A DNA stretch of 64,000 nt. It comes from Chiloscyllium plagiosum. Its lineage: Eukaryota. The stretch covers positions 47,108,116 through 47,172,115 of the forward strand of contig NC_057718.1 of NCBI RefSeq assembly GCF_004010195.1, written 5' to 3'. Both the position numbers and the translations under genes were made by a program. Below the pieces are notes generated by a model. It saw nothing but the letters and a program-made list of their open reading frames with translations, did no database searches and was not told the origin of the DNA. Positions 1 to 64,000 of this stretch are shown piece by piece. The first letter of the stretch is position 1. The number at the start of each line of letters is the position of its first letter.

Positions 1-539
1 TTTAAGCTACAGGGAGAGGCTGAACAGGCTGGGGCTGTTTTCCCTGGAGCGTCGGAGGCTGAGGGGTGACCTTACAGAGGTTTATAAAATTATGAGGGGC
101 ATAAATAGGATAAATAGACAAAGTCTTTTCCCTGGGGTTGGGGAGTCCAGAACTAGAGGACATAGGTTTAGGTGAGAGGGGAAAGATATAAAAGAGACCT
201 AAGGGGCAACTTTTTCATGCAGATTGTGGTACTTATATGGAATGAGCTGCCAGAGGATGTGGTGGAGGCTGGTACAATTGCAACATTTAAGAGGCATTTA
301 GATGGGTATATGAATAGGAATGGTTTGGGAGGATATGGGCCGGGTGCTGGCAGGTGGGATGGTGGAGGGTGGTACAATTGCAACATTTAAGAGGCATTTA
401 GATGGGTATATGAATAGGAATGGTTTGGGAGGATATGGGCCGGGTGCTGGCAGGTGGGACTAGATTCGGTTGGGATATCTGATCGGCATGGACAGGTTGG
501 ACTGAAAGGTCTGTTTCCATGCTGTACTCTATGACTCTA
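1..539 (+). mobile_element. CR1/HER1-type LINE 3' end containing a 100 bp tandem duplication
   Basis: ORF2 C-terminus RGERYKRDLRGNFF...WNELPEDVVEAGTIATFKRHLD and tail ctgtttccatgctgta...ctatgactcta. Confidence 0.9.
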
Positions 540-1319
540 AACATGTAGCCAGAACTATATATTTTTCTAGGCCATAGTAAGGACTTACTTGTATTTCATA
601 ACCTGCTTTTGAGCTTCTTTCTCTTTGTGACTGTTTACTTTTATCCCTTATGTTTAAGGCTTGTGGGTTCCTCTTCTACTCAAAAATGCTGAACTGTTTT
701 TTTTCCTGCAAAGATTCCCCAAAAAAGCAGAGCTACTCAAAAGACTATATGATGAATATGGTTCCTCCATGGACCTAAATTCCTGAAGTAAAAGATCATA
801 GTGTTTTGCTTTCTTGCCTGTCCTCCTCTACTTAATAGGTAAAGTTTGAATAAAGAAGATCATAGCTACAAAAACTAGATACAATGTCATGTTGGGATTC
901 AAACATAGGTCCCCAGCGCATTACCTCAGGATTAACAGTCTAGTGATAACAACACTAGGCCATTATCTCCCCAGTTGGTATGTAGCTAGCCCCAAGTAGT
1001 CCTTCTATGTTGTAGCTTCACCAGGTTGAAACTTTATTTTTAGGTTTGCCTGGTATTGTTCTTGACATGTCCTCCTGCACTTTCCCTTCAAGCAGTTCTG
1101 AACCTCTGGCTTAATGGTAATCGTAGAGAAGAGGAATATACCATTAAATTACTGATTGTTTTATATGATCATTCTGTTGCTGCTGGTGGCCCACTTCACA
1201 CAGTGGTAGCACTGCATAACATGATCAAGGGCATCATTAAAGTGATGTAAAGACTTTGTCTCCACAAGGACTTTGCAGTGGTTACTTCTACCAATATTGT
1301 CATGGACAGATGCTTCTGT

Positions 1320-1519
1320 GCTGGAAATGTGTTGCTGGAAATGCGCAGCAGGTCAGACAGCATCCAGGGAACAGGAGAATCGACGTTTCGGGCATAAGCC
1401 TCTCTTATGCCCTAAACGTCGATTCTCCTTTTCCCTGGATGCTGTCTGACCTGCTGCGCTTTTCCAGCAACACATTTCCAGCTCTGATCTCCAGCATCTG
1501 CAGACCTCACTTTCTCCTC
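1320..1519. mobile_element. Palindromic PLE derivative, family A, with 14 bp TSD
   Basis: Arms ~1320-1400 and ~1405-1483 are inverted copies, followed by a 3' tail. Flanked by ACAGATGCTTCTGT at 1306-1319 and 1520-1533. Confidence 0.85.
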
Positions 1520-1966
1520 ACAGATGCTTCTGTAACAGGTTGACTGATGAGAAATTGGTGAATTAATTATTTTTCTCTTGTTGGTGCCTTATCACCTGCC
1601 ATTGATCCAGTCTAGCAGCAATGTCCTTTAGGACTCAGCCAACTCAGCCATTTTTAGCAATGGGCATTCAAACATCCCACTCAGAGTATATTCTATGCCC
1701 TTGACAACCTCATTGTTTATTCCCATTCATGTTCAACATGATCGTGTTTTGATTTATCAGCCCAGATTGCAAAGGTGATAGGTTGTAATCAGCAGGAGAT
1801 TTCATTGCCCAGATTTTATCTAATGGAATGAGAATACATTAGATCTGGAATCAATCTAGAGGTTTCCCAGAGCAACTCCCTCCTGACTATGTATCACTGT
1901 GGCACCACCTGTGCTGGGTCAGTTCTGCTGCTGGGATACGACATAGCCAGGGATGCTGAGAGTAGT

Positions 1967-2127
1967 AGGACTGCAGATGCTGGAGATCAGACTTGAAGAG
2001 TATGGTGCTGGAAAAGCACAGCCAATCAGGCAGCATCCGAGAAGCAGGAGAGTTCATGTTTCATTCCTGATGAAGAGTTTATGCTGCTTGATCAGATGTG
2101 ATTTTTCAGCAACACACTCTTCAACTC
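1967..2127. mobile_element. Decayed palindromic PLE derivative, family A-like, with 15 bp TSD
   Basis: ctgcagatgctggagatcag...cctgatgaag. Flanks GATGCTGAGAGTAGT (1952-1966) and GATGTTGAGAGTAGT (2128-2142). Confidence 0.75.
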
Positions 2128-3784
2128 GATGTTGAGAGTAGTGGCTGGACTTTGTCTATAACATACAATTTTGTGAGTATGATTGTCTCAGGCTGTTGCT
2201 GATTATATTGTGGAATTATTTTCCCAATGTTATCACAAAACACCCAACTATTAGTAAGAGTGACTTTGTAGGGTCTATAGAGTTGGGTTCACCTTTGGCG
2301 TCTCCAGGGCCTAGGTTGACGCTTGTTGATGTGCACACTTTCTTTCCTTTCTTTCAACCTTGTAGCAGTTTGTATACAACTGAGTGGCTTGCTAGGTCCT
2401 TTCAGAGGGCAGTGAAGAGGGCACCACATTGCTGTGGTCTGAAGTGACTTGTAGGTCAGACCAGATAAGGATGGCCGATTTTCTTCCTTACAGAACAATT
2501 TTGAACCAGTTGAAGTTTTTGTTCCATAGCTCTAGCCAAACAAGATTCTGTCCCTGCCCCTTTGGGACAATCTCACTCTCCAGTGCTGCAATGTCCTCCC
2601 AATCAATGCAGTTACTTCTCCCTCTTTGTTTCTTTATGTGTCTTTCTTGATCATCTTGTCTCCAGGAATATTTAATAAGTAGTGTTGCCCTTTTTTGAGA
2701 CAATGTAGCACAACATCATATCTAAATATGGCTACCTCCAGCTGAAGCACTCCCATTTTGTTTACCACACTCTGCTCATTCGCATACCTGCATTGTAACT
2801 CTAATTTACAGTTTATAGCTTGCACCCTTATTCTACACCAACCTAGTAACATATCATTTGTGACTCAAGTGCTAGCTATTTCTCCCAGTATTCTGTCCAC
2901 CTTGGTATTCCTTACTATTTCATTCCTCATTCCCTCAACATTACCAAGGATTTATTTTAAACTCTCACCAAAATCATTCGCAAATCCTCCCATAAAAAAA
3001 CTGGTCCCAGTTATCTTTAGGTACAAGTCATCTGGCCTTGTACCACGTCCACCATTGTTAATTCCAGTGCTCCAGAAATCTAGAATCCACCTACTTGAAC
3101 CATCTTTCAGCCTCACATTCACTTGCTTTTTTCCTACTTCTATACCTACATAATTGTGGAAATGGGATTACTATGGAAATTACTCTGGAAGTTCTGCTTG
3201 CTTACTTCCTCAGCAGCCTAAATTCTGACATCAGGATCACATGCTTCTTTCTACGTACCTGATATCAACATGGGCCCTAACTACTGGCTATTCACCCTCT
3301 GCCGTCATGATTCCCTGCTGCTGGCTGTTCAACCTCCTGCTCAGGAACAACTTGTCAGTCATTCAATTAAATCCTTAAACTTGACACCTGGACAGGGGGG
3401 GGGGTGGAGGGCGGGTAATATACCACTCTGGATTGACAGCTGCTGTTGCAGACTTATGTGTCTGTTTCCCTAACCATCAAATTTTCTATCCGGAGAGCCA
3501 CATGCATTCATGGGACTCCTGCACTGCCTGCCTGCTTCTTCTTGAATGCCTGGTAGTCCATTAATTTCCCTGTCCCAAAAAATCCTAAGCTGCGGATGAC
3601 CATATCTCTAAACATACCATCCACAAAGGTCTCAATCTTCTGGTTACACTGTAATGATATGAACTACAGGTGAAGTTCCAAAGCAGAGAGTTTGAGGTGC
3701 TACAGTTGATGACATTTCCTGCCCATATGGTTGGCTAGGACATGGAAAGCTGGTCCAAAGTAGTTAAGCTAATGCCAACCCAAA

Positions 3785-4070
3785 AGTAGAGGGTATAGGT
3801 TTAAGGTGAGGGAGGAAGAATTTAAAAAGGACCTGAGGGTCTTTTTCATGGAAAGGTGGAGCATGTAATGGGACCAGCTGCCAAAGGAGGTGATGAAGGC
3901 TGGTACAATTATAACATTTAAAAGGTATCTGGATGGGTACATGAATAGGAAGGGTTTAGAGGGATATGGGCCAAATGCTGGCAAATGGGACTAAGTCAGG
4001 TTGTGATGACTGGTCACCAAGGATAAGTTGGACTGAAGGGTCTGTTTCCATGCTGTAATACTCTATGACT
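3785..4070 (+). mobile_element. CR1/HER1 LINE 3' fragment
   Basis: Homologous to 150-539, with the same 3' tail. Confidence 0.85.
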
Positions 4071-5157
4071 TTGGGCAGGGATTTTACTGTAAAAGAAAAT
4101 ATGAACTTTAGGGCATCAAAACATCACAGATGGTACAGAAACCTGAATTTCTGGTTTCTAATCAAAAAATTTATTTCCCCAACCCTCCACTAGCATATAA
4201 AAACAGAGGAAGGACTTAAAAAGTATTTCATTGCTTACAAGCACTTTGGGGTAAGCAGAATACTAAATCTTGCTTCAAATAATAGTACTTTTTGAATTAA
4301 AGAAATTCAAAAATATTAAAATTATGAAAAACTTTTCCAAGACCTCTCAAAACAGTTGCAAAACTGTTCTGTCTTGATCATTTGAGGGTAAAGATTACCA
4401 GTACAAAAGTGACTAGATAGTGAGTTCAAAGTAATTACAGGAATGTCAAGGTTTCGATGACTTTGGAAACAGTTTGCACTTGCTTGCTACAACACCATCT
4501 TACAATATACATGATTTCAGCATTCTCAGAAGTGTTGGACTGCAATTGAAGATTCTTACAACAGAAGGATAAATCATGTTTGTTTAAGGAAGTCTGTTTT
4601 ATCTTTCTGCTCAGTCTGATGAACTGCGGTACAAAGATAGTTCTGAAACTGTATGGTCACTTCTTGCTGATTTCTACTAGCTTTATCTACTTTTCCTGTT
4701 TAACATTTTTTAAAACAAGCAAACTCGGGTGTGTTTTGATGTCAACAAGTATAAAGGCTGTTTGATGTCTAAAAGTTTAATTTCCTTCTCCCCTTTGACA
4801 TACATACCACTTTTACAAAAACATTTGATTAGTGAAAAGTGCTCATTTCAGATAGTTTTGTCTATTCTTCTTTATGGAAATTGCATTCAACATATGGAAA
4901 TCTAAATTGGATTTGAATAGAAATAAAAAAAGTTGGAAAATTAGATATTCTCTCAAGGTTGTAGTGTTAACACTATTTAGGCATTTGTGGGTCACAATAT
5001 TGATTCTCCTAGATATTTATGTGTTTACAAATTGTATTTTAAGACAGTATTGTAGATGTATTAATTACATGGCTATGAAACAATCTGACAATCTACAAAT
5101 TGTCAGGAAATTAACAAATGGTTTTCACAGACAACAGAAACTACATTGACCTAAGTT

Positions 5158-5297
5158 CAAAATTAAAAATCACACATCATCAGGTTATAGCAGCACTCCA
5201 AAAGCTTGTACTTTGAAGTAAACCTTTTGGACTATAACATGGTGTTGTATGATTTTTAACTTTGTCCACACCTAGTCCAACACCGGCACCTCCACAT
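5158..5297. mobile_element. Short palindromic PLE derivative, family B
   Basis: ttaaaaatcacac...gttatag and ctataac...gatttttaa inverted arms plus tail. Flanked by CCTAAGTT at 5150-5157 and 5298-5305. Confidence 0.75.
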
Positions 5298-5364
5298 CCT
5301 AAGTTAAAAATGACCATTTGTGTATGCAAGTATCAGTTGTCAAAAATGCAATAAAGGCACAGTA

Positions 5365-5545
5365 AAATGCATTTTTATAGGATATTTAACATTCTGGGAC
5401 ATCCCAAAAACTTCACCACCAATTAAATAGTTTTCTATTATAGTCACTATTGAAACATAAACAAACTTGTGACTCAATTTGTAAGTTTGAACACACCAAG
5501 ACCCCACAAGTGGCAATAAAATAAATGACTGGATAATATATTTAG
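5365..5545 (-). mobile_element. Decayed Deu-domain SINE (SacSINE1/AmnSINE1-like) 3' part; related pieces at ~6385-6460, ~6945-7110 and ~38220-38345
   Basis: Resembles the recalled DeuSINE reverse-strand consensus (tttatatagcgcctt..., gggatctttta..ccacctgaga). Confidence 0.5.
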
Positions 5546-5849
5546 TAGGCCTGGCTAAACTCCAGCTGTTTGCTTGTATCCTACAGCATTGAGAAGGCAA
5601 ATAGAATTTCATTGTGGAGAAATGCATATTTTAACGGAAAGTAAAAGAAAGATAAAAAAGCAGGCAAGAAATTCAGTAAGCTGTGCAGCCTTAATTGCTT
5701 CAGTCACGACCCAGAAGACGAGTAGCTTAAAGCAGCAGAGACAGCTGAATTGATTTACTGGGTCAATAGGAAGGGCAGCACATGATAGAAGCAGCTATTT
5801 AATCTATTACAGTACTATGAACATGATATTTTTTTTAAAAAAACACGGA

Positions 5850-6080
5850 TGGTCGTCGGTACCGTGACAGCTTCTTTTATTCTTGGTCCTAAGTAAAGCA
5901 GATGGAAAGTTTACAGACTGACTCATGGGGCTGTAAATATTGACGTGAGCTGTGCTGGAAAGGTGCCTCACCCTACTCCGGAACGACCAAACAGACCGCT
6001 CCCCATATCACCAAGGTTTATTTACAATATCACCATAACTAACAGCCCGCAGCTGGGCTGCAGGAAATCCATTATTGGTC
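5850..6080. promoter_or_regulatory. Candidate promoter/enhancer: clustered AP-1, CRE-like, FOX and CCAAT motifs in locally CpG-richer non-repeat DNA
   Basis: TGACTCA 5919-5925; TGACGT 5941-5946; GTTTACA 5909-5915; TGTAAATA 5932-5939; TATTTACA 6019-6026; ATTGG 6074-6078; minus-strand AATAAAA near 5875-5881. Confidence 0.4.
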
Positions 6081-8719
6081 ATTGAATTGTTCTCATCTTC
6101 AAAGAGACAGTTCCTCCCCTTTCTCTCCAACGTCTCCAAAAACAAAGGAAATGACTAATATACTGCAGCAAGATCACTTCCTGGGAGCCATTTGAAGCAG
6201 TAACAAATATCCACTCTATGCTTTGTTTCTGAATTGTTATTGTTTTTAGGGAGGGATATTTCAGAGGATGACTCTCCCTTTTAAACTGTTATGACAATTT
6301 TTAGTGGGGAGTGGCCGCTATTGACGACAATCCATGGTCACCCCAGAACTGCACTTCCAATTTAAAGCACTAGAAAGAGCTACGTTTATATAGCGCCTTT
6401 CGTGTCCTCGAGCGCCCCAAGAACCTTACAGTCAAATAAGTACGTTTAAAATACAGTCACGCAACTAGCTCACAATGCTGTTTGGGAGATGAATACTGGG
6501 GGTATCAAAGCGTGATAATGGATACATGGACGGCGGGAGGGGGTAGAAGTACTGGAAGACTGAACATTTGAGGGGGTCAGTGGAGTTGGGGTGGTGGCTA
6601 GTATAAGACCTCTGTCCGTACCTCCAAGCGGACACCCCTACGCGAGCTTCTTTACGGAGGCTCATGCTGTGCTTTCCCTTCGGCTCTGAAACCCCCTCCC
6701 CCTTCCTCATTCAGACAAACCGGAGACACCTTCATGAGGTAGAACCTAAGTGGTTTGATGTTACAGTAGAACTTGTGCAGTAGCAGCTACAGGGATACAA
6801 TAAATGCCAGGATACCAAAAATTTGGAGCAAATGGTATGAGGCAGGAAGCAATGAACGAAATAACGGAGTGATCTTGTAAAATACAGGATGGCTGATCAC
6901 CCTTGACCAGGCCCCTGGAGACATCTCCTTTAGACTGCTTCAAAGCACTACCGTGGGATCTTTAATACCCACCTGAGATGTCAGACATCTTCAGTTTAAC
7001 CTGCTATTCAAAACATAGCCCTTCCAATATAGTGTAACGCTGTCTCAGCACTGCTCTCAAATTCCATCTACCCTTTTGTACTCGAGTCTCTGAAGTGAAA
7101 CCGCTTTACAAGGAAGGAAATTCTACAACTGTAGCAGTTTCCTGTGTTGACCAGCTCTTAAAAAGGAAACGAGAAATGTTCGAAGTTACTCTCCTTGTGC
7201 TGAATTGTCCTGGAAATGACATCACTGGAGAGGCCTAACAAAGTAAGAATGGTCCTGTGATAGTGATCCCTATGATGGCAATAACATAATTTTAAAAATG
7301 TTTTTAAAAATTCTATGATGAAGAAAAGTTTTGAAAATAGAGTACTCATTTTGTGGGCCAAAGTTTCACCAAAGCAAATTTTCAGCAAAGCAAACCTCAT
7401 AAGTCATAATTTTGATCACATTCTCAACTTTTAGATTTGATTTGAGCTAACCACTATGAATAGTTTGTGTTGCTAATTTGTGGTGATAACCTTAAAGCAA
7501 ATGGATGGTACAATGACAAATTAAATTTAACACAGGCAAGTTAAAATAAAAAATATCACACAAAGGAAGAAAAATTGGATATCTATACCTCATTTGGAGA
7601 AAATCATGTCTTGGACATGTTTTGTAAAATATTTAAATGAAATACCAAATTCTGTGGCTTTAACATGTCTATATAAGTTTAAACACTACACATAGAATTT
7701 AAATATGCCATTGTAACCCTGATTTGCTTATTTGCCTTTAACGGCATGAAGCAGAAGCCAAACTGACATAATCTGGCATCAATTGATAAGGGCCTTGGTT
7801 TTTGCCTCAACCTGGATGTATAGATTTGGGGGCACCTACCTTCATGTACCCTTGTGTCAACCACCCACCACACTTTGCCATTATGCCCTCCATGTCAACT
7901 CACCAAGTTTCCACCAGTGGCAGACCTTAGGAACCACACTAATATGTAATTCTAAATCTCAATTACAATTTTCACTATAAAAATGCATCTCATTGATAAA
8001 AGTTCATTTAATACCTATAAATCACTTAAAGTACTTAATCCCATATCAAAACAAACATGTGCATTTAGAACTCAACATTAAACATTGCTAATTCTTTAAT
8101 AATCTCTTTGAGATATCAATCAAACTATGAATTTGCAGCCTCTCATGATTATAACAGGTTGTGGAAAGCAATCATTCAGTGATGATGCAATAATTATAGT
8201 ACTTGAGATAATGCCAACAAACAATTTTTAAGTTATTCACAATTTTTAAGTTTTTTTCAACTCAAGACACAGGCAGGTTTAAAGGTCAGTATATTCCAAT
8301 AGCTTGAAAATTCTATAGACGTGTCTGCCCTTCATGAGCTTTTCCTTCTGTTCTAAAATTTGTAAGGCCTTTGCTCGAGCAAAAAAAAGATCTGTTTGAA
8401 CTCGGCATTGTGTTCAAGTAGTTCTGCTGAGTTCAGGATTCCACCATGTATGAGACACAGTCCTTTGCCCCAGCAGCAAACATAGGAACTGTTGGAAATG
8501 GAGGCAAGACCCCTAAAGCCATTTTTAATATCCCCAGAGTTTCCATATGCTGCTAGGCCAAGTTGTCTGGATGTGAGAATTATTCAACTTAGGAAGTTAA
8601 TGGAATAGGAGCTATCATCAGATACTCATGGCCAATCAACTATCATCTATGTACCCTAGTAACTGGTCAACAGTCTCAAAATGTTTTTGAGAAGGTTTGC
8701 GAGATAACTAACAAAGAGA

Positions 8720-9400
8720 TCCAGGGGTACAAATGCAAAGTTCCTTGAGAGTTGCAGATAGACAAGGTCACGGAGAAGGCTTTTGGCACGCTTGCCATCA
8801 TTGATCATAACGTTGAGTATAGGAGTAGGGACATCATGTTGTGGCTGTACAGGACATTGGTGAGATCAGTTTGGAATACTGCATATAATTCTGATCACCC
8901 TTCTATCACAGAAAGATGTTGTTAAGCTTGAAAGGGCGCAGAAAAGATTTACAGGGATGTTGCTGGGTCTGGAGAGTTTCAGCCAAAGGGAGACATTAAA
9001 TAGGCTGGGGCTTTTTTCCCTGCAGTTTCAAAGGCCGAGGGATGACCTGATAGAAGATTATAAAATCATGAGGGGCAAGGATAGGGTGAATAGCCAAGGT
9101 CTTTTTCCTTTGGTGGGGCATTCCAGAACAAGAGGACATAGGTTTAAGGTGAGAGGGGAAAGATTTAAAAAGGATCTGAGGGGGTAACATTTTCACACAG
9201 AGGGTGGAACAAGCTGCCAGAGGAAGCGATGGTGGAGGGTACAGTTACAACATTTAAAAGGCATCTGGATGGATAAATGAATAGGAAGGGTTTAGAGGGA
9301 TATGGGCCACATGCTGGCAAATGGGACTAGGTCAGATTGGGATGTCTGGTCAGCACGGATGACCAGAAGGGTCTGTTTCCATGCTGTATTACTTTATAAC
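8720..9400 (+). mobile_element. CR1/HER1 LINE 3' fragment
   Basis: ORF 8957-9187 (LNRLGLFSL...RTRGHRFKVRGERFKKDLRG) is the CR1 ORF2 C-terminus, followed by the typical tail. Confidence 0.9.
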
Positions 9401-10273
9401 TGTTTAGTGTGTAATAAAGGAAGTTGAAACCATCTTTTTAGTAGTGGAGCTAAAGCTGGTCTAAAGACAGGGACAATTACTACCTCAGATCTGAGAAGCA
9501 TAAGAAACCCAAACAGGCTACAGAAATCTCAAAAGACTACAAGAGTTTAAAAAGAAAGTAGTGTTTGAGAAGTCTGCAAAGCAAATCGAGATTGGGTTTT
9601 GCACACTCCATTGGTCATTGCTGGAACGGAAAGTATAACCTGAAAATAGTGCTAATTACTGCCTCACTTACTATTTTATGTTTAATAAATCTTTTCACTT
9701 TGCTGCAATTTGATGGTCTCTGTTGACTTATTAATCATGCTCAAATTCCTTACATCAAGAATACTGTTGAAATAGTAAAGGATAAAACTTACAAGTATCA
9801 ATACAGTCAAATATTTGGTATACCCAGTCGATGTGGAGCAACAATCAACAAAACAATTACACTGCTGAACTTTGAGCAAGAATAAGTCAAATACAACTGT
9901 GACTGTGCTTTATTTATGCTGGTTAAACCATACCTTGTGTACTGTTTCCAGTTTTGCTTACTGAGAAACAAGGGAGGTATTCAAAAGCTAGAAAAAATGT
10001 AGAGAAGAGACAAAATCCTAATGCCTGGGATAGATTTTCAGTATGCTACACGGGCCTAAATGTGACATTGTGGATGGTCACCTGATTTTCAATAGCCAAG
10101 GGCAAGAGATGCAACATTGGGAAAGGGTGTGGCATAGGAAACAAGAAGATATAGAATGGGAGTGACAGTGAAGAGTATGTTAGGAGATAAAATGGAGGTT
10201 AGAAGATGGGGGAGAGAAAGAGTAAATGTGATGATCACAAGGCAGTTTTAACAAGTGTGTAATAAAGAAGGTT

Positions 10274-10402
10274 TCCTGAAGAAGGGCTTATGCCCGAAAC
10301 GTCGATTCTCCTGTTCCCTGGATGCTGCCTGACCTGCTGCGCTTTTCCAGCAACACATTTCCAGCTCTGATCTCCAGCATCTGCAGACCTCACTTTATCC
10401 TC
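10274..10402 (+). mobile_element. Single-arm PLE 3' end, family A, with minimal hammerhead core
   Basis: CTGAAGA (10276-10282), A, GGGC-TTAT-GCCC, GAAA (10296-10299), C-GTC, followed by the same tail as 1415-1519. Confidence 0.8.
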
Positions 10403-13400
10403 TATAATAGACAGTTATTCCCTGTCTATTTACTGTCCGACATCTGATCACAAAATCTAGGGCATTGTGGTGTTTTTGGAAATGAGGAATGCAGGTAGGA
10501 AGGGTCACCACACAGGAAGCAGGAAGGAGAACAAGAAGAGTGCATGCTCGGAGGCTGAAGGGTTGAAAGGTGGCGGTGCACTGGAAAGAAGTAAGTATTG
10601 GGGATATTTTTTAGACTGATCTGTCCCTGCTCCCATTATCTTGATTCAAAACCTGACTGGATCCCTGGTCAGTCTTGCCATTCATAAAATAAAACATAAA
10701 TGAAAGATCTCTCGGAAAAATATTTTTGAGGAAAAGAATGGAACCATAGTTTAAAAAAAACATAATCATAAAAGAGGAAACAGGAGAGTAAAAAGCAGGT
10801 GTTTGAACCTTTTATCCTCCACTGTGTAAAGAGAAATCTATTTACATAGCAGTGTTGCTGCATTGCAACAGAACACAGCAAAGAACATTATGTCCTTAAG
10901 GGAAAATTAGATTTCTGTGAAGAGAGCAGAACTGTGATTGATCTTGGATTGCTCCAGAAAAAAGCTGATGCAGACATGATCGGTTCAATGGCCTATTTCT
11001 GTACTGTGAACATCATTGTTTCTAAAATGACAAAGAAAGAGTGAGGGGGAGTCAATGAAGGGAGATAGTTGAGAACAGATCATAAAGAGATACTTGCCAA
11101 CTTACTGTGGACAATTCATCAGGAATCAACAAGTTACATGTATCAATGTACTTAAAATATTTCACGATAAATTCATTTTAACTCCTAGTCTCTTTATTCA
11201 TAAATGTTCAGAACTATGTAAAATGTTAGAATGCGGTTTTGATATATTTTAATTAAATTAATTTTATTTATGTTTCGTATAATTCTGGATCACTCTTGCG
11301 TTCATTTCTTTTGAAACAATATCTTTTTCGTAAAATTAAAAGAAATAAATACATAATCCTAAAGTTTAACTTGAAAATACTAATTCTGTCACAATTTATT
11401 TGTCCATTTGTTTTAGAGTGAGAACTTCATTGCAAAGCCACTATTTATTATCAATCCCTATTTTTCTGTCCTGAGGTGTTCCTTCCCTTTCTCTTCAACC
11501 ATGTAGTCCATGGATTGTAAGTGTTCTCACAATACCATTAGAAAGTGAGATCCAGGGAGATCCAAGATGGCGACGATCTACCAGGTCTACCTTGCTGAGC
11601 TCTGCACCATAACTCAGGCGAAGTGGTGCTTTTACCCTCCCCAACTAAACTATTTTGAAGAAAATCAGTAGTTTAATACTAGGGGAGTTGCTACATACCT
11701 TTTTTTTAAGTAGGGGAAGATGACTAGAGGCAAAGGACAGAATAAATCACAACATACAGGACATTCCCCTGCAGCGTCGGACACACCCATGGCCGCAACT
11801 GCAGCCTCCCCAGAATTCCTGATGGACTCACCTACTCAAGAAGGCCTGGCTGCGGAGTTTATGAAACTCCGGGAGAAGAGCAAGACATCGATTGAAGACA
11901 GTCGGGCCAAGCTGCAACTGATCTCGGCCGTGCTGCAGAAGCATGAGCAGGATGTGCAGAGTCTCGGGAAGCAAGTGGAGGAGGTCAAGCAGTGGACAGC
12001 GACGTCAGAGGCCGTGGTCGAGTCCTCGGCGGGACATATCCAGCCCTGGCCTTAGTAGAATCAACAGAGTTCACTGGGTTGTGATGCGCAGGCCCAGTTC
12101 AGACCAGCGCCCCCACCCGGTCCTAGTGCGATTCCAGACCTATAGGGACAAACATAAGACATTGGACGCCTCCAGATTGCTGGGAAAGGATCCACATGCC
12201 CTGGTTTACAAAGGATCAAAGATTATGTTTTTTCAGGTCTTTTTGCGGCCGTGATCCTGTAAGAGTAAGTCTTTTGATGAGGTGAAGGAGAGACAGAGGA
12301 ATCTGGATATTCAGTATTCCATCAGGTACCCGATAGCGCTCTGTTTTAATCATGAACAGTCCATGCCTGTATTTGATTCTTCAGAAAAAGTTAAGAACTT
12401 TTTAGATACTTTGAAATAGACGGGATATTTCAAAGAACGTGGGACAATAATGGTTCTCCTTTCTTTTCCGTTTTTTTATTCTCTACCTCGTGTACTTCTC
12501 CTTTGTCTTTATTATTCTATTGCAGAAAGTGTTTTTTTTTACAGTGATAATTGAAGTCAACATAGGGTGTGGATGAGCGAAGTGCCCACTTTTAATTTCC
12601 TTGTCCATATTGGCCTATTTTTGTTGTTTATCCTTCGCCTGAGTTTGGGGTGCGGCTCAAGCTAGAAGGAGTTAAGGAGGTGTATGCAGGTAGTCTAAAT
12701 GCCCCCTGTAGGCAGTGGGGGAAGAGTCTCCCATCGAATGGTTTTTGTATGTTGTAATTGGTTTAGTTTGTTGGTTTTTAGTAGAGATAATTTTTGAAAG
12801 TTTTGTTAATGTAGTTTTTGTGTGTGTATTTTTTAGACTCTATGAGTCTTCATTTATTTATACAGAGCTTTGTGAGTCGGGTTCTTCCTCTCAGGGGTTC
12901 AAGAGTTGTTATGGAGGGATATGGCTAAGTGTCTCCTCAAATTGTGCACCTGGGATATTAAAGGGAGTCACTCATTGGTCAAGAGGAAAAAAGTACTTTT
13001 GAATCTCAGGAAGGAGAGGTTGATATTGCCCTGTTGCAACCCAGCTTGATGATAAGGAGCACCTAAAGTTACAGCAAGGTGGATTTGAGCAGGTGTTTTT
13101 ATCATCCATTAACACTAAGAACAGGGGAATGGCCATACTGATCCAGAAGAGTCTCCCATTTAAGTTATTAGATCAAATTAAAGATGAATATGGGCAGTTT
13201 GTAATTCTTAAAGCTTTAATACATGAAGGGTATGGCATCCTAAATGTCTACTGTCCCCAGACACACCCCCTCAGATTTCTGACTGATGCACTTTCTAAGT
13301 TGATTGCCCTTGGAACGTGACACACTATCATAGGGAGAGATTTTAATCACCTCATTGACCCCACAATGGACAGAATGCCCAAAGGTCTCCCAAATACCTC

Positions 13401-14596
13401 TCCATAATCCAAGTAATTGATTTATTTATGTGTGGAATTGGGGCTGGTGGACGTTTGGAGATGTCTCCACCCTACGGGTAGGGACTTCCCCTTTTTCTCT
13501 AATCCATACAAGCGTCACACCAGGATTGACCTTTTTCTAGCACCCTTGGTTTTCTGGATTTGGTGGTCCTGTACAATTGGAAACATAGCCATTTCTGATC
13601 ATGCAATAGTGTATTAGGTTGAGATTAAGGGCAACAGAACAGGTTTCTGGCATTGGCAAATGGATCCTTTTATTCTCAAGGACAATAAGTTTGTTGAATA
13701 CTTCTCGAGTGAGCTTAAAGCATCCTTTATCAATTCAGGTACGGCTAGTAACCCGCCTATACTCTGGGAGACTGCTAAGGCCGACACGAAGGGGATAGTT
13801 ATCTATTATTCAGCTAATCAGATGTGTCACAAAGCTTGTCCCTTTTGTTCCTAAAAGCTGGACCTTACCTCAAGGAGACTCTGTCCTTGATTTTTTTCAG
13901 AGGGGCAATAAACTGGGCCAAGATCCAATCAGTCTGATTTGGTGCAGAGATAAAGGGGTTTTGAAAGGCCTTTTGTTTATATGTAAACAGACGAGACTTC
14001 AGGCCAAAGTGGTAATGTTTTAGAAGTGACCGGTATAAAGAAAGGAGAGTGGTCAGCTCTCTAGTGAGCTGAGCAGTTTTAGTTCAGTCTTAATCTGGTG
14101 AGAAGTTCAATAGGGAGCTGTGTGGAAACTCATTCTCTCTTTCTGCCCTTCAACTTCAACCTGTAAGCATGTGTTCCATTTGTACTGATTTTTAAAGAGA
14201 GTTTGTTTATTGGGACTGTTGTGTATATTCGGAACAGCATAATTAAGTCCAGTTGGATAGGCTGAGTTCTATAGGGGTTCTTCATTGTGTTCTTTGTGTT
14301 TCATTGTGTAATTTTGTGAATAAATTGTTGTCTGTTTCTAACCTGGTAGTCAACCTAGCTATCTTACTCTGGGTAACTTTCACTGTACACTTACCGAAAC
14401 AAATTACAAAGTTATGGTTTGGGGCTGCCTGCTTAAGAATGTTTTGAGTGGTCTGGCTTGTCAAAAGTCATTTGACAGCCTAAAAAACTGTGTCATCTAC
14501 TGCCCCAGTATTAGCCACACCAGATTATATGAAGCCTTTCAAGGTGACTATCGATGCCAGTGATGTTGGTGTCAGTGTGGTGCTCCTACAGGACGA

Positions 14597-15705
14597 GAGA
14601 GTCATAGAGATGTACAGCATGGAAACAGACCCTTCGGTCCAACCCGTCCATGCCGACCAGATATCTCAACCCAATCTAGTCCCACCTGCCAGCACCCGGC
14701 CCATATCCCTCCAAACCCTTCTTATTCATATACCCATCCAAATGCCTCTTAAATGTTGCAATTGTACCAGCCTCCACCACATCCTCTGGCAGCTCATNNN
14801 NNNNNNNNNNNNNNNNNNNNNNNNNNNNNNNNNNNNNNNNNNNNNNNNNNNNNNNNNNNNNNNNNNNNNNNNNNNNNNNNNNNNNNNNNNNNNNNNNNNN
14901 NNNNNNNNNNNNNNNNNNNNNNNNNNNNNNNNNNNNNNNNNNNNNNNNNNNNNNNNNNNNNNNNNNNNNNNNNNNNNNNNNNNNNNNNNNNNNNNNNNNN
15001 NNNNNNNNNNNNNNNNNNNNNNNNNNNNNNNNNNNNNNNNNNNNNNNNNNNNNNNNNNNNNNNNNNNNNNNNNNNNNNNNNNNNNNNNNNNNNNNNNNNN
15101 NNTCCCCAAAATGCAGCACCTGGCATTTATCTGATTTAAACTCCATCTCCCACTTCTCAGCCCATTGGTCCATCTGGTCCAGATCCTGTTGTAATCTGAG
15201 GTAACCCTCTTCGCTGTCCACTACACCTCCAATTTTGGTGCCATCTGCAAACTTACTAACTGTACCTCTTATGCTCGCATCCAAATCATTTATGTAAATA
15301 ACAAAAAGTAGAGGACCCAGCACCAATCCTTGTGGCACTCCACTGGTCACAGGCCTCCAGTCTGAAAAACAACCCTCCACCACCACCCTCTGTCTTCTAC
15401 CTTTGAGCCAGTTCTGTATCCAAATGGCTAGTTCTCCCTGTACTCCAGGAGATCTAACCTTGATAATCAGTCTCCCATGGGGAACCTTGTCGAACGCCTT
15501 ACTGAATTCCATATGGATCACATCTACTACTCTGCCCTCATCAATCTTCTTTGTTACTTCTTCAAAAAACTCAATCAAGTTTGTGAAACATGATTTCCCA
15601 TGCACAAAGCCATGTTGACTATCCCGAATCAGTCCTTGCCTTTCCAAATACATGTATATCCTGTCCCTCAGGATTCCCTCTAACAACTTGCCTACCACCG
15701 AGGTC
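14597..15705 (-). mobile_element. Young 5'-truncated CR1/HER1 LINE inserted in the Gypsy RNase H region (contains an assembly gap)
   Basis: Open RT frame QHGFVHGKSC...SGVPQG...KFADGTK...KCQVLHFG, with the 3' tail at ~14597-14640. Confidence 0.92.
14798..15102. other. Assembly gap (305 N)
   Basis: Run of n. Confidence 1.
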
Positions 15706-18700
15706 GAGGAGGGAATAGAAAGACCCATCGGATATTTTTCCAGGATGTTGGATGTTCCAGAAATATTTAATGGTGAAGAAAGAGACTTTAAGTTTGGTGT
15801 GGGCATTACAACATTTCAATGTTTATATTACCAGCAATGCATCTGAGACAATCGTATACACTGATCAAAAAACATTGACATTTATGGCAAAACTGAAGGA
15901 CAAAAATGCCAGACTGTTCAGATGGGGCTTATTCTTGCAGCCATTCAATTTGACAATTGTTAATGTGGCAGGTCGTGAAAACGTGATTGCCGATGCATTA
16001 TTGAGTCTTGAATGAGGTACGGGGGGGCGTTTGGTGGCAGGTGTGCTGTGGCCTGAATTTGCATGAGGTTGTGCATGTTTGCATGTATTTGTTAGTAGAG
16101 TGTACATGTAGACTACTAACTGGGTTTAGAAGGGTTAAAAATGAAGCCGTCTTTTGGTATTGATGGTTCATTTCTTTTTAAAGGGGAGAGGTGTCACAAC
16201 GCTTGTCCCTTTTTTTCCTAAAAGCTGTTCCTTGCCTCAAGGAGACTCCGTCCTTGATTTTTTTCAGAGGGGCAATAAACTGGGCCAGGCTGAGATCAGA
16301 GCTGAAAATCTGAGATCAGTCAAGTTTGGTACAGGAATAAAAGGATTTTGAGAAGCCTTTTGTTTATATGTAAGAATGCTTAAGAATGTTTTGAGTGGTC
16401 TGGCTTAGTCCATAACAGTAGCGACAGAAGAGAGAGAGCAACATCTGCTCAAGGTACGATTAAAGGCAGCCGAGACAGCATATTTTGATAGACCATCAGT
16501 GACTAAATTCCAGCGAGTCGCAGCTCTCCGGGTTGCTTTGAACTCCGTGCTCACTCAGACAGCGAAGAGAGAACTCTGTTTTGCGAAACAAAGGCTGTTT
16601 GAGTACGGCGATAAGCCAGGCAAATACATGGCATATCTGGCTAGGAAAAAGAGTGCCCTTCAATTATCAATTAGAGAAGGCATTGGGATTCTTATGTGTG
16701 TCTCTAAAAGGATCAATGCGTCATTTCTGAGTTTTTACTCTGTGCTACATCAGTTGGAATGCTGTGAGGACAGGTGGGCTAAGATGGAGTCTTTTTATAA
16801 GAACCTGGATCTTCCAGGTTTGACCTTGGAACAGGCGTCTCTTCTTAATGCCTCCTTGACAGTGCAAGAGATACAGGAGGCAATGAGACAACTGTAAAGT
16901 GGGAAGGCGCCCAGCCCTGATGGTGTCCCAAGTGAATTCTACAAACAATTTACAAATTTCCTGTCAGGGCCGATGCTGGACATGTACAACTATTCCTACA
17001 GTCATGACTGAGTCCCGCCATCCCCTAGAGAGGATAACAGCTCTCTCATTCTCCAGGAGGGAAGACCCCAAAGGACTGTGCTTTGTAAAGGCCCATTGCA
17101 CTGTTAAATTCGGACTTTAAAATTTTATCCAAGATACTTGCATTGCAATTGGAGAACATGTTGCCCTATATTGTTAAGGAGGACCACACAGGTTTTATAA
17201 AGGGCTGTACATTCTCTAATAATAATAGAAGATTATTGAATATGGTCCAAGTGTGTCAGCAACAATCGGTCTAGGGTTTGGTGATCTCTTTAGACGCAGA
17301 GAAAAAATTTGACCGGGTGGAGTGGCCAAGTCTTTTTTATACTCTGGGATGGTTTGGTCTAGATGAGGTCTTTGTCAGATGAGTGGAAGTCCTGTATAGT
17401 GACCCTCTGGCTGCGATTCTCACCAATGGCATAAGATCCAATCATTTCAATATTGGTAGGGGCAATAGGCAAGGTTGTCCTTCTTCACCACTACTGTTTA
17501 CACGGTGATTGAGCCACTGGCACAGGCTATCCATAAGGACCCTAACATAGCTGCCTTGGCAATGGGATCAAGGGCACATAAGATTACGTTATATGTAGAT
17601 GATGTTCTCCTTATCAAACCTGGCAGTTTCTGTGCCACATTTAATACAATGTACTAATTTATTTGGCTCTTTTTTGGGATACGAGATCAATTTTGCAAAG
17701 TCAGAGGCTATGCTAGTGGGGGGTCTTAAGGGAATACCTAATACTGAAGGTGAATTATGATACCCCTTTAAATGGTTGCCCGGGGGGGAGGCGGGGGGGG
17801 GGGTCTCTTTACTTAGGTATTTTTGTTACTCCCACCTTTGATCAATTATTTAAGGCTAACCTTGTTCATTTGCTTGACAAGATTAGACAAGACCTTCAAA
17901 GATGGGAGGCCCTTTCAATCTCTTGCTTAGGTCGAATAGCCCTTCTCAAAATGAATGTCCTTCCTCGTCTGTTATATCCCATGTGAATGCTCCCTCTGAT
18001 GTTTCCCAGGCAAACATTGCGGAGACTCGCTGGTTGGCTTAGTTCTTTTATTTAATGTCTTGGTGTCACAGGTGGCCCCTCATTAAACTTGCCAAATTGC
18101 AGTTACCCCAAGGGTTGGGGGAGTAGACTTTCCGGATATTAAGAGATACCAACTAAGTTCCCTCTGTCCTTCGTGATTGACTGGGCTTGTGAGGACCCGA
18201 GATCAATATGGTTGGATATTGAGGCCTCCCAGACAAAGTGCCCCTTTACTCGTCTGTTGTTTATGGTCAAGATGAGGACAATTATGGAATACTGTCGGAA
18301 TCCAATCATTATTAATATGGTCAAAGCATGGACAGCAATGCGACAGAGTGAGGCAAGTTTATTTAAAACCTCCTTTCTTACCCCTACAGTTGGTACACTG
18401 GGATTCCGGCCAGGGCTGATGGACCCTGGATTCAAATGGTGGGCAACTCGGGGAGTCTCCTGTTTGGGAGACCTGTTTGAGGGGTAGGTCATGATGTCCT
18501 TCCACCAAGTGAGTCGCAACTATGGATTGCCCAGCAGAGATCTGTTTTGTTGCTTTCAGGTTAGGGAATTCATCCCAGAAAAGATTATGCTTTTGACTAA
18601 TCCCTATAGGTCTGACAGAGAGGAGAGTGCTTCATGCCACAAGCACTCTCTCGGTTAGTACTCTGTACCATCTACTGGGGGCAGTGCCTTGAATGACATT

Positions 18701-19702
18701 GAGCGACTTTGTTAGGTCTGGGAACAAGAGTTGGGAGTGGACATCATCTCAGAAACTTGGAAGAACATTTGGAAGAACGCGAGAAAGATCTCGATCTGTA
18801 ACAGAAAATACATCATGCAGTTGAAGGTTCTTTATAGGATTCATTTGGCCCCAGATCGTCTTGTGAAATTCAAAAAGGGAGTGTCTCCAATATGCCCGAA
18901 ATGCAAAATAAGCATAGGTACCCTCACTCATTGTTTGTGGTCATACCACAGGCTTCATAGATACTGAAGTGCTGTGGCAGGAGTAATAGAGAGGGTCTTG
19001 GGGACTGAAGTGAAGGTGGATCCGGTCTTTCTTCTCTTGGGCTTGCTGAATTTATCTTCCTTAGACGCACATAGGAAAAAGCTATTTCACATGCTCACTT
19101 ACTGTGCGAGGAAGACCATTTTGATGAGCTGGGTATCTGAGATCCCTCCAGGCCTGTTGGGACGGTGTAAGTTAATTATGGAACACATCCCTTTAGATTT
19201 CCTCACAAACATGGTGCATCATAAAATGGAACATATAAAAATAAGACATGGCAGCCCTTTGTGAATTACCTGGACGCAGACTTGTCTGCCATTTTAATTA
19301 GGGCATTTGTTTAGTCGTGATAATCAGGTTTAATGAGCCTTGTGCCCTGGGAGGATGAATCCTGAACAAATACAGGAGTACTAATTAATGCTCCCAAAGA
19401 TTGGGAGCTTTGGTGGGTTGCGCTGAGTGGGTTGCGCTGAGTGGCGTTATTTATTTATTTGTTGATTTGTAGTGAGTGTAGTTTTGATTTATTTTGTAGA
19501 GTAGGGTAGTAGTTAGTTCATTATAATTGTTGTTATAATTTTAAATTGTTATATTTTTGTACTTTTATAATTTTGTAAAGAAAAAATTTCTCAATAAAAA
19601 TATTTTTAAAAGGAGTGAGATCCAAGATTTTGACCTAAGAATGAAAGAAAGGCAATTTCCTTCACGCATTTTGAGTTTGGGAGGTATTATCAAAGAAGGT
19701 TA

Positions 19703-19865
19703 AGTTACAACATTTAAAAGACATTTGGACAGGTACATGAATAGGAAAGGATAGAGGGATCCAGGCCAAATGCAGGCAAATAGGACTAGTTTAGCTTGGC
19801 AAACTTGGTTGGCATGGACAGATTGGACCAAAAGGCCTATTTCCACATTGTATGACTCTATGACT
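19703..19865 (+). mobile_element. CR1 3' tail fragment
   Basis: acatttaaaagacatttggacagg...tatgactctatgact. Confidence 0.8.
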
Positions 19866-20152
19866 GTTGGTGAGTTGCTACCATGCTTCCTATCAATTGT
19901 ACACATAGTAGAAAAGGTGGCTTGAGGGTCTACATTTGTAGAAATGGTCCCCACCAAGCAGATTGTTTTGTCACAAATGGCATAGAGCATCTTGGCTGTT
20001 TTTTCACTTATAAATGTCTAGGCAAGTGAAGAGTAATAAATCATAGGTTAGATTTTACATGCACACAGAGGGTGTTTTCAGTGAGGTGCACATAAAATAG
20101 TCCCCCAAGCTCATCCCCATAATGTGAATATAGTGGGCAACTAATTTCAGCA

Positions 20153-20352
20153 AGGCAAAAGCAAGTACTGCAGATGCTGGAGATCAGAGTCAAGCTTAGC
20201 GTGGTACTGGAAAAGCACAGCAGGTCAGGCAGCATCCAGGGTGCAAGAAAATCAATGTTTCAGGCAAAAGCCCTTCATCGGGAATCAGCTTTGATTTTCC
20301 TGCTCCTCGGATGCTGCCTGACCTGCTGTGCTTTTCCAGCACCACTCTATTC
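20153..20352. mobile_element. Palindromic PLE derivative, family A
   Basis: Inverted arms gctggaaaagcacagcaggtcaggcagcatcc and ggatgctgcctgacctgctgtgcttttccagc. ATTTCAGCA repeated at both flanks. Decayed hammerhead remnant on the minus strand. Confidence 0.8.
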
Positions 20353-22546
20353 TTGGAACCTATTTCAGCAGTCCAACTACCATATGTGAATAAACAATTA
20401 ATGATCATTAGGCTTGTTGACAGTCTAATTAAAATGAATATACACTGCCCACACTATGTGGGCAGCCACACAGAATACCATGATAAGAGTTTATTGTCTC
20501 ATCAGTCTGAAAGCTCCTTCTCCTTGCCACCTATAGGTGCTCCCTTCATATGTGCTCAACAATCAATAGCCACTACACATTTGTTTTTATTAACCTTAAA
20601 TAAAACATTAAATACGTTATTAATAAAAGATTAATAGTAGGTACTTCTTTCAGGAGGTTCCCTACACACACTGAGGGTGCCCCTCAAAATGTAATTTCCC
20701 CTCTTCCTTCCATGGTGCATGCCCTTCAAAACTCCCCCCAAACCCAATCTCTTGCTCCTTTGCCTTGGTCAAGAATAATTTCTTGCTTAAATTATTGGGA
20801 TTTACCTTTCTGGTACAGTCAAAATTCTCTTCAAGCCTCTTTCTACAGTCTGAGCAGTGCCCATCACGAAGCCCCAGTCAATCTGGTAAGTCAGCAGTTC
20901 CCAAATGTGGGACTTATTTCCACGTCTACCACTAACCACTTCAGCCTGCAGCATGTAGTGGCAGTGGGGTGCAGAACAGGCTTCTCCATGTGTGTCAGCC
21001 TCCAGCTAGCATTTTTCTAGCAGACAACAGTGGTGGGTAAGCATTCTGCCTGTCCATCCTCCTCTCACCACCCTCTTCCTACATTCCTTTATACATCCAA
21101 TGTGTGCCTTGTAGGTATTGGAGAACATTGAAAACTCAAAGTGAATAACTTTAAACCTCAGTATGATACATTCTTGATTGACAGGGGAGACAAAAGGAGT
21201 AGGGGATGTACATGAAAATTAAGTTGAAGCCACAATCAGGTTAGCAATGATCTTACCAAATCTTGGAACAAGCTAGATGGGTTCCTAGTTTATATCTCCA
21301 GTAATCTGATCTGTTTGATCCTTTACCCCCCATCATCCCTTTCCACACACACATCTAAACCCACCTAAGTACTCCTCAATCCACTTTGAGGCATTCTGAG
21401 CTGGTCTGTGTGTTTCTTTGTTCTACTGTTGCAGTTGAAACTCACTGCATTTTACTGCTGTTCACTCAGTTTGCTGTGGTCAGAGTATAATTATATGGCA
21501 TTGAACAAGAGTTGAACATAAACCTCCAGTGTCTCTTTTCTGGTTTGATTGCTGGCCTGCCTACCATTTGGTCCTGATCTTATCATCTCAAATGTTTTAC
21601 AATGTGCCACTTGACATGACAGTCTTCCCTCGCTCAGTGCTTCACTATCTAACTGTTTCCTTTCCAATCTAATCCCAATGCTACATTGCATAGTGTTTTA
21701 GTATTTCTGCATTAGGAGGGAGTATTTTTGCCAACCTTGCAGGATTAACCTCAGGTTTCCAGGGATTGAAGATGATCCTCGATTAAACTGCAAGCAACTG
21801 GGGGAGAATCATCAGGACAATAAAACGTTCCTTTAATCTTTTAAGTTTTTTTTATTCGCCTTTCCTTTTTTGTTACATTGGAGATGGGATATAAGTGCTG
21901 GATGCCTCTTCCCAATTAATTCCCACTTGACCATGACAAAGTAGTGGGCCATTCAGTGAATGCTTTGAGTGGCTTATGGTAACAACATGAGTTGGGATGG
22001 GTAAGCAAGAGGTGACATGTTGAAACCTATATATAAGCTGGAAAATGGATGAGGACGTCATAGAATGTTTTTGAGTGAGTTACTAAATGCATTGTATTCT
22101 AGAATCAACCAGCATCAACAGGTTATGCTAGTTTCATTGTACAATGTGACTGGATTATTTAATAAATTTAGGGTAAAGGAATCCCTAGATGGTAACAACC
22201 ACGATATAATTGAATTTTGCATTCAGTTTGAAAGGGAGAAGTTTGGATCCAATACGGTATTTTAAACTCAAATAAGGGCGACGATGTGGGCATGGAAACT
22301 GAGCTAGCTGAAGTGAACTGAGCTAGGGGTTAGATCAGTAAGGAAGCAGATATCTGAGAGGATATTTCTGAATACACAGAACAAGTACATGTATATTACT
22401 AACATAAAGAAAAACTCTCAGGGGATGACCCACCATCCGTAGTTAACTGGAAAAAAAAGGATTAAAGTTAAGGTAAAACATTTAGTTGCTCAAAGGTGAG
22501 TGGTGGGTCAAATGAGTGAACAAAATATAAAGAATGTTAGACAATG

Positions 22547-22898
22547 GGGTAGTATTTTTGGCTCAGTCATTAGCACTGCTGCCTCATAGCGGCAGGGACC
22601 TAGGTTCGATTCCAGCCTTGGGTGACAGTCTGTGTGGAGTTTGCACATTCTGCCCATTTCTGCGTGGGTTTCCTCTGAGTGCTCTGCTTTCCTCCCACAA
22701 TCCAAAGATGTGAAGGATAGGTGAATTAGCCATGCTAAATTGCCCATAGTGTTCAGGGATGTTGAGGTTAGGTGCCTTAGTCAGGGTTAAATGTAGGATA
22801 ATAGGGTCGGGGAATGGGTCTGGGTGGGTTACTTTTCGGTGGGTCAGTGTGGACTTGTTGGGCCGAAAGGCCTGTTTCTACACTGTAGGGATTCTATA
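22547..22898 (+). mobile_element. HE1-type tRNA-derived V-SINE inserted in an old CR1 fragment (~22040-23030)
   Basis: A-box-like tggctcagtc, B-box ggttcgattcc, V-domain ggagtttgcacattct...gggtttcctc, CR1-like tail gggccgaaaggcctgttt. Confidence 0.85.
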
Positions 22899-24135
22899 AA
22901 TGACTACAAGATTAATAAGAAGAAAGAAGTTAGAGGATGGGAGGAAACAAGTAAGAAATGCAAAAAGAGGATAGCAAGAGTTTCGACATATTTAAGAAGA
23001 AAAAAAGTAAGTAAAGTGAATGCTAGATATTAGCTTAGAAGTTTCAGCTGGCAAGTTTGATGTGTGTCAGATTCAGCGATGGTGCCTTGGTGCTAATGTT
23101 GGATGTCAGGCTGGTAGGGTGGGAGAGTTGTCAGAGGCACCACTGGCAGAGGTGCTGATATCCAGGGGAGTGTCAGGCCAGCAGATAGCAGGTTGATGTT
23201 GGTCAGCAGTCCAACATAGGTGCAGATTTAGTTGCAGGTGTCACTGGTGAGCCTGGCATTCAGTTTAACAGTTACTCAGAAGTAAAATAGGTTTTTAATC
23301 CTCTAACATTTCCTGGGTAACTATTAGCTTAATTGCTTTGGATCCTTCAACTTTAATGGACTCTTTTGGATATTGCACATTGGAATCTTAAGGTTATTCC
23401 TCCGGATCAACTGTATGTGAGATTCTGCACAACTCTGACACTCAACTCCTGTCTACGCCTCAGAAATAGCTTTCTGGCTATTGGAATATAGAGCTTCTGC
23501 CTCAGAATGGAGGTCGAGGCAGGTAATTGAATATTTTTAAGGTGGAGATAAGACAGATTCTTGTTAGACAAAGAAATCAAAGGTTATCGGGAGTCGTGGG
23601 ATGTGGAATTCCAAACAAACAAATTGGCCACGATTTATTGAATGGCTGAAGGAACCAAATGGTCTGCTTAAGCTCCTGATTCATATGTTCATAAATCTCC
23701 AGGAAGTCATCCAGTTAGAGTTGGAAACAATAGTACGAAAGATTTTCATATAGATTCAGCTTAATTTCTACCTTGTCTGTCAGCTGCACAAAAGGGAAAG
23801 AACCTCAACCACATAAATTCTTGAGGTGTGCCAAACGAGATCCAATTATCTAAAGAAGGGAGATGTTTGTGCAATGCATTGCCATTCAACAAGTACAGAC
23901 TAATATAGTGTAGCAACAAATCTCAGGTACAATCTCATTAAATTATTGACAAGCAATAGGTTTTGATAGATCTTACAGACTACATTTTTATCTTTCATGT
24001 TAGGTTACTTTCATTTTGGCAAAGCAGTGGATAAATGATTTGTAGTAACATTCTAATTTCCCAAAAGGATTGATTACAGAAATACAACAGGTCTGAATGA
24101 ACAATTTTCTTTTCAACATGTAGAACTCCTGATTA

Positions 24136-24505
24136 AACCAAAAAAGAGAAAATGCTGGAAAATCTCAGCAAGTTTGGCAGCATCTGTAAGGAGAGAAAAG
24201 AGCTGACATTTCAAGTCGAACTGACCTTTGTCAAAGCTAAAAAAAAGGGGAAATAGGGAGGTATTTATACTAGGCTGAGAGAAGGTGAGTCATGGCTCCA
24301 GAAGTAAGGTAGCAATAAAGAGGTGATAATGACAGTGCATAGAGAGATTATAGGGAGATTAGGAGTTGTGAATGACGAAGGCTGAAGCCAGTGCTATGTG
24401 ACAAAATATGTGGGGGGTGGGGGGGATGGGTGAAGCAGAGGCAAAATGGAAAACAAGGGAGAAGGGTAGCAAAGGGGAAAGAGGAGTGGAAAAAGGTGAT
24501 GAGAG
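24136..24505 (-). mobile_element. PLE 3' end of a further family, with 14 bp TSD
   Basis: aatgctggaaaatctcagc...ggcagcatctg terminus related to the other PLE tails. Flanks AGAACTCCTGATTA (24122-24135) and AGAACTCCTAATTA (24506-24519). Confidence 0.7.
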
Positions 24506-26510
24506 AGAACTCCTAATTATATGCATGTGTGGAGTGCAGTTTTGAGGCTTATACTGGTTCTGCGCTAACTAAAACATGCCAGAGCTTTATTGATCATTAA
24601 AGCAGCAAACTTACTGAACTTGACAAGACTAAATCACGCATCTGACCTGAAGAAAAAATATTACATATCTCTGAAGCTGATACATACTGGGCTTAGCACT
24701 GACGAGAGGGCAATGACTTGTAGAAACAGATTTAATTTAATTTGGTGCAAAAAATGCTTAATTTTACAATCAGCACGATTAGTATGATCTCGAGTGCACA
24801 ACCTAAAAAGGTGCTATAAGTAGATTTAATAAGAATTTTCATGAGAGGTACTTATTAGAAAAGGAAAGATTTACATTCTATAAGAGGAGGGAGTGGATCT
24901 AATTGGAAAACTCTTTCAAGAAGAGAGCGCAAATGCATTGAATGGCTACTATCTATGCTCCAAGGTTCAATGATTCACAACAGATTAAGAATGAAAGCTT
25001 CTGGGCATTTAAAAGAACAAACTGTTCAGAATGTTTTACATAACATGTGGAATACGTTTGCTGCTTGGCAACTGATGTAAAACTTACTAACTTGTCAAAG
25101 TTTCATTTCAGTACTAGCGAATGAATTGACACTTTTTCTGTTTCATCCCCCCAACTATGATCAATTGTAATGAACTGAGGAAATATCATGGCCCGAATTT
25201 TAGTGAGCAGTGAACTAATGGCACTAACTTACTCCGAACATACACGCATGAATTTGTGGTGTTGACCATAGCAACAATGTTTCGTGGCCAACAATTGGAG
25301 ACAAACAAGGAACCAGAAACACAAGTGGAATGCGGCCACAATATCAACTTTATTACTAGATTGTCTAAGCAGAATCTCAAAAACATGGACAATTAATATA
25401 ATAATGCACCATAGAATTGCATTAATTGCATTGCATAGAATTAAATCACCACAAAGAAACTTGTATTACCCCTTCTGACATAGTTTGCCAGGCCACTTTA
25501 GTGTAAGGGTCATGCTCTTGCTTGTGGCTTAGAGATCTTCTTCACCGAGGTTAGTCTGCAATTATTGCTGACAATCTGGTGAAGTATATGCTTTTCCCTT
25601 GGTTTGAAAAATGGCTTTACTCAATCACAAGCTCCCAACCATCAGTCGTAGACTTATCAATCACCATCCAGCTTCTGTTAAGATATAATCTAAGTTTGCA
25701 ATTATCTATTCTGTTGTTAGTCGAGAGATATGATCTAGTTTTGTGATGATGTCTTTTATTAGTTGCTTCTTCTATTATCCACTTGACTTTGCAACTCTGA
25801 GGTCAGAACTGCTTATTTCTGTATTCCCATGAAGGATGTCCAGGCATGTCTGAAGTGAGCGTACCAACATGACTATTTTTCCCACTGTGCTTTGAATTAG
25901 GATCTTAGCCCGCCCCTGAAATAAATTATTTCTCACACTTATTGGAGTCTTGTGTTGTCATTGGCATTCCTGATGCCATTTCACCCTCCCTCCCCATGTT
26001 TAGGAAGATCAGATTTAACCTAATGTGGAGTCTTCTCTCGATTAGCAACTCTGCCGGAGCTATTCCTGTAGTTGCATGAGGGGTGGTCCTGTAATCAAGC
26101 AGGAAGCAGGACAGTTTGGTAGCTACTGAAGCTGGAGGCTGTTTCTTTAAGCTTGCCTTCAAAGTTTGGATTGCTGTTTCTACCAGAACGTTGGATGATG
26201 GATGGAGCGGAGCTGTCCTTGTATGACAAATACCATTTGGCTTAGGAAATACTCAAATTCCCTGCTGGTAAATGATGGCCCATTATCTGTGACCAACACT
26301 TCCGGGTGTCGTGTATTGCAAAAGATGCGCTCAGTTTTTCTAGCATCATCCCCATGTTTGATGAATGAACTCTATGCATGTCCAGTCACTTTGGGTGGAT
26401 ATTCACAATCACTAAAAACATTGAGCCCATGAAAGGACCTGCATAGTTGATGTTTAACAAAGTCCAGAGTTTACCCAGCCATTTCCATGAATGTGGGGGA
26501 GCTGCTTGTC

Positions 26511-26829
26511 TTAGATTACTTAGATTACTTACAGTGTGGAAACAGGCCCTTCGGCCCAACAAGTCCACACCGACCCGCCGAAGCGCAACCCACCCATACC
26601 CCTACATTTACCCCTTTAACCTAACACTACGGGCAATTTAGCATGGCCAATTCACCTGACCCGCACATCTTTGTGACTGTGGGAGGAAACCGGAGCACCC
26701 GGAGGAAACCCACGCAGACACGGGGAGAATGTGCAAACTCCACACAGTCAGTCGCCTGAGTCGGGAATTGAACCCGGGTCTCTGGCGCTGTGAGGCAGCA
26801 GTGCTAACCACTGTGCCACCGTGCCACCC
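26511..26829 (-). mobile_element. Young HE1-type V-SINE inserted in the Gypsy integrase
   Basis: Minus strand reads gggtggcacggtggcacagtggttagcactgctgcctcacagcgcc...gggttcaattcc, with tail (agtaatcta)n. Confidence 0.9.
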
Positions 26830-27202
26830 ATCATTATTTTTATCCTTGTTGGCACTCTGAGCACTGCCCTACCATCGTAGCTATGTCTGCATCCAACCCT
26901 GGCCACCAGACATAATGTCTTGCCAACATCTTCATTTTGGAAACCCCTGGATGACTGTGGTGTAGTTCAGCCAGTATCTGGCAATGACCTTTGCTCAGGA
27001 TAATCACTCTTGCTTCCCATAATAATATGCCATCCTCTGCCGTGATCTGGTCTCTCCAGGTCCAAATAAATTTCAATTCTAGTTGTGACAGCCTTTTGGT
27101 TTCCCCATCACCACCAGTTGTTTCAGTTTTGCCAGGACTGGATCTTTCTGAGTGAAAAATCTGATATTGTCAGCTGTGACTGGAAGTGATTCCAAAACAT
27201 TT

Positions 27203-27804
27203 AGGTAAATGAAGAAACAGCTGTCATCCTCTAAAGTGTTGGCACACTGTGATGCCAAGTGAGATCTGATATTGTCATGCAATGCCTCCCCAAGAGGGAT
27301 CAGGGGAGTATTAACTCATAGGTGGCCAAATAGAGATGAATGGCCAATTATAGCACATTTTCAGCTCTGATCTCCAGCATCTGCAGACCTCACTTTCTCC
27401 TTCCCAGACAGTGTTCCAATTTGTAATTATACATACTTAGTTCAGAGCCCATTGCAGAATTTGGCCTGAAACTATGGGTGCAGTGCCTTGTCCTCTTTAA
27501 GTAGACCTAGCAGGAGATTGTGGTCCGCTATTATTACAAATTTATGTCAGTAAACGTATTGGTGGAACTTCCTGACACTGAATGTGGCTGCCAAACCTTC
27601 CTTCTCTATCTGGGTGTATTTATATTTTACATTAACCAAAGTTCTGGATGTATATATAATTGGCCATTCATCTCTATTTGGCCACCTATGAGTTAATACT
27701 CCCCTGATCCCTCTTGGGGAGGCATTGCATGACAATATCAGATCTCACTTGGCATCACAGTGTGCCAACACTTTAGAGGATGACAGCTGTTTCTTCATTT
27801 ACCT
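27203..27804. repeat. Perfect 150 bp inverted duplication (27203-27352 versus 27655-27804)
   Basis: Direct comparison of the reverse complement. The left copy abuts a family A PLE tail (27353-27400). Confidence 0.92.
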
Positions 27805-30604
27805 GAAACTTATGGCTTGGTTACATGACCATTTCCAAGGCTCACCATTTTTTAAGAATTGATATAAATGGGGCAGGATGGAGGCCAGGTTATGTATAAC
27901 CTTTCTGTAATAGTTTACCAACCCAAGGAAAGACCTAAGCTCTGGTATGGATGTGGGAGCTGGGGTACCTTTGATTGGGCTTACATTATCTTCCAAAGGG
28001 TGTAGCCTGGTTTTGTCAGCCAAGTAGCCCAAATAGGTCACTTGGGGCACCTAGAACAACATTTGTCCCTTCTAAAGGGTATACCCATATATGAAAACTG
28101 CCTAAGGACTATGTCCAAGTTCTCCAAGTGCTCTTTATTGACACTGTTATGAGTATGTCATCTAGATAAATGGTGACCTGTGGTAGACCTTGCAAAATGT
28201 TCTCCATTGTCCACTGAAAAAAGGTGATGATACTCCAAATCCCACTCTTGTTGCCACTGAAATAACTCCATAGAGACCAGCATCCCGTCACCAAGTTCCT
28301 CTTAATTTACACATGGAAAGTCCTTGACACTGATCCAACTTCATTTAATCGAGCTGACAGAGTGAACAGACCCTCTGACACTCCTGTTTATATTCTGTCA
28401 GCCAGGGCTCCCTGATTTGATCGGATTAACAGCCCCAATCAGCGAACTCATACTGTATGAGGTCCACCTCGCTGATATCATTATAATCACTTCAGGTGGA
28501 ATTGTTAGTTTGGCTAGAATTTAAAAGGATTTATTTTAAAATTATTTGAACAAGCTTGAATTACACTTGTTTTCTTCTTACATTATCACTTTATAATTCT
28601 CCTTGTAAAATGTAACCTGCTAATACCCTCTGATTTATTATTTTGAAAAACAATCTTGTTGATTGTCTGGAATATTCAGGATGCCATAACATATCTGATG
28701 TTGTCTATAGTTTCAAGCATAGTATAAGGTTACCACATCTTGCTGAACTGACAGTGGACAGAGGAAGGAATAGAGGAGGGATCATGATGTCTCACCAAAG
28801 GGTTGACTGCATGCTATAGCGAGTCAATTTTCTGCCTGAGGATAGTGGTGAGCTACAGTGAAGTGTTATTTTGGTTGCCACAGTTAGCTGACAGAATAAT
28901 AAAGCAGCTTGGACCTGAAAATTGTTTGGGCTGTCAACTTACATGAGCATCCTTGCCGATATAGTGTTGGTTTGGTGGCCAAACCAGAAGATTAGCTTTT
29001 CTTTTGTTTGCAAATTTTAACAAAACAGATTGATGTCACTTAAAGGCTCCAGGGTGACATAAAGTGTTGTTAATACACTATTCACCATTGTTTGACTCTG
29101 CTCAAAGAATTCGTATTCTTTCAAAAATTGATCAACAACCAGCAGTTGAAAGAAAAATGTACTTATTCCCTTTAGAATCCTCTTACGGAAAACATTGGAT
29201 GAATGACATGACCAAAAATTACCATTGACAAGCTTGCTGCAGCAGAAGCAGTTTTCTGAGCTTAGTGGAAGAGAAGTGGAAGTGTCGTCCTTACAGGATA
29301 GTCTGAGACTGAGAATATGTTACCTTGTTCATAAACACCTGCAGAGATAGTCCATCATCCACTCTAGCGTATCCATAGCAGCAAAGGTCAATGATTTCCC
29401 CCAGATTTTATGCCACAGAATACATCAAGGCATCCATGTGTGATCATCACAGGTGTCAGCTACTTCCTGTGCACTGTTCCATTAAGAAGGCAACTGTTTC
29501 ACTGAAAACTCACCTAAAGTACATCAGATATGTTATGGCAAAAGCAGCTTCAATGATTATTGGCTTTATGCAAATAAATATTTCTGATCACACAAACAGT
29601 ATGATGATTCTGAGATTTCTTTTCACATTTTGGATTATCGTGGAATTGGGATTAAAATTAATTAAAACCCACTTCTTGAATTGACCACCCTCCACTGATT
29701 AGGAATGGAGTCATGGCCTGAAATCTCTAGGCTTCTGGCAGATCTTATGCATCCTAAGGAGCCGTGTGGTTGCAAACTCTTCCTGACCTCATTGTTCTAT
29801 CCTCCATGCCAGCCTGCTACTGCTCCTGGGGTTGTTCATCCTGCATCTGAGTTCATCTTCTTAGGTAGGCAACCATAGTGATCAACATAGCACTAGTGGC
29901 AAGGCCAGCACTCTCTGAGGAAAGGACCAAAACAGACCAAAACAAGCTTTGTTTGGTGAGTTCATTAAGATTGGAGGCTGAATATTAATGAAGTGATTGT
30001 GGCATTAATCAGACATTTAATGAGTATTAAATTCCATCAACTGGCATCTTGCCACTAACTAGTAAGAATTTCACCACCCTGCTTTGGAATCCATAAAAAG
30101 ATGTTGCGAGATGATCTCAACATCAAGATATACCTCACTGGACTCCTTATCCAATTTTGCCACACATCTCTCCAAAGTCAGTGTCACCCATACCCCTATA
30201 GATTCCACCAATTGATTTTAAGGACTGGACTATGCCACTATTTTTGGAATCTTTGTTTGTAAAATGACTGCCATATTTGTTTACATAACAGTTATAGTAA
30301 TTCATTCACAAGCAATACAGTTGACTAGTAATTACCCTCTGAAATAGTTGTGCCATTCAGTTCAAGGGCATTTCGGGCTGGGTAACAAATAAAGCTGAGC
30401 TTAGGGTCTTATAGTGCAATGGCACTATCCATACGCCAGGGTTAGAAGGTTCAGATTCAAGTTCCAACTCAGGATGTCATGGCCATCAAGTCATGTAACA
30501 TCAGATTGATGACAAAAAAATATTTTGCCAGTGATGCAATGAAAGAATAAAGAAAACTTACTTGATAAATGCAATTTCTTTTTCAGCAGGCACAAACTAT
30601 AACA

Positions 30605-30990
30605 TAGAGGCATAGAATTATACAGCATGGAAACAGACCGTTTGGTCCAACTCGCTTATGCCAACCAGATTTCCTAAACTGATCTAGTCCCATTTGCCAG
30701 CATTTGGCCCATATTCCTCAATACTCTTCTTATTCATGTACCCATCCAGATGCCTTTTAAATGTTTCAGTTGTACCGCTTCCACCACCTCCTTTGGCAGC
30801 TTGTTCCATACATGCACCAACCTCTGCTTGAAAAAGTTGCCCCTCAGGTCCCTTTTAAATTTTTCCCATCTCACCTTAAACCTATGCTTTCTAGTTTTGG
30901 ATTCCCCTACTCTGGGAAAAAGACCTTGGCTATTCACCCTATCCACGCCTCTCATGATTTTATAAACCCCTATAAGGTCACTCCTCAGTC
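30605..30990 (-). mobile_element. CR1/HER1 LINE 3' fragment
   Basis: ORF 30734-30955 is the CR1 ORF2 C-terminus, with the tail at ~30605-30650. Confidence 0.9.
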
Positions 30991-32463
30991 TTCTGATGTA
31001 TGTGGAGCCTCCTTCTCTTAGTTGTTTAATTGTTCTCCACCATTCACAACTGGATGTGGCTGAACTGCAGACTTTATATCTGAGCCATTTTCATTTAGCT
31101 CTGTCTATCATTTACTGCTTATGCTGTTTGGCACTAAAATAGTGCTGTTTGGCAGCTTCACCAGGTTGACACCTCATTTTTAGATATGCCTGGTGCTGCT
31201 CCTGGCATAACTTCCTGCTCTCTCCATTGAACCAGGGTTGATCTTCTGCTTTGTTGGTAATGATTGAGTGAGGGATATACCAGGCCCTAAGTTTGCAAAT
31301 TATGCTGGCATATGATTCTGCTGCTGTTGATGGCCCATGCACCTCATGGATGCCCAGCCTTGAGTTGCTAGATCTGTTTGAAGTCTGTCCCATTTAGCAT
31401 GGTGATAGTGCCGCACAACACAATGGAGTGTGTTCTCAATGCGAAGATGGCTCCCGTTACATAGAAAGATGTTGAAAAAACAATCAATGTGTACAGCTAA
31501 CCTAAAGGAAGATTAATCTGAGTATCCTATGGCAATCTGATGCTGCAAGTTGTCTGCTACTGCCTGCTAGCCATAAAGAAATGATCAGCCTGATGGGATA
31601 CATAAGCAATAGAGGGATCTATTCATACTGAAATCACAAGCACAAATGAGAAGGAAGATGGTGAGTTGAATGGGCAGTTTTGAAGACAGTTCATCAAAAG
31701 GTAAATTCAGATCCTAAGAGAGATTGTGACTTTAAATGCCCAGCATTTTCCTCACTTGCAATTAGCTGAAATATTAAAAAGCATTTCTAGGAGATACTGC
31801 AGTATGGTCTGGATATTTGCTTCTAAGTCAGATGAGAGGAAACAGGACAATTCTCAGCTCTGTGAATCTGGCTTATAAAAATGGTTTCCTGGATGTTGAA
31901 TTTGTTGTGGGATGGTGGCTGGGTGGTGGGGTGGGTGGGTGGGTGGATTAGCATTGCTCCGGATTAGAAGTCAGAATGGGCAAAACCAGAAGAAAGACTG
32001 CCAAGTGGGAACGACAGCTGTGCATAAGACTTGCATTAGGGACATGGTATTGTCTCCAGTCTTTGAAAAGAAAGAATAATATGGACCATCCTTCCAGTGC
32101 TCGGTCTTCAACAACAATGGCCCTTCTTACCCCAATGTCAAAATATGCCCATCATTCACCTTTATGGCCTCATGCTCTCCATATTAAGGTAAAATCTAAT
32201 CACCTAGTAATGACCATGGGCAGACCTAGAAGCCATGCTGAAGTTAGATAAACATGAAGTTTATGTATATGTTAAAAGAAACAAATTCTCTCATTCATAA
32301 AAGAAAACATTTTCTACATTGTCACTCCTTCAACTAAATAAAGCTGATAACAACAAATATTTAGTTCAAGTCTGCAATCCCTTATTACAACAAATGTTGG
32401 AACTTGTAGTCCCACATCTGCTAAAAATCAAAACCCCACTATTCCCGGATTCATCATAAAAAT

Positions 32464-32720
32464 TTAAAGAGTTTTTAAAAATACAAAATTTCCCAATTTA
32501 CTTGGATTTTCAGATCTGAGATGATAGAAAGCATGGACCAGGTTCAGAAACTGAACAAGAACTACAGGTAAACAGTTATAAACCCACCCAAAATCACTAA
32601 TTTCAACTGCCATTTTGTAAGGTCTGGAAATCTCTGGAGCATTCAACTCTGGTTCATTTATTAAGATTGTCTTTAGCTTCTCAAATGCAGTTGTTGTTCT
32701 CCCAACCATATCACTTTTCT
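32464..32720 (-). mobile_element. Gypsy RT-RNase H connection remnant
   Basis: AFEKLKTILINEPEL.AP..SRPYKMAVE.SD resembles the AF..LK..L...PVL..PD...PF....DAS motif. Confidence 0.65.
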
Positions 32721-33411
32721 GACTGCAGAAAACACAAAGATCATTCCTGAGCTAGGGAAGAACTACACACTTCTTGTCTCTCTCTCTCTCTCTCTTGTCT
32801 AATTTTTCCCAGCTCCAAACTATTCAGTTGCCTGAGAACCAATTGAACAGGTGTCACAGACAAGAAGTTCTCCACCATTGATAATTGATCACTAGTTCAT
32901 AGACCATTTAACTTTTTGCTGCTAACAAAGGCTGAATATGTACACCCCTTGGCTCTTAAGTCATCTGCAATTCAAGCTTCACCTACTGCTTGTTCAAACA
33001 GTTGTTTATGATGCTTGCCATAGCTGTCTGGTTACTTGCTTTTCAAATGGTAGCTGCCCTTTCAACCAGTGGGATTAAAAAGTCTCTTTCTCATTTAAAT
33101 CAACAGCCTTTTTAAAAGGCATAAGACAAAAATACAACCTCCTTACATATCAAAAAATCTATAATCACTTGTAGCTGTCAATAAACAGACAAACTGCAGG
33201 CACTCTGCTGTAATAATAGATTTAGGAAGTCATAGCCTTAGAGTGAAACAGCAAGCAATCATTTCATTTTCAAATAATTAAAGAGAAGGACTTTTAAATA
33301 TTTTGAAAGCTTGACAGCTCCATTTGGCAAGTCCTTTTGGCATTTTGACAGGTCAATTTAACTGGTGCTTTTGATAGTTTTCAGAGTTATTTTTGATAAG
33401 TGTCTCAAGAG

Positions 33412-34625
33412 TTAGAACATAGAAAAGTACAGCACAGAACAGCCCTGAGGCCCACAATGTTGTGCCACGATTTAATCCTAATGTAAAATATAGTAACTTA
33501 ACCTATGCACCCCCCACTCACTGCTATCCATGTGCATGTCCAGCAGTTGCTTAAATGTCCCCAATGACTCTGCTTCCACCACCTCAACTGGCAATGCATT
33601 CCATGCATTCACAACTCTCTGCGTAAAGAGCCTACCTCTGATGTCTCCTTTATACTTTCCTCCTAATATCTTCAAACTATGACTTCTCATATCAGTCAAT
33701 CCTGCCCTGGGGAAAAATCTCTGGCTATTGACTCTATCTATTCCCCTCATTATTTTGTACACCTCGATCAGGTCTCCTCTCTTCATCCTTCTCTCCAGAA
33801 AGAAAAGTCAGAGCTTATTCAACCTTTTCTCATACGGCAAGCCCACCAGTCCAGGCAACATCCTGGTAACCTTCTTTTTACCCTCTCCAAAGCCTCTGTA
33901 TCTTTCCTATAGTAGGGCGACCAGAACTGGACACAATATTCCAAGTGTGGTCTCACCAGGGACTTGTAGAGCTGCAGCAAAACCTCGCGGCTCTTAAATT
34001 CGATACCCCTGTTAATGAAAGCCAAACCACCATATGCTTTCTTAACAACCCTATCCACTTGGGTGGCAACTTTGAGGTATCTATGTACTTGCACACCAGA
34101 TCCCTCTGTTCTTCCACTCTGCCAAGAATCCTGTCTTTAATGCTATATTCAGCATTCAAGTTCGACCTTCCAAAATGCATCACTTCGCATTTATCCAGGT
34201 TGAACTCCATCTGCCATTTCTCAGCCCAGCTCTACATCCTGTCTATGTCGCGCTGATGAAGGGCTTTTGCCCGAAATGTTGATTTTGCTGCTCGTTAGAT
34301 GCTGCCTGAACTGCTGTGCTCTTCCAGCACCACTGATCCAGAATCTGGTTTCCAGCATCTGCACTCATTCAGCAGTGCTAACCACTGTGCCACCATGCTG
34401 CCCACAAAGAGCAGAGGCTCAAGAACAGAGCCCTGCGGGACCCCACTCAACACTGTCCTTCAGGCAGAATATTTTCCATCTACAACCAGTCTCTGCCTTC
34501 TGTCAGCCAGCCAATTCTGAATCCAGATAGCCAAATCTCCCATACTTCCTGACTTTATGAATGAATCTACCATGGGGAACCCTATCAAATACCTTGCTGA
34601 AATCCACATACACCACATCCACTGT
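33412..34625 (-). mobile_element. CR1 LINE 3' portion (different subfamily) with a chimeric patch at 34253-34403
   Basis: ORFs MEFNLDKCEVMHFG..., LYKSLVRPHLEYCVQFWSP and RGDLIEVYKIMRG. Confidence 0.9.
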
Positions 34626-34854
34626 ATATGGAGTTCCTATGAGCTTGTCAGCATTGGGTTTCTTCACTTTTTATGCACAGTTTAACAATTTCAAAGAGCA
34701 TGTGACTTCCCCTAAGAGTGGTCTGGGGCTAGGTCTGAAGGGATGTCATACCTTTCCAAGGGGTGTCCTGACTCTTCAAAGATATGTCCACAGTTCAGAC
34801 CTGCCGTTACCATGTTGAATCTGCACACCTAATTTGTCATATTCCAAGGCGACT

Positions 34855-34955
34855 TAGAGTCAGTCATAGAGATGTATAGCACAGAAACAGACCCTTTGGT
34901 ACAACTTGTCCATGCCAACCAGATATCCCAACTTAATCTAGTCCCACTTGCCAGC
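34855..34955 (-). mobile_element. CR1 3' tail fragment
   Basis: gtcatagagatgtatagcacagaaacagaccc..., same as 14600-14690. Confidence 0.8.
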
Positions 34956-36890
34956 CGTGAAGGCTGATGATGACTTAAAGGGCAGCTGCCTCTGCGAATT
35001 GATAATGTGTTTAGGTGGTAAACAAACCCAATTTATTCAAACAAGGTCTAGGAATTAAAGTATCAAAGGGTCCATACGTCTACCTATCGAAGTTGCACTT
35101 TTTTTTCTTCTTCTTTAAGTCTTTAATATTGGAATAACTCCCAATAGCAAATCAAACAAACATGTATCTCAGTGCTGTGCTAAAGCTCAAATCTCACTGT
35201 TTGGATTTGGATGTAACTTGAATGAATTTCACTTTTAAGGTCAACCAGGATAATAACAAAGCTGAGATAATGGATAATCTGATCCCTCATAATTTAGATT
35301 TAAGAACTGCTTCAACTTTATTAAAGAAATAAATCTGCATCTATTTGACATATTTTATGTTATCTCAAGTTAAGTTTTCTAAAGTTGATGAAGGATTTTG
35401 GGACATTGAAGGCTGTGGGAAAACAGTGTTTATCCTCTGGCTGACCCTTCTGCAGGCATTATTCCATTTGCAATCTGAATATTAGGCCTAATTAAGGACT
35501 GTGACAGATTAAAGCAAGGTCCTTGATTTTCCTGTCTTTAACGCTACATTTCATCTATAATCCTAAATGGCTTAACATGAAAAACATCCAAATATTTTGT
35601 TCTTGACTTTTAAGTCTCATTTTGCTGGTACTTTCTCTGAGGATTTCAACAATATTGTATATATGAATGGTTCAGATTTGATTTAATTTCAATATTTATT
35701 ATTGTGCTACTAATGTACATCTCTGACCTTTACAGAATATTTTCATAACATATATTTTAAACAAAATCTTACTGTCATATTCTACAGTTTTGAAAGTTTT
35801 GCTGTTGTTATCTTACTTACAAGAAATAATATAGAAAATAATACAATGTGTCTAAGGCTGAAGTAAAATTCAAATTTTATTAGAACTAGGCCAGAATATT
35901 ACAAGAGGCAGAAGCTTCCTAATATTTGGACAACATAGGATATGGTGAAAAATATGTAGAATCATGAGAGAGATCAAGGAAGGCCTTCCTCACTGTTGGG
36001 AACAGCAAGTTGCGTCTTCCAACTGAGTTTCAAACATTGAGATGAGATTTTACTACTGAGCAACAGAAGGACTATTATTAGGGATTATTGATCACTATCA
36101 TCCTAATACTAGTTAATAATGCCCAGGTCCCATTCCACAAGTAACAGATAGAAACCAGATGCTGGGAATTCCCGACAGGAGATTCAGAGTGGTCATCTGG
36201 TGATTCCAGCTTGACACTTGCTCTTCTAGATTTCTAACTTGGAAATTCAATATCAATATCTCAGGGAACATTCTATGGCAACAGCCACATGCATCCCGTC
36301 CAAAGACACTTGTAACTAACATGTGTCAGCTTCTTCACACCATCTTAGCACATTTCCAAATCACCTACAGCAAGCTTCTGCACTGCCATGCTGCACTTTG
36401 AAGCACACCAGTTCTTCTCATTATCATGTTGCTCCTAGGACACTTTAGTGCGGGGACAGATATCTAACTCATGACTGGAGCAGGTTGCATCTCTGGGCTG
36501 CCTGCTTGCTGTCTTAGCACTGGATGCTCACAGCCTTTCCTTGCCTTGTCCTTTCGCATTTTGCTCCTTTAATCAGTTTACTTGATCACAGTTCCTTTGT
36601 CTTGCCTTGCTGTTTAGCGCAGACATAAAGCCAAGGAACTTGTCATGCTTGCCCGAATGATCAGCCAAGCATGTAGACATCTGACAGTACAGCATTGTAC
36701 TCTGTCATCTCAGATCTGCAACCAGTGTCAGCAACTTGCATGGCAAACACATTGCATGTGCAACAAGCAAACAACCATGCCTCTAAATCTAAAAGGAGTA
36801 TTCCTCAGTCATGTCCAGAGAGATACCCTTCAGTCAGAAGATCCCGAAACATGAAGTAAAGGGCGACCTCTGAATTCTATCCAGAGGATA

Positions 36891-37147
36891 TGATTTGGAG
36901 ATGCCGGTGTTGGACTGGGGAGTACAAAGTTAAAAATCACACAACACAAGGTTATAGTCCAACAGGTTTAATTGGAAGCACACTAGCTTTCGGAGCGCCA
37001 CTCCTTCATCAGGTGGTTATGCAGGACACAATTGTGGATGCCTTACAATTATGTCCTCCACAATCACCTGATGAAGGAGCGGTGCTCCAAAAGCTAGTGC
37101 TTCCAATTAAACCTGTTGGACTATAACCTGGTGTTGTGTGATTTTTA
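36891..37147. mobile_element. Palindromic PLE derivative, family B, with a hammerhead core in each arm and a 12 bp TSD
   Basis: Arms ~36930-37035 and ~37046-37148 inverted. Flanks ATCCAGAGGATA (36879-36890) and ATCCAGAGAATA (37148-37159). Confidence 0.88.
36981..37015 (-). ncRNA. Minimal type I hammerhead ribozyme motif (CUA cleavage triplet)
   Basis: Minus strand CAC-CUGAUGA-A-GGAG(UGGCG)CUCC-GAAA-G-CUA-GUG: helix I CAC/GUG, helix II, and palindromic AGCU in place of helix III. Confidence 0.7.
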
Positions 37148-38741
37148 ATCCAGAGAATAGTCAGTCAGCTAATCATGATGTTCCTTGTTAAGGGGTCCAA
37201 AACTCTTCAGTCCGGGAATTGGGTAACTATTGGTTTTGTGGGTCTAATGCAACTGGTCTGGCATTTAGAACCATTGTTGGGCAGCTGTACACTTATCAGT
37301 CAAGATCTAGTCACTCATTGTTCAGAGCTGTACAGCTAAGACACTCAATGTAGTGGGATATGGCCAACCTCTGGCGGGCGCAGGCAGTGGTATTGGGGGG
37401 GGTTGGATCTATTCACCGGGGTGTATATAAGCAGGTCAGCATTGCAAAAGAAAATGTGGGGAACTTAATTATGGGGATTGTAGTCAGAACTCTGGAATGC
37501 AGAGGGAATGGCAATTCTTAAGGAAGGGCCAACTCAATATACAAAGAGAATGATAATCGAGCATGGGGTTGTCAACATTATGCAGCACTCTGGCTTCCAA
37601 AGGGATAGTGTACAAATAAATCTTGTATATTTACTTGATATGCCTGCTTTTGGGGGAGGTACAGTGAGCAGATCCAGACACGGCCAGCCATATCTTTGCA
37701 TACTAAGCAGACACAGAGTGCTGGACTTGGCTTTCCATGGCAGTTGGCAACCTGTTCATACCAATGCCAACTACTTTTACAGAGCATTTTTCTGATGTTA
37801 ATTTTAAGGATGTGAGCACTACCATCACTTGTTGCTCATTCCTTGAGAAGGTGGTGTTGAGTTGCCTTCTTGCACTGCTGCAGCCCAGGTGGTATAGATC
37901 CACCCAAGATCCTGGAATTTGACCCAGCAACAATGAAGGAAGGGCAGTATAGTTTCAAGTCAGGATTGTATTTTCTGTCATCCATATACTGTGAGATTTG
38001 AATTAAGCCAAACACAAACCCAGCCAGATAAAACAAATTATGCATGATATACAGGTTTCTAGGATTAACATGTTCATCATTTGTTCACTGTGGATCTACC
38101 AATTTGAATATCTATGTAATAAAGACAGAAATTTTATCAGTGAATTACCTGAAAGAACATTGTATGTTGCCTGAAATCTAAACTCGTTTAATATGAAGCT
38201 CTATCAAAAGAAAAAAGAACTTTCATTTACGTAGGAAGTCCTAGAGCATTTGAGAACTAATTAAAGCATAAGCAAAAGCTTCAGTCAATTTGCACACAAA
38301 CAGACCCAAAAACAACAAAAGGGTGAATGACTGAATAATCTGTTTGAATAGTTATGTCTCATACATGACCATCCAAAATAAGAGGGAGCGGGAATGGGTC
38401 AATTGACCATTTGAGTCTGCTTCATCTTTAGTTCCAGAATGAAAACTGAAATACGCTTTACACTTGCTGCCTCTTTCCTGTCCTTACCACATAACCCTAA
38501 ACATTGTTTCTATTTGATGATCTAATGACCTTGAGAATGTCTTATTTTAACCAGCCTCCACCACACTTTCAGGCAGTGTACTCCAGAACTGAATCACACA
38601 CAGTGTGTGAAGTTTTTTCTCACATTGCATTTGCTTCTTTTGCAAACTACCTTAAATCAGTGCTCATTAATTTTCAGTACTTATATGAGAACAAACAGTT
38701 TCTCTCTATTTTCTCTGTTCAGAGCTTTCATTATTTTAATG

Positions 38742-40613
38742 CAGTGTTCAGAAATATACACAATAATACAACTAAGTGTTTTGTGTAGATTCAGCATACC
38801 CTTCTTGTTGTTGTACATAATGTCCCTATTAATAAAGGCCAAGATACTGTATTCTTTATTAACTGCTTACCCTACCTGTCTTGCCCCCATCAATGATCTG
38901 GGCAGGTCTATGTACAGATCCTTCTGTTCTTACATTCCCTGAGGTGTTGAAACCACTATTTGCATTGTCTGTCATTCTTCCAACCAATGCATCACCCCTT
39001 ATTTCTCCGTATGAAACAGCACTCGCCATCTGTTTGTCAATTCCACCAACTTTTCTGTGAGGTCTGGAGGTCACATTGTCTATCCATTATCCTGTTCGCC
39101 TTCTACTTTCCAGAAAAGAGTTTCAAGTTGTGCACACTATCTTGCCAGCTTAAGTGTTTTATCTCTAGAATCATTCACACTAATCTCTTCTACCCTCCAT
39201 CTCATACGTTCTCATCCTTCGGGTGGCACGGTGTCTCAGTGGTTAGCACTGCTGCCTCATAGCACCAGGGTCCCAGGTTTGCTTCCAGCCTCAGGCAGAC
39301 TGTCTGTGCGGAGTTTGCACATTCTCCCTGTGTCCGCGTGGGTTTCCTCTGGGTGCTCCGGTTTCCTCCCACAGTCCGAAGGTGTGCAGGTCAGGTGGAT
39401 TGGCCATGCTAAATTGCCCATAGTGTTAAATGCATCATTCAGAGGAAAATGGGTCTGGGTGGGTTACTCTTCAGAGAATCGGTCTGGACTTGTTGGGCCG
39501 ACGGGCCTGTTTCCAAACTGTAGGCAATCATCATAATCATGAAAAGGTAACACCCAGAACTGAATGCAATACTCTGATAAGAGTCTTAAACAAATTCAGC
39601 ATAGACTGGTTTTCAAACCTTAAAATGATGACTTGCGATAAAGATACTTCAAAAGATAAAGATACTTCAAAAGTTTATCCATTTAAAATTTGTTTATCCA
39701 TTTAAATGTTCGGATGGGCCATTAAGTTGAGGACGCATCTGTCTGTTCAGGTAAAAGATTCCATGACATTATTTAGAAAAGAGCAGGATAGCTCACCTAA
39801 TATTCTAGTCAATACCGATTCACAAGGGACAGCTAAGAAAGAGGAGTTAATACTGCAATCAGGTGAGTCATGATCATACCAAACAACACGTTTGTGAGAA
39901 AAGTTATAGTTCATGGAATAAAAGGGATGGTAGCAATGTGGACACAAATTTGGCTGAGGGATAGGAAACAGAAAGAAGTGGTCAATGGATATTTTTCAGG
40001 CTGGAGGAAATTTTCCAGTAGAATGCCCTTAGAGTCAGTATTGGGACTCCCACTTTTTCTGAGATATACTCCTCATTTAGGTCTTGGTGTGGGGGAACAA
40101 TCACCAGCTTTGATTTCCACAAAGAGAAGTAAGCTAAGATGAGAAGTGAATGAGGTTTCCAAAATCATGCAAGGTCTGGATTGTGTAGATAGGGACAAAC
40201 TGTTCATGTTTATAACAGGATTATCAAAAAAGGGGGTACAAAATTTGGAAACATTGTAAACTGTGAGAAAAATTGTGTGGGACCTCCTGATCACACAGAA
40301 AAGTTGGTGGAATGGACAGATAGATGGCGAGTGCTGTTTCATACGGAGAAATAAGGGGTGATACATTGGTTGGAAGAACGTGACAGACAATGCAAATAGT
40401 GGTTTCAACACCTCAGGGAATGTAGGAACAGAAGGATCTGTACATAGACCTGCCCAGATCATTGAGGGGGGCAAGACAGGTAGGGTGAGCAGTTAATAAA
40501 GAATACAGTATCTTGGCCTTTATTAATAGGGACATTATGTACAACAGCAAGAAGGGTATGCTGAACTTACACAAAACACTTAGCTGTATTATTGTGTATA
40601 TTTCTGAACACTG
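38742..40613. repeat. ~330 bp high-identity inverted repeat (38742-39072 versus 40281-40613) within two old, oppositely oriented CR1 copies (~38370-39075 minus; ~39850-41100 plus)
   Basis: Reverse-complement comparison by eye. The ORF track shows the same peptides on opposite strands (38607+ versus 40413-, and 38960+ versus 40073-). Confidence 0.9.
39221..39540 (+). mobile_element. HE1-type V-SINE in the spacer of the inverted repeat
   Basis: gggtggcacggtgtctcagtggttagcactgctgcctca head, V-domain and CR1-like tail. Confidence 0.88.
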
Positions 40614-41117
40614 TATCAAAGGGTGAATGTGAACACATTGGAGACAGAAAAAGAGATTTATGAAAATGATTACAGTGATGAGAAACTTCAACTATGAAGA
40701 AGTTTGGACTGTTCCCCTCGAAGAGAAGAAGGCTTTAGAAGAGGTGTGACAGAAGTTTTCAAAACCGTGCAAGGTCTAGATCTTGTAGATAGTGATTGAA
40801 ACTGTTTCTACTTATAAAAGGATGAACGAGAGGGTGCAGATTTGCAAATGAAGCAAATGTGATGTGAGAAAAAAACGTTCTCACAAGTGATTTTGATCTG
40901 GAATATGCCGCCTGGATATATGTGGAGGCAGGTTCAATTGAGACATACAAGAAGGCATTACACTACTATTTAACAGAAACAATGTGCAGAGTTACAGAGA
41001 AAAGGCCAGGAGAACGGCAGTAAGTGAACATGTTTATTGATTAGCCAGTGCAGATAATAGTGGGTCAAATGGCCTTCTTCTGCACTGTAACACTTCTTTG
41101 ATTTCAGCTTCTCTTCC

Positions 41118-41369
41118 TTTATTTCAGACTTGCAATACATTCTTTTCACCATCACTAATTTGACAAATTAGTGAACAATAAAAGTAATTTTAATCTTAGT
41201 TTTAATGTATGTAAAAGTTAAATATAATGAATATATGACAGCTATAATGACCTTTAAGGTTGCCTTTATCATGATATTCTTACTTAACACCAAGATGTAT
41301 AAAGAAAAGATAGAATCCTTCATTCTCCAGGAAATCAAGCATTCTTACTCAACTTTGTTACTTTTTATT
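41118..41369 (-). promoter_or_regulatory. Candidate TATDN3 polyadenylation signals (AATAAA at 41364-41369 and 41118-41123)
   Basis: tttatt on the plus strand about 17 nt and about 260 nt downstream of the stop codon. Which one, if either, is used is unknown. Confidence 0.4.
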
Positions 41370-41385
41370 GAACAGAGAACCTGGG

Positions 41386-41529
41386 TTACAAGTGGATTAA
41401 TTTTTGGAGCTTTGGGAAAAGTTTGCATGCATTCCTCGTTGTCACTTCCATGACATTCTCCACTGAAAGCCCTTTAATTTGTGCAATATACTGACAGGAG
41501 ATAGATATGTTCTTCGGCTCATTTCTCAT
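41386..41529 (-). CDS. TATDN3: TATDN3 terminal coding exon: [47 protein letters not shown]
   Basis: RNEP motif and TT.NA.KLF C-terminus typical of TatD. Acceptor gctgttttacag. Stop TAA at 41388-41386. Confidence 0.95.
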
Positions 41530-41889
41530 CTGTAAAACAGCAATAAGTGTGTATCAGCGATGTTCACCACAACACAGTGCAGTTATAGGATGCAATGTAG
41601 ATAACAAATCAATTCATCTTACTAATTTAAAATATTTGTTGTCAGCTGCAGTGTTCTTTCAAACAGATAGCTCAAACCTTTCCCATTCAATTCTTCTGAA
41701 TCACATTATTTAAACAATATATTTAGTTTGCAACAACACGAACAACCTTTCATAAAATTCTATTATCAGTTAATATATGCGATGCCTGGTTTAGAATTTA
41801 TATAGATATAGACATGAGGGCCCAGATTTGATCCTTAGGCAGTGTTGAATTGATTGATATCAACTGTGGGAAGATTCGCTACTTAAAGC

Positions 41890-42435
41890 AAAGTGGAATA
41901 TAATGTGGTGAAATGTGATTCATGTTTGTTGGAAGAAGAGAAAAAAACCCTGAATGTTTGGGTTTAAAATGATGAGAAATTATTGAATATTATTGTCCAG
42001 AGGGTTAGGATGATCTTATACACAAATATCAGAAATTTAACGCCATGGTAGAACAAATAAATAGGAGGACAACTGGTTTGTATGTGAAATGAACTGCCAG
42101 ATGAAGTGGTAGATGCAGGTACATTTAAAATACATTTAGATCAGTACATGAATTGGAAAGGTTTGGAGCTTATGTGGCATATGCCTTGTGCAACATAACC
42201 TGTGTGCCTCTGTCTGAGCTTTTCTTTCACCCTATGACCTACCCGTACAGCTTGTAAACAAAGCTTTTCACTGTATTTAGGTACACATGTCAATACATCA
42301 AAATCAATCAATCAATCAATCAATCAATGAGCCAAACACAGACAAATGGGATTAGTTTAGCTTGGGAAACTTGGTTGCCATGGACAAGTTGGACTAAAGG
42401 GTCTGTTTCCATGCTATATGACTCTACGACTCTAA
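41890..42435 (+). mobile_element. CR1 fragments, interrupted at ~42172-42328 by the 3' end of another LINE ending in (TCAA)n
   Basis: The CR1 tail is split between ggtttggagct and gagccaaacacagacaaatggg. The insert ends cttttcactgtatttaggtacacatgtcaata followed by TCAA repeats. Confidence 0.6.
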
Positions 42436-43239
42436 GTGGTAGCACACTCAGATATACATACTGGGGCACAGAAAGAGAATTCTCAGGAATTTACTGAGAT
42501 CTTTTTAAAAACACGATCATGGAGAGTATCCCACACTGAGCTGGCCATGAAATGGCAGCTTTTCCTCATTAAAGGGCCACTTGCAAGAGCTCTGACAAAC
42601 TTTATGTTATAGACCAGATGCACTAAAAACTGCCTGATGGGTTAACTTTACTTTAAAAGTTGAGGCATAGAATTCAACTGAGGTATTCGCTATTACTGGC
42701 AGAGCTATTCTGGTTCTAAGGAGGTTTGGAGATCTAAGCGTATAAGACAGGTAATGCTTCCATTGCATTCTTGCTGAGGCAAAACCAGCAAAAACACAAT
42801 TCCTCCAATATGTTTAAATTATGTTTTTGCAAAATAATCTTTGTTCATAAAATATTTAAAGCTATATTCTCAAACATTTCAGATTGGATGTTATGGAAAA
42901 TACAATAGATATAACATTGAGCATGTTGCATTCTTCAATATCCCAATCCAATTCTAATACATGGGAAATTTACTATATGCAATCAGTGACATGCAGCCTG
43001 ATAGTACACTTTAGCTGAAATGCCTGAGACATTTGCCTTTCCTCAATACACCTTTGTAGCGGATCCCCCATGCTTTAGTATGTCCCTCAGCATACATCTA
43101 TGGACCTTGGGATGTGCCAATGTGCAACATTCTGTTGAGGACAACTCAAATTTAAGTAATTGGCACAGTCCAACTATTTAGCTCCTGATACAAACCACTT
43201 TTCTATGTTCAGGACATGATAGACAGGCTTGGTTTGTAT

Positions 43240-43640
43240 CTGGATTTTAGAAGAACAAGAGGCAAGTTAATTGAAATAGGTAAGATCCTGAAGGGGTCTT
43301 AACAGGGTAGATGTGGAGAGGATCTTCCTCTTATGGAAGAATCTAGAACAAGGAGGCACAAAGCCAATGCAGAGTGGCCCACTTAAACAGAGATTAGGTG
43401 AACATTTTTTCTGTCAAAGGGTTGTGGGTCTTTGGGTATCTTCCTAAAACAGTAGTGAATGCAGAGCTCTTGAATATTTTTAAGGCCGAGCTAGTGAGAA
43501 TCTTGTTAAGCAAGGTGATGAAGGAGGCAGGCAGGAATGCAGGTTGAGGTTATAATCAAATCAACCATGATTTTCCTCATGGTGGAGCAGGCTCAAGGGA
43601 CTGAATGGTCTGCCCCTAAATTTATATGTTCGTATGTTCA
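43240..43640 (+). mobile_element. Old CR1 3' fragment
   Basis: Decayed equivalents of the RGDLIE.YKIL.G.DRVD and tail sequences. Confidence 0.65.
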
Positions 43641-44439
43641 TATATTAATGGCTGTAGACTTCTCCTCATTCTCCAGCTGGAATTTCCAAAGGAAAACTCA
43701 TTCACCCTAAACCAGCTTCACTTGTTTCTGAGTTAAAGACTGAATGCATTTTGAAAACTTGACAAATATATGTCGTTGGGAGAGAAAAATGGTGTTGGAA
43801 GGATGAGATACAAAAAATTAAGTGGGAGCTGAACACATTCTAAAACATTCTTAAAACAAATACCTGTTCTTTTCTAATGGTAGTGGATTTATTGGAGAAA
43901 CTGGCTATTTTTTCTGGTTTTGTTTATCATCAATATTACCATTAATTGATGCAGAGACCACTCAGGTATAAAAACATGAGTTTGCTGGTTGGAACTGATA
44001 CCAGAGCAATCACGCAGACTAGACTTAGGCCCCAGCCTTGGCTTAGTAAGAGGGACATGAAAAACAGTGAAGGCAATGCAACTGCAACCCTAGGAATGCA
44101 AACAGTCAATCCATGAATGTGATTTAGAGAAAATATTACTGCTGGTTGTGACAGTTTCAAAGCCATCTTGGTCATTTCCTATCATCGGATTGAATAATGG
44201 CAGCATCCTTTTACTGGAACGTTTCGCTTGCATGGCCATTGAGTAGTCGTGACTTGCTTAACCTGTTTATCATTTTAGATACTTTGCGTTTCCTAGGTAA
44301 TTTAAAATAAAGTGTGCATTTTTCAAGAATGGAAGCAGCTGCCTTTGATCCATTTCAGAATTTACTGAATATATAATCTCCAACAATCTGATTAGAAAAG
44401 CCATTGTCCTACAGAATACATTTACTACACTCCATTTCT

Positions 44440-45030
44440 GCACCAAACTTGCAAGATGAGCAAATGACAAGGCCCTTGTTTACATGATTGCTTATAAGGT
44501 CAATCTTCTTGCTCATGGAGCTTGATGAATCTTAAAATATATATTGATCAGTGAAAATAGGTTTGCAATAGACAGTTCCATTAGCTGATTGCTTAGTTAG
44601 CATGTTAAGAAAAGGAACTGTATCAAACTGTTCCATCCCAAAAGTAAATTTAGGATCAGGATGGATTGTATTAAGATGTGTAAGGAAATCCTTACACATG
44701 GCTGCAGATCTAGTGACAAACTGAATCATCTATGTATTGGAAATATACTCAGAGTAGGAGGTTATGGCTCATATTATTAAAAGCAAGTTTCTCACAGAAA
44801 GCAACAAAAACAGTTACTGAGCACTACATCTAAAAGAGATCCAATGGCTACCCCCTCAATTTGGCTGTGCAGGCTGTAATTTAAAGTGAACTCAATAACA
44901 CAAGTTACTAACTTCAAAAGTTCAATGAACACAGGTACAGATAATTGTATGCATCTATATTACCATGATATGGCAATATGGTGAAAACACTGATAGCTTT
45001 CTTCAATAGGATGTTCAAAACTAAAATAAA
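44440..45030 (-). mobile_element. Decayed Penelope-like reverse transcriptase fragment
   Basis: QIEGVAIGS (GVAMGS motif) near 44840-44870 and FLTHLNTIHPDPKFTFGMEQ...PFL...TVYCKP.FTDQY (ORF 44532-44729). Confidence 0.8.
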
Positions 45031-45084
45031 TTTGAAATTCTGATGTTTGTCTTGAGAGCAAGATGAGAAGCTTTGGTAATACAC

Positions 45085-45800
45085 GGAGCAATGCTGACTA
45101 TCCCAGCAAGTGCATTCTTTTCCAAATGAGAGTAAATCCTGTCCCTAAGGATCTTATCCAACAATTTCCCTACCACTGATGTGAGGCTCACTGGTTTATA
45201 ACTTCTTGGATTATCCCTGTTGCTCTTCTTAGACAAAGGAATAATGGTGGCTAGTCTCCACTCTTCTGAGACCTTGCCTATATCTAAAGAAAAAAATAAA
45301 GATTTGTCAAGGCCCCAGAAATTTCCTCCCTTGTCCCCCTTATTATCAGGGGAGAGATCCCATCAGGGCTGAAGTACTTATCTATCTTAATGTTTTTTAA
45401 GACACTCAAACCAGTTCCTTCTTAATATCAACATGATTAGAATATCAACATATTCCTCTCTAATATTACGATCATCTATTTCCTTCTCCTTGGTGAATAT
45501 CAATGTGAAATACTCATTAAGGACCTCACCCACTTACTCTGGCTCCATAAATAAATTCCCTCTTTTGTCCTTGAGTTGACTTACCCTTTCCTTAGCTACT
45601 TGCTTGCTCATAATATACATACAAAATGCCTTGGGATTCTCCCTTATCCTACTTATCAAGTATATTTCATGGCTCCTTATGGACCTCATAATTCCTTATT
45701 TAAGTTCTTTCCTTCTTCCTTTAACTTAGACAAGGCTTTCAAGGAATACAAGTTTCCCTAAATCTCACATATGTGACCTTTCTCTTTTTGACTAAACTTT
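45085..45800 (-). mobile_element. Old CR1 ORF2 fragment
   Basis: KKSNRDNPRSYKPVSLTSVVGKLLDKILRDRIYSHL. Confidence 0.8.
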
Positions 45801-46375
45801 CAATATCATTTTCTTTTCAGCAATATTCAGGTTTTGTACTGAATGCCTTTATTGAAGCCCAGCATTTTGCACGTCTTATTAACTACTTTTTCATTCAAGT
45901 CCAGCTCTAAGAATTTATATACATATTAGTCTCCTTCTGGGGCTAAACTCAAAGGATCAGGGCCAGATTTGAAAGAGTCAGGAAAATTTCAAAAGGACCA
46001 GGGTATGAGACAGAACGATCGGAGGGTGGAATCAGTTGGGTTGGAGGCAGGATTGGAGGCATCAGCAGCAAAGTTAGAAGGTTTCAGGCTGCAGAATTCA
46101 CAGGTCTGAGAAGTGGAATTGGAAGGTGAGTGAGGTTACAGCAGGAGGTCAAAACCAGCATCAGAAGGTTTGAGGAAGGTATGATTTCAAAGATCCGTGG
46201 GCAACATCGCAAAGATCAGGATTTAGAGTGGAAAGGTTGGAGTGGAATTGGAATGATCATTGGTGGAATCAGTAAGGTTGGGAGTGTGGCAGGATAGAGT
46301 TTGTTGTAAAATATTTCTGATTCACCTACTTTTTGATTTGAAAGAGAAATTATACATGTAGAATTACAATGTTAC

Positions 46376-46456
46376 CTGTTTTTCTGGCCCTAACGCAGGA
46401 GAGTCTGTCTCCAAGCAGATAAACTCTAGTGGCAGCTGCTTCACCAATTTCTGCTT
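46376..46456 (-). CDS. TATDN3: TATDN3 internal coding exon (81 bp): [27 protein letters not shown]
   Basis: Catalytic LETDSP motif. Donor gtaaca. Acceptor is a tandem cccAAG/AAG/CAG, so the exact upper boundary could be 46456, 46453 or 46450. Confidence 0.93.
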
Positions 46457-46730
46457 CTTGGGAATAGTAAAGAAAATTAATATGTTTGCAGATTACATAA
46501 GTTGAAAATTCAGATAAACAATATCTTGCAATACATTTAAAATCCACAAAAACCTATTTAACGTCACAGTTTAAATATAATACTTCTAAGAAAATTCTCC
46601 TGTAACAAACCTATTCCTTCTGCCCACAGGTTTGTAGTAGCAATATTCAATATGAAAATCGCTGTAAATGAATATTAACAATCAACATTTGTGTTTTACA
46701 TATGTGCTGACTAGCCTACAAAACTATTTT

Positions 46731-46878
46731 AAACACCGAAAGAACTGTGAATGCTGGAAATCAGAACCAAATGCTGCCACATCTGGCAGCATCTGTGAAG
46801 TGAAATTGGAGTTAACTTTTTGAGTCCAGTCACCCTTCTCAGAACCAGCTGAGCTTTTTCAGCAATTTCTGTTTTTGT
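46731..46878. mobile_element. Decayed palindromic PLE derivative with 14 bp TSD
   Basis: aatgctggaaatcag...ggcagcatctg terminus. Flanks TACAAAACTATTTT (46717-46730) and TACACAACTATTTT (46879-46892). Confidence 0.65.
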
Positions 46879-47573
46879 TACACAACTATTTTGTTAGGTG
46901 TATTTTTGTACTTTGGAATTTTCTGTCGTTTATTCATAAGGATATAATACTTATTCTGTGATGGAGCAATAATAGCCCTAATGATAATAATAGTCCTAAG
47001 AGTAGCAACAGCCTTTCTCAACCACAGTCAAGTGGAAGCCGCATAGTGGATTCTGGTAGGTTATAAGAAATTACCACCACTAAGTCAGATTCTGTCTTAA
47101 TGGTAGAAGATTTTGTCTGGTTACCAAAGTTGCAAATAGTCTGGTTCAACCTGACCAGAGAAGCTTAGACAGCAAATGCAGTAACCTCATTCAAATTGAG
47201 ACATCATCCAGATAAATACCAGATAACGCAAGCACAATGAAGGGGTTGTTGAGAAGTGGTGAAGAGATTGAATAGGTGTCATTAACTTACATGTAAAATC
47301 TGACCCCATGTTTATGGATGATGTTGCCAAGAGGCCGCATATAAATGATGAAGGGCTAAGAATAAAGTCTTGGTGGACTAGAGAGGTTACATTGCAGAAT
47401 TGAGAGAAGTCATTACCGACTGGACCCTCTGGCTACAATCAGAGTTAAGAACAAAAATAAGCAATAGTAGTCCAATTAAGTTAGAAAATGGCAGAGGCAT
47501 TGGAGAAGGATAGTGTGGTGGACGATGTTTAAGGCTATAGAGTGGTGCAGTAGGATGAGAATGAAATATGCAC

Positions 47574-48430
47574 TGTGATGTAAAGTATGTGATTTATGCA
47601 CATCAATATAATTTATCTTTGACTTTAGATTTTGAATTAGTAGTATGTGTTTTTTTTAAAGGGTTTAATAATTTGCATGTCAGTTTTTCAGAAGCCTTTT
47701 TTTAAAACCAGAACAAGAGAGGACGTCACCTAGTGTGATAACGGGAACTTGTTTGCAGTGTGAGAGTTTCATGATTGGATAGAGTAAACATTGAAGGCAT
47801 TTGTTGCTTTTGATTTAAAAGAATCAGGATTTATTTTTGCTTAAGGGAGAAGAAATATAGATTGTAAAGCTTTTGGAGGTAGTTTGCAGAAGTTTTGGCT
47901 GAAGTTGGATGCAAGAACAGATTTTCCTGGAGAAAGGAGTTAACTCAAAACAGTTAGGAAATAGTGTAAGGGATTTAGTTTGAAATTCCAGAACTGATAT
48001 GTTTGAATAGAACGCTAAAGGGGTTATTTGAAACAGCGAAATTCTAATCTCAGTTGTGTGAATAATCAAGGGAAAGGCCAACAACACTCAAGAACAAGAA
48101 TTAAAAGAAACATAAGTCAAACCTGCAGAGGTGATGGAGAAGGAAACTCCTTCTCTCTGGTATTTAAGGACTGTAGGTGTTGCTGTTGGGATAGTTGGGA
48201 TAATTTTATCGTGTGTTTTGAAATCTTTCAAACAGTGTTATTGTAAAAAAGCTTGGTTTATATTATCTTATTGCCACTTCTTTTGTGTAATAAACTTCTG
48301 CATCTGTATCATTGATGCTTGTGTTTCAGTGAAAAACCACTTCATAACATTAAAAGAAAACCTAACCAATCAACTCGATTTCAGTCTGAAATTTGACTTG
48401 TTCAGTAATAACATCAGCTGGATCACAACA
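47574..48430. mobile_element. Possible solo LTR inserted in a decayed LINE
   Basis: Termini TGTGAT...ATCACA(ACA) and an internal AATAAA near 48290. No convincing TSD. Confidence 0.35.
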
Positions 48431-49029
48431 GGTAGTTATAGGAGATGAAATCTTGGTTCGATCATTTTGATGTTGTAACAGGAGCATGAATCAGATTGGA
48501 AAGATTGCAGGACAGACAAACATAGATATGGTATATCACAACATATCACAACTTTGGAAATGAAAAGGAGTTTCATTCATGGCGGAAATTTACAAAGACA
48601 GAGTGGTCAAGAGTGGGTGACTTGAGGAAAGTGTAGTTAGCATAATGGAACCATGAGAGGTACTCATGGAAATCATGAACAAAATAAATCTCAATAAACA
48701 GACAATGGAAAAATACAGAGACACAATGATTCAGGGCTGAAGGAGTGGGGAACTTCTGGGAAGGTTTGAATTAAATGAGATAGTAAAGAACATAGAACCT
48801 TCGCAACAAATAAGTTTAAGAGCTCCTTTCATATATTGTTGGAATTGACAGCAGATAAAATAACGTCAGAGTAGACAGTCTGTACAGCAGAAAAAAAAAA
48901 CAGCGTTATCAGTGATCCAGGATGGTTCTGGATTACAATTTTGACAGAAAAGTATGAGTTTCAGTAGTGGCTGAGGTAGTTCAATCAAGCTGATGCTAGA
49001 TTAGGTACTTGATTTATGTCTCATACTCA

Positions 49030-49280
49030 CAAAGCTGTGGTAAAAACAAAATCCTAGAGAAAATCAATAGGTCTGGCAGCTTCTATGAAGAGAGAAAAAT
49101 AGAGTCTCTGCAGAACTTCCTGTTTTTATTTCAGATTTCCAGCATTTTCAGTATTTTGCTTTTTTGCTCAAAATTGTGCCTATTTGATTTGATCAAAAAT
49201 CAAACTACACCAAGTTATAGTCCAACAAGTTGATTTTTGACCTTGTCAACTCCAGTCCAACTCTGGCATCTCCACATCAT
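49030..49280. mobile_element. Two adjacent decayed PLE-derived palindrome remnants (second is family B)
   Basis: ggtctggcagc...gatttccagcat, then aaaaatc...gttatagtccaaca...ccagtccaactctggcatctccacatc. Confidence 0.55.
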
Positions 49281-49543
49281 ATTTAATTTTGAGACAGTGA
49301 AGAAAGAAACCATACTCGTTCAACAAGCAATACAACAGGCAGCAAGGTTTTGCTAGTGGAAAGAGTATTAGAGTTGTGTGAGTGATCGAGCAAAGTGACC
49401 ACTATGGAAGTATCTCAGATGACCTTTTCACAAATACTGTACCTTGAACCTTAGCAATGGAGTTTTGGGTCTTTTAGAGAATTAATATAACTGCTACATG
49501 TCTAGCTTGAATATTTTGGCAAACATTATTATGTTGATCTAAC

Positions 49544-49656
49544 CTGCTCGCTTCTTACGATAGATGGTGGAATTGAAAAGAAAAATCCAGCTTTCACCCC
49601 TTCCATAGCCACAGAGGGTTTTCCATCAAATGCATGCAACAACACTTTCTTAGCTC
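49544..49656 (-). CDS. TATDN3: TATDN3 internal coding exon (113 bp): (G)[37 protein letters not shown]
   Basis: LLHAFDG TatD motif. Acceptor ttttgttttcctag, donor gttaga. Confidence 0.95.
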
Positions 49657-49994
49657 CTAGGAAAACAAAAATAATCCCACACTTTATTGTGTAATAATTT
49701 ATAGTAATTTACTCTTATTTCTAGTTAGAACATGTCTAGCACTCATAATAACCCAACGTCATGTTTTACCAGACCAGATAAAACTGAGGAATCAATGTAA
49801 GTAGAATATATATTTGCACAATCTGGGCACACCCTAGAGATTGTGAATGCAGGCTAGAACAAAATATGCTCTCTTTATGAACCTGTATCCCTTTATTCTG
49901 CAGCACTAGATACTGGTGGCCTAATGGAAGATGTCATTCATTACCCAATGAGTGAGACAGTAATACAGAAGCAACATACAGCAATTCTGGATCG

Positions 49995-51300
49995 AAAACA
50001 AAATCAGAGAATACTGTAAATGGTCAACTGGCAGGCAATATTTGTGCAGATAAACAGAATCTTCCAATTTTAATCATTCTTTTGCTTTGTTATGATCTAT
50101 CTCCAATTCTTTTGTGCCCTTTCTTGACTTTCTCTCTCCATATGGATAATGGCTATTCACAAATAAGGCCATCAACTCCGACATCTACTTTGGCCACACT
50201 TCTTCACACTCCATTTCCTATAAAGACTCCATCCCACTCTTTGAACTTTTACATCACTGTTGCATATGTTCTGACAAAGCAAGCTTTCAAACCAGTTCTT
50301 CTTCCTTTTCCTCAACTGAAAATATCCCCCACCTTGGCTGATAGAGGCCTCAATCATGTTTGTCATATTTCTTGCACTTTTCCTCTCATATCTTCCCCTA
50401 CCTCCCAAAATCATGATAAGGTTACCCTTGTCCTTACATTGCATCCCACCAGCCTCCATAATCACTTCATCACCGGCTGATATTTCTTCCATCTCTAGGG
50501 TGATGCTTTTACCAAATGCATCTTCCTTTCCATTCTTAGCAATGTGTAGGATTTGTTCACTGCTCAACACTATGATTAACTCCTCAATTACTCCCAACAC
50601 CTGCCTCCACTATCCCTCTCCTTATAAATGCAGGAGCTGCAATACCTGTCTTTTTACCACCTCAGCCTTCACTATCCCTGGCTTCAAACCCTCCTTCTAG
50701 ATGAAACAGCAATTTATTGCTTTGTGGAACACTTTCATTTAGTCCACAAGCTTCCAGTCACCTATCATTTTAATTCTCCTCTTTTACCTCTCTTTTCTCA
50801 GCCTGAAGTGTTCCAGTGAAGCTCAATGCAAGCTTGAAGAACAGCAGCTCAGATTTCAATTAAGCACTTTAAGCAGATTAAGTCTTTCAGACTCAACATT
50901 GAGTTCAACAGTTTCAGAATGTTAACCACTATCCCCAAGTTGTTTTGTTTCTCTTGGCTGGTTTTAGTTTTATTCTATTTTAAAATTTTATTTCCACTTT
51001 AAGACAGTAACTATTCATCATCTACTATTACACTTATTCAAAAGACAACTTTTTTCTTTACTTGTCCCGTGCCTTGCTCTTCCCTTTGGCCTTGCACCAC
51101 CTACACTTTTGTCTTTTAATCTCTTCTGTCTTCCAGTTTGTCACATACATTTTTCTTCTTCCCATCTCCACTTTCACGTTCTTAAAATTACTACATTTCT
51201 AACTTTTCTCAGTTCTGATGACAGGTCACCAAGCTGAAATATGCATTTGTTTCCCTCTCCACAGATGCTGTAAGATCTGAGTATTTTCAGCATTTATTTC
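49995..51300 (+). mobile_element. Old Neptune-like PLE (RT thumb, Cys linker, GIY-YIG C-terminus, 3' hammerhead remnant) in a TATDN3 intron
   Basis: HTSSHSISYKDSIP (~50190), CRSCNTC (~50630), LPVTYHFNS (~50750), KLEEQQLRFQL...LNIEFNSF (~50830-50920), CTGATGA...GAAA at ~51215-51239. Confidence 0.75.
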
Positions 51301-53065
51301 ATTTGAATAAATCAATGTTGGGCTTGACAAATAATTCAATTTCATCATCTGGCAAGCATGATGACTTTATAGTAGAAGTACCAAGCATTTCATTAACTCT
51401 CAAACAAGTTGAACACTTGTACTAGGTGAAAATTATTTCAGCTTTGACAAGAGGGCTAAGTAACAATCGATATTTTTCTTGCCGGGGTATAGGAATGAGC
51501 AAGAAAATACTTCATGAAATTAAATGAGTAATGGTAACAAAATATGACAACTCCACTTTCAGCCTTAGAATCCCCTACTTTAGATGCAGGCCTGAAATTT
51601 GGGGATGCCAGCCAGCCTCCCCATGCCAATCCAATCTGGGGAGTGGTCAGGGGGTAACTGGGGGTGGTCAATACCAGCTCTGCCAGCAACATTCACTGAA
51701 ATAGCTTAAGGAAAGTGAGGTGGTAGTGGAGACAGAATTCCAGATTTGCTAATCAGGCTGCTGAAATAAGATCAAAGATGATGCAGGCTAATGACTCAGG
51801 AGAAACAGCCCTGAACTGTTGGATTTTTCACTCCAGGGAGGGTGGTACACACTGGAATGAGACCCACCATAGCTGGAAACAGTGCTGAGGCAGCCACAAG
51901 AAGAAAACAATAAAGTTGATAATAAAACAACAATAGTTCTCTTTTTCACACCCCCTCACTCCCAGGGTCCCATTCACATCAAATCATGGGCCCTACCCAC
52001 CCTCTATAATCTCCATACCCATCCAAGACCGAAGTCTTTCTTGATAGTGATGCCCATAGTCTTCTGCCAATTTATGCCCCTTGACCCATAACCAGGGCCT
52101 CTTATAGGTCAAGTAATGCCAGACTGTGACCTCCACTTATCACCATACATTCTACATCATCTTGGAGCTGATTCATGTCAACCCGTGTCGCCACTCACGA
52201 CCAATTGACCATATCCCTCCATGCCATATATGCCGGTATCAATTTGAGCTAGGCCAATACGGACATGAAACAAAATAAAGATTTAAGCATTTATTGCAGA
52301 CTTCACTGTATTAGAAAAATGCTATTTGATAAAAACCCATTCAACACATTTAAATCCCTTTAAGTACTTAATTTCTCATAAAATTGTATTCTAACACCAA
52401 CATTAAAGAAAGTTAATCTCTGTGTATTTACTTGGAGCTGTCAATTAAGTTGTGAAACATAGGCTCTTCATTGTGATGTTTCCAGCAGTAAAGGGTCCCA
52501 CCCCAGTCTATACCAGTCTCCCTGGAGTGAACATCTGTTGGTTCAGGGCTCTTTCTCCTGAGTCATGATCCTGCACCATCTTTGATTGTTTTCAGCTGTG
52601 GTAGCAGTCGAGCAGTACTAACACTAAAATGATAGTCCTCAGACTAATTTCAACAAACGGCCATTGAAATTGCAAGCACCAATTTTCTTTCACAGGAGGG
52701 TGCACTTTTAATTTAAAGAACAGAGATTTAAAGAATTAGATAACTCTGCAAATCTTAATCACATTTTAGGCTCATTCACTTTTACTCTTAATAATGAGAA
52801 ATTACACATTGTGGAAAATGGAACTTGTTCTAGCAAAAATGCAAACTTCAAATAACCCTGCTGATTTCAGATTGTCCATATATGATAATCACATCCTGGC
52901 TCCTTTCCTCCCCTGGTGAAGATATTGTATGCCAGAAATGAGCCGGAATTTCTGAATCTGGGGCTCCAACACCACTTTGGCTAAGGCCTAAAGATCTTCC
53001 AAGTCTGGAAATTAACATACAAATGATAATTCTAAAACAGAAAACAAGAAGTTCAAATTTTAGAC

Positions 53066-53121
53066 CTTGCTCCTTCAGAAGATTAATGGTTGGTCGGCCA
53101 GCAGAACGAGAATGTACGTTT
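53066..53121 (-). CDS. TATDN3: TATDN3 internal coding exon (56 bp): (L)NVHSRSAGRPTINLLKEQ(G)
   Basis: TatD motif VHSR with metal-binding His. Acceptor ttttcttcctattag, donor gtctaa. Phases join both neighbouring exons. Confidence 0.95.
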
Positions 53122-53399
53122 CTAATAGGAAGAAAATAACGATTAGATTAACACAATGCACTAGTAGACTGAATGATCCAATCTTATTCCTGCTGTGAAG
53201 CGCCTAAAGTTGAATGCAGTACTATATATGGGATGTGCCCAAAACTCTGCACTCACTTGTAATTCAAGATCCCTGGAAAAAGACTAAGGTTCCATTAATT
53301 CTTTTGATTCTATTCAAAGAGTTGCAGTGATTTTTATGCAAGGACATTCAAATCTCTACTTCTCTCGAGTTATTTTTTTACAATGGTTAGGATTAAAAA

Positions 53400-54150
53400 A
53401 ATTTTTGTCTGTCATGAATCAAAGTGAATGTACTCTCACAATGAATTCCATTTGTCACAATTTTATCCATTCACTTTTTCTATTCCCTTTTTAATTTCCT
53501 ATTCCCAACTGAACTATTCATTTTTCCTCCCAACTGAATGTTATCTGCAAACTTTGAAATATGTTTTGTTAGTTCATCCAAATCACTGTACAATATCGAC
53601 CTCAGAGAACACCATATGTTGCAACTCACCAATCAGAATAATCAATTGTTATTCCAACGCTTTCTCTCTTACATTCCAACCAATTTCCAAGATATGGTAT
53701 GGTTGCCTGCAATCCGGTATACTTTCAGTTTTCCTAATAATCTTTTCTGTGTGCCTTTGTCAAGTGCCTTCTGAAACGTCATACGGATGGGATTGATGGT
53801 CATACCTTCCCCACCACTCTACTGACATCAAAAAATTCAATATAATCTGTCAGACCCAATTTACTCAGTAGAAATCCATGCTATCTCTATCACATTCAAA
53901 TCTTCTCAAGTGCCCAATCACTCTGTCCCTAGTGAAGATTCTTGTAACTTCTCCACAACTGATGTTGGGCAAACTGACCTGTAGTTACCTGATTCTCATT
54001 CCCATTTTTTTACATAATGGGGAAATGTTGGCAATATTTTGAATCCTATGGCACAATTCTCAAATCAAGAGAGCTTTACAAGATTACTACAAAGGCATCT
54101 GCAATTTTCTTATCTATTTTTTTAATACCCGGGCTGGATACCATCATATC
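53400..54150 (-). mobile_element. Very old CR1 RT fragment
   Basis: Decayed equivalents of NYR.VSLTSV, HGF and DFQKAFDKVPH on the minus strand. Confidence 0.55.
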
Positions 54151-55301
54151 CTGGAGAAGAATGTTTATTAATGCATGGCAGGAAACACTGCCAAATTAAA
54201 TTCAAAGATTTTACAGTGGTGGTACAAGCTTCCACCAATGCTGCAGGTTGGAAGCAGCCATTTGAAATGAATATTTCGCGGCAACTTTGATTTTATGCTG
54301 TAAATCTGAGTTTAGAGACAATAGAAAATAGCTGATATTAGATCATCACTTTTGATTTTCCCAAAATCAAAATTACCCGTACGATATTCAAAACTGTACA
54401 TTGAGCGCTGGGTTAACATCAATGATCATGACTGACCCAAAAATCACATACATTGTAATGTCAATGCTTTCTCAATATGTGGCTTCACATCAGAAGATTG
54501 AATTACCACTGATTTATCAGCACTTTCTTGGTAAAAACCAAGCAGAATTAATCAGCTTTATACGTATCTAGAAAGCATTCCCTGGCCAAATTAATTTCCA
54601 TGTTATTTCAATGTATACATAGGTGGTACAAAGGAACTCAAAGGAACTATAGGATATTTGATTGACTGTCTCCCAGGAAATTTATCTTTCACAAATTCTG
54701 TTAGCTGACTAAGTGCCTGAAATCAAAATCTTTCTTTGAACAGCAATGGAAAATCCTAACAAGCTATATTCCCTCACAGCACCACCATAAAAAGCCCTTC
54801 AATATTTCCTGACAGAAGCAGCAACAGACTCCGCTAAGTAGAGTCAACCTCTGTCATGTCCATTCAGGACCTGGGAACCTAATGAAAGTAGTCAATTTTA
54901 TCACAAGGACAATAATTATTTGTAGCAACCATGAAGAATACCCATTGTGATAGAAAAAATGATTTGTGAAAGATGTTGTAATAAATCATTTGAATTGGTG
55001 TTCAGTTTTGTATAATGACATTGGGGAGTAGGTGTTATATCTCAGTTTACATGCTATAGCAAGGTGACAAACAAGGATTTTAAGATAGATCATTCAGAAT
55101 TTGAGAGGAAACAGATCCATGTGAGCTGATAGAGTCAAATAATTCTCAAAGTTTTATGACTGAACAAACATTTTTGTCTAATTAACGTTTTTAATGAAGA
55201 AATCATTTCATGGGACTTTACAGAAGTCTAATCAAAAGAGACAAAGGAAATATTAGGGAAGCCGAATAAAGGACTCCAACTGAAAGAGTTAGTTGGATCG
55301 T

Positions 55302-55560
55302 TGAGGAGCAAATTGCTGCAGATGTTGGAATCTGTACTGAAAACAACAAATGCTGGAGATCACAGCGGGTCAGACAGATCCTTGGACAGAGAGCAAGCTA
55401 ACTTTTCCAGCTTAGATGACTCTTCATCAGAGCTGAAGTGAAATACGGAGGGAACAGCATTTTTACTATAGTTGTGGGAGGGTGGTATGGGGTGCTGGGG
55501 TTTAGAGTGCTGGGGGAGAAAAGTTGTTGATAGTTCAGATTAAGTGTTCAGAATATGAGC
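55302..55560 (-). mobile_element. PLE 3' end with decayed hammerhead
   Basis: PLE-type terminus ctgcagatgttggaatc...aatgctggagatcacagc. Minus strand reads CTGATGAAGAGTC...GAAA near 55400-55431. Confidence 0.65.
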
Positions 55561-56869
55561 ATGTACGGACTGTCTAAGGACCAGTAACTTCAGATAGGGA
55601 TTCTGGGAAATATCTCAGAATGTATCTTGGTCTACAGATTATGCTGGATTGGTATTGGTGGAGTGGTCTGGCTCTCCTGGGGCACTAAACAATTAATCTG
55701 ACTTTTTTTACACTCTCAAATTGTTCCTCTTTCTTCAACATATAAATCATGTACAAGAGGAAACCATTTTTAAAAGGTAGTGATTTACAGGTTCTGGAGT
55801 TTTCTGCCAAGACTAGCATTTATTGACCATCCCTAATTACGCGAGAAGACGACAGTGGCAAATAATGGACCATGATACTTCTCTTGTTTTAGGTGCCTTA
55901 CTCCCTCAACCTTAATCTCTCCTATTCTCACCAATTCCATTAACATCTGCATCAAATGCACTTCAAATAATAATGTCAAGAAAAACTAGGTAAATTATTT
56001 TTCCATAAAACTTTTTACTGACAAAAAAAAATTATTTTACACACCAACCCCTTCAGGCAGTCAGACAAACTCCAAAATATTATCCTGCATTTATTTTCAA
56101 AAAGAAAAGTAAATAAGGCATGAACAGATTAGCCATGACCTCACTGAATGGCAGAGCAGGCTTGGAGATACCTTCTATTCCTGATTCATATGTCCATATG
56201 AAAATAAACCCGCAAGTCACTTTTAAAGGGGAAAGCCTCTCTCCATTTGCTCCAGACGCTTACAACACATGAATTAAAACAGGTGGACAGTGCAGGAGCA
56301 TATCCAGTCATAACAGCTGATTTGGCCTCCAACCCCCTGGGTGCAGAGTCTGGGTAGTGTGGGAGAGGATATTAGAATTAGTCCAGAAAATGGAAAATAT
56401 GTTTGCAATGTAGGCTGGCAGTAGGACTGCAGCAACCTACAATGGGAAGATGGAGGGAATGCTGGCAACATATTCAAGACTCTAGCAGCTTTCTCGGGTT
56501 TTGCCACCTCTGTCTCATGCACTGTCTTTCTCGCGCTCTCTCTCTCTACCTCTGCTCAGCTGTCACTTTATGAATTAACGAATGTCTCACATCCCGTCCA
56601 GGACTCACATTGTCCAGGTGAAAACAATGACCTTGAAGCCTTTGCAGACTCAGGTGGTCGTGCATTGGACAAGCCACTTGTTACCAGATGCAAGTGTGTT
56701 GCCTTTATTGTGTCCATTTGTCTTCTTGCCTGATCACTGCAAGAACAACACGCTGGTCCCATTTCCACAGTCCATTTCTACTATCACAACATTTATTTTC
56801 AGGCACTTATCCCATTCCTTTTAGAAAGTTTTGGCCCTGAAGGGGGATTTTCCAAATTTACATCCCCTC

Positions 56870-57860
56870 TACTGGATCATGCCTGGCATTTGTGTAGCAT
56901 GAATGTCACTTGCCACTTAGAAGCCCAAGCCTGAATGTTGTTCATGTTGCAAATAGTCATGGTCATTAACCAAGGAGCGTAAATTAAATTGAACACGAGG
57001 CAATCATTAGCAGACATCCTGATTTTGGACTTCATAAATGGTGGGAAGGTAATTGATGAAGCCGTCAAAAATTGCTGATCCCAGAACAGTTCTCTGAGGA
57101 ACTCACCCAGTGATGTTCTGAGGTTGAGATACTTGATCTTCAACAATTACAACAATCTTTCTTTGCGCTAGAACTGACTAGTCAATGAATGGTTTTGTCC
57201 TGATTTGCTCTCATTTCAATTTTACTCAGGATTCTTGATGCCTCACTTAGTAAAAGCTGCCTTGACATCAGCGAAAACAATTTCACCGCACTCTGGAATT
57301 CAGCTTTGATCGTGTTTACCAATGCTCTAAGGCAGTCTGCAGCCAAGTAGTCTGGCAGAGTCAGTAAAAAGGTTATTACATGCTTGATAACATAGTTTAC
57401 TGTATTGTTCTATGCTTTTTTTTATAATTGAGAATAGTTGATAGAGTGATAGAGTGATAGTTGGAAAGATTGGTTTTATCCTGTCTTTGGGCAGATTTTC
57501 ATTTTTCTTGATATATGCTGTACCAGTAATAGAACAGCTTGATTAAGGCCAGAACCAGTTCAGGAACACATCTTAAGCCGAGAAGTTATCAGGCCTGATA
57601 CCTTTTGCTCCATGTATCCATTGCATTCAACCATTTGTTGACATCATGTGGAGTGAAACAAATTGGCCCATAGCTGGCATCCATGATGGTGTGGGCATCA
57701 GGTGGAGGCCAAGATGGATCGAATTGTAACTTCTGGTTGAAGATGGTTGCAAACATTTTAACCTAGTCTTTTGTACTCATGTGCAGGCTTAATCAACATT
57801 AGAGATGGGGGTGTTCATGAGGCCTCTTCCGGTTAGCTGTTTAACTATCCCCCACTATTA
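56870..57860 (-). mobile_element. Very old CR1/L2-type RT fragment
   Basis: ANDCLVF...NIQAWASKWQVTFMLHKCQ corresponds to FADD...W...WQ..F...KC. Confidence 0.6.
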
Positions 57861-59373
57861 AGCAACCTTTAAATCTTATCTTATAATTACCTTGACACAA
57901 AATAAGGAGTAGGCTTCCTGAAAATAACTTTAACATTATTTTTTACAATTGCTGCTGTGTCTTCCAAGATGCACTGAAAGGTTCTACAAGACATTTCAAT
58001 GAGGATGATCTCTTTGACCTTTATTTCTATTTTGATAAGTGGGTGAACAACTTTTAAACAGTGCAACTTACAATGGGTTTAGAATTTAGAATCCCGTGTA
58101 TCAGCAACTGAAGCAGAATAAAACTACAATTGGAGTACATCACACCACGTGATGTCTTGTGGAACCTCAGGATAAATTGGCTCATTCAGAAATTTCTGGT
58201 TCTGCAAAGGTACCGATTCTATAGGGCTGCATTTACCACTACCCTGCCAATTGGTTTGAAGGTATGATGACTTTAAAATCCAGCAGGAAGCCTGCCAACT
58301 ACCTTCCTGCCTATCCTGCTAAAGTAATTATATCAGTCATTGGGTTGCCATCAGGATACTCATCTGCCAGTGGACCAACTGAAGCCCCTAAATGGATAAT
58401 TAAAGCTCACTCGAGTCTCTCATCTCATCATTTCCAGGATTTAACAGGCAGCAGAAGAAAACCATGCCAAGCAGACACGCCAAAAGATTTCCTTGCACAG
58501 GGAAGGGACAGGAAGGGCCCTTCTTAACTGGATCGTGGACCCATCAGAGGCCACACCCTTGGTATAACATGATACCCCCATCCCAGGGTGGCCATCCCTC
58601 ATGCCTGCATAAACCTCAGTCCCTTTCTTAGGCCTGCCAGCATGACAACTGGCAAGTCCCAAACAATGACCCAAATCCTGATTCAGTACTGCATGCCTCT
58701 GTCCCCAAGTGTTGAAGAGCTCTCAGCCTCTGATTCAGATGTGACTTCTGATCCAGAAGGGGTGAATGGCAATTGTCTGTTAATAAATGAAGGTGAGACT
58801 TCCATGCTCCTGGATCAGAAAGTCTGGTTTCAGAACGTATCAACCAATCAAAGGCAGGTAGATCTCCAGCACTCTGAGACAGAGTTCAACAGGCCATTCA
58901 ATTTGACATTTAATAGCTGCAGGATAACCAGTGTTCCCCTTAACAGGGTCCCCTCACCTTTTTACTGGTGGTTAATGGAACCTGGCAGATTGAATGATTA
59001 AGTCTCTAATTTTACTACTTCCTCACACTAGGAATTATGGCTGTAAAGTATATCTGGCTTCTTCTGCAAACAATCACGCCTCAAAATTTGTATAATAATG
59101 TATCCATTCAAAGAAAATTGTAACTTGATCAGGCACAATGTATGTACTATAGCATTATTATGAACAGTGGTAAGAAAATAGATGGGAGAGTTTGGGAAAG
59201 TAAATAGTTTGTTTCATTATACTATTAATCAAATAGTTGTCATGTCAAACAGCTGATAAACTTGAACTGTCAGTCTGTACAATAATTTTCTCTGGCCATA
59301 AATAGATGACAAGTAGCTTGGACTTTACTATACCCCAGCTCTTAATTCTCACAGAAATAAAGTTCTACATTAC

Positions 59374-59483
59374 AAAGGTAAATCCAGGCGCTTTGCAATT
59401 TCAATCTGTTCAATGAAGACCTTTCTCTGTTCATTTTTCTGTGCCTCAGTGCTGGCAAATCGTGGCGTGAAATCCAATCCAAC
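59374..59483 (-). CDS. TATDN3: TATDN3 internal coding exon (110 bp): VGLDFTPRFASTEAQKNEQRKVFIEQIEIAKRLDLP + 2 nt
   Basis: Manual translation of the minus strand matches the recalled vertebrate TATDN3 segment VGLDFSPRFA...QIQLAKRLNLP. Acceptor ttttattctag, donor gtaatg. Ends in phase 2, compatible with the next exon. Upstream exons were not found and probably lie beyond 64000. Confidence 0.95.
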
Positions 59484-59854
59484 CTAGAATAAAACACAAA
59501 GTATGAGATCTTTGATGCATAATTGCATACTCAAGCTACACATATTAATCTATCAATGGAAAATGATAAAATATTTTTAGTCCATTAATTCTGATGTGGC
59601 TTCACTTTACAAGAGTGTTCACAATTTGAGCTTCAGTATTCAATGCAATTTCTTTTACCCATTCTGTAAATACTTTTTAGGCACCCAAAATCTACCAACT
59701 TCCAAATATTAAGTCCAACATCTGCTGTGAGCATTACTCTCCAATTTTCTGTTCGACAAATCATGCCAGAGAAATGGAAAACTACAAACAATGTACCACT
59801 AGTTTAAAAAGAGAGAGATGGGATTCATTGATAATTACAGTCAATTATCCTAAT

Positions 59855-60340
59855 CTTCAAAGTTTGTGAGAAGATTTATAGCTCGGGTGCTCGTTGTTGT
59901 GGTTCTGTTTGCCAAGCTTGGAATTTGTGTTGCAGACGTTTCGTCCCCTGTCTAGGTGACATCCTCAGTGCTTGGGAGCATCCTGTGAAGCGCTTCTGTG
60001 ATCTTTCCTCTGGCATTTGTAGTGGTTTGAATCTGCCGCTTCCGGTTGTCAGTTCCAGCTGTCCGTTGCAGTGGTCGGTATATTGGGTCCAGGTCGATGC
60101 GCTTATTGATTGAATCTGTGGATGAGTGCCATGTCTCTAGGAATTCCCTGGCTGTTCTCTGTTTGGCTTGTCCTATAATAGTAGTGTTGTCCCAGTCGAA
60201 TTCATGTTGCTTGTCATCTGCGTGTGTGGCTACTAAGGAGAGCTGGTCGTGTCGTTTTGTGGCTAGTTGGTGTTCATGGATGCGGATCGTTAGCTGTCTT
60301 CCTGGTTGTCCCATGTAGTGTTTTGTGCAGTCCTTGCATG
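59855..60340 (-). mobile_element. Young Penelope/Poseidon-like PLE 3' fragment: GIY-YIG endonuclease followed by a hammerhead
   Basis: ORF 59952-60353: CKDCTKHYMGQPGRQLTIRIHEH...H.FDWDN...REFLE.W...IN. Confidence 0.9.
59932..59971 (-). ncRNA. Minimal type I hammerhead ribozyme motif (GUC cleavage triplet)
   Basis: Minus strand GCA-CUGAGGA-U-GUCACC(UAGACA)GGGGAC-GAAA-C-GUC-UGC: helix I GCA/UGC and palindromic ACGU in place of helix III. Confidence 0.75.
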
Positions 60341-60344
60341 CAAA

Positions 60345-60660
60345 TCCATACACATATCCACCTCTGCATGAAAAAGTTTCCCCTTGGTCTATTCCCTTTC
60401 AAATCTCTGTCCCCTCACCTTAAAACTATGTCCTCTAGTTTGGAGTCCCCTACCCTGGGAAAAGATCTTGACTATTCACCTTACTCATGCCACACATGAT
60501 TTAATAAACCTCTATAAGGTCACCCCTCAGCCTCTGACGCTCGAGGGAAAATATTCCCAATCTATTCAGCCTCTCTATTGCTCAAACCCTCCAACCCTGG
60601 CAACATCCTCATAAATCTTTTCTGAACCTTTCAAGTTTCACAACATTCTTCCTATAGCAT
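60345..60660 (-). mobile_element. CR1 3' fragment fused to the 5' truncation point of the PLE
   Basis: Homologous to 30800-30990. Confidence 0.8.
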
Positions 60661-60834
60661 GACTAAAGAAGGTTTCTTTGCAAGTTTCCTTTTGTAATCC
60701 CTTTTAGTAACCTTATCAGCTTCTTTGTGACCGTTTGCTGGTCTTTCTATCTTTCCTATTTGGCAAATCTGTGCTGTGTTTTGCATTTTCGGAAGTCTTC
60801 CTTTTAGTTTTATACTGTTCTTATGTATTTAGTT

Positions 60835-62377
60835 AAAAATCACACAATACCAGGTTATAGTCCAACAGATTTATTTGGAAGTACTAGCTTTCAGAGCACT
60901 GCTCCTTCATCAGGTGGTTGTGGAGTGTAAGATCCTAAGGGACAGAATTTGCAGCAAAAGTTTACAGTGTGATGTAACTTAAATTACATATTGCTAAAGA
61001 CCTGGTTTGTTTGTTAAGTCTCTCATCTTTTAGAATGAACATATTGATTTCAGTTCTTTCATATGTAAATCACAGAACTTTTTTAAAGTTACATTCTCAA
61101 GTGAACTTTAACAATTGGTGTCATGTCAGCCCAGATAATGCACTGAAGGCTTGAGGTGCCCTGTGTGAGACTGTCTGTGCCACAATGTTCAAACTGACTC
61201 TAATCTAAAAAAGGATTTACAGAATCTTACATGGATTCATGCAGTTTTTGAGCAAAATAAAATGTAATTCTGCAAGTACAAATTCACCTCACAAACCTAT
61301 ATGTGTATGCGTGAGCATGTGGGTGTGTGTGCGTGCGTGTCAGGTTGGGGTTATGAGTGTCTGTGAGAGAGTGTGTGTAGTGTGCGAGTGTGAGTGGAAA
61401 GGGGTATAAGTCTGTGAGAGGGTGCGTGTGTGCATGAGAGTGTGGGAGTGTATGTGTAAGCATATGAGAGAGAGCTTATGTATGAGAGAGGGTCTGCGTG
61501 AGTGTATGGGTCTGTAGGAGTATGTGTGGCTGTGTCTGAGAGCGTGCCTGTCTGTGCGCGAAGTACAGTGGAGTCACCTGTATTGTGACATGAACCCAAG
61601 GTCTCGGTTGAGGCCATTTCCATGTGTACCAAACTTGGCTATCAGCCTCTGCTTGGCCACTTTGCGTTGTTGCCTGTCCAAAGTCCGCCTTGGAGGACGG
61701 TGACCAGACGGTCAGGTCACCCAGTCCTACAGACACACACACTCCTACAGACCCACACATTCACACAGACCCTCTCTCATATGCTCAAACATACACTCCC
61801 ACACTCATGTACATACACACTTCCACACTCATGCACATATACACATTCTCTCACAGACACTCATAACCCCAACCCAACACACACACACACACACAGGCAT
61901 ACATGCACATAAACGTTTGTGGGTACTTGCATATAATTTCATATTATTTTTCTCAAAAACTGCATGAATCCATGTAAGATTCTATAAATCCATTTTTTAC
62001 ATTAGAATCAGTCTGAACATTGTGGCACAGACAAACAGTCTCACACAGGGCACCTTAAATGCATTATCTGGGCCTACATGACACCAATTGTTAAAGTTCA
62101 CTTGAGAATGTAACTTTTAAAAAGTTCTGTGATTTACATATGAAAGAATTGAAACCAACAGGTTCATTCTAAAAGATGAGAGACTTAACAAACAATCCAG
62201 GTCTTTTTCAATATATAATTTAAGTTACACCACACTGTAAACTTTGGCTATAAATTTTGTGTCTTACAATCTTATACTCCACAAACCAGCGCTCCGAAAG
62301 CTGGTACTTACAAATAAACCTGTTGGACTATTACCTGGTGTTGTGTACACCCCAGTCCAACATTGGCATTTCCAAAT
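60835..62377. mobile_element. 1.55 kb inverted-pLTR Neptune-like PLE, family B, with a GIY-YIG C-terminus in the loop and a 15 bp imperfect TSD
   Basis: Arms ~60835-61532 and ~61725-62346 inverted. The loop encodes, on the minus strand, QQRKVAKQRLIAKFGTHGNGLNRDLGFMSQYR* (stop 61574-61576). Flanks CTTATGTATTTAGTT (60820-60834) and CTTACCTATTTAGTT (62378-62392). Confidence 0.88.
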
Positions 62378-62399
62378 CTTACCTATTTAGTTGGCATAG

Positions 62400-63200
62400 C
62401 TGTTTTTTCTATGTGAAATAGAGCTTTTCCCTTTCAGGGGTACAAACTGCTTGTGTATTGCATTAAATGTTTGTTTAAACATTCTCCATTTCTCAATTGT
62501 TTTATGAATTAGCAGATTTTCCTAGTTTTCTGTGACCAACTTGTCTCATGTTATTAAAGTCTGCTTTACCTAAATTTAAAATTCTAGTAGCTGACTCATG
62601 CTTTTCATTTTCAAACATATGTTATAATCATGATTTGATAAAAGTTCATACATAATTAGGTTACTAATTAAATCTGGCTCATTACGCATTATTAAATCCA
62701 ATATTGGTGGCCTCCCTGTTGCATTGAGGACATATTGCTATACGAAACTTACCCAGACACACTCCAGAAATTCATTACTTTTCTGACAACTACTTCTACC
62801 TCTCGCAATTTATGTTCAAGTCAAAATTCTCCATTATACTCCCATGGCTTTACTACACACTTGCCTAATTTCTGCATTTATATAATCTAGCACTTCAGAG
62901 CTGCTACCAAGGGGTCTGTACAAAACACTTATTACTGTTTTAGATCCTTTATTATTCCTCAGTTCCATTTATAAGGTCTCCACGGGATGCTTTCCCCTCA
63001 GTATAGCTTCCCACACCACAAGTGATTTTGTTTCTAATCAGTAAGGCTACTCCACTCTTCATGCAATTTTCCCTATCCGTCCTGTAAAACTACAGTCTGG
63101 CATATTTAGTTTCCAATTCTGACCATGCTGCAGCCATGTCTCAGTAACGGCTACTATGCTAAAATCTCCAATTTGAATTTGTCCTATAGCTTATTTATTC
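62400..63200 (-). mobile_element. Very old CR1 endonuclease-region fragment, continuing at ~60665-60830 on the other side of the PLE
   Basis: Decayed CR1-like sequence (e.g. cagccatgtctcagtaacggc = AVTETWL on the minus strand). Confidence 0.55.
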
Positions 63201-63469
63201 TTTACAGTTCACGCATTCATTTATAGAATTGTTACTGGGGCCATACACTCTGGCCTGTCAATTAGCACTGCTGTTTATTCACCTGTTTGTTATTTCTCTC
63301 TTCTGGTTTAATCAATATATAGTTTTACCATTTCCTGCTGTACCAGAAATAGGATTCCTGAATGTCTCTTTACTCTCTGACCTGTAACTTGTTTTCAAAA
63401 CTGTATTGACTTAACCTGAGAAGATCAAGAAGGTACAGTTTACTTTGTTACAAACAGACAAGATAACAT

Positions 63470-63990
63470 TTGTCACTTTGCTAAAAGCTGTTTCAATACA
63501 ATGGCAGGTGCTGAGGGTAACCTACTGAAGAATTCAAAGTTACTGAGTCTCTGAAAAGGAGGATTTATCAGGTGACAATATGCTTGAAGACTTTGAAGAG
63601 TAGGTGGACATTGGAGACGAGGTGATAGTTTGAATGATGGAGGAGTTGCTGGTTGTTTGTTTTTTTTTGAGAACAATAATGACGGCAGATTGGAAGGGAA
63701 GGGTAACAAATTGAGGAAAGAGAAACATTAAGAATTTCAGTTAATGTGATAATCAGAAAGGGAAGTTGGTTGATTAGCAACCATGTGGGAACAGAGTCAA
63801 GGGAGTAACAGGTTGGTATCATGGATAAAATAAGCTCAGAGAGGGCTGATGGAAAAGAAATCAGTGTAGAATGTAAGTTTAGAACTTGGAGCAAAGAGAG
63901 ACTTAAGAGGAATTTTGGACTGGTGGATGAAAGAAAGGGTGGCTAATAGCAGTAACAGTTGATTATATAGCCTCAATTTCATGACAAATA
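63470..63990 (-). mobile_element. Decayed L2 LINE RT N-terminal fragment
   Basis: SLDSVPTWLL...LTEILNVSLSS...SAVI...KK...SNYH.VSN, matching the LDP.P...L....I.N.SL..G...KK......NYRPISN pattern. Confidence 0.7.
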
Positions 63991-64000
63991 ATTCCATAAG

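Follow-up and report, generated by a model that had tools for sequence, protein, structure and literature searches.

PLE ends in the window

The insertions found throughout the window (the whole 64-kb stretch of shark DNA analysed) are very probably retrotransposed 3' ends of several lineages of Penelope-like elements (PLEs), comprising at least three related terminal lineages (families A, B and C-like) and one of Poseidon type (family D). Every insertion is the 3' end of an element, 5'-truncated at differing points and often present as two head-to-head arms within a direct repeat (TSD) of ~14 bp. Overall, they are best explained as single-step insertion products of endonuclease-bearing PLEs, a reading in which we have fair confidence. 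An earlier note had taken eight of them for retrotransposed PLE ends rather than MITEs, and this is upheld: there are neither terminal TIRs nor a short fixed TSD, and homology to RT/GIY-YIG proteins is present. Its first option, PLE ends truncated to an extreme degree and with centres that vary, agrees with the seven different junctions seen in seven palindromes. The list was incomplete, since copies also lie at 10272, 27354, 34250, 49053, 49191, 51209, 55308 and 59855-60350. Together, the A, B and C-like loci, 15 in number, make up 5.8% of the window. Arm positions below are counted relative to hammerhead C3 as +1.

The family A insertion at 1320-1519 is made of a tail-less left arm (+10 to +90) and a tailed right arm (+12 to ~+127), with 3 untemplated nt between them and an exact 14-bp TSD (1306-1319/1520-1533). 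Its junction falls within stem II, so that the CUGANGA core is missing from both arms. It is probably absent from organism B, in which equal-depth pieces stop near 1316 and resume near 1542. The old insertion at 1967-2127 is shared with organisms B and C, whose pieces begin within the element; a tailed left arm (+20 to +115) faces a tail-less right arm (-4 to +17, a deletion, then +47 to ~+93), in a 15-bp TSD with 1 mismatch. At 20153-20356 the left arm is tailed (-4 to ~+127) and the right arm tail-less (+27 to ~+92); the core is mutated and the 14-bp TSD has 2 mismatches (p 0.010). The solo copy at 10272-10394 (+ strand, -4 to +119), unlisted earlier, has an intact minimal hammerhead motif and no TSD. 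In record 14 of run X13, an empty site lacks precisely 10272-10394, which proves a TSD-less solo insertion. Another solo copy, at 34250-34372 (+ strand, +1 to ~+110), lies within LINE-like DNA, and no TSD was found for it. The 5' side of a 49-nt tail stub at 27354-27402 (+ strand), also unlisted earlier, adjoins an inverted duplicate, 161 bp long, of DNA close by (27192-27352 vs 27655-27815).

In family B, the old inverted insertion at 5164-5297, likewise shared with organisms B and C, joins a tail-less left arm (+56 to +82) to a tailed right arm (+11 to +120) through 2 nt of microhomology, in a 14-bp TSD with 1 mismatch. The insertion at 36891-37147 (TSD of 12 bp, 1 mismatch) combines a tailed left arm of about -24 to +122, with an intact hammerhead motif, and a tail-less right arm of about -30 to +82, with a mutated GAAA box. 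Two further inverted insertions are located in introns of the host gene TATDN3. The one at 49191-49279 has a tail-less arm (+45 to +81), a tailed arm (+74 to +122) and a 10-bp TSD (p 0.028). The large one at 60835-62378 has a tail-less left arm extending to -815, a tailed right arm beginning at -606, a small junction hairpin (about 61704-61726) and a TSD of 14-16 bp with 2 mismatches.

The C-like copies comprise a solo tail-less copy at 24136-24505 (- strand; degenerate hammerhead, pyrimidine-rich upstream part, 14-bp TSD with 1 mismatch), inverted pieces with little pairing left at 46731-46878 (TATDN3 intron; 14-bp TSD with 1 mismatch), a decayed inverted insertion at 49053-49168 (TATDN3 intron; TSD not significant), a decayed long copy at 50021-51298 (+ strand; degenerate hammerhead at 51215) and a solo copy at 55308-55431 (- strand), which begins at a degenerate hammerhead and for which no TSD was found. 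The Poseidon-type end of family D, at 59855-60350 (- strand), consists of a part coding for GIY-YIG and, after it, a hammerhead-like motif at 59968.

Direct repeats flanking the insertions

Direct repeats flank all eight listed insertions at p ≤ 0.01 against a matched null (600 random intervals, with the same ±8 slop as for the elements), a biased rate because the earlier reader had picked these elements for their repeats. In order, the TSDs are 14, 15, 14, 14, 14, 12, 14 and 14-16 bp long, with 0-2 mismatches. The repeats claimed in the earlier note are real, but their lengths, given there as 8-15 bp and described as variable, span the narrower range of 12-16 bp and are mostly 14 bp. Some boundaries moved: 5164 replaces 5158 (with the 14-bp TSD), 20356 replaces 20352, and the right end of the 60835 copy is at 62376-62378. 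If the left end were kept at 5158, the TSD would read as a perfect 8-mer. Among six unlisted loci tested, only 49191 had a TSD at p < 0.05. A TSD is present at 8 of 9 inverted loci vs 1 of 7 solo loci (Fisher p 0.009), a contrast inflated by solo boundaries that are harder to place and by the age of several solo copies. A 3-kb search around six solo copies gave TSD scores of 6-9, inside the null range of 6-12. No target-site consensus is evident among the 8 TSDs, and the outer 20 nt of both ends agree at just 2-9 positions in all 7 elements tested, showing that terminal TIRs are absent.

Inverted arms, tails and junctions

Most of the listed insertions had been described as inverted arms, one of which bears an extra tail. 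The arms are clear in six of the eight. At 46731 they are weak, as the inverted family pieces now form a local hairpin of 12 bp only, and 24136-24505 is not palindromic, with no inverted arm and a fold z of about +1. Fold z is -24 for 1320 and -21 for 36891. The arms are identical at 76/79 positions in 1320, 38/47 in 1967, 38/43 in 5164, 57/65 in 20153 and 95/103 in 36891, while the right arm of 60835 matches its left arm at 551/613. Deletions at hairpin centres after insertion could alter arm lengths. The term mini-element does not suit the 60835 copy, which measures 1.5 kb.

The one-sided overhang is borne out: it amounts to 37-40 nt in four elements and 23 nt in 1967. The six listed palindromes and one unlisted make up seven clear palindromes, all from this single window, on which the arm and junction analysis is based. 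In inverted pairs, one arm runs to the end of the tail and the other stops ~40 nt earlier, and the tail is on exactly one arm in all seven (p 0.008 vs independent choice). Their junctions are all different and their lengths range from 89 to 1544 bp. Seven different junctions, each with one tailed arm, point to insertion products and not to a copied mini-element or MITE.

In four of the seven, the tail-less arm includes upstream sequence that the tailed arm lacks (about 24 nt in 1967, 6 nt in 36891, 29 nt in 49191 and 209 nt in 60835). The tailed arm reaches further upstream in two, 5164 and 20153, and 1320 is marginal. The arm limits of 36891 and 49191 and the -4 to +17 piece of 1967 were set by inspection and arm comparisons, not by automatic fit. 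As arm extents differ in both directions, two primings at a staggered cut would fit better than one fold-back.

Fold-back, or self-priming, of one cDNA or of an antisense RNA at a local palindrome could nevertheless have made the second arm from the same parents; we regard this as possible but not as the favoured route. The accessible text on rotifer PLEs proposes it on the basis of palindromes at inverted junctions (PMC3846280). Here, the 1320 junction is in stem II, a small hairpin marks that of 60835, and both arms of 1320 carry one private C>T, as expected from a single template. Fold-back would also account for the tail on one arm only. However, under fold-back the same arm type should in every case include the upstream limit of the other, which is at odds with the four against two of seven observed, and at the remaining five junctions there is no more than 0-3 nt of microhomology or filler.

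We lean towards a two-primer mechanism for the inverted arms. The PLE protein would cut the target in a stagger, ~14 nt apart, and both 3'-OH ends would prime on the element RNA, one at a distal and one at a proximal RT start site. The two cDNAs would stop early, independently of each other, and end-joining would unite them, either across 0-3 nt of microhomology or with a few bases of filler. Priming from a single end would yield a solo stub, usually without TSD. In L1 5' inversion by twin priming, the second nicked strand serves as a primer, and a piece in inverted orientation results inside a single TSD. Twin priming uses non-overlapping parts of one RNA, whereas here the arms are overlapping 3' ends. 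The strict one-tail pairing is not explained by fully independent primings, so that an asymmetric complex would be needed. As a tentative proposal, a PLE protein dimer might cut ~14 nt apart, prime on both strands and always pair a tail-site start with an inner-site start, family A being copied from a short hammerhead-headed RNA, a non-autonomous passenger of PLEs. If this is true, the origin of PLE inverted structures could be tested from sequence alone, given roughly 10^5-10^6 ends in each of the shark genomes sampled. The arm differences hint at the PLE integration route, and statistics of arm extent and TSD, drawn from a shark genome, could tell the two-primer and fold-back models apart.

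Link to PLE coding sequence

The 60835 copy of family B retains at 61574-61711 (- strand) the frameshifted C-terminal end of a PLE GIY-YIG ORF together with its stop; the hammerhead core lies 661 nt further downstream. Its segment 61577-61678 matches the C-terminus of P0001 (85% over 34 aa), whose relatives include RT + GIY-YIG proteins of 799-881 aa. RVT_1 was detected in the relatives P0020, P0072, P0085 and P0122, with a sub-cutoff GIY-YIG match in three of these four. The coding part of family D matches RT-bearing proteins at 80-85%. The objection that the termini might lack homology to RT/GIY-YIG elements therefore fails for families B and D. Families A and C-like have homologous termini (E 1e-5 to 2e-7), and, about 900 bp upstream of 51215, C-like 50021-50305 gives a weak PLE RT/thumb match (iE 0.012). 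The family A copies of the window all stop short of an ORF, so we infer the parent of this family. A Zn-finger-like CxxC linker (Neptune-type) between RT and EN is present in P0020, P0169 and others, and absent in P0002 and P0007. P0020 and P0169 are among the nearest full-length relatives of family B, whose remnant in the window is too short to span the linker. Pfam gave no PLE match among 149 ORFs; homolog searches did recover PLE remnants. Outside shark, no copies were found in viral contigs. Pattern scans gave 4 metagenome-contig and 3 bacterial-genome matches, dropped as chance because they are limited to the short pattern, and one metagenome-contig pattern scan gave none.

Hammerhead motifs and 5' ends of family A

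A hammerhead descriptor detected 3 sites in the window vs 0.05 expected (60 shuffles), with degenerate copies at other arms; an Rfam search of the window (E ≤ 1) returned no hammerhead and one irrelevant hit. Like published hammerheads, as far as the available descriptions go, these have a CUGANGA core, a bulged base before stem II and palindromic positions 15.2-16.2, and are mostly solo motifs. Published opposite-strand pairs, about 100-700 bp apart, have been ascribed to truncated PLEs in the portions consulted; the accessible part of the hammerhead survey names no shark. Among the eight listed insertions, all presented as derived from hammerhead-bearing PLEs, only 36891 and 60835 have an intact motif. 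The suggestion of a ribozyme-processed SINE-like family is not supported: the cleavage site rarely coincides with the 5' end (one of nine family A arms begins near it) and most copies have no core. Judged from the sequence, the palindromes themselves do not serve as templates for copying, and the hammerheads, most of which are dead, are passengers by inheritance. ARAGORN, a weak test here, found no tRNA head on the stubs. Non-LTR retrozymes were rejected as candidates, as none of the 9 tandem-repeat rows of the window contains the motif and no hammerhead array exists. Read starts and ends did not pile up at hammerheads in one poly(A) single-cell run, a library type unsuited to self-cleavage.

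The 5' ends of family A could mean that its stubs come from a ~130-nt non-autonomous RNA starting just upstream of the hammerhead and mobilised by PLEs in trans, palindromes still being built at insertion. We consider this rather unlikely. None of the nine family A arms passes -4, three begin there, and eight begin between -4 and +27. Loose ends before 10273 occur in about 650 contigs of each DNA run; their letter agreement is 0.34-0.35, resembling unrelated flanks, vs 0.64-0.68 where a LINE-like copy continues. Non-autonomous PLEs are also described in the accessible text of PMC8557442. However, the loose-end consensus before 10273 ends in CCTCA in all four runs, so that part of family A extends upstream, and the window copy itself ends at 10272, so that any nearby 5' end piles up there. 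The copies of family B, moreover, grade continuously in length between 89 bp and 1.5 kb and include ORF remains, and a pLTR transcription start or RT stalling would give an identical pile-up.

That a fixed palindromic mini-element propagates as a hairpin is very improbable. A length of about 200 bp is common to several family A palindromes, and contigs with joints near 1398-1400 to 10273 number 13-34 in each run, but filler letters vary among these contigs, in family A junctions from other parts of the genome, all seven window junctions differ, the tail changes sides and most copies have no hammerhead core. MITEs of a DNA transposon can practically be dismissed: the insertions are short, palindromic and flanked by direct repeats, with an 8-bp TSD reading at 5158, but their outer ends match at just 2-9/20 in 7/7, their TSDs are 12-16 bp, their lengths vary from 89 to 1544 bp and their termini are linked to a GIY-YIG ORF.

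Comparison with known systems

The insertion architecture is already published for PLEs, and the shark stubs are ordinary in kind. The accessible texts on EN+ PLEs report 5' truncation, an adjacent inverted 5'-truncated copy, a 30-40-bp tail at one end and a short TSD, and call the origin of the inverted ends open (PMC8557442, PMC3846280). The shark insertions share the head-to-head inverted ends, the one-sided 37-40-nt tail, the TSD round the unit and the GIY-YIG parent. They differ from the cases in those texts in that most units are the last 90-260 bp without ORF, that the TSD mode is 14 bp instead of 8-10 bp in rotifer examples, and that the window has a PLE end about every 4 kb.

According to the available part of Frangieh et al. 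2024 (PMC11167929), the anole Poseidon element PAc cleaves and extends both target strands in vitro and initiates at two internal RNA sites bracketing the tail; a dimer is predicted and hammerhead cleavage is dispensable. These two RT start sites match the tail and no-tail ends observed here. Unlike PAc, family B is nearest to Neptune-type CxxC-linker proteins, and that part of the PAc study describes no inverted product or TSD. Non-LTR retrozymes, reported in one chondrichthyan, are related to PLE pLTRs and, like the stubs, have a type I hammerhead and no protein (bioRxiv 10.64898/2026.07.22.740005, accessible portion). They form head-to-tail tandem arrays there, whereas the shark stubs are solo or head-to-head with TSDs. 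None of the papers returned by our literature search deals with palindromic PLE stubs in sharks; Dfam/Repbase may list the families. As the stubs resemble MITEs, they would be misfiled as DNA transposons.

Host gene and RNA

The host gene TATDN3 occupies 41389-59483 (- strand) with five coding exons for aa 104-269 (59373-59483, 53064-53120, 49544-49657, 46376-46453 and 41389-41532), the earlier exons being outside the window. The exon scan covered 147 of 348 ORFs of at least 55 aa plus 2 chosen frames, and 150 of 327 shorter unmasked ORFs; at this coverage, a second gene over 1-41388 is possible. Two of the eight listed insertions, 46731 and 60835, are placed in an intron, both of TATDN3, and a perfect helix of at least 29 bp occurs at 4 loci in the 64 kb. 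With these counts and no locus-specific RNA seen, the claim that such insertions are a major source of hairpin RNA is not sustained. No RNA dataset was listed as containing 1000-10600. In RNA run X21, of which about 2% was read, coverage is on repeats only, and 0.95 of the reads continue unlike the window. Depth is zero on unique bins of 500-14700, which makes the run uninformative on expression either way. A hairpin-RNA role is conceivable for single long copies, such as the putative case of 60835 in the TATDN3 intron.

Abundance and origin of the insertions

We recovered all eight insertions listed in the earlier note (starting at 1320, 1967, 5158, 20153, 24136, 36891, 46731 and 60835). They are flanked by direct repeats of 14, 15, 14, 14, 14, 12, 14 and 16 bp respectively (for the last, 14 is an alternative reading), each with p≤0.01 in a scan allowing ±8 nt of slop against 600 random intervals. 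Target duplications (TSDs) are thus confirmed, within a narrower range (12-16 bp) than the 8-15 bp proposed, an 8-bp repeat being an alternative reading of 5158 only. The inverted arms also claimed are clear in six of the eight (arm identity 81-96%), weak at 46731, where just a 12-bp hairpin is left, and absent from 24136, a solo copy. Profile searches brought in seven further loci that belong to these terminal families, as well as an end of Poseidon type. Together, the 15 loci of families A, B and C-like, which are related 3' terminal lineages of Penelope-like elements (PLEs), occupy 3730 bp, or 5.8% of the window.

The insertions are therefore real and abundant, a miniature version of a known pattern: in PMC8557442, PLE insertions are described as typically truncated at the 5' end, with an inverted copy next to them and a 30-40-bp tail on one side. 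TSD examples of PLE insertions appear in PMC3846280, solo and opposite-strand minimal hammerheads are attributed to truncated PLEs in PMC4209133, and a PLE expansion in whale shark introns is reported in 10.1101/443036. Retrozymes, as described in 10.64898/2026.07.22.740005, are tandem, whereas the window elements are not. No published account of these shark stubs was found in the literature, a search that left aside Dfam, Repbase and supplements; the stubs are further members of the PLE pattern already known.

In the 1.5-kb copy at 60835, the tail-less arm finishes with a frameshifted piece of coding sequence; over 34 aa it is 85% identical to the C-terminal end of protein record P0001. This protein in turn aligns with the C-terminal ends of proteins 707-881 aa long that contain RVT_1 and give weak hits to GIY-YIG, and those checked carry a Neptune-type CxxC linker. 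By this homology, the family B termini are assigned to an RT and GIY-YIG element. C-like copies show a weak ORF link (iE 0.012), and family A would be linked indirectly, through terminal homology with them. Family D (59855-60350) is 80-85% identical to Poseidon-type shark RT-bearing proteins. A minimal-hammerhead descriptor, strict because the family D motif escaped it, found three sites in the window against 0.05 expected, two of them inside listed elements; in the remaining listed copies the core is mutated or lost. A decayed PLE RT/thumb remnant lies at 44253-44756 on the minus strand (iE 3.7e-7), with no terminal family recognised nearby. Translated PLE- or repeat-derived pieces also occur in shark gene models (P0004, P0008, P0011, P0013, P0027 and P0113, e.g. 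MAP3K7 and NT5DC1 isoforms) and may be annotation artefacts or exonisation.

The insertions at 1967 and 5164 are present in the data sets of organisms B and C. That at 10272 is absent from B on direct evidence and probably from C; judging by pieces of equal depth, B probably lacks 1320 too. From summed depth, each genome would contain about 5-6 × 10^5 ends of family A, a figure good only to the order of magnitude, as depth is not copy number; it agrees with nine arms in 64 kb.

Arm limits and proposed mechanism of integration

What makes these loci of interest is that the extent of their arms and the pattern of TSDs can serve to test how PLEs integrate. Each of the seven clear palindromes is bounded on both sides by an element 3' end, and the tail is confined to a single arm. 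Counted from hammerhead C3 as +1, tailed/tail-less arms start at +12/+10 (1320), +20/-4 (1967), -4/+27 (20153), +11/+56 (5164), about -24/-30 (36891), +74/+45 (the unlisted 49191) and -606/-815 (60835). The tail-less arm thus reaches further upstream in four of the seven and the tailed arm in two, one being marginal. TSDs are present at 8 of 9 inverted loci versus 1 of 7 solo loci; for the solo copy 10272-10394, an empty site in sequencing run X13 shows insertion without a TSD.

The reading we prefer is a staggered cut whose two nicks, about 14 nt apart, would both serve as primers, with end-joining to follow. PMC11167929 reports that in vitro a PLE protein from an anole cleaves both target strands, extends them, and uses two RNA start sites bracketing the tail. 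However, the palindromes are few and their hairpin centres can erode later, solo-locus boundaries are less certain, and strict one-tail pairing would require an asymmetric complex. PMC3846280 proposes for rotifer PLEs that fold-back, or self-priming, of one strand makes the second arm, with which the hairpins seen at the junctions of 1320 and 60835 are compatible; but one arm type should then always include the upstream limit of the other, and both directions are observed (4/7 versus 2/7).

For family A, a short hammerhead-headed template RNA is possible: none of nine arms extends beyond -4, and about 650 contigs per run part from the reference at position 10273 into flanks that look nearly random. 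However, the window copy itself terminates at 10273, and an upstream CCTCA that the contigs share shows that part of family A extends further upstream. The ribozyme cut site at +28 is not marked by 5' ends, except perhaps by one arm of 20153. A MITE or copied palindromic mini-element is an unlikely origin, since all seven junctions differ, further family A junctions in contigs of three DNA runs (among the 12 rows listed of 614) have varied filler letters, and comparison of the outer ends revealed no TIRs. The breakpoints that the earlier note had wished to see tabulated are thus varied, and its view that these elements resemble MITEs but are retrotransposed is borne out by the outer ends and by the RT and GIY-YIG connection of family B.

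GATGCT occurs in both family A target duplications, 1306-1319 (a nearly palindromic target) and 1952-1966, and in the family A terminus, two cases only. At 27192-27815, a 49-nt family A tail lies within a Gypsy-type pol remnant, its 5' side adjoining an inverted copy, 161 bp long and 98% complementary, of sequence located 250-410 bp away; judging by the reading frames, some 90 bp of the target has probably been lost. The arrangement resembles a PLE insertion whose 5' junction was templated, or else a slip of the assembly.

Host gene and neighbouring repeats

Five minus-strand exons of TATDN3 (41389-59483, aa 104-269) match the Chiloscyllium punctatum protein letter for letter, which marks the window as shark DNA. 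Of the eight listed insertions, only 46731 and 60835 are shown to be intronic; the other six are found downstream of the gene's final coding exon, and an incomplete scan found no second gene around them. On folding, four loci form a perfect helix of at least 29 bp, one of them intronic, and no locus-specific RNA evidence was obtained. The suggestion that such elements are a major source of hairpin RNA in introns is therefore not upheld here.

Other repeats were observed. A ~340-bp inverted pair unrelated to PLE families (38735-39075 and 40278-40620, 92-96% identity, 1.2 kb apart) lies 770 bp downstream of the final coding exon of TATDN3 and could pair in 3' UTR or read-through RNA. An older pair (51760-51881 and 52477-52596, 78-91%), not PLE-terminal, lies in a TATDN3 intron. 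Two 100-bp tandem copies, 99% identical, in a LINE-like 3' end at 260-459 are a possible assembly artefact, and a 305-N assembly gap (14797-15101) interrupts a LINE-like RT remnant. Finally, a ~310-bp SINE-like repeat, which may resemble the shark HE1 SINE, is present in three copies (22559-22896, 26521-26830 and 39221-39529).
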